Assembly (NCBI RefSeq): GCF_032116555.1
Contig: NZ_CP134949.1
Coordinates: 2,232,001-2,296,000 of the forward strand
Source of the DNA: Halorarum halobium
GTDB lineage: Archaea > Halobacteriota > Halobacteria > Halobacteriales > Haloferacaceae
Direction of reading: 5' to 3'
Length of the DNA: 64,000 nt
Shown: positions 1 to 64,000 of the stretch, one piece after another
Layout: each line of letters opens with the position of its first letter
Numbering within the stretch: position 1 is the first letter of the stretch
Program-made: the position numbers and the translations under genes
The notes under the pieces: model-generated
The model's input: only the letters and a program-made list of their open reading frames with translations
What the model was told of the DNA's origin: nothing
The model's database searches: none

Positions 1-405
1 GGCCTCGAGTACGACCGGACGACCGTCACGGCCGTTGACGCGAACGGCACGGAACTCGACACGATCGACGTCCGCGTGGCCGACACCTACTGGAAGCGCT
101 ACACCGGCCTGAGTGACGCCGACCGACTCCCCGACGGCGAGGGGATGTTGTTCGTCCACCCCGGCGGCGGCGAGCACGCCTACGTGATGCGCGGGATGGC
201 GTTCCCGCTGGACATCGTCTTCGTCGCCGCCGACGGCACCGTCACGCGCGTCCATCACGCGGAGCTCCCGCCGGCCGGCACGAGCGGCGGCGACCTCACG
301 CGCTATCGCGGCACGGGAACGTACGTTCTCGAGGTGCCGTACGGCTACACGAACGAGACGGGCATCGACGCCGGCGACCGCATCGTCATCGGGGGCGAGT
401 ACTGA
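1..405 (+). CDS. DUF192 family protein (5'-truncated by window edge)
   Basis: Frame open from position 1; motifs VADT...RYTGLS...GMLFV...MRGMAFPLDIVF...YVLEV typical of DUF192. Confidence 0.85.
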   Translation, partial: GLEYDRTTVTAVDANGTELDTIDVRVADTYWKRYTGLSDADRLPDGEGMLFVHPGGGEHAYVMRGMAFPLDIVFVAADGTVTRVHHAELPPAGTSGGDLTRYRGTGTYVLEVPYGYTNETGIDAGDRIVIGGEY

Positions 406-472
406 GCCCGAAGCCGGCCCGTTTCGATTCGAAGCGAACCCTTTAGGGCGGCGGCTTCTTCCAGTCTGACCA

Positions 473-2440
473 ATGAGTCACCCCGCCGAGGAGGACGACC
501 CCTTCGAGGACGTCCGTGAGCGCACGGACAACGCGATGCGCCGCCTCTTCCAGGAGTACGGACGGGAAAACTGGTACCAGTTCACCGTCGGGCTCGTCGC
601 CAGCGTCTTCGCCCGGGTGCTCGACCTCTTCCCGCCGCTCGTGCTCGGCGTCGCCATCGACGCGCTGTTCAACCCCGAGACGGACATCTCCTACGCGGAG
701 GCCACCGCCGACCTGCTCCCCGGAATCACGCCGGCGATGCTCGCCGGGGTCATTCCGGCCGGCAGGCAGGGCCAGTTCGAACTCTCCATCGCGCTCATCG
801 CGCTCGGCTTCTTCGGCGGGGCGGCGTTCCACTGGTCGCGCAACTGGGGGTGGAACTCGTTCGCCCAGAACATCCAGCACAGCATCCGCGTCGACACGTA
901 CAACAAGATGCAGCGGCTGAACATGGACTTCTTCGCCGACAAGCAGACCGGCGAGATGATGTCGATCCTCTCGAACGACGTGAACCGGCTCGAACGGTTC
1001 CTCAACGACGGGATGAACTCCTTCTTCCGGCTCTCGGTGATGGTCGTCGCCATCGCGGTCATCCTCTTCTCGCTCAACTGGCAGCTGGCCCTGGTCGCGC
1101 TCGTCCCGGTCCCGCTCATCGCCTTCTTCACCTGGAAGTTCATCGAGACCATCCAGCCGAAGTACGCCGACGTCCGCTCGTCGGTCGGCGCGATGAACTC
1201 CCGGCTGGAGAACAACCTCGGCGGCATCCAGGTCATCAAGACGTTCAACACGGAGAACTTCGAGTCCGACCGCGTCGACGACGTGTCGATGGACTACTTC
1301 GACGCGAACTGGGACGCCATCGAGACGCGCATCAAGTTCTTCCCGGGCCTGCGGGTCATCGCCGGCATCGGCTTCGTGCTGACGTTCCTCGTCGGCGGCC
1401 TCTGGGTGTTCTCGGGCCCGCCATGGTTCTTCACGGGCACGCTCGAACTCGGCCAGTTCGTCATCTTCATCACGCTCACCCAGCGGTTCATCTGGCCGAT
1501 GGCGCAGTTCGGGCAGATCATCAACATGTACCAGCGGGCCCGCGCGTCCTCCTCGCGCATCTTCGGGCTGATGGACGAGCCCTCCCGCATCACCGAGGAT
1601 CCCGACGCCGAGGAACTGGTCGTCGGGGACGGCGACGTCGTCTACGACGACGTCACGTTCGGCTACGACGAGGCCGAGACCATCATCGAGGACGTGAGCT
1701 TCGACGTCGAGGGCGGCGAGACGCTCGCGCTCGTCGGTCCGACCGGCGCGGGCAAGTCCACGGTCCTGAAGCTCCTCCTCCGGATGTACGACGTGAACGA
1801 GGGCTCGATCACCATCGACGGGCAGGACCTCCGGGACGTCACCATCCCGAGCCTCCGCCGGCAGGTCGGCTACGTGAGCCAGGAGACGTTCATGTTCTAC
1901 GGCACGGTGAAGGACAACATCGCCTACGGCACGTTCGACGCCGACGACGAGGCGATCGTCGAGGCAGCGAAGGCCGCCGAGGCCCACGAGTTCATCCGGA
2001 ACCTGCCCGACGGTTACGACACCGAGATCGGCGAGCGCGGCGTGAAGCTCTCGGGCGGCCAGCGCCAGCGGCTCTCCATCGCCCGCGCGGTCCTGAAGGA
2101 CCCCGAAATCCTCATCCTCGACGAGGCGACCTCCGACGTCGACACGGAGACGGAGATGCTCATCCAGCGCTCGCTCGACCAGCTCACCGAGGATCGGACG
2201 ACGTTCGCCATCGCACACCGGCTCTCCACCATCCGTGACGCCGAGCAGATCCTGGTGCTGGAGGACGGTCGCGTCGCCGAGCGCGGGCGACACGAGGAAC
2301 TGCTCGAGGCTGACGGTCTCTACGCCCACCTCTGGGGCGTCCAGGCCGGCGAGATCGACGAGCTCCCACAGGAGTTCATCGACCGCGCGGCCCGCCGCGC
2401 CTCCCGCACGGAGGCCGGCGGGGAGGCCAACGACGACTGA
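473..2440 (+). CDS. ABC exporter, fused permease/ATPase (MsbA/MdlB-like)
   Basis: N-terminal TM helices, Walker A GPTGAGKS, signature LSGGQRQR, Walker B ILILDEATS. Confidence 0.95.
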   Translation: MSHPAEEDDPFEDVRERTDNAMRRLFQEYGRENWYQFTVGLVASVFARVLDLFPPLVLGVAIDALFNPETDISYAEATADLLPGITPAMLAGVIPAGRQGQFELSIALIALGFFGGAAFHWSRNWGWNSFAQNIQHSIRVDTYNKMQRLNMDFFADKQTGEMMSILSNDVNRLERFLNDGMNSFFRLSVMVVAIAVILFSLNWQLALVALVPVPLIAFFTWKFIETIQPKYADVRSSVGAMNSRLENNLGGIQVIKTFNTENFESDRVDDVSMDYFDANWDAIETRIKFFPGLRVIAGIGFVLTFLVGGLWVFSGPPWFFTGTLELGQFVIFITLTQRFIWPMAQFGQIINMYQRARASSSRIFGLMDEPSRITEDPDAEELVVGDGDVVYDDVTFGYDEAETIIEDVSFDVEGGETLALVGPTGAGKSTVLKLLLRMYDVNEGSITIDGQDLRDVTIPSLRRQVGYVSQETFMFYGTVKDNIAYGTFDADDEAIVEAAKAAEAHEFIRNLPDGYDTEIGERGVKLSGGQRQRLSIARAVLKDPEILILDEATSDVDTETEMLIQRSLDQLTEDRTTFAIAHRLSTIRDAEQILVLEDGRVAERGRHEELLEADGLYAHLWGVQAGEIDELPQEFIDRAARRASRTEAGGEANDD

Positions 2441-2642
2441 CCCCGCGAAGCCTTTTATTCGAAGACGGTGCCAGCGCCCGCAATGTGCTGACAGCCACGG
2501 CGCGTCGGGAAGCGGTTGCGCGGCCCGACGACGCGCCACGTCAGCCGAGAGCGCGGCCGCCTGTTCGCAACGAGGGAATCCGCGATAGCGTCCGCTCCGG
2601 GTTCCGGACCTTCTAAGTCTCGGTCCGCCGTCGATCCACGCG

Positions 2643-3872
2643 ATGGTCGACTTCCGCACGCTCGATGACCTCCCCGCCGAGCAGCGCGTCCTCGCCCGCC
2701 TCGACCTCAACTCCCCGGTCGAGGACGGGCGAGTGCAGGGCAATCGCCGGTTCGACCGCCACGCGACCACCGTCGCCGAACTCGCCGATGCCGGCCACCG
2801 CGTGGCGCTCATGGCCCACCAGGGGCGTCCGGGGAGGGACACGTTCGTCTCACTCGAACGACACGCCGAGATCCTCGCCGAGCACGCCGGCGTCGACGTC
2901 GACTTCGTCCCGGACACGTTCGGGGACGAGGCGCTCGCGGCCGTCCGCGAGATCGAGGGGGGCGACGTGCTCCTCCTCGAGAACGTCAGGATGGCCGACG
3001 ACGAACTTCCGGAGAAGGAGCCCGAGGAACACGCCGCGAGCGAGTTCGTCGAGACGCTCGCGCCGGCGTTCGATGCCTACGTGAACGACGCCTACTCGGC
3101 GGCCCACCGGAAGCACGCATCGCTGGTCGGCTTCCCGCTCCGCCTGCCCAGCTACGCGGGGCGGGTGATGGAGACCGAGTACGAGGCGAACACCGCCATC
3201 GCCGAGCGGGAATTCGACGGCGACGTGACGATGGTCGTCGGCGGGACGAAGGCGACCGACGTGATCGGCGTGATGGAGGCGCTCGACGAAACGGTCGACA
3301 CGTTCTGTCTCGGCGGGGTCGCCGGCGAACTGTTCCTGCGCGCGGCCGGCTACCCGGTCGGGACCGACGTTGAGACGGACCTGTTCGGCGAGCAGTGGGC
3401 CGAAAACGAGGACACGGTCCACGAGGTGCTCGACGAGCGGAGCGAACAGATCCGGCTGGCCTCTGATCTCGCGTACGAGGGCGATGACGGCGAACGCGTC
3501 GAGGCCGCCGTCGAGGACATCGACGAGAAGACACGCGCGTTCCTCGACGTCGGCTCGGAAACGGTGGCGACGTACGACTCGATCGTCCGCGACTCGGCGG
3601 CCGTGTTCGTGAAGGGTGCGCTCGGCGTCTTCGAGGACGAGCGCTTCAGCGACGGCACCGTCGGGGTCCTCCGCGCCATCGCCGAGACTGACTGCTTCTC
3701 GGTCGTCGGCGGGGGCGACACCTCCCGGGCCATCGGGATGTACGGGCTGGACGAGGCCGACTTCTCGCACGTCTCGATCGCCGGCGGCGCGTACATCCGC
3801 GCGCTGACCGGCGAACCCTTACCGGCCGTTGAGCTACTGGAACGGAACGCGGCCGGCGAGTTCGACGGCTGA
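2643..3872 (+). CDS. pgk: Phosphoglycerate kinase
   Basis: RLDLNSP, AHQGRPG, LLENVR, YVNDAYSAAHR, GGGDT, HVSIAGGA motifs. Confidence 0.97.
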   Translation: MVDFRTLDDLPAEQRVLARLDLNSPVEDGRVQGNRRFDRHATTVAELADAGHRVALMAHQGRPGRDTFVSLERHAEILAEHAGVDVDFVPDTFGDEALAAVREIEGGDVLLLENVRMADDELPEKEPEEHAASEFVETLAPAFDAYVNDAYSAAHRKHASLVGFPLRLPSYAGRVMETEYEANTAIAEREFDGDVTMVVGGTKATDVIGVMEALDETVDTFCLGGVAGELFLRAAGYPVGTDVETDLFGEQWAENEDTVHEVLDERSEQIRLASDLAYEGDDGERVEAAVEDIDEKTRAFLDVGSETVATYDSIVRDSAAVFVKGALGVFEDERFSDGTVGVLRAIAETDCFSVVGGGDTSRAIGMYGLDEADFSHVSIAGGAYIRALTGEPLPAVELLERNAAGEFDG

Positions 3873-3922
3873 TCGGGTCGGCGTCACGCGGCTTCTTGTG
3901 CGTGGGAACCGAACGCCGGGAC

Positions 3923-4411
3923 ATGAAGGTCGGCGTCGTCTCCGACACGCACGACAACGCTCGCTACGTCGAGTCGGCGGTGCAACTGTTCGAGGGTACG
4001 GCCGACGCCGTCGTCCACTGTGGCGACGTGATCGCTCCGTTCTCGGCGACGCCGTTCGACGCCGGCTTCGAGTTTCACGCCGTCCGCGGCAACAACGACG
4101 GCGAGTGGGCGCTCGCGGACGCGATCGACTCGTTCGGCACGTACTTGGGCGAGATGGGCGAGCTGACGTTCGACGGGGTCGAATTCGCCGTCCATCACGG
4201 AACGAGCGAGCCGATCGTCGACGCCCTGATCGACTGCGGTCGCTACGACTACGTGGTGCGCGGTCACACCCACGAGCGCGTCCACGAGGAGCGGGACGGG
4301 ACCGTCCACCTCAACCCGGGCGGCGTCCCGATCCCGGGGAGCGAGGAGGAACCGGCAGGGGTCCTCGTCAACACCGGAACTGGAGACGTCAGGTTCGAAG
4401 AACTGGGGTAG
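3923..4411 (+). CDS. YfcE/MJ0936-family metallophosphoesterase
   Basis: SDTH, HCGD, GNND, HHG, GHTH, NPG motifs; ATG at 3923. Confidence 0.92.
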   Translation: MKVGVVSDTHDNARYVESAVQLFEGTADAVVHCGDVIAPFSATPFDAGFEFHAVRGNNDGEWALADAIDSFGTYLGEMGELTFDGVEFAVHHGTSEPIVDALIDCGRYDYVVRGHTHERVHEERDGTVHLNPGGVPIPGSEEEPAGVLVNTGTGDVRFEELG

Positions 4412-4446
4412 CGTCCCCGAACGATCAGCCGCTCCGCATCCGGGAC

Positions 4447-5520
4447 TCAGTCGTCGGCCTCGCGGGGCACGACGCGCCGCCGCGCGCCGCGAAACAGCGA
4501 CTCCAGACCGACGCCGAGCGTCTCGTCGGTCGTCGCCACGCTCGTCTCCCGGTCCTCGCGGCCGAGCAGCGCCCGGACCGCGTCGATGTTCTCGGGGATG
4601 ACGTCCGACTCCTGGTGGATCGACTGGAACAGGTAGAGGTCGCTCCCCTCCGTCGAGACGGACTCCTCCCAGATGCAGTTCTCCCAGAGGTCCCCCCGCG
4701 GACGGCCGGTGTCCTGGGCGAACTCCTTCAGCTTGCCCGTGCCGTCGATGCCGGCCTCCTCGGGCACGAGGAACAGGCGCGACTCGTCCGAGAGGAGGTT
4801 CCGGACGTCCGCCGCGGAGGGCTCGGCGTCGAGGGTGACGTTCACGGAGTGGAGGTGCATCAGGGTCGCGGGCACCTTCACGCCGAGCGTGTCGATGTCG
4901 ACATCGGGGAAGATGGTGTTCACGTCGGGGCCGTGGTGGGAGGGGACGGTGACCGGGTCCGGGAGGATGTCGTTGATGGGGCCGCGGGAGGTCTGTCCGG
5001 GGTCTCCCCCACGTCGGACGAGCGTGACGCGCGCCTTCTCGACGCCGTACGCCTCCCTGAGCGGGGCGAGCAGCCGGGAGAGCCCGGTCGTGTTGCAGGA
5101 GACGACGCGAACGTACTCGACCTCGTCGGCGGCCGCGGCCTCGTAGTTGGCGCGCGCGACGAAGCTGGCGTCGGCGACGTCCGGGTCCTCGCCGCCCTGG
5201 AACGTCGCGGGCGTGTCGTAGCGCTCGTACAGTTCTCGGTTCTGTTCGCCGACGCCGGAGGGCGTCGTGTCGACCACCACGTCGGCCTTCATCACCATGT
5301 CCTCCACCTCGCCGGCCAGGTCGATGCCGGCATCGTGAAAGCGGTCCGCGCGGTCGGGGATGGCGGCGTAGAGCGGGTACCCCTTCCGAACCGCGGTCTC
5401 GGCCTCGTAGTTCGGGCGGGTCTTGGCGACCCCTGCGAGTTCCATGTCGGGTTGGGCGGCTACCGCGTCGGCGACGCGCTTGCCGATGGTGCCGTAGCCG
5501 TTGACGCCCACCTGAATCAT
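4447..5520 (-). CDS. gap: Archaeal-type (type II) glyceraldehyde-3-phosphate dehydrogenase
   Basis: [23 protein letters not shown] catalytic motif, [20 protein letters not shown]. Confidence 0.96.
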
Positions 5521-5702
5521 CGTCCGAACATCCCCCGTCGCCGGGGTTAATCGTTACGGAGGCAACCCCAAGAAAACAACTACAGAGCGAGTAAGACGGC
5601 CGATTATCCGGTCGCTTCCGTCCGCGTCCGTCGGACGCTCGACCGGCCTCCGCGTCGTCGCCTTTGGCAAGACCTAACGTCGGGCCAACCGACGTTCCGG
5701 CC

Positions 5703-6653
5703 ATGGACGAGGACCTTCGCGCGGCGGCGGAAACGGCCATCCACCAGTGTCTCGCGCTCGGGAGCGACGAGTCGCTCGCGGTCGTCACCGACGACCGGCG
5801 CGAGGCGATCGGCGAGGCGCTGTACGAGGTCGGCAGCGAGGTGACCGACGACGCGAGCGTCGTGCGGTATCCGCCCGGCGAACAGCACGGCGCGGAGCCG
5901 CCCGCGCCCGTGGCTGCGGCGATGCGCGACGCGGACTCGTTCCTCGCGCCGACGACGAAGAGCCTGAGCCACACCCGCGCGCGCGGCGCGGCAACGGACG
6001 CCGGCGCGCGCGGCGCGACGCTGCCGGGCATCACGCGCGAGGTGTTCCTCACCGGACTCGACGCCGATTACGACGACATCGCGGCCCACTGTGCCGACGT
6101 GCGCGAGCAGGTCGAGGACGCCGACGAGGTTCGCGTCATGACGGCGGCCGGCACGGACATCACGTTCGAGCCCGGCTCCCGCGAGTGGCGCTCGGACACC
6201 GGCGACGTGAGCGCGGCCGGATCGTTCTCGAACCTCCCCGCGGGCGAGGTGTTCGTCAGCCCGGAGACCGCGAACGGGACGTACGTGGTCGACGGGACGA
6301 TGATGCCGTACGGGCTGCTGGAGGAGGGACGGGAACTCCGCTTCGAGGTCGAGGACGGCCTCGTCACCGACATCTCGGACGACGAGGTTCGCGGCCAGGT
6401 CGAGGCGGCAGCCGAGGAGGTCGGCGAGGACGCGTACAACCTCGCCGAACTCGGGGTCGGGACGAACGTCGGCGTGACCGAGCTGGTGGGATCGGTCCTG
6501 CTCGACGAGAAGGCGGCCGGGACCGTCCACATCGCCATCGGGGACGACGCCGGCATCGGGGGCGACGTCGAGGCGCCGCTCCACCTCGACGGCATCGTCC
6601 GGGATCCGACCGTCCGCGCCGACGGCGAGGTGGTCGACCTCCCTCGGCCGTAG
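5703..6653 (+). CDS. M29-family aminopeptidase
   Basis: NLPAGEVF, AELGVGTN, LLDEKAAGTVHIAIG, HLDG motifs. Confidence 0.9.
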   Translation: MDEDLRAAAETAIHQCLALGSDESLAVVTDDRREAIGEALYEVGSEVTDDASVVRYPPGEQHGAEPPAPVAAAMRDADSFLAPTTKSLSHTRARGAATDAGARGATLPGITREVFLTGLDADYDDIAAHCADVREQVEDADEVRVMTAAGTDITFEPGSREWRSDTGDVSAAGSFSNLPAGEVFVSPETANGTYVVDGTMMPYGLLEEGRELRFEVEDGLVTDISDDEVRGQVEAAAEEVGEDAYNLAELGVGTNVGVTELVGSVLLDEKAAGTVHIAIGDDAGIGGDVEAPLHLDGIVRDPTVRADGEVVDLPRP

Positions 6654-6696
6654 CGTCGGGGAGCCACCCGTCGAACCCCGGAAGAACTGTCGAGTC

Positions 6697-7128
6697 TCAG
6701 CCAGCCGTCGAGTGGCGACGTTCGAGCGCTCCCACGAACACGAGTTTCAGCGCCGTCGAAACCGCCGCGGCGACGATCGCTCTGCCCGGCCGCCGCCGGT
6801 AGGCGGACAGGAGCGCGTAGCCGAACGCCGCGGAGTTGAGTGCGTTGAGCCGCGTCCACCCGCCGGGATCGATCCCCTCGCGGAGCCACGCCCGTTCGGC
6901 GTCGACGACGCGGGTCATCCACGCGAGGTCGGCGTCCCGATCCACCGGCGGGAACGCGACCAGATTGACGAGCGTGAAGCCGAGCGCCAGCGCGAGCAGG
7001 CGGCGGTCGCGCGCGTAGACCGCCCAGAGCAGCAACGGGGTCGCGAGGAAGCGCGACCAGCCGCTCAGCGGGTTCGCGTGGCGCTCCCAGAACCAGTCGG
7101 CGTCGGCGAGGCGGCCGGCGAGGGACAT
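6697..7128 (-). CDS. Small membrane protein (DUF6653-like)
   Basis: WERHANPLSGWSR motif, hydrophobic segments. Confidence 0.75.
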   Translation of the reverse strand: MSLAGRLADADWFWERHANPLSGWSRFLATPLLLWAVYARDRRLLALALGFTLVNLVAFPPVDRDADLAWMTRVVDAERAWLREGIDPGGWTRLNALNSAAFGYALLSAYRRRPGRAIVAAAVSTALKLVFVGALERRHSTAG

Positions 7129-7155
7129 ACGCGGGCTACGTATCCCGCACCTATC

Positions 7156-7800
7156 TCAGTTGCGCGCCGGCGAGCCATCTGGTGGGGGAACGTCGACCGG
7201 ACAGCCCCGAATCTCGCCGCCGCGGAGCCCCTCCGCGAGCCAGTAGAGCGAGAGGCCGAGCGGGACGAGCGCGAGCAGGGTGAACTCCAGCCCCTCCAGC
7301 GGGAAGAACAGGAGCAGCCCCGACCCGCCCGCCAGCGACAGGACGCCGACCAGGACGGCCGACCCGCACGCGGCACAGCCGGCGCCGAGCGCGCCGAGCA
7401 GGACCCCCACGGTCCCGCCGGCGCTTCCGGCACCTCCCTCTCGCAGCGAGAGCCCGTGTTCCCGGAGGTGGTAGGCGACGACGGCGACGGCGACGCCGAC
7501 GAGCACGGCGACCGCGAGGAGGAACAGCCCCGCGACCGGACCGTAGCCGGTGCTGACGAACGGGTACTGCTCGGCCAGGATGGTGAGCCGCGCGTCGAGC
7601 GGGAGCGACCCGCCGAGTACGGTGTCCCGGATCAGCGCGACGTTCTGGGAGAGCACGAACCCGGAGAGCGCGAGCGCCGCCGCGACGAGCGCGCCGACCG
7701 CGTAGGTGGGGATGCCGAGGACGAGCCTGACGGTCCGTGCGACCAGCCTGGCGTCCCGGCGCGAGCGCGGCAGTCGGGGGAGGAGGCGGCGGACGCTCAC
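7156..7800 (-). CDS. Membrane protein with GCAAC (CxxC) motif
   Basis: GTG at 7800 overlaps the upstream TGA; about 4 TM segments; LGAGCAACGS. Confidence 0.8.
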   Translation of the reverse strand: MSVRRLLPRLPRSRRDARLVARTVRLVLGIPTYAVGALVAAALALSGFVLSQNVALIRDTVLGGSLPLDARLTILAEQYPFVSTGYGPVAGLFLLAVAVLVGVAVAVVAYHLREHGLSLREGGAGSAGGTVGVLLGALGAGCAACGSAVLVGVLSLAGGSGLLLFFPLEGLEFTLLALVPLGLSLYWLAEGLRGGEIRGCPVDVPPPDGSPARN

Positions 7801-8485
7801 AGCTCCAGGGCGGCGGCGACGGTGTCGTAGCTCACGACGCCGGACGCGACGGTGTGGTACGTCCCGTCGCGGAACATGTATAGCGTCGGCGTGCGGTCCG
7901 CGCCGGCGGCCTCGCCCGCGTCCAGGTCGGCCTGCACGGCGTCGTCGTACGCCTCGGCCTCCGCGTCGGCGACGACCGCGTCGGCGTCGAGGTCGGTGTT
8001 GGCGTCGAGCCAGTCGCGCGTCCGGTCGAGGACGTTGTCGCCGTCGAAGTCGTCCTGCCGGGCGAAGTAGTGGTCGAACAGCCCCCAGAAGGCGTCGGCC
8101 TCTCGGGCGTACGTCGCCTCCAGCGCCTGTGTCGCCGGTTCTCCCCACGGGTAGATGATCGGGTAGGTGCGGACGACGAAGCGGAGCCGGCCGTCCGCGA
8201 GCGGGCCGTCGCGGAGCCGACTGCCGGTCTGGCGTTCGAAGCGCCGGCAGGTCGGACAGGAGGGGTCCTCGAAGGCCACGACGGTCGCCGACGCGTCGGA
8301 CCCGCCGAGGGAGGGCTGCTCGGCGAGCCCCCGGCTCGCCGGGTGGGTGTCGAGCGACCGTGGCGTCTCGGTGGCGTCGCCTTCCCGACCCCGTTCCGCG
8401 TCCCGCCGCCCACGCTCCCGAGACAGCCCACAGTCGTCGCACTCGCACCGAGCGCCGCGAGCACGTCCCGGCGCGTCCTCGTCAT
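7797..8485 (-). pseudogene. DsbA/thioredoxin-like Tat lipoprotein, apparently frameshifted near 8380-8410 (real or sequencing error)
   Basis: Signal MTRTRRDVLAALG...VGC from ATG 8485 is in a different frame from the FEDPSCPTC...TPT thioredoxin domain. Confidence 0.8.
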
Positions 8486-8623
8486 ACCGTCGACGACGGG
8501 ACGTGGTGGCAGGGGGTTTTCGCGGTCGGGCGCGATTCGCGCACGGTCGTTCGTTGACTCGTTTCGGTGGCCCTCCGGCACCGCCGTCAAAACGCCAAAG
8601 TCCCACGTCTCGAACGGGTACGC

Positions 8624-9415
8624 ATGACCGACGGCATCCGACAGGGGTTCATGGTCGGCAACGGCGCGGACCCGGAGCGGTGTTTCCGCCTGGCCGACGA
8701 GGTCGGGTTCGACTTCTTGGAACTGAACACCGACCACCAGTTCGACCGGTCGCGCGTGGACGCGGGCGAACTCCGAACGCTCGCGGACGACCACGGCCTC
8801 GACCTGGTCTGTCACCTGCCGTACCGGCTCGACGCCTGCTCGCCGCGCGAGCACGTTCGAACGGGCGGCGTCCGGGAACTGGAGGCCGCGGTCGACCACG
8901 CCGCCGCGATGGGTGCCGAGACGGGCGTGTTCCACCTCCAGACGCTCGTGAACGACGGGAAGTGGACGGCTGAGGAGGTTCGACCCGCGATGTACGAGAC
9001 GGCCGCCCACCTGACCGCCCATGGACGGGATCGAGGGGTCGAGGTCGTCGCGGAGAACCTGAAGTCGGCCTTCTTCGACGCGGGCGACTTTCCCGACCTG
9101 TTCGTCGAAACCGATGCGTCGGCGTGTCTCGACACGGGCCACGCGTTCGTCACGGGGCATGACGGCGCCGAGCAGGCGGCCCTGATCCGCGAGCACGGCG
9201 ACCGGATCAGTCACGTGCATCTCAACGACACCCGCATCGAGGAGGACGACGAGCACCTGCCGGTCGGGATGGGGCGGATCGATTTCGGGGCGATCGCGGA
9301 CGCGATGCGTGACTCCGGCTGGACGGGGACCTGCACGCACGAGCTGTTCACGTTCGACCGGTCGTACGCCGTCGCCGGGAAGGAGCGGTTCGATTCGATG
9401 CTATCCGGCGTCTGA
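8624..9415 (+). CDS. Sugar phosphate isomerase/epimerase (xylose isomerase-like TIM barrel)
   Basis: AEN, CLDTGHA, HVHLND, DEHLPVGMG motifs. Confidence 0.88.
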   Translation: MTDGIRQGFMVGNGADPERCFRLADEVGFDFLELNTDHQFDRSRVDAGELRTLADDHGLDLVCHLPYRLDACSPREHVRTGGVRELEAAVDHAAAMGAETGVFHLQTLVNDGKWTAEEVRPAMYETAAHLTAHGRDRGVEVVAENLKSAFFDAGDFPDLFVETDASACLDTGHAFVTGHDGAEQAALIREHGDRISHVHLNDTRIEEDDEHLPVGMGRIDFGAIADAMRDSGWTGTCTHELFTFDRSYAVAGKERFDSMLSGV

Positions 9416-9595
9416 CCGGCGAGATGCCGGGCCCCGTTTCAGTGGCGGGTCCCCGGACGTTCGCGTACCGATCCGTTCACACGGCGTTGCGTCGTGTGGC
9501 GTCCGCCTCGAAAGTCCCGCCGTGCTCGGCGCTCGGGCCGTCACGCCGACCGGAGGCGACCGGGTCCCGAGGACCGATCGGGACCCGGACCCTCC

Positions 9596-10438
9596 TCACC
9601 CGAGGTGATCGACGAGCTGATCGCAGTACGCCGCCGACCGGTCGTGGGTGACCCAGTGGTACGCATCCGCCAGGGCCACGACCGCTCCGTCGCCGGAAGT
9701 CGCCTCGACCAGCCGCTCGGCCTGCGACACCGGCTGGAGCACGTCGTCGCCGCCCCAGAGACACAGCAGGTCCGCGGTGATCTCCCCGTAGTCGATCTCG
9801 GTCGTGTGGTTCGTGTTGGTCGAGACCGCCGCGCGGGCGAGCGCGCGCCGGCCGCCCTCCCGCTCCCACGGGGCCTTCATCCCCGCGAGCCACTCGGGGT
9901 CGGCCTCGTCGTAGGCGCCGTCGGCGAACAGGAACTCGAGCTGCTCGTCCAGCTCCTCGTCGTCCCAGCCCTCCACCGTGCCCGGGACGCCCAGCGAGTT
10001 GATGAACTCGACCGGCCAGGAGTCGAAGCAGGCGGCGTTCGAGAGCACCAGCTTCCCCACCGAATTTGGCCGGGCGGCCGCGTAGCGGAGCGCCACCGCG
10101 CCGCCGACGTCGTGGGCGACGAAGTCGACGTCCTCGACGCCGCGTTCGGCGAGAAAGTCCGCCAGCGCGACCGTCTGTGCGCGCACCGAGCGGTCGAAGC
10201 CGTCCCGGTTGGCCGAGTTGCCGTAGCCCACGAGGTCCGGCGCGATGACCCGGCGGTGCTCGGCCAGCGCCGGGGCGGCGTCCCGCCAGAGGAACGACCA
10301 CGTCGGGATGCCGTGGAGGAACACGACCGGCGGGCCGTCGTGTTCGGAGCCGTCCTCGTAGACGGCGTACCGGAGGTCGTGCCCGTCGACCGTGACGGTC
10401 GTCTCCCGCTGCGTCTCGGTCCAGTCGTGATGGTCCAT
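9596..10438 (-). CDS. Alpha/beta-fold hydrolase
   Basis: FLHGIPT, PDLVGYG, AHDVGG (Asp nucleophile), C-terminal AYHW. Confidence 0.92.
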   Translation of the reverse strand: MDHHDWTETQRETTVTVDGHDLRYAVYEDGSEHDGPPVVFLHGIPTWSFLWRDAAPALAEHRRVIAPDLVGYGNSANRDGFDRSVRAQTVALADFLAERGVEDVDFVAHDVGGAVALRYAAARPNSVGKLVLSNAACFDSWPVEFINSLGVPGTVEGWDDEELDEQLEFLFADGAYDEADPEWLAGMKAPWEREGGRRALARAAVSTNTNHTTEIDYGEITADLLCLWGGDDVLQPVSQAERLVEATSGDGAVVALADAYHWVTHDRSAAYCDQLVDHLG

Positions 10439-10485
10439 ATCGAACCATCAGGGGCACGGGGCTTTAGCCCGGCGCCGCTCGGCGT

Positions 10486-11706
10486 TCAGCCGTCGTACCG
10501 GGTGACGTTCTCCAGTTCCGAGGGGTCGACGTCCTCGAACGCCTCGCGGGCGATGACGCGCCTGTGGACCTCGTCGGCCCCGTCGACCAGCCGGAACTGC
10601 CGGACCGCCTCGTAGAAGTCCGAGACCGGGAGGTCCTTCCCGATGCCGTTCGCGCCGCACGTCTGGAGGCAGGTGTCGATCACGTCCTGGACGACGTTCG
10701 CCGCGAACGTCTTGCTCATCGACACCTGCACGCGGGCCTCCTCGCCCGCGGCGATTCGGTCGGCCGCGTCCCGGACCGTTGTCCGAACCGCGTGGAGCCG
10801 CGTCTCCGCGTCGGCGATCTCGTACCGGAGCGACTGCTTCTCCGAGAGCGGTTCGCCGAACCCCTCGCGCTCGCTGGCGTACGCCGTCGCCACGTCGAGC
10901 GCGCGCTCGGCCATCCCCGAGTAGCGCATGCAGTGGGTGAGCCGCGCGGGGCCGAGCCGCTGCTGTGCGTGCCGGAACCCCTCGTTCAGTTCGCCGAGCA
11001 GGTTCTCCTCGGGCACGCGCACCCCCTCGAACGTGATCTCCGCGTGGCCGAGGCCGTCGACGCCGCCGCCGAGGTGGGGGATGTCGCGCTCGACCGTCAC
11101 GCCCGCCGTATCGGCGTCGACGAGGAACAGCGAACAGCCGGCGTAGGGGTGTGCGTCGGGGTCGGTGCGGGCCATGACGATGAGGAACTCGGCCTCCGAC
11201 CCGCCCGTCGTCCACCACTTGTGGCCGTCGATGACCCACTCGTCGCCCTCCTTTTTCGCGCTGGTCTTCAGCATCTTCGGGTCCGAGCCGCCGCCCTGCA
11301 TCGGCTCGGTCATCGAGAAGCCCGAGGAGACGTCGCCGGCGACGAGCGGCCGGAGGTACTCCTCCTGCTGGGCGTCGGTGCCGAGCAGTTCCAGCGTGTG
11401 CATGTTGCCCTCGTCCGGCGCGTCGACGCGGCACGCGGCCGGGCCGAGCAGCGAGCGCCCCGCCACCTCGAACATCGGCAGCGCGTCCCGGAAGTCGACG
11501 CCCATGCCGCCGAACTCCTCGGCGATCTGCGGGCAGTAGACGTCGTACTCGCGTGCCGCCCCGCGGAGCTCCGCCACCTGCTCGTCGCTCACCGGGTCCC
11601 CGCCCAGCACCTCGCGCTCGACGGGGATCACCTCCTCGTCGAGGAACTCCCGCGCCCGCCCCGCGAGGTCCCGTGCCGCCTCGCTGTCGTCGTAGCTGAC
11701 GTTCAC
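10486..11706 (-). CDS. Acyl-CoA dehydrogenase (ACAD10/11, LvaC-like subfamily)
   Basis: APDEGNMHTL, FSMTEP, GHKWWT, RLGPARLTHCMR, RLVDGADEVH. Confidence 0.92.
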   Translation of the reverse strand: MNVSYDDSEAARDLAGRAREFLDEEVIPVEREVLGGDPVSDEQVAELRGAAREYDVYCPQIAEEFGGMGVDFRDALPMFEVAGRSLLGPAACRVDAPDEGNMHTLELLGTDAQQEEYLRPLVAGDVSSGFSMTEPMQGGGSDPKMLKTSAKKEGDEWVIDGHKWWTTGGSEAEFLIVMARTDPDAHPYAGCSLFLVDADTAGVTVERDIPHLGGGVDGLGHAEITFEGVRVPEENLLGELNEGFRHAQQRLGPARLTHCMRYSGMAERALDVATAYASEREGFGEPLSEKQSLRYEIADAETRLHAVRTTVRDAADRIAAGEEARVQVSMSKTFAANVVQDVIDTCLQTCGANGIGKDLPVSDFYEAVRQFRLVDGADEVHRRVIAREAFEDVDPSELENVTRYDG

Positions 11707-11803
11707 AGGAGGGTGTCGGACGGACCCGACAAAACGATGTCCCCGAACGGGGCGCGGGGTCCCACCCCCTCCGTTTTTGCGCCCACCACCGGTACGCCAT
11801 CAC

Positions 11804-12979
11804 ATGACCGACGACGCGACCGGCACGGGTGAGGCCGACGAGCGGAGCGCGGACGCCGGCGACGGAGGCGCGGGCGGCGACGGCCGGAGCGCGGGCGGTG
11901 ACGGCGGGACGGACGGCACGGACGACGAGTACACCGCCCGCCTCGTCGACCCCGAACGCCTCCGGGCCCACCTCGACGCGGAACTCGGCCCCGCCGACGA
12001 GTTCGCCGTGGAGCGCCACCAGGCGGGCCACTCGAACGAGACGCTGTTCGTGACCCACGGCGACCGCGAACTCGTCGTCCGCAGGCCGCCGCCCGGCGCG
12101 ACAGCCGAGACGGCACACGACGTGCTCCGGGAGTACCGGGTGATGGACGCGCTCCAGGACACGCCGGTCCCGCTCCCGACCACCGTCCTCGCCTGCGAGG
12201 ACGAGTCGGTGCTCGGCGCGGAGTTCTTCGTGATGGACCGGACCGCGGGCGACGTGCTGCGCGCCGAGGAGCCGGAGCGCTTTGCCGCGCCCGAGCCCCG
12301 CCGACGGATCGGCGAGGAACTGGTGGACACGCTCTCGGCGATCCACTCCGTTGACCCCGCGGCGGTGGGGCTCGCGGAGTTCGGCAGACCGGCGGGGTTC
12401 ACCCAGCGGCAGGTCGACCGCTGGGCGAAGCAGTACGAGTGGGCGTTCGCGGTGACCGCCGACGAGCGCGAGGTGCCCGCCATCCACGAGACGACGGCGT
12501 GGCTCCGGGAGCACGTCCCCGAGTCACACCCCGAGACGCTGGTTCACGGGGACTACAAGCTGGACAACGTGATGTTCGGTCCCGGGACGCCGCCGGACCT
12601 CGTCGGCGTGTTCGACTGGGAGCTGTCGACGCTGGGCGACCCGCTGACTGACCTTGGCTGGATGCTGTCGTTCTGGCGCGAGGCGCGGGACCCCGAGCCC
12701 GCGGTGCCGGAGCTTCAGGCGACGTTCATGGCCCGGGAGGGGTATCCGAGCCGACGGGAGCTGGTGGAGCGCTACGAGGCCGCCACGGGCCTCGAGTACG
12801 AGCACGACCGCTTCTACCGGACGCTCGCGGTGTACAAGCTGGGCGCGCTCGGCGAGATGTTCTTCCGGCGACACCTGGAGGGGAACAGCGACGACCCGCT
12901 GTACCCGCTGATGGAGGACGGCGTGCCGGCACTTGGCGAGCGCTGTCTTCGTATTATCGGCGGTGAAGAGGAGTTGTAA
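11804..12979 (+). CDS. APH-family phosphotransferase
   Basis: GHSNET, RRPPPG, AHDVLREY, HGDYKLDN, DWELSTLGDP. Confidence 0.92.
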   Translation: MTDDATGTGEADERSADAGDGGAGGDGRSAGGDGGTDGTDDEYTARLVDPERLRAHLDAELGPADEFAVERHQAGHSNETLFVTHGDRELVVRRPPPGATAETAHDVLREYRVMDALQDTPVPLPTTVLACEDESVLGAEFFVMDRTAGDVLRAEEPERFAAPEPRRRIGEELVDTLSAIHSVDPAAVGLAEFGRPAGFTQRQVDRWAKQYEWAFAVTADEREVPAIHETTAWLREHVPESHPETLVHGDYKLDNVMFGPGTPPDLVGVFDWELSTLGDPLTDLGWMLSFWREARDPEPAVPELQATFMAREGYPSRRELVERYEAATGLEYEHDRFYRTLAVYKLGALGEMFFRRHLEGNSDDPLYPLMEDGVPALGERCLRIIGGEEEL

Positions 12980-13048
12980 GTAGGCTTCTCCGTTCGGTGT
13001 TTTCGAAGTTCGGTTCGTTTCATCGGTTCCTGGTTGGTTCGATACGCA

Positions 13049-13089
13049 ACTACTGCTTGATCGGCCGAGTAGACCACTACTGCTTGATC
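13049..13089. repeat. 14-bp direct repeat ACTACTGCTTGATC x2
   Basis: Identical copies at 13049-13062 and 13076-13089. Confidence 0.85.
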
Positions 13090-13275
13090 TAGGAGGGCCT
13101 CGCCCTCCCCAACCGCTTGCGATGCTCGCTCGCAGGCTCGCTGCGATGCTCACCCCCCACGCGCGTCGACTCACCCCACAGGGGGGTTCGAGTCACGCGC
13201 GCCAAGCCAACCACCAGCAGGCGCAGACCGCACCCCTGCTGCCGACGCACCCGCCAGTTGACCGGGAGAACGCTC

Positions 13276-13310
13276 CGGTGGACTACCTACGGCGTGCTCG
13301 TTCGGTAGTC
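13276..13310. repeat. GACTACC...GGTAGTC hairpin module of the intergenic repeat family
   Basis: Reverse complement matches 50492-50526 at 32/35 positions. Confidence 0.85.
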
Positions 13311-13340
13311 GGGGGCGCGTCGCTCGGCCGACTTTCCGCA

Positions 13341-13467
13341 GGGTGGGACTGAAAGGGGCCGCGGCGCTCGTGGTGCCCCGACGACGCAAGCACCGCAGGA
13401 ACGAGGCCGCAGGCCGAGTGACGAGGAGCGCAGCGAGGCGCGGCCCACGAGCGCCGCGGGGGCTTTC
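13341..13467. repeat. Long palindromic intergenic repeat, copy A
   Basis: GAAAG-GGG-CCGCGGCGCTCGTGG...CCACGAGCGCCGCGG-GGG-CTTTC; homologous to 26550-26677 and 50648-50690. Confidence 0.88.
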
Positions 13468-13534
13468 GAGGCCACTCCGACGCTCACCTGATACTGGTTG
13501 AACCGAAGACCGCTAAAGATCCCCGAGAAGAACC

Positions 13535-14470
13535 CTAAACGTACGCGAACCACTCCTCGTGGTCGTCCGTCCGCCGCTCCACGAGGTCGAAGAACGCCTG
13601 CTGGAGTTCCTCGGTGACGGGTCCACGCGAGCCGTTGCCAATCTCGACGTTGTCCACCTGGCGGATCGGGGTCACTTCCGCGGCCGAGCCGGTGAAGAAC
13701 AGTTCGTCGGCCGTGTTGAGTTCGCCCCGCGAGATGCTCACGTTGTCGTGCACCTCGTAGCCGCGCTCCTCCGCGAGCGTGATGACCGTGTCTCGGGTGA
13801 TGCCGTCGAGGATCGACTCGCTCAGGCCCGGCGTGTAGAGCTCGTCGTCCCTGACGAGGAAGATGTTCTCGCCCGGCCCCTCCGCGACGTTCCCCTCCTT
13901 GTTCAGCACGATGGCCTCAGCGAAGCCGTTGCGGCGGGCCTCCTCGCCCGCGAGCAGCGAGTTGACGTACAGGCCGGTCGTCTTCGCGTTCGTCGGAATC
14001 TGGCTGGAGGCGTGCTTGCGCCAGGAGGAGATCTTCACCTTGATGCCGTTCTCCAGGGCCTCCTCGCCGAGGTACGCGCCCCAGGGCCAGGCGGCGACGA
14101 CGACGTCCGTCGGGCACTCGCCCGGCGAGACGCCGAGACTGTGGTAGCCGTAGTACGCGAGGGGGCGGACGTACGCCGAGTCGAGGTCGTTCCGCCGGAT
14201 CGCACCCATCGTCGCCTCGGTGAGCTCCTCGCGCGAGTAGTCGATCTCCATGTCGTACGGCTTTGCCGACTCGTAGAAGCGGTCGAGGTGCTCCTCCCAG
14301 CGGAAGACCGCCGTGCCCCGCTCGGTGTCGTACGCGCGGACACCCTCGAAGATGCCCGTACCGTAGTGGAGCCCGTGGGTGAGCACGTGGGTCGTCGCGT
14401 CCGCCCAGTCGACGAACTCGCCGTTCTGCCAGATGACCCCGCCGTCCGCCATCTCCTCGAAGGCCGTCAT
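13535..14470 (-). CDS. ilvE: Branched-chain amino acid aminotransferase
   Basis: LHYGTGIFEG, AKTTGLY (PLP Lys), EGPGEN, GITR, TGSAAE. Confidence 0.96.
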   Translation of the reverse strand: MTAFEEMADGGVIWQNGEFVDWADATTHVLTHGLHYGTGIFEGVRAYDTERGTAVFRWEEHLDRFYESAKPYDMEIDYSREELTEATMGAIRRNDLDSAYVRPLAYYGYHSLGVSPGECPTDVVVAAWPWGAYLGEEALENGIKVKISSWRKHASSQIPTNAKTTGLYVNSLLAGEEARRNGFAEAIVLNKEGNVAEGPGENIFLVRDDELYTPGLSESILDGITRDTVITLAEERGYEVHDNVSISRGELNTADELFFTGSAAEVTPIRQVDNVEIGNGSRGPVTEELQQAFFDLVERRTDDHEEWFAYV

Positions 14471-14563
14471 GCGAGACTCGAGGTATCGCCCGGACTTAAA
14501 ATCATGAGAACCGCCCGCGTTCGACGCGAACGTTGCCGGAGAACCGAGCGGGAACGGTGCAGG

Positions 14564-15241
14564 TTAGCCGAGCGCGTCGACCAGGTCCGCGCCCTCGACG
14601 TACGGGAAGCCGTGGCGCCGGGCGTACTCGCGGGCCGCTTCCGGCGCGAGCGCCGCGCCCGACTCGTCGTCGAGCATCTCACAGACCACGACCGCGGGCG
14701 CGCACCCGGCCTCCGCGGCGAGCGCGAGACCGAGTTCCGTGTGGCCGACGCGGTCGGCCAGTCCGCCGGGCGCGCCGCGCAACACGTCGACGTGGCCCGG
14801 CGAGCGGAACTCCGCCGCGAACTCCTCGGCGCCGTAGTCGTGGCCCGCGGCCACCGTCTCGGCCATCGAGGCGAGTTCGGTGATGGTGCGCGCCCGGTCG
14901 TCGTCGGTGACGCCGGTGAACGTGTCGCGGTGGTTCACCGGCAGCGAGAACGACGAACGGTCGTCGTACGCGAGGTCGTGGCCGCCCGCGGCCGGGTGGT
15001 CGAGCGCGTCCTCCAGGAACGGGAGGTCGACCGCGTCGGCGACGTCGTCCGGGACGGCGACACAGATCAGCCCGCCCGCGTCGTTCCGCATCCGGGCCAC
15101 GTCGGCCGGCGTCACCGACTCGGCTGGCGTGACGACGTCAGTCTCGCCCTCCCGGTCGGCGAAGTCGTGGACACACACCGGGTCGCCCGCGCGGAACGCC
15201 TCCAGCGCGCGGTCGAACGCGGCCGCCTGCTTGCGGCTCAT
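14564..15241 (-). CDS. ribB: 3,4-dihydroxy-2-butanone 4-phosphate synthase
   Basis: [37 protein letters not shown] overlap with ribK. Confidence 0.95.
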
Positions 15242-16011
15242 TCGGTCGCCTCCGTCCCGCCCGCAGGCTCCTCGTCGGCGTCCGCGTCCCCGGCTGTGGG
15301 GCCGTCCGCCCGCACCGCGTCCTCGACGCTCACGGTGAGTTCGTCGCCGTCGTCCAGCCCCAGTTCGTCGCGGAGCTTCGCGGGCGCGATGACCTCGAGC
15401 TGCTCCTCGTCGTGGTGGGTCCGCTCGGGGACGATGACGTGTGCCGGCTCGAACGAGCCGCCGGTCGCCTCGACGCGCGCCGCGTAACACGTCGCCGGGC
15501 CGAACGTCCGCTCGTCGTCCTCCCAGCCGTCGATGGGGACGCCGTCCACCGAGTCCATGCCCGCACGCGCCCGGACGGACGCCTCCGTGAGTGCGACGTT
15601 CAGCGTCCCCAGGAACGGCTCGTAGCCGAGCCGCTCGCGGAACTGCGCCATGTACCCCGACAGCGAGATGTAGTGGCGTCCCTCGCCCATGCCGCCGGTG
15701 ACGGTGCCCGAGAGCGTCAGGCCGGTTCCGTCCTCGAACACGCGCCGGTAGTCGGCGTACTCGGCGCGGAGGCGGCGCTCGCCCTCGTCCGTGACCGACA
15801 CCCACTGGCCGTCGCTCACCACGTCCCGGTCGAGCAGCCCCGCCTCCTCCAGCCGCTGGAGGCGGCGAGAGGCGGTCTGGCTCGACGCGTCGAGACGGTC
15901 GCCGAGCGCGGAACAGGAGACTTTGACGGGCTCGCGGAGCCCGCCGCGGAGGGCGACCGTCTTCAGCGCGGCCACCTCGTCGTGGCCGACGGTCCTCGCA
16001 GTCGTTGCCAT
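15238..16011 (-). CDS. ribK: CTP-dependent riboflavin kinase with N-terminal HTH (RbkR-type)
   Basis: w[42 protein letters not shown]. Confidence 0.93.
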
Positions 16012-16206
16012 TGGCCACAGTACCGGGGCGACCGGCAAAAGCGTATCGAAGGTGAGGTGCGTCCCGAATTCGTTATGGAGGGCGTACGATCCGGATCTCG
16101 TGAGTTAACGCGGGAGCGACACGCTGAAAAATCGTCGGATCCCGGCGTCCATCGACGGTGACCGCGCCGAGGACCGCGTGGCGTGGCCGGGCGCTTCGGA
16201 AACCCC

Positions 16207-16212
16207 TTTATC
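16207..16212 (+). promoter_or_regulatory. Putative TATA box of argS
   Basis: TTTAT about 25 nt upstream of ATG 16235, consistent with leaderless spacing. Confidence 0.5.
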
Positions 16213-16234
16213 GGCGGCGGGGGAAGCCTCGCCC

Positions 16235-17998
16235 ATGTTCAGACAGTTCCGGTCGGCCGTCGCGGCGGCGCTCGCCGAGGCGCTCGCCGAGCGCGGGTAC
16301 CCGACCGACGACCTCGGCATCGAGGAGCCGCCCGGCGACGTGGCGGCGACGCTGGCGTCGAGCGTCGCCTTCCGGCTGGCCGGCGAGGCGGGGGCCCCGC
16401 CGCCCGAGGTGGCAGCGGAGGTCGCCGACGGAATCGACGTCGACGCGACCGAGTACCTCTCCCGGGTCGAGACGAGCGGGCCGTACCTCAACTTCTTCAC
16501 CGACGACGCGTACCTCGCGGGCACCCTCGAGGCGGCCCGGGCGGACGGCTACGGCTCGCTGCCCGAGCGCGGGGAGTCGGTCGTCGTCGAGCACACCTCC
16601 GCGAACCCGACCGGCCCGGTCCACGTCGGCCGCGCGCGCAACCCGATCGTCGGCGACGCGGTTGCGAACACCCTCGCGTACGCCGGCTACGACGTGGAGC
16701 GTCACTACTACGTCAACGACGCGGGCCGTCAGATGGCCGTGTTCACCTGGGCGTTCGAGACGTTCGACGAGTCGGAGCTTCCCGAACCGGACCGCGAGAA
16801 ACCCGACTACGACCTCGTGCGGTACTACCGGAAGGGGAACAGCTTCCTCGAGGCGGGGGACCCCGACGAGGTCGCGGACGCGGAAGCCGAGATCGAGTCG
16901 ATCATGCGGGGGCTCGAATCCGGCGACGAGGCGACCTACGAGCGCGTGAGCGAGGTGGTCGACACGGTGCTCTCGGGCATGCAGGAGACGCTCTCGCGGC
17001 TCCCCGCCGGCTTCGACGAGTTCGTCAAGGAGACGCGGTTCATCCGCGACGGCAGCGCGGCCGAGGCGGTCGACCGCCTGAAGGACAGCGAGTACGCCGA
17101 GACGGACGACGGCGCGTGGGTGCTCAACCTGGGGGAGTGGGGCATCGACAAGGAGTTCGTGTTCCTGCGCTCGGACGGCACCTCGCTGTACACGACCCGC
17201 GACCTGGCCCACCACGAGTGGAAGTTCGAGAACTACGACCGCGCGGTGACGGTGCTGGGCGAGGACCAGCGCCTCCACGCGAGCCAGCTCGAGGCCGCCC
17301 TGGAGGTGCTGGGCAACGACACCGACCAGCTCACCTCGATGTTCTACTCGTGGGTGAACCTCCCCGGCGGCGAGGGGATGAGCACCAGGGAGGGCACCGG
17401 CGTCGACCTGGACGACCTGCTGGACGAGGCGATCGACCGCGCCCGCGAGGAGGTCGAGACGCGGATGGACGACCGCATCCGCGACGACGACCTCACCTAC
17501 GCGGACGTCGAGCGCATCGCCGAGCAGGTCGGCGTCGGGGCGGTCCGCTACGACATCGTCTCCAAGCAGCCGACGAAGACGATCACGTTCGAGTGGGATC
17601 ACGCGCTCGACTTCGAGGCCCAGTCGGCGCCGTACGTCCAGTACGTCCACGCGCGCTGCTGTGGCATCATCGACGAGGCGGCCGCCGGGGGGACGACCCC
17701 CGCGGCCGACGTCGACGCCGAGGCGCTCTCGACGTCCGAGGAGCGCGCCCTGCTGGCGAGCATCGCACGGCTGCCGGCCGTGATCGAGGAGGCCGCCGAG
17801 GATCTCGAACCCCACCGCGTCGCCACCTACACCCGCGAGTTCGCGGAGACGTTCAACGCGTTCTACCGCGAGTGTCCGGTGCTGACGGCGGAGGACGAAC
17901 CGACCCGCGAGGCCCGTCTCGCGCTCGTCGCCGCCTCGCGCACCACGGTCGCGAACGCGCTCGACGTGCTCGGCGTCGCGGCTCCCGAGTCGATGTAG
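16235..17998 (+). CDS. argS: Arginine--tRNA ligase
   Basis: [12 protein letters not shown] (HIGH), [30 protein letters not shown]. Confidence 0.97.
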
Positions 17999-18037
17999 GC
18001 GGTCGGAGAACTGTCGGGGCTCGATCCTTCGACGGCC

Positions 18038-18154
18038 TCAGGCGACGAGCGTGCCGCCCGAGGTGGTGACGGCGTACGCGCCCAGTCCGAGCGCGAGCAC
18101 GACGAAGACGATGACCCACCACAGCGGGACGCGACCGCTCTCTGCTTGACTCAT
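18038..18154 (-). CDS. 38-aa single-pass membrane protein (not in ORF track)
   Basis: Manual translation MSQAESGRVPLWWVIVFVVLALGLGAYAVTTSGGTLVA*; GC3-rich codons. Confidence 0.75.
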   Translation of the reverse strand: MSQAESGRVPLWWVIVFVVLALGLGAYAVTTSGGTLVA

Positions 18155-18213
18155 ACGTTGGGGTCGCGTTCGCGGCCCAATGAACTTCGCGGTTCGCCCC
18201 GGGCGAGCGAACG

Positions 18214-19626
18214 TCAGCGGAACAGTCTGCTGAGGATTCCACCGCCGGCGTCGTCCCCGTCGCCCTCCTCGTCGTCCGTCTCGTCCGCGTCCGCGGCGGC
18301 GGCCGCGGACGTGCCCTCGTCGTCGCGCTCGGCGAAGGGGATCGCCTCGTCGTCGATCGCATCGCCCTCCGCCGCCTCGTCCCCCGCGGAACCGTCCTCC
18401 GTGAACTCCTCGTACTCCTCCCGGCCGAGGACGGTCCCCCGTGCTGCCGCGGCCGCCCCGTCCTCCCCGCCGTCGTCCTCGATGATGACTGCGTCGTCCG
18501 AGACCGACTCCTCGTCGCCGGCCGACTCCTCGTCCGCGATCGACTCGTCTCCCTCGGCGACGTCCGGGTCGGCATCGTCGGCGTCGCCGGCCGGCTCCGC
18601 CGTCACGTCGGAACCGTCGGCGTCCCCGGCGGAGTCCGGTTCGTCTTCGCTATCGGGCGCTCGCTCCGCGTCTGCCGGTTCCCTCCGGTCGCCGTCGGGG
18701 TCCGTGTCCGCACCAGCGTCACCCTCGCCGTCCGAATCGACATCCACGCCGTCGTCCCCGTCTCCGTCCACCTCACCGTCGGGGTCCGCGTCCCCGTCGG
18801 AGTCCGCGTCGGTCCCCGGATCCGTGCCGGCGACGGCGGCATCACCCGGCATCGTCGGGTCCTGTTCGCCCTCCTCCACCTCGTAGGAGAGGGGCGGACG
18901 GATCGGTTCGCCCGTGAGCGAGGACGCGAGCGATCGGTAGCTCGCGGCCGCGTCGCCGCCGGGATCGTGCTGGGAAATCGGCTCCCGTGCCGCGATCGCG
19001 TCGGCGATGACCGACTCCTCCTCGATCCGCCCGAGCACCGGTGCCTCGAACGCCCCGGGGTCGACGTCGGCGGCCGCGAGCGCGGACTCGAGCGTGTCGT
19101 CGGGGCCGACGCGGTTGAGCGCGATGCCGACGATCGTCCCGCCGAGCCGTTCAGTCAGGTCGATCGTCTTGCCCGTGTCGACGATGCCGTCCCGTGTCGG
19201 CGTCGAGACGAGCAACACCCCGTCCGCGAGCGAGAGCGGGAGCGCGCTCTCGTGGGTGAGCCCCGCGCCGGTGTCGACGACGACGTAGTCGGCAGCCGTG
19301 ATCGACCCGAGCACCTCGCGGATCCGCGAGGGGTCGGCCGTCCGGAACGCCGACAGCGACTGGTCGCCCGGGACCACCGAGAGCCCGTGGGGGCCCTCGT
19401 AGGTCGCGTCCGCCGGGTCGGCCTCGCCGGCGAGCACGTCGTGGAGCGTCGCCCCGTCTTCCGGTACCTCGAGGCCGAGCGCCGGCGCGAGGTTGGCGGT
19501 CCCGATGTCGCCGTCGACCGCCACCGTCTCGAACCCGGCGGCCGCGAGCGTCGCCGCCAGGTTGGCGGCGGTCGTCGTCTTCCCGACTCCCCCCTTCGCG
19601 CTGGCGACGGCGTAGATAGTCGGCAT
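18214..19626 (-). CDS. minD: MinD/ParA-family ATPase with long acidic tail and C-terminal amphipathic helix
   Basis: KGGVGKTT deviant Walker A, DGD, DTGAG; about 220-aa D/E-rich tail ending GGGILSRLFR. Confidence 0.9.
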   Translation of the reverse strand: MPTIYAVASAKGGVGKTTTAANLAATLAAAGFETVAVDGDIGTANLAPALGLEVPEDGATLHDVLAGEADPADATYEGPHGLSVVPGDQSLSAFRTADPSRIREVLGSITAADYVVVDTGAGLTHESALPLSLADGVLLVSTPTRDGIVDTGKTIDLTERLGGTIVGIALNRVGPDDTLESALAAADVDPGAFEAPVLGRIEEESVIADAIAAREPISQHDPGGDAAASYRSLASSLTGEPIRPPLSYEVEEGEQDPTMPGDAAVAGTDPGTDADSDGDADPDGEVDGDGDDGVDVDSDGEGDAGADTDPDGDRREPADAERAPDSEDEPDSAGDADGSDVTAEPAGDADDADPDVAEGDESIADEESAGDEESVSDDAVIIEDDGGEDGAAAAARGTVLGREEYEEFTEDGSAGDEAAEGDAIDDEAIPFAERDDEGTSAAAAADADETDDEEGDGDDAGGGILSRLFR

Positions 19627-19651
19627 TTGGGAGGAATCGGAGGCACGGTGA

Positions 19652-19657
19652 TATAAA
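19652..19657 (-). promoter_or_regulatory. Putative TATA box of minD
   Basis: TTTATA on the minus strand about 26 nt upstream of ATG 19626. Confidence 0.6.
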
Positions 19658-19805
19658 GGTGGGTCCCAGCGTCCGACACCGCTGCCGCGAGTCTCGACCG
19701 GGCAGAGCCGCCATCGGCGGGTTCGGCGGCCGCCGGGCGGACGACGGATGTGGACGTATCGCAGTATTCAACAGTTACTTACACGCACGCCGGCGACTAG
19801 GACCA

Positions 19806-21068
19806 ATGAGTAGCGACGCGGCGGACGGGGCGGACGAGCCCTCCGAGGACCGACGGAAGTACGAGTTCCGCAAGGTCCTCGAGGAGCTCGACGAGTACGA
19901 GGGCTCGGGCACCCAGCTCGTCACCATCTACATCCCCGAGGACAAACAGATCTCCGACGTGGTCGCCCACGTCACCCAGGAACACAGCGAGGCGTCCAAC
20001 ATCAAGTCCAAGCAGACGCGGACGAACGTCCAGGACGCGCTCACCTCCATCAAGGACCGGCTCCGGTACTACGACATCTACCCGCCGGGCAACGGGATGG
20101 TCATCTTCTCGGGCGCGGTGAACGCTGGCGGCGGCCAGACCGACATGGTGACGGAGGTGCTCGAGTCGCCGCCCGAACCCGTCGAGTCGTTCCGCTACCA
20201 CTGCGATTCGGACTTCCTGACCGAGCCGCTCGAGCACATGATGGCCGACAAGGGCCTGTTCGGGCTCGTCGTCCTCGACCGACGGGAAGCGAACGTCGGC
20301 TGGCTGAAGGGGAAACGCGTCGAGCCGGTGAAGTCGGCGTCCTCGCTCGTGCCGGGCAAGCAGCGGAAGGGCGGCCAGTCCGCCCAGCGGTTCGCCCGCC
20401 TGCGGCTGGAGGCGATCGACAACTTCTACCAGGAGGTCGCGGGGATGGCCAACGACCTGTTCGTCGCCAAGCGCCACGAACTGGACGGCATCCTCGTCGG
20501 CGGCCCCTCGCCGACGAAGGACGAGTTCCTCGACGGCGACTACCTCCACCACGAGATCCAGGACAACGTGCTCGGCAAGTTCGACGTCGCCTACACCGAC
20601 GAGTCCGGGCTGTACGACCTGGTCGACGCCGCCCAGGAGGTGCTCGCAGACCAGGAGGTCGTCAAGGACAAGCGACAGATGGAGGAGTTCTTCGAGAACC
20701 TCCACACCGGCGACGAGGCGACCTACGGGTTCGCCGAGACGCGCCGGAACCTCGTGATGGGCGCGGTCGACCGCCTGCTGCTCTCGGAGGACCTCCACCA
20801 CGACGTCGTCCCGTTCGAGTGTCCGAACGGCCACGAGGAGTACGAGATCGTCGAGCGCCGCCACTCGACGCCCGAGCACACCTGTTCGAGTTGCGGCGAG
20901 GAGGCGGAGCCGGGCGAGCGCGAGGACGTCGTCGAGCACCTGATGAACATCGCCGAACAGCGCGGCACGGAAACGAAGTTCATCTCCACCGACTTCGAGA
21001 AGGGCGAGCAGCTCATGGACGCGTTCGGCGGCGTCGCCGGCATCCTCCGCTATCGGACCGGCGTGTAA
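19806..21068 (+). CDS. prf1: Peptide chain release factor aRF1
   Basis: ASNIKS, YHCDS, KGGQSAQRF, FGGVAGILRY. Confidence 0.97.
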   Translation: MSSDAADGADEPSEDRRKYEFRKVLEELDEYEGSGTQLVTIYIPEDKQISDVVAHVTQEHSEASNIKSKQTRTNVQDALTSIKDRLRYYDIYPPGNGMVIFSGAVNAGGGQTDMVTEVLESPPEPVESFRYHCDSDFLTEPLEHMMADKGLFGLVVLDRREANVGWLKGKRVEPVKSASSLVPGKQRKGGQSAQRFARLRLEAIDNFYQEVAGMANDLFVAKRHELDGILVGGPSPTKDEFLDGDYLHHEIQDNVLGKFDVAYTDESGLYDLVDAAQEVLADQEVVKDKRQMEEFFENLHTGDEATYGFAETRRNLVMGAVDRLLLSEDLHHDVVPFECPNGHEEYEIVERRHSTPEHTCSSCGEEAEPGEREDVVEHLMNIAEQRGTETKFISTDFEKGEQLMDAFGGVAGILRYRTGV

Positions 21069-21167
21069 GCCGGCGATCAGGGTCCCGGTAACCGGTTCTC
21101 GGGGGCGTGTGTGTCGGTACCACGCCACCAGCCGATTCAAGAGGGGGAACCGAGAACCGACGGTCGA

Positions 21168-22244
21168 ATGAATCCGCTCGCAGCCGTCGACACGGACGTG
21201 ATCCTCTCGGGCCGGAGCGACTGGATCGGTCCGGACCTCGCCGAGACGCTCTCACACCACCCGTTGGCGTCGATCGAGACCGAGTTCCCCCACCACGTCC
21301 GCTCGATGGAGTCGCCCGAGAGGAACGAGCGCCCCAGGGAGCGGCACCCGGTGTTTTACGGCTGCTACGACTGGCACTCGGCGGTCCACAGCCACTGGGC
21401 GCTGGTTCGACAGCTCCGACTGTTCGACGAACACCCCCGGGAGTCCGAGATTGTCGGGAGCTTCGACTCGCGGTTCACCGAGGAAAACGTCGAACGGGAG
21501 GTCGAACGGTTCGCGGAGACCGAGTCCTTCGAGAAGCCGTACGGCTGGGCGTGGCTCCTGCATCTCGCCTCGGAGCTCTCGCTGTGGGACGACCGGCGCG
21601 CGGACGGGTGGGGAGAACTGCTCGAACCGCTGGAGGAGACCATCGTCGACCTCGTCGAGTCGTCGTTCCTGACCGGGGAGCGGCCGTTCCGGGTCGGGAC
21701 CCACGGGAACACGGCGTTCGCCCTCCACTGCGTCCTCGATTACGCGCGGACCACGTCGAACGACTCGCTGGAGTCCGCGGCTTCGGCGACTGCGCGGAAG
21801 TTCTACGCGGACGACCGCGACTACCCGGTCGCGTACGAACCGCTCGGCTGGGACTTCCTCTCTCCGGCGCTGACCGAGGCGGATCTCATGCGGCGCGTCT
21901 ACGATCGGGACGAGTTCGTGACGTGGCTCGACGGCTTTCTCCCGGAGCTTTCCGCTTCGCCCCACGAGTCGATCCTCGACCCGGTGCGGGTCGACGCTGC
22001 CCCCGACGAGGGTGTCGCGCTCCACCTCGTCGGACTGAACGTCTCGCGCGCGTGGTGTCTGGCGGGCCTCGCGGACGCACTCGACGGGCACCGGTACGGC
22101 GACCCGTTCGAGCGGAGCGCCCGGCGGCACGCCGAGCGGGGTCTGGAGGGGGCGTTCACCGACGATTACGCCGGGTCACACTGGCTCTCGTCGTTCGTGC
22201 TCTATCTGCTGACCCGAACCGAGGGCGGCATCGCGCCGGAGTGA
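21168..22244 (+). CDS. DUF2891 family protein
   Basis: HPVFYGCYDWHSAVHSHW, FEKPYGWAW, HLVGLNVSRAW, YAGSHWLSSF. Confidence 0.88.
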   Translation: MNPLAAVDTDVILSGRSDWIGPDLAETLSHHPLASIETEFPHHVRSMESPERNERPRERHPVFYGCYDWHSAVHSHWALVRQLRLFDEHPRESEIVGSFDSRFTEENVEREVERFAETESFEKPYGWAWLLHLASELSLWDDRRADGWGELLEPLEETIVDLVESSFLTGERPFRVGTHGNTAFALHCVLDYARTTSNDSLESAASATARKFYADDRDYPVAYEPLGWDFLSPALTEADLMRRVYDRDEFVTWLDGFLPELSASPHESILDPVRVDAAPDEGVALHLVGLNVSRAWCLAGLADALDGHRYGDPFERSARRHAERGLEGAFTDDYAGSHWLSSFVLYLLTRTEGGIAPE

Positions 22245-22344
22245 CCCCGGACCGTTCCCGCCGTCAGACGCACGGGAACGGCAGCCGCTCGGCCGGCCGC
22301 GCGGGCCCAGTTTTACGGTAACGGGGTGAGACGTCCCAGCAGCG

Positions 22345-22776
22345 ATGACCTCGCCAGCGGTTTACGACCACTTCCGCCCCGCCGACGCCGACCATCCGGA
22401 CGGGGTCTACCGCGTCGTCGGGGCCGGCGAACGCGGCGTGACGCTCCTCCGCGTCGGCGACGCCCGGGGACGACGCGTCAACACCGGCGAGCTACTCCGC
22501 CTCGACGCCCTCGACGGGTTCGAATCCGCGGAAAACCCGGACGGGAACCGGCGGGCCGGGGACGTCGTCGCGTCGACGGTGAAGACGGCCTACTGGTCGG
22601 TTCGCGCGTTCGTTCAGCAACTCGTCGCCAACCCGCTCCCGGCGACCGCCGCGCTCGCGTTCGTCGTCGTCGGAGCGGCGGGCGAAGGGATCGTCCCCCT
22701 CCCCGACGTCGCGTTCGGCGGCCTGATCGTCGTCGGGAGCCTCGGACTCGCGTACGTCGGCAGCGGCCGCCTGTAG
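22345..22776 (+). CDS. Hypothetical protein with C-terminal TM helices
   Basis: Coding-like codon usage; GVYRVVG N-terminal domain; two hydrophobic segments. Confidence 0.75.
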   Translation: MTSPAVYDHFRPADADHPDGVYRVVGAGERGVTLLRVGDARGRRVNTGELLRLDALDGFESAENPDGNRRAGDVVASTVKTAYWSVRAFVQQLVANPLPATAALAFVVVGAAGEGIVPLPDVAFGGLIVVGSLGLAYVGSGRL

Positions 22777-22806
22777 TGCCCCGGGCGACCGATCCACGGG
22801 AGCCGC

Positions 22807-23703
22807 TCACTCCCTGGCCGTCTGAATCAGGACCACGCCGCTCAGGATGAGTCCGGCACCCACGAGCATCACCGGCGTCACCGCCTCGTCGAGGAACGCC
22901 GCGCCCAGCACCACCGCGACGGCCGGCTCGACGGTCGAGATCACGCCCGCGCGGCTCGCGCCGACCCGCTTCAACCCCGCGAAGAACGCGAAGATGGCCA
23001 GCGCCGTGGCGACGGTGCCGAGCGCGAGGATCACCGCCCAGCCGACCCGGGTCGTCGGGAGCGAGAGCGATCCCGTGGCGGCTCCGACGAGGCCCATCGA
23101 GGCGGCGGCCGCGGGCGCGACGTAGGCAGTCAGCACCCGCTCGTCGGCGGTCCGGAGCGCGACCCGCGAGGTGGTGATGTAACCGGCGTACAGCACGGCC
23201 GCGGCGAGCGTCGCCGCCGCCCCGACCGCGTCGAACGTGGCCGCGCCGGTCCACGAGACGAGACCGACGCCCGCAAGCGTGAGCACCGCCGCGGCGACGG
23301 TTCGGCCCCCCACACGCTCGTCGAGGACCGTCGCCGCGAGCGCGACGACGAACAGCGGGTAGGTGTACAGCAGCACCGCGGCGAGCCCCGCCGAGGTCCG
23401 TTCGACGCCGACGAAGAAGCCGTAGCTGACGCCCGCGTAGCCGACCGCGCCCAGCGCCACCGCGACCGCCGCGTCCCGCGTCGGCAGGCGGAGGACGGGC
23501 GAGGTGTCGGGGACGAGGAGGCGGTGGACGCCGAGTCCCGCCCAGACGACGGCCCCGCCGACCAGAAATCGGAGCGTCAGCGCGGCCGGCACCGACAGCC
23601 CCGCGCGGAACGCGAGTTCGCCGAGGACGCCGAGCGTCCCGAAGCAGGCCGCCGAGAGGAGGACGAACAGCGTGCCGACGGTTCGGCTGTCGAGACGACC
23701 CAT
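22807..23703 (-). CDS. DMT/EamA family transporter
   Basis: About 10 TM helices, LLYTYP, GASRAGVISTVEP. Confidence 0.9.
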   Translation of the reverse strand: MGRLDSRTVGTLFVLLSAACFGTLGVLGELAFRAGLSVPAALTLRFLVGGAVVWAGLGVHRLLVPDTSPVLRLPTRDAAVAVALGAVGYAGVSYGFFVGVERTSAGLAAVLLYTYPLFVVALAATVLDERVGGRTVAAAVLTLAGVGLVSWTGAATFDAVGAAATLAAAVLYAGYITTSRVALRTADERVLTAYVAPAAAASMGLVGAATGSLSLPTTRVGWAVILALGTVATALAIFAFFAGLKRVGASRAGVISTVEPAVAVVLGAAFLDEAVTPVMLVGAGLILSGVVLIQTARE

Positions 23704-23793
23704 CCGTCGGCGGCGACGGGGGCATCGCGTAAATCCCTCGCGGTCCGCGTCGGCCGACCCGTGCGGGACGTGGTCGACGCTCCTCCCGTCGGC

Positions 23794-24213
23794 TCACTCG
23801 AGTAGGGAATCGAGTTGACTGGTTCGCCGTTCCAGGTCGAACTGCGGGTTCGGATCCGCACCGATCAGCCGGTCGAGCGTCAGCGCGACGTCGACGCCGG
23901 CGGCCTCCGCGTGCTCGCGGAGGGTCGCGATCGCGTCCTTCTCCAGGGCCAGGCTCGGGAGTTTCCCCAGGAGGAGCGCGAACGCGACGCCGCCCTCGCC
24001 GCCTGGAAACGAGTCGTCGATCCGTCCGAAGTCGGGCGTTTCGTCCGAGATAACACCGGCGTCGGCGGCGGCTTCCTCGGCGTCGACCGGACTCACGCGG
24101 AGACAACGCGGGCAGATGGCGGCCGTCGACGCGCCCTCGGGGGCGTGTTCCCGGAGCGTCTCGGGAACGGCGAAGGCGACCGGCGGAACCTCGCAGTCGG
24201 GGCAGGTCGGCAT
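23794..24213 (-). CDS. DUF6276-like protein with Cys pairs
   Basis: CPDC and CPRC motifs, PxFDLERR at the C-terminus. Confidence 0.75.
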   Translation of the reverse strand: MPTCPDCEVPPVAFAVPETLREHAPEGASTAAICPRCLRVSPVDAEEAAADAGVISDETPDFGRIDDSFPGGEGGVAFALLLGKLPSLALEKDAIATLREHAEAAGVDVALTLDRLIGADPNPQFDLERRTSQLDSLLE

Positions 24214-24286
24214 ACCGGATGCTGGCGAGCGAACGACGAAAAAGCGCCGGTGGCCGGTGCCGTGGGGACGGGCGTGGACGCGTCGG

Positions 24287-24985
24287 TCAGTCGTCGGCGT
24301 TGACCGTGCCGGGTTCCAGAACCTCCTCGGGATCGCGGGCGGCCTCCTCCTCGGCTTCCTTCTCCTCCTTTTTCGCCTTGATCTTCTTCAGCCGGAAGAT
24401 CTCCTCCCGCTCCTGCTCCTCGAGCTTCTGCTCGATGAACTCCTGGTTCTCGCGCAGGGTCGGCAGGAGCGTGAACTCCAGGGCGTTGACGCGGCGCTTG
24501 GTCGTCTCGATCTCGGTGAGCATCTTCTTCATCGCCGTCTCGACCTCGGCGGCGAGGATGATGCTCTCGATGAGCTCCTCGTAGTCGTCCGCGGCCTCAT
24601 CGATGCGCGCCGAGGAGCCCAGCAGGCCGTAGCCCCGCTCGTCGAGGCTCTTTCGCACCTTCGAGGACTCGATCTGCGGGACGACGACGCCCATGATGTT
24701 CTTCGACTGCGTGGTGATCTCGGGGTGTTCCTGCAGCGCCGCCGCGGCACCGCGGACGGCAACGTCGCCCTCCATCGCGCGAGCCTTGTTGATGGTGTCC
24801 TGGGCGGACTCGTAGTCGTCCTCCAGTTTCGAGCGGACGTCCTGGGCCTGATCGAGGATGTCCATGAACTCCATGATGAGCCCGTCACGCTTCTGTTCGA
24901 GCGTGTCGTGGCCGCGCTCGGAGAGTTCGATGCGGTCCTCGATCTCCATCAGGTTCTTGCGAGTCGGTTTGACGTCCTCGGCCAT
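24287..24985 (-). CDS. atpD: A-type ATP synthase subunit D
   Basis: [28 protein letters not shown]. Confidence 0.97.
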
Positions 24986-25195
24986 GGCTGTTGGTGGTGG
25001 CTTGCCGGCGGAGGGTGTTAATGCTTGTTAGTCTGCCCGCGATTCTCGGGAGCAGGCGTCACGACCGTAGTCAGTACTCGGCTGGTGACGACCTCGAAAG
25101 CCCCCGGACGCTCGACCGTCGGCCCTCGGCCGCCGGTAGTCGTGCGGTGGCCCGAGTGCGGTGGCTTTTCGGCCCGACCACGAGACGTCGGTCCC

Positions 25196-26467
25196 ATGAC
25201 CCCTCCACCCCGCCTGGTTCACCTCTCGGACCTGGAGACGATCTACGACCGACCCGAGGACGCCGGCCGGCTAGCCGGTGCCGTCGAGGCGTTGCGGGAC
25301 GAGCGAACGATCGTCGTCACCACCGGCGACACGACCGCCCTCGGGTCGCTCGCGCTCGCGACCGACGAGGGTCGGCGCCACGGACTGCCGTTCATGCGTG
25401 CTGTCGCCCCGGTCGCGAGCACCTTCGGGAACCACGACCTCGACGAGGGGCCGGGCTGGGCCGCCGAGTGGGCGCGCGACGTGCCCGGCACCCACCTCGC
25501 GGCGAACCTCGACGGCCTCGCCGCCGACGCGTTCGAACCCGGCCTCCTCACGGAGGTGGACGAAGCGCGCGTCGGCCTCGTCGGCGTCGTCAACCCCCGC
25601 ACGCCGGAGATGTGTCACGCCGTCGAGTCGCTGACGTTCACCGACCCGGTCGAGGCGGTCCGCAGGGAGGCCGCCGCCCTCCGCGACAGGGGTGCCGAGT
25701 TCGTCGTCGTCCTCTCCCACTGCGCGAGCGTCGACGCGGACATCGCGGGCGGGACCGACGTCGACGCGGTGCTCGGCGCGCACGACCACGAGCAGGTCGA
25801 GGAGCGTGTCGACGGGACGCTCGTCGCGCGCACCCGCGGCGGACAGGCGAACGAGTACGAGGTCGTGACGCTCGGCGAGGACCCGGCGGCCGACGTCCGG
25901 GACCTGACTGACGCGCCGGTGGACGGGCCGGTCGCCGCCGAGTACCGCGAGCGCCGCGCGGCCGCGGGCATCGACGAGGAAGTGTGCTCGTTCCCCGAAC
26001 CGCTCCCGGAGGCCGAAACCGGGTGGGCCGTCGCCGAGACGTACCGCGTCCGAGGCGAGGCGGACATCGGCGTCGTCGTCGCCGGATCGGTCCGGGGCGG
26101 CTTGCCCGCGACCATCACGGTCGGCGACCTGCTCGGCGTCGTCCCGTTTTCGTCACACCTCCACACGCTCGCCGTCGGCGGCGAGGACCTCGCGAACGCG
26201 ATTCGGCTCGGTCGCGACGAGCCCGACGACACCCACGGCCGCATGTACGTCGCGGGCGCGTCCGTACGCGAGGACGGGCCGGTCGTCGTCGACGACGACC
26301 CGATTTCCCCCGACGCCACCTACCGTGTCGCCTGCACGAGCTATCTCACCGAGGTCGCCCCGCTCCCGGGGTTCGAGCCGGATGCGCTCGTCGCGGACCA
26401 CGGGCTCCAGTACGAGCACATCATCGCGCAGGCACGGGCCGGGGAGTTCGGTCGCGACGTGGAGTGA
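25196..26467 (+). CDS. Bifunctional metallophosphatase/5'-nucleotidase family protein
   Basis: SDLE, TGD, GNHD, LSH, GAHDH motifs plus C-terminal GSVRGG...VVPF domain. Confidence 0.85.
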   Translation: MTPPPRLVHLSDLETIYDRPEDAGRLAGAVEALRDERTIVVTTGDTTALGSLALATDEGRRHGLPFMRAVAPVASTFGNHDLDEGPGWAAEWARDVPGTHLAANLDGLAADAFEPGLLTEVDEARVGLVGVVNPRTPEMCHAVESLTFTDPVEAVRREAAALRDRGAEFVVVLSHCASVDADIAGGTDVDAVLGAHDHEQVEERVDGTLVARTRGGQANEYEVVTLGEDPAADVRDLTDAPVDGPVAAEYRERRAAAGIDEEVCSFPEPLPEAETGWAVAETYRVRGEADIGVVVAGSVRGGLPATITVGDLLGVVPFSSHLHTLAVGGEDLANAIRLGRDEPDDTHGRMYVAGASVREDGPVVVDDDPISPDATYRVACTSYLTEVAPLPGFEPDALVADHGLQYEHIIAQARAGEFGRDVE

Positions 26468-26489
26468 GTGCAGAGAGGCGACAGTCCCC

Positions 26490-26519
26490 GACTACCGACC
26501 GCGGGGACGAGCGGTAGTT
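26490..26519. repeat. GACTACC...GGTAGT hairpin module, diverged copy
   Basis: CCCCGACTACCGA...CGGTAGTT, same ends as the 13.3 kb and 50.5 kb modules. Confidence 0.65.
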
Positions 26520-26549
26520 CCGATGAAACGCGAGCCCGACCGACCGACA

Positions 26550-26677
26550 GGGCGGGAATGGAAGGGGCCGCGGGTCTCGGGGAAGGCGCGGACCGTCAAG
26601 CACCACAGGCGAGCGACCGGAGGGAGCGAGACGAGGAGCGCAGCGGCCGCACCGAGCCGAGACCCGCGGGGGCTTCC
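26550..26677. repeat. Long palindromic intergenic repeat, copy B
   Basis: GGAAG-GGG-CCGCGGGTCTCGG...CCGAGACCCGCGG-GGG-CTTCC; shares CAAGCACCRCAGG and GACGAGGAGCGCAGCG with copy A. Confidence 0.88.
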
Positions 26678-26757
26678 GCGGTCGTCACTTCGCAACCCAC
26701 GATGCGATCCGTTACACTGCAATGGAACGAAATCTAACAGAAAATTCCGAAGGGAAC

Positions 26758-28191
26758 TCAGTCCGCCGAGACTTCCTCGGCCGACTCGTCGCCGCCCGTG
26801 ATGTCCTCGCGGTAGTGCTCCTCGATGAGGTCCTCGCCGACGCGGTTGAGTTCCTCCCTCGGCAGCGTCGAGAGGAGGTCCCAGCCGATCTCGAGCGTCT
26901 CGTCGATGGTGCGGTCCGTGTCGTACCCTTGCTCGACGAACTCCTCCTCGAAGCGGTCCGCGAAGTCGAGGTACTTGTTGTCGCGCTCGGAGAGCGCCTC
27001 CCGACCGACGATGTTCACGAGGTCGCGCAGGTCCTCGCCCTCCGCGTACGCCGCGTACATCTGGTCGGAGACGTCGCCGTGGTCCTCGCGGGTGAGCCCC
27101 TCGCCGATGCCGTCGTCCATCAGGCGCGAGAGGCTCGGCAGCACCTGCACCGGGGGCTGGATGCCCTGGCTGTGCAGGTCGCGGTCGACGTAGATCTGCC
27201 CCTCCGTGATGTAGCCGGTCAGGTCCGGGATCGGGTGGGTGTCGTCGTCGCCCGGCATCGTGAGGATCGGAATCTGGGTCACCGAGCCGTCACGACCCTC
27301 GATCCGGCCCGCGCGCTCGTACAGCTGCGCCAGGTCGGTGTACATGTAACCGGGGTAGCCACGCCGCCCCGGGACCTCCTCGCGGGCCGCCCCGATCTCG
27401 CGGAGCGCCTCGCAGTAGTTGGTCATGTCCGTCAGGATGACGAGCACGTGGTAGTCCTTGTCGAACGCGAGATACTCCGCGGTCGTCAGCGCCATCCGCG
27501 GGGTGACCGTCCGCTCGACCGCGGGGTCGTCCGCGAGGTTCATGAAGACGACCGAGCGCTCCAGCGCGCCGGTGCGCTCGAAGTCCTCCATGAACTCGTT
27601 GGCCTCCTCCTGGGTGATGCCCATCGCGCCGAAGATCACCGCGAACTCCGAGCCCTCGTCGTCCTCGGACGCCTCGTCCTCCTCGGGCACGGTCGCCTGG
27701 CGTGCGATCTGCAGCGCCAGGTCGTTGTGGGGCAGCCCCGAGGCCGAGAAGATCGGGAGCTTCTGGCCCCGGACCAGCGTGTTCATGCCGTCGATCGAGG
27801 ACACGCCGGTCTGGATGAACTCCTCGGGGTACTCCCGGGAGACGGGGTTGATGGCGGCGCCGACGATGTCGCGCCGCTCGTCCGGGACGATGTCCGGGCC
27901 GCCGTCGATCGGCTGGCCCGAGCCGTCCAGCACCCGCCCGAGGAGGTCCTCGGTGACGGGCATCTTCAGCGTCTCGCCCAGGAAGCGGACGGACGCGTTG
28001 CGGTCGATGCCGGTGGTCCCCTCGAACACCTGGATGGCGACGAGGCCGTCCTCGCTCTCGAGGACCTGGCCGCGCTTCGTGTCGCCGCCGGGCGTCTCGA
28101 TCTCGACGATCTCGTCGTAGCCGACGGGCTCGTCGACCTCGGCGTACACGAGGGGGCCACTGATCTCCGTGATTGTCTGGTACTCTTTCAT
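26758..28191 (-). CDS. atpB: A-type ATP synthase subunit B
   Basis: [34 protein letters not shown]. Confidence 0.98.
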
Positions 28192-28195
28192 TGGT

Positions 28196-29959
<1,764 letters not shown>

Positions 29960-29963
29960 GGTT

Positions 29964-30296
29964 TTACTCGTTGTCGTCGTCTTCGGCCATCAGGTCGATC
30001 CCGATGGCGCGTTTGATCTGTTCGCGCAGGCCGCTCCCGGCGCCGCCGCCGAGCGTGACGAGCACGGGCTCCACGCTCCCCTCGGCGGACCGGCGGACGG
30101 TCCGCGAGAGGTGATCGAGGTCCTCGTCGCGCATGACGACGATGCCGACCTCGTCGTCGGCGAGCGTGCGCTCGACGGCGTCGTCGAGCCGCTCGTCCTT
30201 CTCGTCGTCCGCGACGTTCTCGCACTTGCGGACCCCCGCCAGTCGAAAGCCCGTCGTGAACTCGGGGCTGCCGATGACCGCGATTTCCTGACTCAT
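29964..30296 (-). CDS. atpF: A-type ATP synthase subunit F
   Basis: [26 protein letters not shown]; operon position. Confidence 0.95.
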
Positions 30297-31342
30297 AGGA
30301 TCACCAGTTCCTCCTCGATCTCCTCCTCGGAGAGGCCGGCCTCCTTCCCGCGGGCGATGGCCCGGATGTTGTCAACCTCGCGCTCCTTGGCGAGGATGTA
30401 CGACACCACGGGCGTCACCGACAGCGGGTAGACGTGCCCGAGCGAGTCCGCGTACTCCAGCAGCGCCGCCTCCAGCGCGCGCTCGAACCCGATGAGGCTC
30501 TCCGCGGCCTCCAGGTCGGCCAGCGCGTCCGAGAGGTCCTCGCCGTACCGACTGTCGCGGACCCGCTGGACGAGCTCGTCGGGGTTCTGTGCCAGCGCGC
30601 GGAGCTCCTCGGCCGAGAACAGGACGCCGCCCTCGATGTAGTACTCCGAGGGGTCGACGTCGGCGCCCGACCGGGCGAGCCGCAGCGCGTTGATCGCGTT
30701 CCGGAAGTCGATCTCGGACTCCAGGAACTCGCGGTACTCGGCGAGCGCCTCGCCGGAGAGGTCGCTCGTCGAGAGCAGTTCGTAGTACGCGCGGTCGACC
30801 GCGTTCTCCAACGGGACCAGCACGCCGCTGGCCTCGTAGTCGCCGTACGCCTCCTCGAGCCCCGGACCGAACGGGGTGTCGGAGAGCACTTCGACGACCT
30901 CCTCGATGGACCCTGCATCGAGCAGCCGCCCGATGCGGGCGTCGTCGAACTCGCCGGCGCGGATGAAGTCGGCCTCGACCGACTCGCGCTCGGCGTCCGC
31001 GTACTGCCCGCGGAGCGCGGTTTTGACGTTCCACGCGTCGAACTTGCGGAGGTAGCGGGCCACCTGGTCGTACAGCCGACCCTCACACCAGTCGAGGACG
31101 TCCTCGAACTGCTCCGCGAGGTTCCCGTTCAGCGCGTACTCGATGAGGTCGACGCCGGAGAACCGCGAGCCGAGCTCGTTCACCTGCTCCTCGTAGGCCG
31201 ATTCCTCCATGAAGCGGGCGATCTCGGCCGGGCTCATCCGGACGAGCTTCCGGTAGTCGTCGGTGTCGTACAGCGCGCCGCGTCGGGAGCTGACGCGGGC
31301 GTTCACGTACTCCGGGTTCGACGTGCCGGCGCTCTTACTCAT
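30293..31342 (-). CDS. atpC: A-type ATP synthase subunit C
   Basis: YVNARV, AKEREVDNIRAIARG; operon position. Confidence 0.95.
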   Translation of the reverse strand: MSKSAGTSNPEYVNARVSSRRGALYDTDDYRKLVRMSPAEIARFMEESAYEEQVNELGSRFSGVDLIEYALNGNLAEQFEDVLDWCEGRLYDQVARYLRKFDAWNVKTALRGQYADAERESVEADFIRAGEFDDARIGRLLDAGSIEEVVEVLSDTPFGPGLEEAYGDYEASGVLVPLENAVDRAYYELLSTSDLSGEALAEYREFLESEIDFRNAINALRLARSGADVDPSEYYIEGGVLFSAEELRALAQNPDELVQRVRDSRYGEDLSDALADLEAAESLIGFERALEAALLEYADSLGHVYPLSVTPVVSYILAKEREVDNIRAIARGKEAGLSEEEIEEELVIL

Positions 31343-31919
31343 CGTCGAACAGTCGGTCGCTCAGCTCCTTGAGGTTGTCCTCCCAGACGTCCTCGAGGAC
31401 CGAGTCGAACGTGTTGTTGACCCGGACGCGGGAGCCCTCGCTCTCGACGAACACGCCGCCGAGACAGTCGCGGGACCCCGCGTACGACCAGCCCTCGTAC
31501 TCCGAGAGCACGTCGGTCAGCAGTTCCTCGTCGCCCGCGCGGCCGTAAACGGAGACGGTCTCCGCGTCGTCGAACTCCTCGGCCGCCTGGTCGAGCAGCA
31601 GTCGGGTCAGCTCCTCGCGCCGCTCGCCCTCCAGGTCCGCGATGGCCGCCTCGACTTCCGCCCGGACCGTCTCCAGGGCGTCGCGGCGGGCCTCGAGTCG
31701 CTCCTGCTTGGCTTCGAGCTTCGCGCTGGAGAGCGCCTGTTCGCGCTCCTGGTCGATCTGTCGTTCGACGGCCGCCTCGCGCTCCTCGCGGACGCGCTCG
31801 GCCTCGGCTTCCGCCTCGGCGACGATCTCGTCCGCGCGTTCCTCACCGTCTTCGCGGATTTCCTCCGCACGCGCGCGGGCTTCCTCTCGAATGTCCTCGG
31901 CGACAGTGTCCAAACTCAT
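31335..31919 (-). CDS. atpE: A-type ATP synthase subunit E
   Basis: Coiled-coil N-terminus, CLGGV, VNNTFDS. Confidence 0.95.
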   Translation of the reverse strand: MSLDTVAEDIREEARARAEEIREDGEERADEIVAEAEAEAERVREEREAAVERQIDQEREQALSSAKLEAKQERLEARRDALETVRAEVEAAIADLEGERREELTRLLLDQAAEEFDDAETVSVYGRAGDEELLTDVLSEYEGWSYAGSRDCLGGVFVESEGSRVRVNNTFDSVLEDVWEDNLKELSDRLFDDE

Positions 31920-31937
31920 GGTGAAGAGAGGGGGTGG

Positions 31938-32195
31938 TTACACCAGGAAGAAGGTGACCAGCGCGAGAATGACGAGGGTCTCCGGCAGGACCGTGAAGAT
32001 CAGGCCCGTGACGAAGAGGTCCTCGTCCTCCGCGACCGCGCCGACGGCGGCCGACCCGATGCCGCGCTCGGCGTAGCCCGAGCCGAACGCCGCGAGGCCG
32101 ACCGCGAGCGCCGCCGCCGCGTTGGGCGGAATGGCCGCCGTGCCGCTACCATCCTGCAATACAACGTCTGCCAGTTGAGGGAGTGTGTCGATCAT
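31938..32195 (-). CDS. atpK: A-type ATP synthase proteolipid subunit K (c)
   Basis: AERGIGSAAVGA, LPETLVI with the ion-binding Glu; ATG at 32195. Confidence 0.95.
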   Translation of the reverse strand: MIDTLPQLADVVLQDGSGTAAIPPNAAAALAVGLAAFGSGYAERGIGSAAVGAVAEDEDLFVTGLIFTVLPETLVILALVTFFLV

Positions 32196-32355
32196 GGTTT
32201 TCGGTGGCTGGTTGCCAGTCTCCGGACAGTCGGTGGTTGCACCCAGAGGAGACATAAACCTTCCCAAAGAAACCGGCCGAGGGCCCCGAATCCGAGGGGT
32301 ACGGGCTCGGAGCTATTCGCGTCTCGGGTTGAAAAACGCGCCGAAGTCGGTCGAG

Positions 32356-34617
32356 CTACTCGTCGGTGGTGTGAGTCCGCTCGTGGCCGAACGGCGTGTA
32401 CTCCGTGCCGCCGCCGTCGAAGAACTTCGAGAAGAACTCGTAGTACTCCAGCCGGACGGCCTGCAGGCCGGCGGAGGTGACCCCCAGCGCGAGCACCAGC
32501 AGGTGCCCGAACAGGAGGACGAGGATGCCGCCGACGAGCGCCGCGACGCCGCCGTGCATCAGTCCGCCGAACATGATCTCGGTCACCTCGTGCCCGTGGT
32601 ACGTCGAGCCGACCTCGGGCATCCCCGAGAGCGCGAAGTGCCACTGGGCCTCCTCGCCGTGCCCGGTGACGTAGACGCCGAAGAACAGGAGGTTGACGAC
32701 GAACGCCATCCCCGCCTTCGCCAGCAGCACCGCGGCGAGCCGGATGTACGAGAGCCCGTTGACGAGCGACAGCAGGAACAGGGCCTCGATGGCCTCGCCG
32801 TAGTCGCCCGACGCCCAGATGAGCACGAGCCCGAGGAAGAACGCGCCGAGGCCGATCTGCCCCACGAGCGGGGAGAACCCGGCGAAGCCGAGCGGGAGCG
32901 GCTCCCCGTTGAACACGTAGAACAGGAACTCCGGCTTCTTCCCGGCCAGGAAGTTGCTCAGCACGAACACCCACAGCCCGTTGAGCATCAGGATCCACGA
33001 GCCGCTCTCGAGGATCGCGTCCTTCAGGCCGTGGAACTCGTAGTCCTCGAGGAAGCTGAACACGTAGCCCACGTCGAGGTGGACCACGCCCGCGAGCACT
33101 GCGACGACGAGCCACGTCTCAGCCCAGTTGGAGTAGTACGGCTGGAGCCCCTTGTGGAGCGGCGCGCTCCCGAAGCCGAGGAGGCCCTCCCAGAAGTGCG
33201 TCGCGATCAGGTGCAGCCCGAACAGTTCGCCGTAGAGCACGCCGAACAGCATCGTGAACAGCCCCGCCGCGATGGTGACGCCGCCCATGCTCTTGAACGC
33301 CGGCGACTCGAAGTTGCTGTAGAGGAAGTAGCCGATGAGCGAGTAGAGGATCCCGTAGCCGAGGTCGCCGATCATGAACCCGAAGAACGCCGGGAACGTC
33401 AGGAAGAGGATCACGGTCGGGTCGAACTCGGTGTACTTCGGACGACCGACCGCCTTCACCAGCACCTCGAACGGGTTGACGATGCCGGGGTTGTTCTGCA
33501 CGACCGGCGGCTGGTCGTCGCGCATGACGACCGGGCCGCCGGAGCCGTCCGCGACCGCGCGCTTGGGCTCTTCTTCCGCGGCCTCCGACTCGTCGTCCTC
33601 CCCGTCGACCGTCTCCCGCTCCGAGACGCCCGCCGGGACGTCCTCGCGGAGCTTCACCTCGCCGTTGGAGCCGAACGCCGCGCGTTCGAGCTCCTCGACC
33701 TCGGCGTGGCTGCCCACCGCGTCCTGGATCACGCTCGCGAACTCGGTGTAGCGGTCGCTCGGGATCCAGCCCTCGGCGACGAAGGCGTTGTCGGTCGTCG
33801 CGAACGAGAGCGGCGCTTCCGTCTTCTGGACCTCGATGGACAGCCGCTCCTCGGCGGCCAGCAGGAACGCCGCGGCGTCCTGCTTTTCGGCCTCGAGGTC
33901 GTCCTCGACCTGGTCGAGCTCCGATTCGAGCTCCCGTTTCCGGGCCTCGAGGTCGTCGAGGTGTGCGGTCGGGCTGACGCGGTCCCCCTCGACGGTCGGC
34001 ACCTCGACGGCGGTGAACTCCGCGCTCACCAGCGCGTCCGTCAGCGCGTCCTCGTCGCCGGAGGGCTCGGGGCGAGCCAGGACGGCGAGCGTCCCGTCCT
34101 CGCCCTCGTAGAGCTCGTACTCGCCGAGCGTGTCGGCGTCGAGCAGGGCGCGCTCGACCGCCTCACGGTCGCCCTCGCCGACGGCGACCTGCAGCGTGTC
34201 GTACCCCTGCAGCAGGTCGAGGTCGATGTCGAGGTCGGCGAACGGGCCCACCGCGTCGATCCGCTCCTCGAGGTCGCGGATCTCGCCGCGGAGGTCGTCG
34301 CGCCGGTCGTCGAGCGCGTTCACGCGCTCGCGGATCGATTCGAGTTCCGCCTCGAGTTCGTCGTCGTCGAGCACCCGGGCGGGACCGCCGTCGTCCTCGT
34401 CCACGTCGAGCATCGACTCGATGGAGCGGACGGTGACGAGTTTGTCCGCGGCGTCCTCGGCCCCCTCGGTGGGCGTGCCCGGCCGGAACCCCGACCAGGA
34501 GTCGTCGTAGTCGGTGACGTGCAGGAGGTTCAGGTCGTGGACCGCCTCGACGACGGACTCCATGACGCCCTTGGAGCCCGTCACCGAGACCTTGCTCATT
34601 CGTTCAGGTCTGAGCAT
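32356..34617 (-). CDS. atpI: A-type ATP synthase subunit I (a)
   Basis: MLRPERMSK, GFMIGDLGYG, LSYIRL, RLEYYEFFSKF. Confidence 0.97.
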   Translation of the reverse strand: MLRPERMSKVSVTGSKGVMESVVEAVHDLNLLHVTDYDDSWSGFRPGTPTEGAEDAADKLVTVRSIESMLDVDEDDGGPARVLDDDELEAELESIRERVNALDDRRDDLRGEIRDLEERIDAVGPFADLDIDLDLLQGYDTLQVAVGEGDREAVERALLDADTLGEYELYEGEDGTLAVLARPEPSGDEDALTDALVSAEFTAVEVPTVEGDRVSPTAHLDDLEARKRELESELDQVEDDLEAEKQDAAAFLLAAEERLSIEVQKTEAPLSFATTDNAFVAEGWIPSDRYTEFASVIQDAVGSHAEVEELERAAFGSNGEVKLREDVPAGVSERETVDGEDDESEAAEEEPKRAVADGSGGPVVMRDDQPPVVQNNPGIVNPFEVLVKAVGRPKYTEFDPTVILFLTFPAFFGFMIGDLGYGILYSLIGYFLYSNFESPAFKSMGGVTIAAGLFTMLFGVLYGELFGLHLIATHFWEGLLGFGSAPLHKGLQPYYSNWAETWLVVAVLAGVVHLDVGYVFSFLEDYEFHGLKDAILESGSWILMLNGLWVFVLSNFLAGKKPEFLFYVFNGEPLPLGFAGFSPLVGQIGLGAFFLGLVLIWASGDYGEAIEALFLLSLVNGLSYIRLAAVLLAKAGMAFVVNLLFFGVYVTGHGEEAQWHFALSGMPEVGSTYHGHEVTEIMFGGLMHGGVAALVGGILVLLFGHLLVLALGVTSAGLQAVRLEYYEFFSKFFDGGGTEYTPFGHERTHTTDE

Positions 34618-34936
34618 GTACCGCCTCCTCGAACCGTGTCACCGCGAACTCGACCGCCTCCTCGGTGCGCTCCTCGGCCTCCTCGACGAGCCGCCGCCGC
34701 TCGTCGCGGCCCTCATCGAGGACGTCCTCGCGCTCCTGTTCGATCTCCTCGCGGGCGGCCGCCAGCCGGTCTTCCTCCAGCTCGGCGGCCTCCTGCTCGG
34801 CCTCGGAGACGATCTCGTCGGCCCGCTCCCGGGCCGCCGTGAGTCGCTCCTCCCGATCCGCCTCCGCCTCGGCCACGATATCCTCGGCGTCGGCTTCGGC
34901 CTCTTTTACGCGTTCGAGAACTTCGGGTCTCGGCAT
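34604..34936 (-). CDS. atpH: A-type ATP synthase subunit H
   Basis: MPRPEVLERVKEAE coiled coil; first gene of the operon. Confidence 0.93.
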   Translation of the reverse strand: MPRPEVLERVKEAEADAEDIVAEAEADREERLTAARERADEIVSEAEQEAAELEEDRLAAAREEIEQEREDVLDEGRDERRRLVEEAEERTEEAVEFAVTRFEEAVHAQT

Positions 34937-34970
34937 GGGTAATCGTCGGTTGGGACTTGTACGACCTCCG

Positions 34971-34976
34971 TATAAG
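34971..34976 (-). promoter_or_regulatory. Putative TATA box of the atp operon
   Basis: CTTATA on the minus strand about 35 nt upstream of atpH. Confidence 0.5.
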
Positions 34977-35193
34977 GCGTTTGCGGAACCGCGTTGCGGC
35001 GGCCCGAACCCTGGGCTCGGTCAGCGGTCGGTTTCGGGGGCGCTCGGCTCCTGGATTAATTCGGTCGTCGCGTCGACCGAACTAGTACGCGAGTCCAGAC
35101 CCGCACCGAATCTCGAGGACAGTGCCGCGAGGAGTCCGAACACGCCCGATGGAAACCGAAGCAACAAAACGCAGTTGCGGAGACAGGTCGACC

Positions 35194-35733
35194 ATGCTCG
35201 AACTCGTCGCGGGCGCGCTCTGGGCGATGCTGCCCGCGTACGTCCCCAACAACGCCGCCGTGCTCGCGGGCGGGGGGCGACCCATCGACGGGGGCCGGAC
35301 GTGGGGCGGCCGCCGGCTGCTCGGCGACGGGAAGACGTGGCGCGGCACCGCCGTCGGCGTCGTCGCCGGCGTCGCGCTCGCGCTCGTGCTCGACGCGATC
35401 GTCGCGCCCGTCGGCGACGCGCTGGGCATCACGCTCCCGGGGTTCCCGCTCGCTGCGGCCGTCGGGCTCGCGCTCGGCGCGATGCTCGGCGACGTCGCCG
35501 CGTCGTTCCTCAAGCGCCGGACCGGCCGCGACCGGGGGGCCTCGTTCCCGATGCTCGACCAGCTCGACTTCGTCGTCGGGGCGCTCGCGCTCGCCGCGCT
35601 CGTCGCTCCCGCGTGGTTCGGCGCGACGTTCTCGCCCGCGCGCATCGCGGTGGTCGTCGTCGTGACGCCGCTGCTCCACGTCGGCACGAACGCGATCGCG
35701 TACGCGGCGGGGCTGAAAGCCGAGCCGTGGTGA
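35194..35733 (+). CDS. carS: CDP-archaeol synthase
   Basis: [38 protein letters not shown]. Confidence 0.93.
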
Positions 35734-35851
35734 GACGCGAACGCGCCGGACGACCGGGCGCGTAGTGCGCCGACGGGACGGCCGCCACCCCGTTCTCAGC
35801 GCTGATTTTCGGGCCGACGAGTTTTAGCCTCCGCCCGGACCCCGTCCGCAC

Positions 35852-36352
35852 ATGGTATCGGTGAGCCGATCCCCCGAAGCGGAGGACGACGACACGGAGG
35901 GTCGCACGCTCCGCGGCAGGACGCGTGCCAACCTCCCGATCCTCGCGCTCGGGTTCATGCTCGCCTCGGCGGTCAGCGTGGCCGCCATCGGGGGCGCGGT
36001 CGCGACGGGCGTCGGCGAGTCCTCGTTCGACGGCCCGACGGGGTTCACCTTCTCGGTCGACCGGAGCGGCGACACGCCCGCGATCGTCATCAGTCACGAC
36101 AACGGGACGGTCCCCCACTCCGACCGCGTCTACGTCGTCGACGAAGCCGGAACCGAAGTGCCCTGGACCGACCTCCGACGCGACGCCGGGAGCGCGAAGG
36201 TGACCGGCGACAGCGCGCTCGCCTGCCCGCGACAGGGAGCGACGCTCACGGTCGTCTTCCACAACAAGCGGACCGTGGAGACGATCGACAGCTACGAGGT
36301 GTCCGCTCCGATTCCCGCGAGCGTCGTGGAGCGGTGTGAGGCGGCGGGCTGA
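35852..36352 (+). CDS. Hypothetical membrane-anchored protein, divergent pilin-like
   Basis: Basic stretch followed by a hydrophobic helix; ISHDNG...DRVYV resembles the archaeal pilin globular domain. Confidence 0.6.
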
Positions 36353-36482
36353 ACTGACGCGACGGCGGGAACGGCGATCGGACGTCGGGAAGCGCTCCGC
36401 TGCCGTCGTTCTCGGTGATTCGTCCGAACGGGTCGCGGTCGAGACCGGCACCTTTTCGCCCGTCCCAGCCCCCGATTTCCCC

Positions 36483-37019
36483 ATGACGACCACCGACACG
36501 TCGGCCCTGCTCGCCGCGCTGCGGGACGCCGACGCGGTGCTGTTCGGCAAGTTCGAACTCTCCCACGGCGGCACCAGCGACTACTACGTGGACAAGTACC
36601 GGTTCGAGACCGACCCCGCGTGTCTCGAACGCATCGCTCGGGCGTTCGCCGAACGCGTCGAGGGGACGAAACTCGCGGGCGTCGCACTCGGGGGCGTCCC
36701 GCTGGCGGCGGCGACGGCCGTCGAGACCGGGCTCCCGTACGTCATCGCGCGCAAGGCCACGAAGGAGTACGGCACCGGCAACCGCATCGAGGGCGAACTG
36801 GCCGAGGGCGAGGAGGTCGTCGTCGTCGAGGACATCGCCACGACCGGCCGGTCGGCGGTGGACGCCGTCGAGGCGCTCCGCGAGGCGGGCGCGACGGTGA
36901 ACCGCGTGCTCGTCGTCGTCGACCGCGAGGAGGACGCGACCGAACTGCTCGCGGACCACGGCGTCGAACTCGACGCACTGCTCACCGCGTCCGAACTGCT
37001 TGCTGACGCGGACGAGTAG
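36483..37019 (+). CDS. pyrE: Orotate phosphoribosyltransferase
   Basis: [37 protein letters not shown]. Confidence 0.95.
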
Positions 37020-37248
37020 CAGGGCGCGTTCAGGCACCGGCTCGGTGCCAGCCGCCGCGTTCGCCGTCGACGGATCGATGCCGGACAGCGCGTCTTCTTC
37101 CGGTCGATTCCCGGCCCGGCCGTTCGTCGCTCGAACCGTCGCTGCCGGGTCGAGGGTCGTCGTCGCACCGCCGCCCCGGACCGGCCGGATACGCCCTCGT
37201 GGGCATCACCCTCGTGATCATGTACCACCATCCGCGATTCGAAGTGTT

Positions 37249-37281
37249 CATACTTGCACGAACGAGCATACATGCATGAAC
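37249..37281 (+). promoter_or_regulatory. Tandem 15-bp repeat overlapping the start codon; candidate operator
   Basis: CATACTTGCACGAAC (37249-37263) and CATACATGCATGAAC (37267-37281), 13/15 identical. Confidence 0.5.
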
Positions 37282-37989
37282 CGAGCCGAGAAGGCCGCCC
37301 TGCAGTTGCAGGCGGTCACCGTCCTGCGGACGCTGAAGGAGACGCGGACCTACGAGCAGCTCGCCGAGGTGACGGGCCTCCCCGCCGGCGACCTGAACCG
37401 CTACGTCAACGGACACGTCCTGCCGGGCGCCGAACGGGCACAGGAGGTCGTGGGCGGCATCGGGCACGAGACGCTCGCCGAGGAGCTTGAAACCCGCGTG
37501 AGCTTCGACGACGAGGGGTACGTGGACAACTCCGCGGTCGTCTTCGACCAGCCGTTCCTCGACCTGGTGGCGCCGGTCGCCGCGGAGTCGCTGTCGTTCG
37601 AGACGCCCGACGTCGTCCTCACCGCCGCGACCGACGGCATCACCCTCGGCGCGGCGATGGCCTCCCACTTCGACGCCCGCCTCGCGTACGCGAAGAAGTC
37701 GAAGGAGACCGCGGTCGAGGAGTTCATCGAGTCCCGCCAGCGGCTCGCCTCCGGCATCGAACTCACCTACTACCTGCCGGCGGGCGCGCTCGACGCCGGC
37801 GAGCGGGTGCTCGTCGTCGACGACCTCATCCGCTCGGGCGAGACGCAGGAACTCCTCCTCGACATCGCGGCGCAGGCGGACGCCGACGTGACGGGCGTCT
37901 TCGCGCTCATCGCCGTCGGCGAGGAGGGGACCGACCGGGCCGCCGCGATGACCGACGCGCCGGTCGGCGCGCTCACGACGTTCGAGTGA
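37276..37989 (+). CDS. HTH-phosphoribosyltransferase fusion (PurR-like/purine PRTase family)
   Basis: N-terminal HTH TYEQLAEVTGLPAGDLNRYVNG; PRPP loop VVDDLIRSGET. Confidence 0.88.
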   Translation: MNRAEKAALQLQAVTVLRTLKETRTYEQLAEVTGLPAGDLNRYVNGHVLPGAERAQEVVGGIGHETLAEELETRVSFDDEGYVDNSAVVFDQPFLDLVAPVAAESLSFETPDVVLTAATDGITLGAAMASHFDARLAYAKKSKETAVEEFIESRQRLASGIELTYYLPAGALDAGERVLVVDDLIRSGETQELLLDIAAQADADVTGVFALIAVGEEGTDRAAAMTDAPVGALTTFE

Positions 37990-38132
37990 GTCCGATCCCG
38001 TCCGGTTGACGCGAGGCGCGGTCCGGCTCGGCGAATTGTATGCACGAAGGTGCCTTCTCTTACCGATTTCTCCCGTTATGGCCTCCCGAATTATCCACTA
38101 CTGTGCATGGGTGGGTACAATATTCCTAAACG

Positions 38133-38138
38133 TTTAAG
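38133..38138 (+). promoter_or_regulatory. Putative TATA box of the NCS2 permease
   Basis: TTTAAG about 24-29 nt upstream of ATG 38162, preceded by AAA (BRE-like). Confidence 0.55.
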
Positions 38139-38161
38139 ATGGGTGTGCACAAGCGTGCGGT

Positions 38162-39604
38162 ATGGGGTTAACTGACTCGCTGTCGCAGTACTTCGAGTTC
38201 GGGGAGCACGACACCGACCTCCGCACCGAGGTCGTGGCCGGGATAACGACGTTCCTGACGATGAGCTACATCGTGGTCGTGAACCCGAGCATTCTCGCGG
38301 GGGCCATCTCGGTCCAGGGGCGGACGGCAGACCAGACCGTCCAGATGCTCGCCGTGGTGACGCTCATCTCGGCGGCAGTGGCCACGTTCGTCATGGCGCT
38401 GTACGCGAACCGGCCGTTCGGACAGGCTCCCGGGCTCGGCCTCAACGCGTTCTTCGCGTTCACGGTCGTGCTCGGGCTCGGCATCCCGTGGCAGACGGCG
38501 CTCGCGGCCGTGGTCGTCGAGGGGATCGTCTTCATGATCCTCACGGCCGCGGGGGCCAGAGAGTACATCATCAGGCTGTTCCCGGAGCCGGTGAAGTTCG
38601 CGGTCGGCGGCGGGATCGGCCTGTTCCTCGCCATCATCGGCCTCGAGGCGATGCGGGTCACCGTCGACGACCCGGCGACGTACATCCAGTTCTCGCCGGT
38701 GTTCGCACAGGACCCGGTCGCGGTCGTCTCGGTCGTCGGGCTGTTCGTCACGTTCATGCTGTACGCCCGGGGCGTGCCCGGCAGCATCATCATCGGCATC
38801 GTCGGGACGAGCGCCCTCGGCGGACTCGTCTCGATGCTCGGCTACTCGCCGTATCCGGCGGGCGAACTCCCCGACGGGAGCATCCTCCCCGCTGCGTCGC
38901 TCGCGCCGTCGCTCGACTCGCTCACCTACTCGGCGGCGGGCTACGACATCACGCCGCTGGCGGGCGCGTTCGTCTCCGGACTGACGAACGTCGACGCGTT
39001 CGCGTTCTCGCTCATCGTGTTCACGTTCTTCTTCGTGGACTTCTTCGACACGGCGGGCACGCTCACGGGCGTCTCGCAGGTCGCCGGCTTCCTCGACGAG
39101 GACGGCAACCTCCCCGACATCGACCGGCCGCTGATGGCCGACGCCATCGGCACGACCGTCGGGGGGATGCTCGGCACCTCGACGGTGACGACGTACATCG
39201 AGTCCGCGTCCGGCGTCGAGGAGGGCGGCCGGACGGGAATGACCGCGCTGGTCGTGGCGATCCTGTTCGTCGCCTCGCTCGCGGTCGTCCCGCTCGCGGC
39301 CGCGATTCCCCAGTACGCCAGCCACATCGCGCTGGTCGTCATCGCGGTGCTGATGCTCCGCAACCTGGTCGACATCGACTGGGCGGACTACACCAACGCG
39401 GTCCCGGCCGGCCTCACCGTGCTCGTCATGCCGTTCACCTACTCCATCGCGTACGGCATCGCCGCGGGCATCATCGCGTACCCGCTCGTGAAGCTCGCGG
39501 CGGGACGAACCGACGAGGTGCGGGCGGGCCACTGGGTGCTCGCGGGCGCGTTCGTCCTGTACTTCTTCGTCCGGACCGGCGGCGTCCTCGCGTCCGCGGT
39601 CTGA
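38162..39604 (+). CDS. NCS2/AzgA-family purine permease
   Basis: TTFLTMSYI, APGLGLNAFF, DFFDTAGT, YIESASGV, GGRTG, PFTYSIAYG. Confidence 0.95.
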   Translation: MGLTDSLSQYFEFGEHDTDLRTEVVAGITTFLTMSYIVVVNPSILAGAISVQGRTADQTVQMLAVVTLISAAVATFVMALYANRPFGQAPGLGLNAFFAFTVVLGLGIPWQTALAAVVVEGIVFMILTAAGAREYIIRLFPEPVKFAVGGGIGLFLAIIGLEAMRVTVDDPATYIQFSPVFAQDPVAVVSVVGLFVTFMLYARGVPGSIIIGIVGTSALGGLVSMLGYSPYPAGELPDGSILPAASLAPSLDSLTYSAAGYDITPLAGAFVSGLTNVDAFAFSLIVFTFFFVDFFDTAGTLTGVSQVAGFLDEDGNLPDIDRPLMADAIGTTVGGMLGTSTVTTYIESASGVEEGGRTGMTALVVAILFVASLAVVPLAAAIPQYASHIALVVIAVLMLRNLVDIDWADYTNAVPAGLTVLVMPFTYSIAYGIAAGIIAYPLVKLAAGRTDEVRAGHWVLAGAFVLYFFVRTGGVLASAV

Positions 39605-39717
39605 TCGTCGCCCGGCCGACGGCCCCCCGTCCACCACAGCGCTCGTTCGACCGCGATCCACCGCCGGCCGGCCGGCAAGCACAAGAGTTTCATCCGGCGA
39701 CGGTCCTTCGAAAAACG

Positions 39718-41136
39718 ATGGACATCTCGTCGGTCCCTCGTCGCCGCGTCGTGCGTTCTCTCGCCCTCCTCTGTGTTCTCGCGCTGTTCGTCCCGGCACT
39801 CGGACAGGCGCTCGTGCCACAGGAGACGGGGACGCCCGGAACCGTCGGCCTCGAGAACGGCACCATCCAGTCGCCCGCCAACGGCTCGACCGTCGTCGGC
39901 ATCCAGGGGTTCCACTTCCGCGGCCAGGGCTCGACGAAAAAGCCCGCCCGCGTCGTCTCGGTCGGCCCGAACGGCTCGACCGAGTGGGTGTACGGCGGGA
40001 GCAGTCGCGGGGCGACCTGGTTCTACGACGTCGACCCGCTGGCGAACGGAAACCTCCTGATCGTCTCGACCGACGCCGACGGCACCACCGTGTTCGAGAT
40101 GGACCCGGAGACGCGGGACCGGGTCTGGGAGGAGCGCTTCGACATCCACGACACCCACGACGTCCAGAAGCTCCCGAACGGCGACCTGCTCGTCGCCAAC
40201 ATGCGACAGTGGAACGAGTCGACCGGCCGCTCGGACGACCGCGTGTTCGTCTACAACCGCTCGACCGACGAGATCGACTGGGAGTGGACGTTCCGGAACC
40301 ACTACCCCGAATCGACCGACGGCGGCTACAGCCAGGACTGGACGCACGTCAACGACGTGGAGCGCATCGCCGAGGGACAGTACCTCGTCTCGCCGCGCAA
40401 CTTCGACCAGGCGATCGTCATCAACCGCTCAACGAAGGAGATCGACTACCGGCTGGGCTCGGACGGCGACCACGACACCCTGAACGAGCAGCACAACCCC
40501 GACTGGCTCGTCAGCGAGGACGGCAACCCCGTCATCCTCGTGGCCGACTCCGAGAACGACCGCGTCGTCGAGTACGAGAGGCGCGACGGCGAGTGGGAAC
40601 TCGTCTGGGAGCTGGGCACCGATCAACTCTCCTGGCCGCGCGACGCCGACAGGCTCCCGAACGGGAACACGCTCATCACCGACTCGCTGAACCACCGCGT
40701 CATCGAGGTGACGCCGCGCGGGGAGATCGTCTGGGAGTACTACGCCACCTGGGGGCCCTACGACGCCGAGCGGGTCGCCCACGGCGGCGGGTCGAACGGC
40801 CCGACGATGTCCGACCAGGGCGTCGCCGGGAGCTATCGCATCTACGGCAGCGCGGGGCTCATCGCCGGCACGGGCGACTCGATGACGTTCGCGGCGACGG
40901 TCCAGAACACGTTCGCCGGCACGCCGCTCTCGGGGGTCGCCACCGAGTTCGCGAACCTGTGGGCGGGCGTGACCCCCTGGATTCGACCGGTGTGGATGGG
41001 TCCCTGGGCGTTCGCCTGGGCCGTGCTGGGCGTGCTGACGTTGCTCGGCTGGGGGCTCGCGGAACTCGTGTTCGCCCGGGAGCGGGTGGTTGCGACCGTT
41101 CGCCGTGTCGGCGGGCGCGTCGCCGAGTTGTCCTGA
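39718..41136 (+). CDS. Arylsulfotransferase (ASST)-like secreted/membrane-anchored beta-propeller protein
   Basis: Signal peptide, THDV, WTHVNDV, QHNPD, WPRDADRLPNGNTLI, C-terminal TM. Confidence 0.85.
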   Translation: MDISSVPRRRVVRSLALLCVLALFVPALGQALVPQETGTPGTVGLENGTIQSPANGSTVVGIQGFHFRGQGSTKKPARVVSVGPNGSTEWVYGGSSRGATWFYDVDPLANGNLLIVSTDADGTTVFEMDPETRDRVWEERFDIHDTHDVQKLPNGDLLVANMRQWNESTGRSDDRVFVYNRSTDEIDWEWTFRNHYPESTDGGYSQDWTHVNDVERIAEGQYLVSPRNFDQAIVINRSTKEIDYRLGSDGDHDTLNEQHNPDWLVSEDGNPVILVADSENDRVVEYERRDGEWELVWELGTDQLSWPRDADRLPNGNTLITDSLNHRVIEVTPRGEIVWEYYATWGPYDAERVAHGGGSNGPTMSDQGVAGSYRIYGSAGLIAGTGDSMTFAATVQNTFAGTPLSGVATEFANLWAGVTPWIRPVWMGPWAFAWAVLGVLTLLGWGLAELVFARERVVATVRRVGGRVAELS

Positions 41137-41320
41137 AAACCGTAGGGCATCCGGCGAGCGCTTCCGGGTGCGACCCGGTTCCGTCGTTGCGTCGACTACT
41201 TCGAAACGGGGGCGGGACTGGTCCTGACGCCAAGGATGGACGGACTTCCGGGGAGCCTCCGCTCGGGACACGGCCACTTACGACCAGAAATCCACGGCCG
41301 AACCGACTACCCCACCTGAC

Positions 41321-42667
41321 TCACACCAGCGAAGCGCCGTCGAACTCCGTCCGGGCGTAGTCGACCCCCATCAGGTCGAGGATCGTCGGCGCGATGTCGA
41401 GCAGGTCGGCGTCGGCGATCGTCGCCTCCCGGTCGTCGACGAACAGCGTCGCGTTCTCGAAGCTGTGCATCCCGTTTCGCGGTCCCGTCGAGAACACGCC
41501 GTCGTCGTGGGCCTTGAACTTCGACTTGAGGTCGAAGCCGTGGTTCGGGATGACGACGAGATCAGGGGCGATGTCGTCGTGCTCGCCGCGGAACGCCGCC
41601 TCCTTCTCGACGACGCGGGCGGCGACCTTCGTGCCGTCCGGCCCCTCGAGCGACTCGATGTCCGCCTTCAGTTCGTCGCGCACGTCCTCGTAGTCGGACT
41701 GGGGCACCGAGCCGCGCGGTTCGCGCCCCTCCAGGTTGATGTAGAACCGGCCGGGGATGAGCGAGTAGGCCCGCGCGTCGTCCGCGATGTCGTCGAGGCT
41801 GTCGTGGTCGTCGTCCTCGAAGGAGAGCCACCCCTCGTCCTGGAGCCACCGGTTGAGTTCGACCTCGTAGTTCTGGACCGTGAACCCGTGGTCTGAGGCG
41901 ACGACGAGCGTCACGTCGTCGGCCAGTTGCTCGCGGATCTTCCCGATATAGTCGTCGATCTTCCGGTAGAACTCCACGAACTCGTCGTGGTAGCGCCCGT
42001 CCTCCGCGTAGTCATTGAACAGGAAGTGGTTCACGCGGTCGGTCGTCATGAACACGCCGAAGAACAGGTCCCAGTCGTCCTCCTCGATGAAGTGGGAGAA
42101 CGCCTCGTACCGCGCGTCGACGGTCTCGTGGGCGTTCTCGATGAACTCGGACTTGTCCTCCTTGTGCCCGAGCTTGGGGTTCGTGTCGATGCGGTAGTCG
42201 GTGCCCTCGAGGTACTCCCGGAGCTCGTCGGGGTAGGACGCCTTGTCGACGTCCGGCGAGAGGAAGCCCGAGACCATCCGCTGGACGTTGCGCTGGGGCG
42301 GGAACGTCACGGGCACGTTCATCACCGTGGCGTCGAGTCCCTCCTCCGCGACCCGGTCCCAGAGGCGAGTGGCCTGCACGTCCCGACCCATCGGGACGTA
42401 CGTGTCGTACGAGCCGACCTCGCGGTCCTGGAAGCCGTACACGCCCGTCTCACCGGGGTTGACCCCGGTCGTCAGTGCTGGCCAGCAGGCGGACGACTCC
42501 GGCGGCACGATGGAGTCGATGTCGCCGCCGGCACCCTCCCTCGCCAGCGCGGCGAAGTTGGGAAACTCCTCCGGGTGGTCATCGAGCAGCGAGTACGGCA
42601 CCCCGTCGATGCCGATGAACGCGACGCGCGGGTTGTCGTCCCCCCGCAGCCGGTCGAACAGTCCCAT
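41321..42667 (-). CDS. Alkaline phosphatase superfamily protein (phosphodiesterase/nucleotide pyrophosphatase type)
   Basis: IGIDG, PPESSACW, TGVNPG, DRVNH, SDHGF, GMH, DIAPTIL. Confidence 0.9.
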   Translation of the reverse strand: MGLFDRLRGDDNPRVAFIGIDGVPYSLLDDHPEEFPNFAALAREGAGGDIDSIVPPESSACWPALTTGVNPGETGVYGFQDREVGSYDTYVPMGRDVQATRLWDRVAEEGLDATVMNVPVTFPPQRNVQRMVSGFLSPDVDKASYPDELREYLEGTDYRIDTNPKLGHKEDKSEFIENAHETVDARYEAFSHFIEEDDWDLFFGVFMTTDRVNHFLFNDYAEDGRYHDEFVEFYRKIDDYIGKIREQLADDVTLVVASDHGFTVQNYEVELNRWLQDEGWLSFEDDDHDSLDDIADDARAYSLIPGRFYINLEGREPRGSVPQSDYEDVRDELKADIESLEGPDGTKVAARVVEKEAAFRGEHDDIAPDLVVIPNHGFDLKSKFKAHDDGVFSTGPRNGMHSFENATLFVDDREATIADADLLDIAPTILDLMGVDYARTEFDGASLV

Positions 42668-42812
42668 ACTCCCCGCGTCACCCCCGACGAATAAAGTCCT
42701 TCAGGTTCGATGCGAAGTTAGACGCCGTATAGTACTGTTGAACCCCCTGGCCGGCGAACCGAACCGGCTGGTACCCCCAACCGTTTAGCGACCCGAGTGC
42801 GACCCGCCGACC

Positions 42813-44216
42813 ATGGCCGGGGAATCCGAAACGGGGGGAGAATCGGACACCAACGGGCGGGTGGGAGCCGGGGCGGAACCCTCGCCCGAGCCGGACCCGC
42901 TCGACGCGTTCCGCCAGTTCGTCTCGCTCCCGGGCGACGTGCTCGTCCTCTCGCTCGCCATGTTCGCGTTCAGCCTCGGCTTCCAGATGACGGGGCGGTA
43001 CCTCCCGGAGTACCTCTCGGTGCTGGGGGCGGGCAGCGTCGTCATCGGGCTGTACGGCAGCGTCGGCAACCTGATCTCGGCCGTGTTCCCGTATCCGGGC
43101 GGCGCACTCTCGGACCGGATCGGCTCCCGCTCGGCGCTCACGCTGTTCGGGGTCGCCTCGACGCTCGGGTTCGTGGTCTGGTGGGCCGCGGACCCGCTCC
43201 GAACGGTGACGCTCGGCCCGACGAACCTGGCCGTGATCGTCGTGTTCCTCGGACTGTTCCTCTCGCAGGCGTGGAAGTCGTTCGGCCTGGGCGCGACGTT
43301 CGCGGTCGTGAAGCAGTCGGTGCCCGACGGAAGCCTCGCCTCGGGCTTTGCCGCAACCGAGACGTTCCGCCGGACGGCGTTCCTGCTCGGCCCGCTGCTC
43401 GCCGCGGGCGTCCTCTCGCTGTTCTCGTTCACCGAGGGGTTTCGGATCCTGCTGCTCGTCGCGGCCGCGGCCGGCGGCCTCGCCACGGTCGCCCAGCGCT
43501 CGCTTTATGACGCCTCGAAGGACTCGCTCGGGAAGTCGTTCGAGGGGCTCGACTCCGTCGTCGAGGACCTCCGGTCGCTGCCCGACCCGCTCCGCCCGCT
43601 GCTCGTCGCCGACACGCTGGTCCGCTTCGCCAACGGGATGGTGTACGTGTTCTTCGTCATCGTCGTCGTCGACTTCCTCTCCGTGGGTGCGACGCTGCCG
43701 GTCGTGGGGCGGCTCTCCCCCGAGGCGTTCTTCGGCGTGCTGCTGGCCGTCGAGATGGCGGTCGCCTTGCTCACGATGGTGCCCGTCGCACGGCTGGCCC
43801 GGCGCGTCGGGCTGAAGCCGGTCGTCGCCGTCGGGTTCGCCGTATACGCGGTGTTTCCGGTGCTGCTCATCAGCGCTCCCGGCGAGGCGGTCGCGGCCAC
43901 CGTTCCGGTTCTCGGGACGGTGACCGTCCCGCCGGCGGCCATGCTCGCCATCCTGTTCGCGTTCTCCGGGCTCCGGTTCGCGGGGCTGCCCGCCCACAAG
44001 GCGCTCATCGTCGGCCCCGCCGAGCGGGACGCCGGCGGCCGCGTCACGGGGTCGTACTACCTCGTTCGCAACGCGATCACCATCCCGAGCGCGGCCGCGG
44101 GCGGGCTCATCTACGGGGCCTCGCCGGCGGCGGCGTTCGGGACCGCGACGGTCGTCGGCCTCCTCGGAACCGGCTACTTCCTCCTGCGCGGCGAGGAGTT
44201 CGCGGCGTACGCCTGA
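42813..44216 (+). CDS. MFS transporter
   Basis: About 12 TM helices, GALSDRIGSR motif A. Confidence 0.92.
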   Translation: MAGESETGGESDTNGRVGAGAEPSPEPDPLDAFRQFVSLPGDVLVLSLAMFAFSLGFQMTGRYLPEYLSVLGAGSVVIGLYGSVGNLISAVFPYPGGALSDRIGSRSALTLFGVASTLGFVVWWAADPLRTVTLGPTNLAVIVVFLGLFLSQAWKSFGLGATFAVVKQSVPDGSLASGFAATETFRRTAFLLGPLLAAGVLSLFSFTEGFRILLLVAAAAGGLATVAQRSLYDASKDSLGKSFEGLDSVVEDLRSLPDPLRPLLVADTLVRFANGMVYVFFVIVVVDFLSVGATLPVVGRLSPEAFFGVLLAVEMAVALLTMVPVARLARRVGLKPVVAVGFAVYAVFPVLLISAPGEAVAATVPVLGTVTVPPAAMLAILFAFSGLRFAGLPAHKALIVGPAERDAGGRVTGSYYLVRNAITIPSAAAGGLIYGASPAAAFGTATVVGLLGTGYFLLRGEEFAAYA

Positions 44217-44296
44217 ACGGGGCCGATTCCGTCGGAAGCGGGCCGGGCGGCGACGCCGTGCGATGGTGCTTTGAGCGTCCCCCGCCAACGGCCGCT

Positions 44297-44734
44297 GTGA
44301 CACGAGACGGCTCGGACGCGGGGACCGGTGCCGAGGCGGGGGCCGGGACGGGCGAGCGCGCGACTGGAGCCCCCGGCGTCGATCCGAGCGGGTCGGGCGA
44401 TCCGAGCGGGCCGGGGGATCCGAACGACGTGGGCGACCCGACGGACGACCGCGCCCCCGACCGACCGCCCCGGGCCGCGATGCTGGAGGCGCTGTCGGTC
44501 CGCCGGAACGTGCTCGCGGGGCTCGCGGCCGGCGTCGCGCTCGCGCTCCTCGTCTACCTCGTCCGGACGTTCGAACTCCTCGGGCCGAACCTGGAGACGC
44601 GACAGTACCCGCTGCTCGGCCCGGAGGGCTACTTCCTGCTGCTCGGCTTCGTGCTGGCGAGCGCGACGGCCATCCTCGTCGCCACCGCGCTCACCGTCGT
44701 CTCCGTCGTGCGACTCGCCAGGGAGGAAGTGTAG
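44297..44734 (+). CDS. Hypothetical two-TM membrane protein
   Basis: Low-complexity N-terminus followed by two hydrophobic helices; start codon uncertain. Confidence 0.7.
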   Translation: MTRDGSDAGTGAEAGAGTGERATGAPGVDPSGSGDPSGPGDPNDVGDPTDDRAPDRPPRAAMLEALSVRRNVLAGLAAGVALALLVYLVRTFELLGPNLETRQYPLLGPEGYFLLLGFVLASATAILVATALTVVSVVRLAREEV

Positions 44735-44782
44735 GTTCGGAACCGGACGCACCGGCCGGTACCCGTCCGCGTTCGCACCCGC

Positions 44783-46006
44783 TCAGTCCTCGAACTCGCG
44801 CGGGTCACCGACGAGCCGCGAGAGCCGCTCCGCGCCCGCCCTGGTTCCCTTCGCGAGCACCACGTCGCCGGCTCGGAGCGCCGTCCCGCTCCCGGGCGAG
44901 ACGACCCACTCGCCGTCGCCATCGGCGCCGGCCGGCCGGCGGACGGCGATGACGCGCATCCCCGTCTCCTGTTTCACCGTCCGCTCGCCGAGCGTCGCGT
45001 CGGCGAGTTCCGACCCCGACGCGACCGACAGGCGCACGATGACCTCGTCGGAGGCTTCGACGGCCTCGGCGACGACGGGGTGGGCGTCGAGCCCACGGAG
45101 GACGCCCTCGCTGATCTCCAGGGCCGCGTCGCTGATCACCTCCGTCGCCGACGCGAGGTGGACGAGTCCACGGAGCGAGACGGGGTCCTCGACCCGGGCC
45201 GCCGCGCGGAGCGTCCAGGCCTCGAATCGTGACTTGAGCGCGTCGACCTCCGCCTCCAGTTCCGCGACCTCGCCCGCGACCGCCTCGCTGTTGAACAGCA
45301 CCGAGCCGTACGCCAGGTCGACGGCGAGTTCGCTCATGTTCTTCATCAGCACGACCGAGTCGACGGCGCGCTCGAGGTCCTCGACTCCCGCGGTGGGGGC
45401 GTCCGGTTGAACGTAGGACTCCCCCGTGGCGGCCTCATAGACCGTCCGGAGCCCCTCCTCGCCCCCGCGGAGGAACAGCGTGTCGCCGGGCTCGATGGTG
45501 GTCTCGGCGTCCGGGTTGAGCAGCCACTCCGTGCCGCGCCGCAGGGCGATGACACGGACCCCCGTCTCGGTTTCGACGTTCGCGTCGGCGAGCGTCCGCC
45601 CGGCGTAGGCCGAGTCGTCCGCGAGTTCCGCCCGGACTAGCGTCTCGACCGCCTCGGGCAACGCGGCGCGGATCGCGTCGGGGAGCCCCACCTCCTCCAA
45701 CACGACCTTCGCGATGTCGCCCGCCGCGTCGCTGATCTTCTCGGCCGCGCCGATGACGCCCAGCACGGGCGCGAGTTCCTCGGCGTCCTCCGGCGAGCGC
45801 GCGGCCATCATCACGCTCATCCGGGCCTGTAACTGCAGCTGGTCCATGCGGGACTCCAGTTCGAGCACCTCCCCCGCGAGGTCGGCGCTCCCGTGGAGCA
45901 CCGCGGAGTACGAGAGGTCGATGAGCAGCTCCGCGGTGTCCTTCATCTCCGCGAGCACTGCCTTCACGGAGGTCGGCTCGTACGCGACGCGGTCCTCGGG
46001 GGTCAT
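44783..46006 (-). CDS. PhoU + TrkA-C (RCK_C) tandem-repeat protein
   Basis: Internal duplication MKDTAELLIDLSYS / MKNMSELAVDLAYG and ETGVRVIALRR / ETGMRVIAVRR. Confidence 0.88.
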   Translation of the reverse strand: MTPEDRVAYEPTSVKAVLAEMKDTAELLIDLSYSAVLHGSADLAGEVLELESRMDQLQLQARMSVMMAARSPEDAEELAPVLGVIGAAEKISDAAGDIAKVVLEEVGLPDAIRAALPEAVETLVRAELADDSAYAGRTLADANVETETGVRVIALRRGTEWLLNPDAETTIEPGDTLFLRGGEEGLRTVYEAATGESYVQPDAPTAGVEDLERAVDSVVLMKNMSELAVDLAYGSVLFNSEAVAGEVAELEAEVDALKSRFEAWTLRAAARVEDPVSLRGLVHLASATEVISDAALEISEGVLRGLDAHPVVAEAVEASDEVIVRLSVASGSELADATLGERTVKQETGMRVIAVRRPAGADGDGEWVVSPGSGTALRAGDVVLAKGTRAGAERLSRLVGDPREFED

Positions 46007-46073
46007 CCGTCGTGGGCGGCTTCGACGGGCCGGCGGAAAAGGGTTGCTCGCACGGGACCGTGCGGTTCCCGCC

Positions 46074-46135
46074 CGGCTCAGGCCGCTTCGGTCTCCAGTG
46101 ACGGCTCAGGCCGCTTCGGTCTCCAGTGACGGCTC
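46074..46135. repeat. Perfect 28-bp tandem duplication
   Basis: CGGCTCAGGCCGCTTCGGTCTCCAGTGA x2 followed by CGGCTC. Confidence 0.95.
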
Positions 46136-47269
46136 CGGCGTGGAAGCGCCCTCCGGTGCCGCCCGTTCGAGCAGTTCGATCACGAACTCCGTCCCCGCCG
46201 GACCCGTGCTGTGCAGTTCGAGCCTCCCCCCGTACAGTTCGACGAGGTTCCGCGTCAGGAACAGCCCGTAGCCGTGATCGCCCGACCTCGGCGGTTCGAA
46301 GAGTCGCTCGCGCTCGGTTCGCGGGATTCCACGACCGTCGTCGCTGACGCGAACCGAGACGCGCTCCCCGTCGGCTTCGACCGAGAGCGTGATGGTGACC
46401 CCGGCCTCGTTGTGCTCGACCGCGTTCTCGATCAGGTTGACGAGCACCCGGTCGAGGAGGTCGCCGGCCAGCACGAACGCCGAGTCCGGGGCCTCGAGCA
46501 CGAGTTCCGCCTCCGGATGGGAGCGCCCGATCCAGTCGAGTTCCGTTTCGATGACCGAGACCACGTCGAGCACTTCGAGCTCCGGGTCGTGGTCCGTCGT
46601 ATCCAGGATGTCCCGGATCGAGTCGATGAACAGGGCGATGTCCTCGCTGCTGTGGCGGATGATGTCGAGATAGCCGGCCGTCGCCTCGGTCTGTTCGCCC
46701 CGTTCGGCGAGCAGGCCGGCGTAGCCGTTGATCTTCGCGACCTCGTTCAACACCTCGTGTCTGAGGTAGTTGTTCAGGTGTTCGAGCTGTTCGCGCTCCC
46801 GCTTGCGGCGTCGCGCGACCAGCCGCGATCGGTTCCGCTCGCGTTCGCTCTGTTTCGATCTGACGCCCATGATTCCGATGACCGACCCGGAGGAGGCGCC
46901 GAACCCGGTCGACAGCAGGAGGATCAGCCAGCGCTCGCCGGGGTCGAACGTCGTCTCGATGACGAACAGCGCCGCGTACATCGCCACGACGAACAGCAGC
47001 GCGCTCCCGGCCGTCCAGCCGATCACCGGCGGCCGGAGTTCGGGGTCGGTGTCCGACTCGTGGAGCCACATCGCCGCCGCGAGCAGGACGACCGACGGGA
47101 TCGCGAGCAGGATGACCTCGAGGTAGCCGTCGAGGCTCGAGTCGGCGATCTCGCGTGCGTCCTGAAACACGTAGAAGAAGGACACGTACGCGACGGTGAA
47201 CCCGACCCACAGGAACGCCATGATTCGCGTCGTGGTGAGGCACCGTCCGGTTCCGAGGGGAGGTCCCAT
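46106..47269 (-). CDS. Membrane sensor histidine kinase
   Basis: 4 TM helices, LRHEVLN H-box, NLIENAVEH, DDGRGI, GYGL; start at 47269 or 47221. Confidence 0.92.
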   Translation of the reverse strand: MGPPLGTGRCLTTTRIMAFLWVGFTVAYVSFFYVFQDAREIADSSLDGYLEVILLAIPSVVLLAAAMWLHESDTDPELRPPVIGWTAGSALLFVVAMYAALFVIETTFDPGERWLILLLSTGFGASSGSVIGIMGVRSKQSERERNRSRLVARRRKREREQLEHLNNYLRHEVLNEVAKINGYAGLLAERGEQTEATAGYLDIIRHSSEDIALFIDSIRDILDTTDHDPELEVLDVVSVIETELDWIGRSHPEAELVLEAPDSAFVLAGDLLDRVLVNLIENAVEHNEAGVTITLSVEADGERVSVRVSDDGRGIPRTERERLFEPPRSGDHGYGLFLTRNLVELYGGRLELHSTGPAGTEFVIELLERAAPEGASTPEPSLETEAA

Positions 47270-47386
47270 CGCCTACGCAGTCCGCCAATCGGCATACAGC
47301 GTTTACTATGATGACTCAATACTGCCCACTATTCGGACGGAGGGCTACTAGAAGCAGTTATTCTCGGGTGCCGCCGTTCGCCGGCC

Positions 47387-47977
47387 GTGTCACGAGGAAC
47401 CGGCGGGTCGACCGGGGTCGGCGACGCGATCGGGCGGGACCCACGCTGGGAACGCACGGTCCTCGCTCTCGGACTCCTCAGCGCGCTGCTGTTCGGACTC
47501 GGGCTACAGGTGACCGAGGCGGCCGGCGAGTTCGCGGTCGACGTGGACCTCAAGCCGTTCTTCATCCCGTACCTGCTCGTCGGCCTGGCCAGGTTCGGCA
47601 TCCCGACTCTGTCGGTCGGGCTCGGGGCCGCGCTCGGCGAGGGCGTCCTCGACGTGTTCGAGGGGTACGAACTGGACGACCCGATCGGGTTCATCGGCTA
47701 CGTCGTCGGCTTCGTCGTGTTCGGCTGGTATCTCGACCAGCGAACCGCGGACCCGACGTCGTCCCGGTCGCTCGTCGTCGCGGCCGTCCTCGGCGCGCTC
47801 GCCCAGGCCGTGTTCGAGGGATCGGCGTTCCTCATCTTCGACCCGAGCGCCGGCCCCCTCGCCGCGACGCTCAGCGTCCTGGGGAACACGGTCACCCACG
47901 GAGTCCTGCTGGGCGCGATTCCGCTCGTGCTGCTCCACGACCCGGTTCGGCGGCGGTTCGGCGCGTACGTGCCGTGA
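47387..47977 (+). CDS. Hypothetical membrane protein, possibly ECF S-component-like
   Basis: About 6 hydrophobic helices in 196 aa; GAALGE motif. Confidence 0.7.
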   Translation: MSRGTGGSTGVGDAIGRDPRWERTVLALGLLSALLFGLGLQVTEAAGEFAVDVDLKPFFIPYLLVGLARFGIPTLSVGLGAALGEGVLDVFEGYELDDPIGFIGYVVGFVVFGWYLDQRTADPTSSRSLVVAAVLGALAQAVFEGSAFLIFDPSAGPLAATLSVLGNTVTHGVLLGAIPLVLLHDPVRRRFGAYVP

Positions 47978-48060
47978 CTGGAGGGCCGAGCCGCCGGGGG
48001 ACTGACGGGACCCCCCGCGACCGGTTCATCGCCCGTCCGACTCGTTCACGGAACGGCCGC

Positions 48061-48525
48061 TCACTCCCGAAACAGCCGATAGGAAGTCCGCCCGACCGCG
48101 ACGTCCTTCTGCTCGCCGTCCGGGTCGACGCTCGAGACGACCGTGTCGGTGTAGCCCATCGAGCCGCCCGTCCGGAGCACCTCGGCTTCGACGCGGAGGT
48201 CGTCAGTCGCGGGCCGGAGGTAGGTGACGTTCAGGTCGGTCGTCGCCAGCGACCCGGTCGTCGGGTCGTCGAACGTCGAGCGGAGCGCGAACCCGGACGC
48301 GGTGTCCACGAGCGTCGCCGCGATGCCGCCGTGGATGGAGCCGACGGGCGAGCCGGGGTTCACCAGCTTCTCGTCGTACGGGACGGACATGACGATGCGG
48401 CCGCGATCGAGCTCCTCGACGCGCAGGTTCAGCCACGAGAGGAAGCCGTGGCTCTCGATGAACGACTGGAGCAGTTCGACGTGGTCGGCGTCGAGGTCCG
48501 GGAACAGTTCGTCGTCCTCGCTCAT
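48061..48525 (-). CDS. PaaI-family thioesterase
   Basis: NP...HGGIAATLVD, TDLNVTYLRPA. Confidence 0.92.
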   Translation of the reverse strand: MSEDDELFPDLDADHVELLQSFIESHGFLSWLNLRVEELDRGRIVMSVPYDEKLVNPGSPVGSIHGGIAATLVDTASGFALRSTFDDPTTGSLATTDLNVTYLRPATDDLRVEAEVLRTGGSMGYTDTVVSSVDPDGEQKDVAVGRTSYRLFRE

Positions 48526-48620
48526 GGGAGAAGGGGGCCGCCGCGGTACTTCACCGTTCGGAAGTCGCCGGGCGGTAGCCGCCGCCTCGGGTCAGTACCG
48601 AACCCGCGTCCCCGTCCGAG

Positions 48621-49325
48621 TCAGTCCTCGCCGTCGGCGACGACGCTCTCGCCCGTGTCGTCACGCTCGTCGGTACCGTCGTCCCCGGCGGCGCTCTGTC
48701 GACCCTCGGCGGCGCTCACCGGCCCGCCGTCGCCCTCGCCGAAGCCGGCCGAGAGGACGCGGGTGAGCGCCTCCTCGACCCGCTCGTCCGTCTCGGTGAT
48801 GTCGGCCGACTCCACCTCCAGCACGAACCCGGTGGTGATGTTCGGCGCTGTCGGCATGAACAGCACCTCGCGGTCGTCGCTCGTTCGCTTGCCGGTCTTG
48901 AACGCCGTCATCCGCATCCCCTCCCAGGGCTCGATGCGGACGGGCTTCTGGAGTTCGTCGGTCCCGGTGAGCGCCGTCTCGACCGCGAGCTTCGACGCGT
49001 TGTACAGCACCCGAATCACCGGGAGGCGGTTGATGGCGGCGTCGAGAAATCCCTCCGCGAACCGCCCCGCGGTCGTCCGCATCATGTACCCGGCCGCGAA
49101 CACGACGAGGACGAACACCGTCAGGACGATGACGACCTGCAGGAGGTTGACGACGAACGCGACGAGCCAGTCGGCCATCCCCGGCGGCGGCGACTCCCAG
49201 ACCACCGTCGGGACGAACGGGAGTTCGAGGAGCTGGGTGTAGAGCCAGTTGGCGACGAACAGGATGACGAGCAGCGGGATCACGACCACGAGCCCGCTTG
49301 CGAAGTCCCGCTTCCACGTGGACAT
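48621..49325 (-). CDS. DUF502 family membrane protein
   Basis: FASGLVVVIPL, RLPVIRVLY, FMPTAPNITTGF. Confidence 0.9.
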   Translation of the reverse strand: MSTWKRDFASGLVVVIPLLVILFVANWLYTQLLELPFVPTVVWESPPPGMADWLVAFVVNLLQVVIVLTVFVLVVFAAGYMMRTTAGRFAEGFLDAAINRLPVIRVLYNASKLAVETALTGTDELQKPVRIEPWEGMRMTAFKTGKRTSDDREVLFMPTAPNITTGFVLEVESADITETDERVEEALTRVLSAGFGEGDGGPVSAAEGRQSAAGDDGTDERDDTGESVVADGED

Positions 49326-49436
49326 TGTTGTGCTACTTCACGTTCGGGGACGAGGGGTTATCAGCGCTTCTACACGCGCGAGGCTCGCCCTCGGAGGCGA
49401 ACGAGCCGGACGGACCTCCGGGGGAACTCGGTCCGT

Positions 49437-50276
49437 TCAGACGCCAACGACCGCCCGCAGCGCGAACAACAGGTTCTCCTTGCGCTCGCGCACGCGGCGG
49501 TAGAAGTACGAGAGCCACTTGTCGCCGTAGGGCGCGTACTGCCACACCTCCACGCCCTCGGCGGCGAGTTCGCGCTGGGCGTCCGGGCGCACGCCCATGA
49601 GCATCTGGACCTCGAACCCGGCGCCGTGTTCCGCGTGGAGCTCCTTCGCGTACGAGATCATCGCGGGGTCGTGGCTCCCGACCGCGATGCCGCCCTCCCG
49701 GCGCGAGAACAGCAGTTCCAGCCCCTCGCGGTACGCCTCGTTCACGTCGGCCTTGTCGGTGTACGCGATTTCGGGGTCCTCGTCGTAGGCCCCCTTCACG
49801 AGCCGGAGTTTGCCGGGGACGTCGGCGAGCCGGTCGAGGTCCTCCCGCGTGCGCCGGAGGTTCGCCTGCACGCAGAGGCCGACGCCGCCGTCGTGTTCGC
49901 GCGCCAGCTCCTCGAAGGCGTCGAGCGTCGCGCCCGTCGTGGTTGCGTCCTCCATGTCACACCAGACGAACACGTCGTGCTCCCGGCCCGCCTCGACGAC
50001 CCGGCCGAAGTTCTCGCGGAACACGCCCTCGCCGACGTCGAGGCCGAGTTGTGACGGCTTGACCGAGACGCAGGCGTCGAGGTCGGTGCCGCCGATGTCG
50101 GCGACGAGCGACTCGTAGGTCGCGGCGTCCTCGTCGGCCGGGGCGCGCTCGTGGTAGTGTTCGCCCAGGAGGTTGAGGATGACCTTGACGTCGTCCTCGT
50201 TCTCCCGGCGGGCGTGTTCGAACGCCGCCGCGGGCGTCTCGCCCGCGACGAACCGGCTCGCGATGGGAGGAATCAT
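49437..50276 (-). CDS. Proline dehydrogenase (monofunctional)
   Basis: RFVAGE, LLGE, SVKPSQLG, DME, RLVKGAY, SHD, QMLMG, YFYRRVRER. Confidence 0.94.
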   Translation of the reverse strand: MIPPIASRFVAGETPAAAFEHARRENEDDVKVILNLLGEHYHERAPADEDAATYESLVADIGGTDLDACVSVKPSQLGLDVGEGVFRENFGRVVEAGREHDVFVWCDMEDATTTGATLDAFEELAREHDGGVGLCVQANLRRTREDLDRLADVPGKLRLVKGAYDEDPEIAYTDKADVNEAYREGLELLFSRREGGIAVGSHDPAMISYAKELHAEHGAGFEVQMLMGVRPDAQRELAAEGVEVWQYAPYGDKWLSYFYRRVRERKENLLFALRAVVGV

Positions 50277-50491
50277 CTGGTCGCACGCTTGCCACCCCCC
50301 CGTCTTGAGTGTTGTCGGTTCTGCTCCGCGGTGTCCGGGCGGAGTGGTATCTTTCGCGGTGTTCTCCGGATTTTTGTCGCGTGCGTGTTCTGACCGGTCG
50401 TCGTCGCAGGGGTGACGCTGGTGACGACCGCGGAAGCCCCGCGGCTCTGTCATTCCCGTCCACCGGTTTTCCTATCAAGCGTCGTTCCCCT

Positions 50492-50526
50492 GACTACCGA
50501 ACGTGCACGCCGTGGGCAGTCCACCG
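50492..50526. repeat. GACTACC hairpin module
   Basis: 32/35 identical to the reverse complement of 13276-13310. Confidence 0.85.
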
Positions 50527-50647
50527 TGACGCCGCCCGGCTGACGGTCGACGGGATGTGGCGGGCGCGACCGCGAGCGACCCGTGGGAGCGAGCCGCGCC
50601 CGCCGGGGAGGCGTGGGGAGCCCACGCGACGACCCGACCGTCCCACG

Positions 50648-50690
50648 GGGCGGGACTGAACGGGATCGGATCGGGCGTCCGGGGGCTTTC
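50648..50690. repeat. Short copy C of the palindromic intergenic repeat
   Basis: GGGCGGGACTGAACGGG...CCGGGGGCTTTC; retains both ends of copies A/B with a short inner stem. Confidence 0.75.
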
Positions 50691-50748
50691 AACGTAGTCG
50701 TCAGGCGGGCGATCGAAACGGCAGGAGTACTGGCTCCGTTCAGGACGG

Positions 50749-51378
50749 CTAGCCGAAACTCTCGATCTTCGCGTCGTCCACGTCGGCACCCGCCGCCGCC
50801 AGCGCTTCCGAGGCGTCCTCGACGAACCCGGCGAACCCGTAGACGAACGCGCGCTCGCCCTCTGCTCCCGTCACCGCGTCCGCCACCGGGTCCGCTATGT
50901 CGCCCTCGGTCACGACGACGCTCGCGCCGCGCTCGCGGATGTCGTCCAGGCGGTCGACGTGGGCCGGTCGGTCGTCCCGGTACACGACCGCCGCATCGTT
51001 GCCCGTTTCGAGGGCGGCCTCAGCGATGGCGACCGCCGGGCCGATGCCGGGCCCGCCCGCGAGGACGACCGCGCGGGACTCGCCCTCGTAGTACTCGTCG
51101 CCGAAGGGGCCCGACAGTTCGACCGTGTCACCCGGGTCGAGCGCGGCGAGTTCGGCCGAAAAGTCGCCGCCGTCGAGGCCGACGGTCGTCTCGAACGTGC
51201 CGTCGGCGTCGGGCGAGGAGACGGTGTAGAATCGCGATTCGGGCTCGCCGTCCACCTCCGCCGTCAGGCGGGCGAACTGGCCGGGCTTCGCGTCGAACGC
51301 GGCGGGGGAGTCGAACGCGACCGCGACGGTGTCCGGGCCGACCTCGGTGACCGACCTGACCGTGATCGTAGCGTCCAT
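50749..51378 (-). CDS. FAD-binding oxidoreductase (ferredoxin-NADP reductase-like)
   Basis: PGQF, RFYTVSS, GPFG, AGGPGIGP. Confidence 0.88.
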   Translation of the reverse strand: MDATITVRSVTEVGPDTVAVAFDSPAAFDAKPGQFARLTAEVDGEPESRFYTVSSPDADGTFETTVGLDGGDFSAELAALDPGDTVELSGPFGDEYYEGESRAVVLAGGPGIGPAVAIAEAALETGNDAAVVYRDDRPAHVDRLDDIRERGASVVVTEGDIADPVADAVTGAEGERAFVYGFAGFVEDASEALAAAGADVDDAKIESFG

Positions 51379-51594
51379 GCCCGTCGTTTTGAACGGGGGG
51401 TACGGGAAGGTGTCGTTCCCCCGACGGGCGAGCACGCTCGGCAGCGGCGGACGAACGTCCGGTTTTCGTCCGTCGTTGGGTGGCCGGTTCGACAGATGAC
51501 GGCGAATCCGCCGGATCGCCGGCCGAACGGCAAGCACGTGAAGTCTCCCCCTTTCAGAAGGCTTTTCCTCCGACCACGGGAACCACCGACTAGT

Positions 51595-53343
51595 ATGCCA
51601 GCGGACTTCAACTGGGCCATCGGCGGCGAAGCCGGCGATGGGATCGACTCCACCGGGAAAATCTTCGCGCAAGCGCTCTCCCGCGCGGGTCGACACGTCT
51701 TCACCTCGAAGGACTTCGCCTCCCGAATTCGGGGCGGCTACACCGCCTACAAGGTGCGAACGTCCGTCGACAAGGTGCAGTCGGTCGTCGACAGGCTCGA
51801 CGTGCTCATCGCGCTCACCCCCCGGACCATCGACGAGAACCTCGACGAGCTGCACGACGGCTCGGTGATCATCTACGACGGCGAACGCACCACGATGCAG
51901 GACGTCGAGATTCCGGGCGAGATGATCGGCCTGAACGTCCCGCTGAAGGCGCTGGCCGAGGAAGCCGGCGGCGCGATCATGCGGAACGTCGTCGCGCTGG
52001 GGGCCGCGTGTGCGGTCACCTCCTTTCCCATCGAGAACCTCGACTCCTCGCTGAAGAAGCGCTTCGGCGACAAGGGCCAGGCGATCGTCGAGAACAACAA
52101 GGAGGCCGCCCGGAAGGGGCTCGAGTACGTCCGCGAGGAGTACGACGAGGAGGACCTGGAGTACGACCTCGACACGACCGACAACGACTACGTCCTGTTG
52201 AACGGCGACGAGGCCATCGGGATGGGCGCCATCGCCGCCGGCTGCAAGTTCTACGCCGGCTACCCCATCACACCCGCGACGGACGTGATGACCTACCTGA
52301 CGGGTCGCATCGAGCAGTTCGGCGGGCACGTCGTGCAGGCCGAGGACGAGCTCGCGGCGATCAACCTCGCGCTGGGCGCCGCTCGCTCGGGCGCGCGCTC
52401 GATGACCGCGACCTCCGGCCCCGGCATCGACCTGATGACCGAGACGTTCGGGCTCGTGGCGACCTCCGAGACGCCGCTGGTCATCTGTGACGTGATGCGT
52501 TCGGGCCCCTCGACGGGGATGCCGACCAAGCAGGAGCAGGGCGACCTCAACATGCTGCTGTACGGCGGGCACGGCGAGATTCCCCGCTTCGTCCTCGCGC
52601 CGACGACGGTCGCCGAGTGCTTCTGGAAGACCGTCGAGGCGTTCAACCTCGCCGAGCAGTATCAGACTCCCGTCTATCTCACCTCCGACCTCTCGCTCGC
52701 GGTCACCGAGCAGACGTTCGAGCCGGACGCCTTCGACATGGACGCCGTCGAGATCGACCGCGGCAAGGTCGTCGACGACGACTCCATCGGCGACCACCGG
52801 ACCGAGCAGGGACAGTTCAAACCCCACGAGCTCACCGACGACGGCGTCAGCCCGCGCGCGTTCCCGGGCACCGCCGGCGGCGCGCACATGTCCACCGGCC
52901 TGGAACACGACGAGCTCGGGCGACGGACCGAGGACACGGAGATGCGCGTGAAGCAGGTCGAGAAGCGCGACCGGAAGGTCGAGACCGCGCGGGCCGAGGA
53001 GGACTGGAGCCCGCGGGAGTTCGGCGACCCCGAGGCTGAGAACCTCGTCGTCTCGTGGGGCTCGAACGAGGGCGCGCTCGTCGAGGCGCTCGACCTCCTC
53101 GAGGAGGAGGACGTCGAGGTCCGCGTGCTTTCGGTGCCGTACATCTTCCCCCGACCCGGCCTCTCCGAGGCGTTCGAGTCGGCCGAGGAGGTCGTCGTCG
53201 TCGAGTGTAACGCGACCGGACAGTTCGCGGACGTGCTCGAACACGACACCCTTACCCGCGTGAAACGTGTGAACAAGTACAACGGCGTCCGCTTCAAGGC
53301 GGACGAACTCGCGGCGGACATCAAGGAGACACTGGAGGCCTAA
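51595..53343 (+). CDS. korA: 2-oxoacid (probably 2-oxoglutarate):ferredoxin oxidoreductase alpha subunit
   Basis: GGEAGDGI, SRIRGG, YPITPAT, QAEDE, TSGPG, RSGPSTGMPT. Confidence 0.92.
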   Translation: MPADFNWAIGGEAGDGIDSTGKIFAQALSRAGRHVFTSKDFASRIRGGYTAYKVRTSVDKVQSVVDRLDVLIALTPRTIDENLDELHDGSVIIYDGERTTMQDVEIPGEMIGLNVPLKALAEEAGGAIMRNVVALGAACAVTSFPIENLDSSLKKRFGDKGQAIVENNKEAARKGLEYVREEYDEEDLEYDLDTTDNDYVLLNGDEAIGMGAIAAGCKFYAGYPITPATDVMTYLTGRIEQFGGHVVQAEDELAAINLALGAARSGARSMTATSGPGIDLMTETFGLVATSETPLVICDVMRSGPSTGMPTKQEQGDLNMLLYGGHGEIPRFVLAPTTVAECFWKTVEAFNLAEQYQTPVYLTSDLSLAVTEQTFEPDAFDMDAVEIDRGKVVDDDSIGDHRTEQGQFKPHELTDDGVSPRAFPGTAGGAHMSTGLEHDELGRRTEDTEMRVKQVEKRDRKVETARAEEDWSPREFGDPEAENLVVSWGSNEGALVEALDLLEEEDVEVRVLSVPYIFPRPGLSEAFESAEEVVVVECNATGQFADVLEHDTLTRVKRVNKYNGVRFKADELAADIKETLEA

Positions 53344-53344
53344 C

Positions 53345-54208
53345 ATGAGCTCGCAGGTCAAATTCACCGACTTCAAGTCCGACAAGCAGCCGACGTGGTG
53401 CCCCGGGTGCGGGGACTTCGGCACGATGAACGGCATGATGAAGGGGCTGGCGGAGACGGGGAACGACCCCGACAACACCTTCGTCGTCGCCGGCATCGGC
53501 TGTTCGGGCAAGATCGGCACGTACATGCACAGCTACGCCATTCACGGCGTCCACGGCCGGGCGCTCCCGGTCGGCGCCGGCGTGAAGATGGCGAACCCGG
53601 AACTGGAAGTGATGGTCGCCGGCGGCGACGGCGACGGCTACTCCATCGGCGCGGGCCACTTCGTCCACGCGGTCCGGCGCAACGTGGACATGAGCTACGT
53701 CGTGATGGACAACCGCATCTACGGGCTCACCAAGGGCCAGGCCTCGCCCACCTCGCGCGAGGACTTCGAGACGGCGACGACGCCCGAAGGGCCGAAACAG
53801 CCCCCGGTCAACCCGCTCGCGCTCGCGCTCGCCTCCGGCGCGACGTTCATCGCCCAGTCGTTCTCCAGCGACGCCCTGCGTCACCAGGAGATCGTCCAGC
53901 AGGCGATCGAGCACGACGGGTTCGGCTTCGTCAACGTGTTCTCGCCCTGTGTGACGTTCAACGACGTGGACACGTACGACTACTTCCGCGACTCGCTGGT
54001 CGATCTGGCCGACACCGACTACGACGCCACGGACCGCGAGGCGGCAAAGGAGAAGGTCCTCGACGCGGACAAGGAGTACATGGGCGTCCTCTACCAGGAC
54101 GAGGACTCCGTGCCGTACGAGGCCCAGCACGGGCTCGACTCGCCGATGCACGAGGTCGACGACGGCGCGCCCGAGGGCGCGATGGACCTCGTTCGGGAGT
54201 TCTACTGA
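53345..54208 (+). CDS. korB: 2-oxoacid:ferredoxin oxidoreductase beta subunit
   Basis: WCPGCG, GIGCS, HGR, GDGD, DNRIYGLTKGQ, SPCVTFN. Confidence 0.93.
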   Translation: MSSQVKFTDFKSDKQPTWCPGCGDFGTMNGMMKGLAETGNDPDNTFVVAGIGCSGKIGTYMHSYAIHGVHGRALPVGAGVKMANPELEVMVAGGDGDGYSIGAGHFVHAVRRNVDMSYVVMDNRIYGLTKGQASPTSREDFETATTPEGPKQPPVNPLALALASGATFIAQSFSSDALRHQEIVQQAIEHDGFGFVNVFSPCVTFNDVDTYDYFRDSLVDLADTDYDATDREAAKEKVLDADKEYMGVLYQDEDSVPYEAQHGLDSPMHEVDDGAPEGAMDLVREFY

Positions 54209-54210
54209 AG

Positions 54211-54353
54211 GAACCTCTTTTCCGGAGGTCCTCCTCGCTCGCGCGCCGGAGGCGCGCTCGCTCGTCGAACCCCCGCAAAACCCGTTCATGCCAAAAGGCC
54301 GCGAGCAACGGTCGGCGCGGCTTCGCCGCGCCTCCCTCGCTCGCGGTGGGTAC
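54211..54353 (+). repeat. Left arm of an inverted structured repeat pair
   Basis: Starts GAACCTCTTTT; 27-bp core 54269-54295 is the exact reverse complement of 54594-54620. Confidence 0.9.
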
Positions 54354-54548
54354 CGGAATGACTGATCCCCTGATCGGGTTCGTCGCTCACCAGTTGTCTT
54401 CCTGCTATCTCCTCGGCCGGAGAACTGAACGTTTGCACTAGACACCCTTGCTTTTGTACCCCGTTCACGGAGAAGCTGCCGTGGCGTACGACGGCCGATG
54501 AGCATCCATCGCTACGATAGCAGGACCCCCAATGTCGCACCAGTAGTT

Positions 54549-54677
54549 GTACCGTGAGAGAGGGAGGCCGGAGGCCGACCGAGCGAGCGGCTCTTTGGCA
54601 TGAACGGGTTTTGCGGGGGTCTGGCCGCAGCGCTCGACGAAGTCGAGCGCGAGGACATGCCCCCGCAAAAGAGGTTC
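54549..54677 (-). repeat. Right arm of an inverted structured repeat pair
   Basis: Reverse complement starts GAACCTCTTTT, has the same 27-bp core and ends GTAC like the left arm. Confidence 0.9.
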
Positions 54678-54679
54678 GT

Positions 54680-55523
54680 TTACCGTTCCCGAACCACGAC
54701 GAACTCGGCGAGGTCCCGCAGGTAGCCCGACGCCTCGGAGTCCTCGATGGTCGCCGTCTCCAGGGCCTCCAGCGCGCGGGTCGGCCTCCTCGCGTGCCCG
54801 CTCGTCGGCCTCCTCGGGCGTCAGGTCCGTCACCTGGAGCAGCGACGGCCGGTCCACCGCCTCGTCCTGGCCGGTCGGCTTGCCGAGGTCCGCCGCGTCC
54901 GCGGTCGCGTCGAGCACGTCGTCGCGGATCTGGAAGGCGACCCCGACGCGCTCGGCGTACTCGCCGAACGACTCGACCGTGAACCCGTCGGCGCCCGCCG
55001 CGACCGCGCCGAGTTCCGCTGACGCGCGGAACAGCGCGCCGGTCTTCCGGCGGGCCAGTTCCATGTACTCCGCCTCGTTCGTCGGCCGGGCGACGAGTTC
55101 GGTCGCCTCGCCCTCGCCGAGTTCGACCATCGCCTCCGCGACGATCTGCATCGCCCGCTCGTCCCGCGAGAAGAGGCCGAACGCCTCGCCGAGCAGGCCG
55201 TCGGAGGCGACGATGGCGGGGCCGTAGCCGAACTCCGCCCAGGCGCTCGGCGTCCCCCGGCGCACCTCCGACCGGTCGATGATGTCGTCGACGACGAGCG
55301 AGGCGTTGTGGACGAGCTCCGCGCCGACCGCGAAGTCGACCGCCTCCGTCGGGTCGCCCCCGGCCGTCTCGCAGACGAGGAGCGTCACCGTCGGGCGGAC
55401 GCGCTTGCCGCCGGCGAGCGCGACGTGCTCCAGCTCCGCGGCGAGTGCGTCGGGCTCGACCGACTCGGCAACCTCGCCCAGCCGGTCGTTCACCATCACG
55501 ACCCGGCGCTCCAGGTACTCCAT
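54680..55523 (-). CDS. Polyprenyl diphosphate synthase (IdsA-like) with an apparent extra base near 54778-54780
   Basis: GGKRVRP, SLVVDDIID, KTGALF, FQIRDDVLD, GK; removing one base restores the C-terminus DRALEALE...LAEFVVVRER*. Confidence 0.88.
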
Positions 55524-55751
55524 TGCCCATGCTTCCGGGATGGCCCGGCAAGTACGTGACGGAACGTCCGGGCGGACTCGGACGAGCGGCCGCGGGCGAC
55601 CGGAACGAGCGACGAGAAGCTGAGCGAAACCAGGCGTAGGTTCATGTCCGAAGCCGTGGCCACGCCACCCCATGACCTGACCGACGCCGCGGGTCGGGCG
55701 AGGCCGGTGTACGGCGTCCCGCCCGCGGACCGTCTCGCCGTCTGTCAGCCC

Positions 55752-56468
55752 TCAACGGAGCGTCGCGCGGAGACACAGGGACGTCGGCTCCCGCGACACG
55801 CGCTCGTACGTCTCCGGGGATTTCTCGCGGAACCCCCCGGTCGGCGTCGCCTCGGAGACGCGGTCAAGCCGAAAGCCCGCTTCGAGCAGTGGGTTTAGCG
55901 CCGTCTCCAGCGGTCGGCGGTACGTCGGCACCTCGACCGGGTCGCCAAAGTCCTCCCAGACGGCGCTCACCGCCTCGACCGCGAAGTAGTCCTCCGGGTC
56001 GAAGAACGTCGCGTCCGCGAACGGGTGTCCGACCGAACAGACGAGAGTTCCGTCTGCCCGAAGTATCCGCGCGAGCTCCCCGAACAGCGGCGTCCAGTCC
56101 CGGACGTAGTCGAACGCCAGGGAGCCGTGGACGACGTCGAACGAACCGTCAGGAAACGGGAGGGGGCCGCCGAGGTCCGCACGGAGCAGCGACGCGTCCC
56201 CGTCGATGCGGCCCCAGGCGTGCCGGAGCATCGCCGGACTCACGTCGAGACCGACTACCTCGGTGCCGGCCGCCAGCAGTTCGGCGGTCGTGATGCCGGG
56301 ACCACAGCCGGCATCGAGAACTCGTTTCCCGTCCAGATCCGGGAGTAGCTCCCGCGTTTCCGGGCGTTCGAGGTCGGCGTTGAACGGCTTCGTCGGCGCG
56401 CGTTCGGCGTAGGCGTCCGCGAGCCGCTCGTAGGCTTCGAGCGCCCGCGGTCGCTCCTCGTCAGTCAT
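55752..56468 (-). CDS. Class I SAM-dependent methyltransferase
   Basis: VLDAGCGPG, GLDVS, LPFPDGSFD. Confidence 0.9.
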   Translation of the reverse strand: MTDEERPRALEAYERLADAYAERAPTKPFNADLERPETRELLPDLDGKRVLDAGCGPGITTAELLAAGTEVVGLDVSPAMLRHAWGRIDGDASLLRADLGGPLPFPDGSFDVVHGSLAFDYVRDWTPLFGELARILRADGTLVCSVGHPFADATFFDPEDYFAVEAVSAVWEDFGDPVEVPTYRRPLETALNPLLEAGFRLDRVSEATPTGGFREKSPETYERVSREPTSLCLRATLR

Positions 56469-56586
56469 GACTTCCCTGCGCGATCGGGGATGAAAACGGC
56501 GTCGGGCGACGAGCCCGACGGATCGCGGCGGGGTCGGTGGGCGACGCTCGGTTCCGCGGTCGGCGACGGTCGACGCCCGCCCCCGG

Positions 56587-57543
56587 CTACTCGAACTGTT
56601 CGATGAGCGCCGGTACCACGTCGAACAGGTCGCCGACGACGCCGTAGTCGGCGATGTCGAAGATGGGCGCGTTCGGGTCCGTGTTCACCGCGACGATGGT
56701 CTCGGCCCCCTTCATCCCGGCGACGTGCTGGACGGCCCCGGAGATGCCGATCGCCAGGTAGACGTCCGGCGTCACCTGCTTGCCGGACTGGCCGACCTGC
56801 CGATTCTTCGGGAGCCAGCCGTTGTCGACGATGGGCCGCGACGAGGACAGCGTCGCGCCCGTGGCGTCGACGAGGTCGCGGATGAGATCGAGGTTCTCCT
56901 CCTCCTCGATGCCGCGGCCGATGGAGACGAGGAAGTCCGCGTCCGCGATGTCGACGTCGCCGCCGCCGACCTCCTCGAACCCGGTCACGCGCGAGCCCGC
57001 CGCGTCGGCGTCGAACTCGTAGTCGAACGGTTCGACCGCCGCCTCGCCCGTCCCCTCCGTCGGTGCCCACTCGCCGCCGCGGACGGTGACGGCGAACTGC
57101 TCGGCGTCGACCGTGACGGTCGTCTCGACCTTCGAACCGTACATCTCGCGGGTCGCCTCGAGGCCGCCGTCGTAGGCGAAGTCGATGGCGTCGGAGACGT
57201 ACGGCAGTTCCAGCGCGTTCGCGACCGCCGGCGCGTAGTCGAGGCCGTTCACCGAGTTCGGCATGAGCAGCGCAGTCGGGTCGATCTCGGCGAACAGCGC
57301 CTCGAGCGCCCCGGCGTAGAGGTCGTGGTTGAACTCCGCGCCGTCGTCGACGGTGTCAATCGTGTCCACGCCGTCCAGGTTCAGCGTCTCCGCGAAGCCG
57401 TCCACGTCGCCGGCGATGACGGCGAGGTGGAGGTCGCCACCCATCTCGGCGGCGAGTTCGCGGCCCGCGGTGACGACCTCGAAGGTCACGTCCCGGAGCT
57501 CCCCGCGCCGGTGCTCAGCGACGGCGAGCACGTCGGAACTCAT
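56587..57543 (-). CDS. etfA: Electron transfer flavoprotein alpha subunit
   Basis: SIGRG, SSRP, QVGQSGK, GISGAVQHVAG, NTDPNAPIF. Confidence 0.96.
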   Translation of the reverse strand: MSSDVLAVAEHRRGELRDVTFEVVTAGRELAAEMGGDLHLAVIAGDVDGFAETLNLDGVDTIDTVDDGAEFNHDLYAGALEALFAEIDPTALLMPNSVNGLDYAPAVANALELPYVSDAIDFAYDGGLEATREMYGSKVETTVTVDAEQFAVTVRGGEWAPTEGTGEAAVEPFDYEFDADAAGSRVTGFEEVGGGDVDIADADFLVSIGRGIEEEENLDLIRDLVDATGATLSSSRPIVDNGWLPKNRQVGQSGKQVTPDVYLAIGISGAVQHVAGMKGAETIVAVNTDPNAPIFDIADYGVVGDLFDVVPALIEQFE

Positions 57544-58331
57544 TCGCCGACCACCCCCTTCTCGCGGAGCATGTCGGCGAGTTGGCTGGCCTGGTCACCG
57601 GCGTCGCCCTCGAAGTAGGTCGCGTCTGACTCGGTCTCGGGCTCGTACATGCTCGTCCGTTCGATGGGCGAGGCGACCGCGTCGGTGTCGAGACCCAGGT
57701 CATCGAGCGTCATCGGCGCGATTTCCTTCGACTGGGCCTGCCGGATGCCGCGCAGGCTGGCGTAGCGCGGCTCGTTCAGGCCGGTCTGAATCGTGAGCAC
57801 CGCGGGGAGGTCGACGTCGGTCAGCTCCTCGACGCCGCCTTCCAGTTCGCGGTGGACGCTGGCCGTCGAGAAGTCCTCCGACATGTCGAGCGCGTTGACG
57901 ACCGCCGCCCACTCGAAACCGAGCTCGTCCGCGAGGGCGACGCCGGTCGCGCCGAAGCCGTCGTCGTTGGCCTGCACCCCCGAGAGGATCAGGTCCGGGT
58001 CCTCCTCGTCGGCGACCGCGGCGAGCAGTCGTGCCTTCGCGGCGACGTCGAGGTCGGCGGCCGCGACATCGTCGTCCCAGACGCGAACGGCCCGGTCTGC
58101 ACCCTTCGCCAGCGCCATCCTGATGGTCTCTTCGCTCCGCTCGGGGCCGATCGTCACGGAGACGACCTCGACGTCGTCGAACGCCTCCGAGAGCTGCACG
58201 CCGGCCTCGATGGCGTAATCGTCCCACTCGTTGAGGTCGTACTCGAGGTACTGCTCCCCGACGTCGAGCCCGTCGATCTCGAAGTCGTCGGCCGCCTCCG
58301 CGACTTCCTTGACGGTGACGAGAACTTTCAT
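57540..58331 (-). CDS. etfB: Electron transfer flavoprotein beta subunit
   Basis: MKVLVTVKEV, NEWDDYAIE, ALAKGAD, NEPRYASL. Confidence 0.96.
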   Translation of the reverse strand: MKVLVTVKEVAEAADDFEIDGLDVGEQYLEYDLNEWDDYAIEAGVQLSEAFDDVEVVSVTIGPERSEETIRMALAKGADRAVRVWDDDVAAADLDVAAKARLLAAVADEEDPDLILSGVQANDDGFGATGVALADELGFEWAAVVNALDMSEDFSTASVHRELEGGVEELTDVDLPAVLTIQTGLNEPRYASLRGIRQAQSKEIAPMTLDDLGLDTDAVASPIERTSMYEPETESDATYFEGDAGDQASQLADMLREKGVVGE

Positions 58332-58503
58332 CGTCCGTCGATTGCTCCGGTCGGCGCTAAATCCTTTCGAAACCCCGCACACGCCGTTCCGGATTGTCGG
58401 GGGAACCGTCGAACGGATCGGCCAGCCTACCGGGGACGATTCGACCGTCCTCGACGACCCGGATCGCCTCCCGCTTCCATCACGACCGACCGACGCCGAC
58501 GGC

Positions 58504-59700
58504 TCAGACGCCGTTACCGCGCGGACCCTCGTCCTCGTCGCCGTCCGGGAGCGAGATGAGGTTCTCGCGGCCGAGCCTGAGTTTCTCGACGTCGCCGTCA
58601 TCGGCCATCGTCGAGAGCAACTGCGACACCTTCGCGTCCGACCAGCCGGTCTCCGAGACGATGTCAGCCTGTCGCATCCGCCCGCCGTTCCTGTCGAGCA
58701 GCCGTTCGACCCGTTCCTCGTCGGAGAGGAGTTCCGGGTCGGGCTCCGGGTTCGACGCGGCCGCACCGCCCCCCTCTGCAGCGACGGCGTCCTCGGTTCC
58801 GCCGTTCGTCGCGTCGCCCCCGACCGCGGCCACGCCGTCACCGTCCACCGACCCGGCCGGCGGATCGCCGGCGGTCGTCCGCTCGTCCGCGGTCCCGGCC
58901 GTTCCCGGCCGGCGGCGCGAAAGGAGATACGCCCCGACGACGAGCACCCCGAGCAGGAGCGCCGAACCGATCAGGAACTGCGTGTCCTGCCAGAACGGTG
59001 CCTCCTCCTCGGAGCCGGTGAACGTGACCGAGATGTCGCCCGCGGCGAACGTGTACGGCTCGGTGACGACGATGTTTCGGCTCACGAGGCGGTAGTTCGC
59101 CTCGATCGAGATGTCCGGTGCGGTGTACCCGGGTGGCGGCTGGATGACCAGCCGCTGACCCGACTGGAGCGTCCGGAACCAGGTCTCCTCGGGACCCGTG
59201 ACGAACACGTCGCCGAGAACGAGGGTCCCGTTCTCGGTCCGTTCGAGGAAGTTCGTCCACGTGAACCGGAGGCGGAGCACGCCGGTCGTCTCGTTTCGCA
59301 GCCCCGCCGTGTAGTTCACGTTCCGAATCCGCATCTCCCGGCCCGTGTGTTCGGCCGCAACCACGGCCGCGTTCCGGAACACGTCGGTCGACGGGCCCGT
59401 CTCCGACCCGTCGTCACGGTACCCGTCGGCGTACGCCTCGAACGCCTCCCGCGATTCCGGGTCCTCGAGTCGGTACTCGACCCCGACCGTCCAGCGTGCG
59501 TTTCCGTTCTCCCGCAGCGAGATGTTGAACGTCGTCGTGCTGTCGTCGAACGGGGTGGCCGTGTCGCCGAACTGGGACGGGGCCGTCACCCGTCCCGGGT
59601 CGCTTGCGGCCCCGGGACCGGCGTCCGCCGGGAGCGTCGCGGCGGCCGGCACTGGTGCGAGGAGGCACAGAACCGCGAGGAGGAGGGCAACGTGCCGCAT
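58504..59700 (-). CDS. Membrane-anchored protein: signal peptide, extracellular domain, TM, C-terminal wHTH
   Basis: C-terminal LLSDEERV...GGRMRQADIVSETGWSDAKVSQLLS...KLRLGREN. Confidence 0.85.
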   Translation of the reverse strand: MRHVALLLAVLCLLAPVPAAATLPADAGPGAASDPGRVTAPSQFGDTATPFDDSTTTFNISLRENGNARWTVGVEYRLEDPESREAFEAYADGYRDDGSETGPSTDVFRNAAVVAAEHTGREMRIRNVNYTAGLRNETTGVLRLRFTWTNFLERTENGTLVLGDVFVTGPEETWFRTLQSGQRLVIQPPPGYTAPDISIEANYRLVSRNIVVTEPYTFAAGDISVTFTGSEEEAPFWQDTQFLIGSALLLGVLVVGAYLLSRRRPGTAGTADERTTAGDPPAGSVDGDGVAAVGGDATNGGTEDAVAAEGGGAAASNPEPDPELLSDEERVERLLDRNGGRMRQADIVSETGWSDAKVSQLLSTMADDGDVEKLRLGRENLISLPDGDEDEGPRGNGV

Positions 59701-59805
59701 TCATCGCCTGAGTCACGGCCGCGCACCTAAACGCTTTCCATGCGGGAGTCGGGCTCACGCTCGGTTCGCTCGGTTTTTTAGTGTTGGCGGCGAAAGCCGC
59801 GCTCG

Positions 59806-61107
59806 ATGAGAACAGCCCCCGTCGTTCTTACCCTCCTCCTGGTCTGTGCCGCCGCCGCGGGCGCCGCCGGGACCGGCGGCCCCGGGGCCGTCGAGGCGAC
59901 CACACCGACCGCCGAGCAGGCCCCCCCGGAGCCGGTGCCGACCGCAGTGACCGCCGTGGCGAACGGGACGGACGTGACGAACCGGACCCACGTGCTCTCG
60001 ATCCCGAGCGAGAACGTCACGAACGCCCGCATCGACGAGGCCCGCATCGACGCCGGCCTGGCGGTCGGGGTCGAGGTGAACACCTCCGCCGAGCGGATGG
60101 AAACCATCGCCCTCCGGCAACGCATCACCGCCGCGGAAACCAACGACGAGCGCCAGCGGCGCGTCCTCGACGGGATGAACGAGCTGGAAAAACGGGTCGT
60201 CACCCTCCGAACGGAGCACCGAACCGCCATCGAAGGCTACGCGAGCGGGGAGCTCGGCACCCGCGAACTCCTCGCCGAACTCGCCCGAATCAAGGCCGAG
60301 TCCGACGCGCTCGAACGGCGACTGGCGGTTCTCGAGGAACTGGCCAGCGAGACCGAGGGGAGCACGCTCGACAGCGACCGCATCCCGGCGCTCGCCTTCC
60401 AGCTTCGTGCCTTCGACGGCCCGGTCCGGGATCGGGCGCTCCAAGCCAGTAGCGGCGAGGCTCCGCCGACGCGCATCTACGTCGCGGCGAGCGAGGACGG
60501 CGTCGTACTCTCGACGGTCATCGACGGCCAGTACGTCCGAGAGGTGTATCGCGGTGACCTCCGGAGCCTGCAGAGTGGAACCGTGGCCATGGCGGAGAAC
60601 GTCACCGCCAGAAGCTACCCCGCGATCTGGGCGGCCTCTACCAACCCGAGCGGAACCGGTTCCGGTTCGACGCACATCGTCGACGTGCCGTACGCCACCG
60701 GGAACCTCACGGCGTTCGTCGACGGCGGGAGCGAACGCGTGTTCAAGGAGTACCAGCGGATCCGGCTGGCGAACGTGACCGGCGGCGAGGTCCGGGAGCG
60801 AACGATCGACCTGACCGTTCGCGTCAACCGGACGTACGCCGGCGGGCCGCTCCGGATCGAAGTGCTCGACCCCGGGACCGGCGATCCGATCGACGCGTCC
60901 GTGCGGATCGCGGCCGGCAACGAGGGGAGCGTCGACGTCGGCACGACCGGGGAGGACGGCGTCCTCTGGACGGTCGCGCCCCGCGGGACGTTCGTGGTCA
61001 CCGCCATTCAGGAGGGGTCGAACGACCTCTCGACGGTCGAGATCACCTCGACCGAACCCGTGTCCGTGGCGGAGGCGTACGGATCGAACGACAGCGGCGA
61101 CGACTGA
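59806..61107 (+). CDS. Secreted hypothetical protein with coiled-coil and beta-rich domains
   Basis: Sec-type signal peptide, central helical region, several NxT sequons. Confidence 0.8.
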   Translation: MRTAPVVLTLLLVCAAAAGAAGTGGPGAVEATTPTAEQAPPEPVPTAVTAVANGTDVTNRTHVLSIPSENVTNARIDEARIDAGLAVGVEVNTSAERMETIALRQRITAAETNDERQRRVLDGMNELEKRVVTLRTEHRTAIEGYASGELGTRELLAELARIKAESDALERRLAVLEELASETEGSTLDSDRIPALAFQLRAFDGPVRDRALQASSGEAPPTRIYVAASEDGVVLSTVIDGQYVREVYRGDLRSLQSGTVAMAENVTARSYPAIWAASTNPSGTGSGSTHIVDVPYATGNLTAFVDGGSERVFKEYQRIRLANVTGGEVRERTIDLTVRVNRTYAGGPLRIEVLDPGTGDPIDASVRIAAGNEGSVDVGTTGEDGVLWTVAPRGTFVVTAIQEGSNDLSTVEITSTEPVSVAEAYGSNDSGDD

Positions 61108-61149
61108 ACCGGGCGAACGCTTTTGGCCGATGACGGGACCAGCCTGCCC

Positions 61150-61611
61150 GTGTCGTCACGCGCATCCGCACCGGCGGTCGGCATCGCGCTGCTCCTGCTG
61201 GTCGCCGTCGGGCTCTCCGCGACGGTCGGCGCGGCGGCCTTCGGCGTCGCCGGGACGCCGGCCGACCCCGCACCGGTCGCCAGCCTCTCGCTTGCGATCG
61301 ACGACGGGGCGCTGGTGTTCGAGCACGGCGGCGGCGACACGCTCGACGTCCGGACCCTCCACCTCCGCGTCTCGGTGGCGAACGAGGAACTCACCCACCA
61401 GCCGCCGATTCCGTTCTTCGCCGCACGGGGGTTCGTGTCCGGTCCGACCGGCCCGTTCAACGTCGCGGATGATCCCCGCTGGAGCGCCGGCGAGCGTGCC
61501 CGAGTCGAGCCGGCGGGGACGAACGAACCGGCCATCAGACCCGGCGTGACGGTCACGGTTGACGTGTACGTCGACGCCCACAGGCTCGTCCGACTTACCG
61601 CCATCGCGTGA
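61150..61611 (+). CDS. Archaeal type IV pilin-like protein (DUF1628-like)
   Basis: RA/SAPAVGIALLLLVAV class III-like signal; EHGGGDTLDV; start GTG 61150 inferred. Confidence 0.82.
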   Translation: MSSRASAPAVGIALLLLVAVGLSATVGAAAFGVAGTPADPAPVASLSLAIDDGALVFEHGGGDTLDVRTLHLRVSVANEELTHQPPIPFFAARGFVSGPTGPFNVADDPRWSAGERARVEPAGTNEPAIRPGVTVTVDVYVDAHRLVRLTAIA

Positions 61612-61656
61612 CCGGTGCACGGATCCGGGGGAGAAGAGTCGAGCGGTGGCCGCCAG

Positions 61657-62340
61657 TCAGTCGCCCGCCGACGCGTCGATCCGATCGGCCTCCGCGTCGC
61701 TCGCCCGCGCCGCCACGTCGCCATCGGGGACGGTTGCGACGGTCGTGATCGCGCGCGGAGCGCCGACGTGTCGCTGCTGGATGTAGTGGTTCATCTCCGA
61801 AAAGCCCGCCCCACGGAACATGCGTTCCGCCTCCTCGGCGTCGTAGAACAGCATGATCGCGTCCGCGAGCTTCTGGAACGGCTTCGTCTTCGGGTAGTCC
61901 GGGCCGACGACGAGGACGGTTCCGCCCGGCTTCGTGACCCGTCTGAACTCCGCGAGCGCGTCGACGGGGTTCGGCCAGTACTCGATCGAGCCGGACGACC
62001 AGAGCTTGTCGAAGCTGTCGTCCGCGAACGGGAGCCGCTCGGCGTCCCCGCGGTAGAACCGGACCTTGCCGCGCTTGCCGAACTTGGCGAACGCCCGCTC
62101 CATCTGGTCCATCGACTGGTCGAGCGCGTGGACCTCGTCGACGTGGTTGAGCAGCCCCTCCGTGGCGAAACCGGTGCCCGAGCCGACGTCGAGCACCCGG
62201 TCGTCGCGGTCCGCGTCGAACCAGTCGAGCGCCCGGTTGCGCATCCGGTCGTCCCAGATGTACGGGTTGACCGTGTCGTAGACCCTGGAGAGGTACTTGT
62301 AGAACAGGCGGGCGCGCGCCTTGTTCTCGAGGATTCCCAT
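61657..62340 (-). CDS. UbiE/MenG-like SAM-dependent methyltransferase
   Basis: VLDVGSGTG, GDAERLPF, SSGSIEYWP, KPGG. Confidence 0.88.
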   Translation of the reverse strand: MGILENKARARLFYKYLSRVYDTVNPYIWDDRMRNRALDWFDADRDDRVLDVGSGTGFATEGLLNHVDEVHALDQSMDQMERAFAKFGKRGKVRFYRGDAERLPFADDSFDKLWSSGSIEYWPNPVDALAEFRRVTKPGGTVLVVGPDYPKTKPFQKLADAIMLFYDAEEAERMFRGAGFSEMNHYIQQRHVGAPRAITTVATVPDGDVAARASDAEADRIDASAGD

Positions 62341-62475
62341 TACCCGTTCGTTCCGACCGGCCGGTCATAATCCCAACGGGTTCCGAGCGACCGTCGGGCG
62401 TACCACGCCGTCCTGCGACTAGATCCGCCGGCGTCGAACTCGGGGGTACAAGTCGCCCGCGTCCCCAGCACCGGC

Positions 62476-63195
62476 ATGAAGCTATCGGAGGCGACCTGGA
62501 CCGACGTTCGGGACGCCGCGCCCGACGCCGCGCTGCTCCCGGTCGGGAGCACGGAACAGCACGGTCCGCACGCGCCGCTCGGGACCGACTCGCTGACCGC
62601 CGAGGCCGTCGCCGCGGCCGCGACGGAGCAGCCCGGAGACGACGTCGTCGTCGCACCGCCGGTCCACGTCGGCGTCGCCGAGGAGCACCGCGCGTTCGAC
62701 GGCACGCTCTGGGTGTCGCCCGACACCTTTCGTGCCTACGTCCGCGAGACGGTCGAGAGCCTCGCCCACCACGGCATCGACCGCGTCGTGCTGGTGAACG
62801 GCCACGGCGGCAACGTCGAGGCGCTCGCGGAGGTCGCACGCCGGGCGTCCCGGGACGGGACGACCGACGCCTACGCCGTCGCGTTCACCTGGTTCGAGGC
62901 CGTCGGCGAGCACGCCTCGGAGATGGGTCACGGCGGGAAACTGGAGACCGCAATGCTCCAGCACGTCGCGCCGGAGCTGGTCCGTGAGGACCGCGTCGAT
63001 GCGGCCCGAAACGGAGGGAGCGACCGCTGGGGCGAGTGGGTTCGCGGGGTCAACCTCGCACACGACAGCGACGAGTTCAGCGACAACGGGGTCGTCGGCG
63101 ATCCGGGTGCGGGTGACGCGGAACTGGGCGAGGAGCTGCTGGACCGCGCGAGCGACGCGCTCGTGGAGGTGCTCGCCGCGGTACGGGAACGGTAG
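62476..63195 (+). CDS. Creatininase-family amidohydrolase
   Basis: PVGSTEQHGPHAPLGTD, NGHGGN, HGGKLET, GVVGDP. Confidence 0.92.
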   Translation: MKLSEATWTDVRDAAPDAALLPVGSTEQHGPHAPLGTDSLTAEAVAAAATEQPGDDVVVAPPVHVGVAEEHRAFDGTLWVSPDTFRAYVRETVESLAHHGIDRVVLVNGHGGNVEALAEVARRASRDGTTDAYAVAFTWFEAVGEHASEMGHGGKLETAMLQHVAPELVREDRVDAARNGGSDRWGEWVRGVNLAHDSDEFSDNGVVGDPGAGDAELGEELLDRASDALVEVLAAVRER

Positions 63196-63220
63196 GCGAG
63201 CGCGTCGGTCAGTTCCCGCC

Positions 63221-63664
63221 CTACGCTTCCGCTTCCCCGCCGTCCGCGTCGTCGCTCCCGGCCTCGGCACCCTCGGCGTGGGCATCCTCAAGCTGGCTGC
63301 GTAGCCCGGGGACGGTGCTCGTGAGCTCGCCGACCTGCTCGTGGGCGTCCTCGATGCTGCCGACGAGGTCGGCGACCTCCTCGATGTCGGTCGCCAGCTC
63401 GTCGTCGTCCTCGAACGCGCCGGCGCGCTCGCCCATCACGTAGCTCTTCTTCGCCTGGCGTAGTTCCTCGGCCGCGTCGCCGGTGTCGAGCGCCGAGCGG
63501 AGGCCGTTGAGCGCGCCGAGCACGTTGTCCGCGTCGGTGTCCCAGACGGCGTCGGCGGTCGGGAGCGTCGCCCGCGCGTTCCGGAGGTGCTTCTCGACGT
63601 CGGCACGGGCCTCGTCGGCCGCCTCGCCGAACAGCTCGTCGTCGTCGAACGTGGTCTGTCCCAT
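63221..63664 (-). CDS. DUF5790-like haloarchaeal protein
   Basis: DDDELFGEAA, ADNVLGALNGL; acidic and helical. Confidence 0.75.
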   Translation of the reverse strand: MGQTTFDDDELFGEAADEARADVEKHLRNARATLPTADAVWDTDADNVLGALNGLRSALDTGDAAEELRQAKKSYVMGERAGAFEDDDELATDIEEVADLVGSIEDAHEQVGELTSTVPGLRSQLEDAHAEGAEAGSDDADGGEAEA

Positions 63665-63727
63665 ACGACCGATTCGGGCCGTCCGTAGTTAAACGGACGC
63701 CCGAAAGTGAAAGTGAAGCTCCCGGTT

Positions 63728-64000
63728 TCACGCCGTCTCGCCGCCGTCGTCGCCCTCGACGGCGATCAGTTTCATCAAGGGGTAGCCGTCCTCCATCTCC
63801 ATCCGCGTTCTCGCGGCCGCTCCCTCGTACTCGATCCGCATCTCCACCTCCATCAGCCGGCCCGTCAACTCCGTGTAGCCGTTCTCGTGGTCGATGGCGT
63901 CGGCCACCGCGTCGTCGTCGATCCACACGTCGACGGACTCGCAGTAGGGCTGGTTCTCGATCGCTTCGGCCATCGCGCGTTCCAGCGAACGCGCGCTGTC
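63728..64000 (-). CDS. mptD: Archaeal dihydroneopterin aldolase (5'-truncated by window edge)
   Basis: SLERAMAEAIENQPYC, YTELTG, YPLM; frame open to the window end. Confidence 0.82.
   Translation of the reverse strand, partial: DSARSLERAMAEAIENQPYCESVDVWIDDDAVADAIDHENGYTELTGRLMEVEMRIEYEGAAARTRMEMEDGYPLMKLIAVEGDDGGETA

Follow-up and report, generated by a model that had tools for sequence, protein, structure and literature searches.

Repeat Copies within the Window

The window analyzed here, meaning the whole 64,000-nucleotide stretch of contig NZ_CP134949.1 of Halorarum halobium (positions 2,232,001 to 2,296,000), contains three copies of a palindromic repeat, A (13341-13467), B (26550-26677) and C (50648-50690), which were located, head included, where the first-pass annotation had placed them. 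In what follows, G000 denotes the H. halobium genome itself (99.9% complete), and G001, G002, G020, G201 and the like denote comparison haloarchaeal genomes; coordinates of all features are collected in Table 1. The stems, the GGG/GGG bubble and the inner motifs described for copies A and B were all found again, and both copies fold as claimed, with DNA folding z-scores on the G-rich strand of -2.8 and -1.9, respectively, the opposite strand giving -3.6 and -2.8. The short copy C shows no fold (DNA z +0.8). Copy A proved to be only the right 127 bp of a mosaic of about 405 bp, copy C ends a mosaic of about 200 bp that is also present in G002, and a fourth remnant, overlooked earlier, consists of a right arm and tail on the minus strand.

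Table 1. Positions of repeat parts and flanking genes within the window, with the basis of each assignment.
Feature	Position	Strand	Basis or comparison
Whole mosaic element, site A: outward-facing left modules, central modules, head + hairpin + tail	13071..13475	.	End-to-end alignment with 5 other G000 copies, partial with G001 and G002 copies; module census
E2 end motif (GCAGTAGTGGTCT type)	13071..13083	-	9 intergenic copies in genome
U1 G-rich module GGYTGGGGAGG	13104..13114	-	76/77 copies intergenic
U2 small inverted repeat GACTACC...GGTAGTC	13281..13310	.	26 copies, all intergenic
Copy A unpaired head GGGYGGGAMT	13341..13350	+	Head pattern
Hairpin A: 5-bp basal stem, GGG/GGG bubble (13356-58 / 13460-62), variable covarying stem, inner arm with C(GCA)G triloop cap	13351..13467	+	
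Lone right arm + tail	25085..25125 (approximate)	-	Full element at same site in G002
Copy B, head + hairpin	26550..26677	+	Only decayed heads left at site in G001 and G002
Mosaic ending in short copy C (50648-50690)	50495..50690	+	G002: same mosaic, another short form; G001: long hairpin with nested insertions
Flanking gene, APH-family phosphotransferase, outside element	11804..12979	+	
Flanking gene, class IV aminotransferase	13535..14470	-	
Flanking gene, 5′-nucleotidase-like	25196..26467	+	
Flanking gene, A-type ATP synthase alpha/beta-family subunit	26758..28191	-	
Flanking gene, FAD-binding oxidoreductase	50749..51378	-	

Family Size, Spread and Genomic Placement

The genome-wide collection of copies that had been proposed as a check returned more than 100 chromosomal copies, with 115 heads in G000, 114 of them intergenic. 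Exact heads occur in 79 of the 201 genomes of the class Halobacteria, at 0-80 per genome and in bursts that differ even inside one genus. Heads with at most 2 mismatches numbered 136 in 3.68 Mb versus 6 in a 1.5-Mb order-4 Markov control, and the reversed head pattern gave no match in the 201 genomes. The location downstream of gene 3′ ends holds within the window (two convergent spacers, one tandem) but not genome-wide, since divergent genes flank 31 and convergent genes 17 of the 103 head-bearing G000 spacers, proportions like those of the background (p=0.27 and 0.56, the gene calls used for spacer typing being approximate), with no fixed orientation relative to the flanking genes. Most chromosomal copies are solitary and lie between housekeeping genes. 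No match to the hairpin family was found in phages, a single match on a viral contig being located inside a phage gene and regarded as chance, and no description of the family was found in the literature, searches with sequence strings included.

Stem Covariation and a Probable DNA-Type Fold

Compensatory changes that preserve pairing, first described from copies A and B, were confirmed both among the G000 copies and across genera. In 54 G000 copies the variable stem is 91% Watson-Crick versus 55% (maximum 66%) with shuffled partners, and in 42 copies from many genera pairing reaches 95.9%, with 90 two-sided changes versus 22 in shuffles (0/500 shuffles as high). The alternative stem pairs comprise 147 Watson-Crick, 20 G·T and 5 A·C. 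Template-switch correction of palindromes can likewise produce stem covariation.

The G·G bubble and the tandem G·A pairs are nearly invariant. G·G is found at the three bubble positions in 53/54, 54/54 and 53/54 G000 copies, and tandem GA/AG pairs in 45/54 and 43/54. Of 49 apical loops on the G-rich strand, 35 are of the C(GNA)G type, every base being represented at N, and 2 are GNRA. GNA mini-hairpins number 159 on the G-rich strand versus 16 on the opposite one, GNRA tetraloops also exceed the shuffle in hairpin interiors (53 vs 29±6), and nearest-neighbor folding gave no separation of the two strands. The excerpt of PMC13037366 describes DNA mini-hairpins as formed only by GNA triloops, names the priming site of phage G4, ssiA of RSF1010 and the N4 promoters as places where such mini-hairpins occur, and reports poor SSB binding by a DNA fragment with two GAAA-loop mini-hairpins. 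Considering (i) the GGG/GGG bubble, (ii) the tandem G·A pairs, and (iii) the C(GNA)G triloops, the features point to single-stranded DNA, not RNA, as the folding molecule, and a fold of the hairpin module is predicted for just one of the two DNA strands.

Turnover, Mosaics and Re-Copies

Comparison of filled and empty sites revealed hairpins present or absent at orthologous positions between relatives, which reflects both gain and loss, the relatives being too distant for exact empty sites. Together with the covariation and the copy-number bursts, this supports the earlier description of a structure-selected, non-autonomous, dispersed element. Hairpin interiors are swapped and flipped among copies, nested modules are inserted within the hairpin, and a minimal, core-deleted form measures 22 bp. 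In G000, dispersed intergenic palindromes form inverted pairs and mosaics; paired ends point outward, on opposite strands, and tail identity stops at scattered places with no sharp common boundary. Extra arm-plus-tail copies occur in 30 of 107 elements, mostly at 57-nt spacing. A CRISPR-like reading of these 57-nt units was rejected, their middles sharing a consensus (45% identity vs 28% expected), and local duplication of the copy's own arm as their source found no support (12/24). One contig from an RNA run lacks 79 nt of a hairpin and may represent a strain variant (assembled contigs, not raw reads).

Association with the Plasmid ssb Leader

Plasmid ssb genes of the Rfa5/6 type (the Rfa5/Rfa6 or HVO_A0019 family in the excerpt of PMC5924565) were found on 160 haloarchaeal plasmids, and in all six plasmid loci compared (two identical) the same hairpin stands at the distal end of this gene's conserved folded leader. 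With a model built from chromosomal copies only, 11 of 25 ssb loci matched at E<0.01, both G000 ssb genes among them; all 11 matches lie on the ssb template strand, 280-780 nt upstream, and none downstream. The other 14 loci gave no match (one is masked and one carries a variant visible by eye), so that ssb loci do not always have the hairpin, which might have inserted next to the leader long ago. The ssb match is also absent in four high-copy relatives, three being incomplete MAGs and the fourth 92% complete. The leader model finds only 5 sites in G000, and the other chromosomal modules are therefore not leader-derived at E<0.01. The leader variant of the hairpin carries only GG tracts, and the template strand of leaders shows no excess of GNA loops (46 vs 40±6 shuffled). 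There is no conserved TATA box either: of 22 leader stretches scanned, several of which were truncated, only 3 have a TATA-like box within the covarying stem.

The hairpin-bearing ssb plasmids carry VirB4-like, VirD4-like and primase-like genes. Upstream in C2 there is a VirB4-like match (E 8e-46) and a weak VirD4-like one; a 674-aa protein of C2 falls, by Atlas look-up, in its own cluster, 'putative primase/helicase', with AEP/RepB′-type leads under 0.9, and a 'DNA primase' is annotated at the equivalent position on NZ_CP100450.1. The IS110 adjoining the pHV4 copy was discarded as a mobilizer, as it is the insertion that splits the leader.

A Single-Strand Signal as Preferred Interpretation

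Since the hairpin caps the plasmid ssb leader and its stem covaries, it is likely to be a signal on single-stranded DNA. We tentatively prefer, as a quite possible explanation, that conjugative-type megaplasmids use it as an ssi/Frpo-like single-strand signal and that its spread across chromosomes was non-autonomous. The fold would arise only on single strands, as during conjugative entry, on the lagging strand or in repair; GNA mini-hairpins would keep SSB off it and leave it accessible to a primase or polymerase; chromosomal copies would propagate by single-strand recombination or conversion between copies, and MITE hitch-hiking may add to the spread in some lineages. Narrower, and somewhat unlikely in this full form, is the proposal that an archaeal priming or recognition hairpin, the outer module of an archaeal Frpo/ssi-like ssb leader of conjugative megaplasmids, turned into a self-propagating chromosomal repeat that is copied via plasmid primase or host single-strand recombination without a transposase, leaving re-copies of fixed length (57 or 50 nt), and that may help transferred chromosomal DNA to become double-stranded.

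An imperfect palindrome is common to the haloarchaeal hairpin, F Frpo1/Frpo2, RSF1010 ssiA, the phage G4 origin and the N4 promoter. In the excerpt of PMC9849209, Frpo2 of the F plasmid lies upstream of ssbF and has a predicted ssDNA fold, just as the present hairpin precedes a plasmid ssb gene and lies on its template strand; GNA mini-hairpins are shared with ssiA and the N4 promoters, as these are described in the PMC13037366 excerpt. The haloarchaeal family differs from ssi/Frpo signals in being archaeal, in its G·G bubble and in its more than 100 chromosomal copies, and, unlike in Frpo, its stem has no conserved TATA and promoter boxes are not rebuilt in the fold.

Alternative Explanations and the Search for an Enzyme

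A functionless passenger, comparable to the small mobile repeats (SMR), which spreads in IS6-type MITEs and by conversion between copies, with a stem perfected by template switching and the ssb-leader copy as an old insertion, is unlikely. It would fit the absence of the hairpin from about half of the leaders, as well as a 325-bp unit of G201 in which an IS6-type inverted-repeat pair, with ends resembling true IS6 elements, brackets the hairpin (L284), and a single IS6-type end that precedes a unit of about 330 bp, the unit itself being present three times in G020. Nested modules enter the hairpin much as SMR-A enter PATE palindromes in the excerpt of PMC3119063. Nevertheless, an IS6-type end lies within 600 bp of only 4 of 136 heads outside G000 and of none of the 115 in G000; L284 is the one head among those 136 that stands between such ends, as in the IS6-family MITEs of haloarchaea, and the hairpin is a passenger there; G000 has neither an IS6 match nor such ends. 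Template switching, moreover, should erase the G·G bubble and the G·A pairs, which are the most constant features.

That the repeat is a PATE/REP-type end or whole element, cut and pasted as ssDNA by a Y1 HUH enzyme (TnpA/RAYT) acting in trans or now lost, is quite unlikely. The irregular one-strand hairpin, the REPIN-like inverted pairs and the Y1 genes of 4 out of 11 high-copy relatives speak for it. The other 7 relatives (two of them incomplete genomes) have no Y1 gene, and G000 gave 0 Y1 matches, a custom profile reaching E 1.7 at best. As G000 also yielded 0 IS110 and 0 IS6 matches, the HUH/REP reading of the first-pass annotation is left unsupported. The expected copies beside tnpA/tnpB-type genes did not appear either, no head lying within 1.5 kb of any of 36 Y1 or 17 TnpB loci; G000 has a single TnpB, without the repeat beside it, no multi-copy IS protein and no Y1 RAYT gene flanked by the repeat. 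No HUH motif was seen in the four genes that have a copy on either side, which are housekeeping judging by sequence, and the outward-facing ends on opposite strands also stand against a Y1 element, as may the unsharp tails. The one rolling-circle Rep (DUF1424) of G000, in a small tRNA-adjacent island, has no hairpin at its locus; a hairpin does lie within 1.5 kb of 2 of the 3 Rep loci in two high-copy relatives, perhaps by chance. A Replic_Relax search gave no match anywhere, its controls being equally silent.

REP/BIME/REPIN (RAYT), Neisseria NIME and streptococcal BOX are dispersed intergenic palindromes that form mosaics, inverted pairs and tandem sub-units and expand in lineage-specific bursts, all of which the present family shares; it is set apart from REP/REPIN by its 120-nt irregular stem with a G·G bubble and by having no RAYT-like Y1 gene, either next to its copies or anywhere in the genome. 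Closer to home are the PATEs and SMR-A of Haloquadratum walsbyi, which, as far as the excerpt of PMC3119063 describes them, are likewise haloarchaeal, non-coding and palindromic, without target duplication, with core deletion by short repeats (compare the 22-bp form), nested insertion into palindromes and variable terminal 20-50 bp, and mobile without intact TnpA, PATEs moving even in a strain in which every tnpA copy is broken. Terminal inverted plus direct repeats were found at 0 of 115 G000 heads, consistent with the PATE and IS200-IS605 end criterion. Unlike PATEs, the family shows no link to IS605/IS1341 ends in 53 loci and has inverted, outward-facing ends, though it may still be identical with one of the HqIRS families. 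Of the traits of SMR-A (~110 bp, inverted ends, no duplication, insertion into PATE/IS605 palindromes), the family agrees in length and in leaving no duplication, and modules nest inside its hairpin, but no insertion into IS605 ends was seen.

Also quite unlikely is a recombination site that works as a single strand in the manner of attC and by which cargo arrays would be marked and built. Integron attC sites fold on one strand with conserved mismatches, as the hairpin does, and on pHV4 and NZ_CP100450.1 cargo is surrounded by leader pieces plus hairpin that all point the same way; three same-strand copies occur among the small genes of a G020 island, and the 57-nt arm-plus-tail re-copies would also fit. 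Extra genes in G001 occur at 6 of 22 head sites versus 13 of 157 other spacers (p=0.016), an excess reduced against length-matched spacers (4/40, p=0.15). The repeated plasmid pieces, however, share 60-350 bp, sufficient for ordinary recombination, and unlike attC the hairpin has no R-box-like core that could be seen and is mostly found alone between housekeeping genes. Among 68 loci, recurring neighbors were limited to orthologous housekeeping genes and, at 2 loci, the ssb gene, with no recurring recombinase or integrase.

A structured RNA, that is, a 3′-UTR element or small RNA as also proposed at first, is very unlikely: covariation, tandem G·A pairs (which occur in RNA too), the GNRA excess and the convergent position of both long window copies are compatible with it, but the background-like spacer types and variable orientation, the DNA-type GNA apical loops and the rarity of G·T wobbles are not, and an Rfam search gave no match to any family model. 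Finally, a quadruplex-duplex hybrid, with a G-quadruplex assembled in molar KCl from two G-tracts of the head and two of the bubble, is highly improbable. Although 85 of 109 copies have GGG in every one of the four tracts and all 109 have at least 2 G in each, this count is partly circular, copies being selected on the head, and the leader variant has only GG.

Biological Significance

Relaxases and the ssDNA route in archaeal conjugation are stated as unknown in the excerpt of a 2025 review (PMC12282955), and that of PMC3119063 calls the mobilization of haloarchaeal small repeats enigmatic. With the preferred single-strand signal, a conserved, predicted one-strand DNA fold before the plasmid ssb provides a concrete cis site on pHV4 of Haloferax volcanii, and more than 100 copies in a genome without a Y1, IS110 or IS6 match make the question of small-repeat mobilization testable. 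Should the hairpin be only a passenger repeat, it would still be an unannotated, class-wide mosaic family that shapes the intergenic DNA of these archaea.

A hairpin family in haloarchaeal spacers

One covarying hairpin family with conserved mismatches is dispersed in chromosomal mosaics and optionally occupies the outer end of the leader preceding a plasmid ssb gene. The three window copies proposed in the first-pass annotation were confirmed at their positions, and A and B do form the long stem and GGG/GGG bubble described for them, while C does not fold. In the source genome (G000), 115 heads (GGGYGGGAMT, at most one mismatch) were detected, 114 of them outside called genes, together with 139 nhmmer matches to the family. 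The exact head is present in 79 of 201 genomes of the class, corresponding to 42 of 66 genera, with 0 to 80 heads per genome and a wide spread within a single genus, the reversed control pattern giving 0 matches in the same 201 genomes. All 68 loci listed upon exact scanning of the genome collection are haloarchaeal, this list being a sample, as G000 alone has 80 exact heads of a slightly shorter pattern; so are the 30 plasmids listed of 44. No description of the family was found in the literature searched, where Haloquadratum PATE and SMR elements were compared through main-text descriptions.

The unit consists of the unpaired head, a basal stem of 5 bp, three G·G oppositions, a variable stem of 13-14 bp, one tandem G·A pair and an inner arm that is irregular. 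Among the 115 copies of G000, 54 measure 100-140 nt, 22 are longer due to nested insertions, 2 are intermediate, 31 are of 45 nt or less (a few being mis-ended long copies) and 6 lack the tail that follows the right arm. The most frequent short form is the hairpin minus all sequence between its two CCGCGG hexamers.

Coordinates of hairpin copies and other features (window positions unless a contig, C1 or C2 (plasmid) of G000, or a fetched locus, L, is named)
Feature	Coordinates	Observation
Copy A	13341-13467	End of a ~405-bp mosaic
Copy B	26550-26677	
Copy C	50648-50690	Short
E2 end-motif re-copy	13020-13070	Degenerate, tandem; past the left end of mosaic A
Sole TnpB gene of G000	C1:488618-489950 (L001)	Immediately follows a tRNA gene, on the margin of a low-GC stretch
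Small tRNA-adjacent element	C1:2306000-2312400 (L282)	Rolling-circle Rep (DUF1424); low-GC cargo of three genes, one of them kinase-like
Low-GC (46-59%) island	C1:~2715000-2761000 (L143, L144)	ssb gene with leader, TraD/VirD4-like gene, TFB, QueE/FolE/QueC-like genes (assigned by eye from the sequence), 1279-aa helicase, OLD-type ATPase
Second island, three partial ssb leaders	C1:2938129-2938377, 2974339-2974656, 2978303-2978445	One precedes an ssb remnant
Conjugative-type block	C2:60000-100000 (L145, L146)	VirB4-like, 1467-aa VirD4-like and 674-aa primase-like genes, then ssb, TFB and DUF6735; many small same-strand genes, leading-region-like; no relaxase among genes identified
Island of genome G020	L204:4600-16700	Toxin-antitoxin-like and HTH genes, three near-identical ~330-bp hairpin units, other duplicated blocks
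ssb leader before a TFB gene	L213:26772-27341	First TFB codons resemble the ssb start

Stem conservation and type of fold

In 54 G000 copies, the variable stem is 91% Watson-Crick, versus 55% with shuffled partners. Among 42 copies drawn from many genera, pairing holds in 95.9% of cells and two-sided changes amount to 90 versus 22 in shuffles (0 of 500 matching the observed value), slid controls giving 35-51%; these statistics ignore relatedness and include a part of the stem that the search pattern itself fixed. It is the mismatches that vary least within the hairpin. Of 49 apical loops, 35 are C(GNA)G and 2 GNRA, G·T pairs number 20 versus 147 alternative Watson-Crick pairs, and 159 GNA mini-hairpins occur on the G-rich strand (that reading the head) versus 16 on the opposite one. 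According to PMC13037366, GNA triloops alone form DNA mini-hairpins, and such motifs are located at single-strand priming and promoter sites. The structure is kept and looks like DNA, although GNRA loops also reach ~2x the shuffle level and folding energies fail to tell the two strands apart.

Mosaics and turnover

The hairpin is one module within larger mosaics, whose other modules (U1, U2, U3, E2 and inserts) are also nearly all intergenic, and paired mosaic ends lie on opposite strands, pointing outward. Extra tail copies follow the hairpin in 32 of 107 scored elements (30 once two mis-ended ones are removed), at 2.3 per kb versus 0.09 in other spacers. Their spacing is exactly 57 nt in 22 of 43 cases in G000 and 50 nt in 9 of 15 at loci of other lineages; the E2 re-copy near mosaic A parallels the 57-nt ones at the other end type. 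These units share a loose common consensus and are therefore not captured spacers; nor are they clearly copies of their own element's arm.

When G000 was compared with 1.18 Mb of its relative G001, over 397 gene pairs in synteny at 86% identity, at least 22 spacers had a head in G000; in G001, 7 of these have a head, 4 have remnants and 11 have nothing, the head being absent from both genomes in at least 366 of the pairs. Interiors are often unlike at shared sites, and flipped ones were found in 4 of the 69 copies from outside G000 but in 0 of 58 within it. At site A, relatives have other genes together with a decayed copy; at B they have decayed heads and at C other short or long forms, and the site at which the window keeps the tail alone holds a full copy. 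At one Haloferax locus, the 22 genomes compared divide into 6 with a full copy, 2 keeping the tail alone, 2 whose short spacer is empty, 1 with cargo and a decayed copy, and 11 that have other genes and, in the parts inspected, no hairpin. Neither target duplications nor a sharp common end were found among the copies. In its manner of spreading, the family resembles REP/BIME-type mosaics. That the hairpin is a functionless passenger appears unlikely, in our estimation.

Mobility and RNA readings

A link to HUH (Y1) transposases and REP systems, put forward in the first-pass annotation, was not borne out: searches of G000 (99.9% complete) gave no match to Y1, IS110 or IS6, its one TnpB gene has no repeat beside it, and no head occurs at 36 Y1 or 17 TnpB loci. 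Y1 is absent in 7 and present in 4 of 11 high-copy relatives. The hairpin does not qualify as a PATE end, as part of a RAYT system or, in G000, as an IS6 MITE. A PATE/REP moved by Y1 is quite improbable. Among 136 heads examined, one lies in an IS6-type MITE (L284, from genome G201) and another is a one-sided case (L204). Equally improbable is an attC-like site; the excess of cargo (p=0.016) fades once length-matched (p=0.15).

The earlier proposal of a structured 3'-UTR RNA was likewise rejected, since the 103 head-bearing spacers (31 divergent, 17 convergent, 55 tandem) resemble head-free spacers of at least 200 bp (p=0.27, 0.56) and an Rfam search with the family gave no match; a structured RNA of any kind is very doubtful. 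A quadruplex hybrid is the least probable reading.

The plasmid ssb leader

The pHV4 copy matches 215-316-bp stretches on other plasmids, and in all six plasmid loci fetched (two identical) a ~290-aa OB-fold gene lies 350-490 bp from the match, directed away. The DNA from its start codon to the hairpin is a conserved leader rich in hairpins. This ssb gene, found on 160 plasmids, is of the Rfa5/Rfa6 / HVO_A0019 family, as outlined in PMC5924565, pHV4's own copy being assigned by position and size. With a model of chromosomal copies only, 11 of 25 ssb loci match upstream, on the template strand of ssb, and 0 downstream; among the 25, two are from G000, two are identical and one is masked. C2 has VirB4-like, weak VirD4-like and primase-like genes ahead of the hairpin, with genes for TFB and DUF6735 after ssb, an order repeated on NZ_CP100450.1. 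In the latter and in pHV4, leader pieces and hairpin are repeated around cargo in a single orientation. A long-range stem of the leader covaries; the leader shows no conserved TATA box, and its template strand has no enrichment of GNA loops. Separately, an HNH endonuclease whose N-terminal part has repeated units lies downstream of ssb in 4 of the 6 plasmid loci (L137-L142; two identical), the low-GC island of C1 looks, from its gene content, like a defence-laden integrated conjugative remnant, and the leader-TFB arrangement of L213 is likely a deletion fusion.

In the F plasmid, Frpo2 sits upstream of ssbF and is required for its early expression, as stated in PMC9849209, and the hairpin would be alike to ssi/Frpo sites in fold and place. 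We tentatively favor, while holding it somewhat short of an even chance, a single mechanism in which (i) the hairpin would fold once its strand is single, (ii) GNA mini-hairpins would let the folded strand resist SSB, (iii) a primase or polymerase would read the folded hairpin, and (iv) copies would spread through single-strand recombination, conversion and, now and then, MITE carriage.
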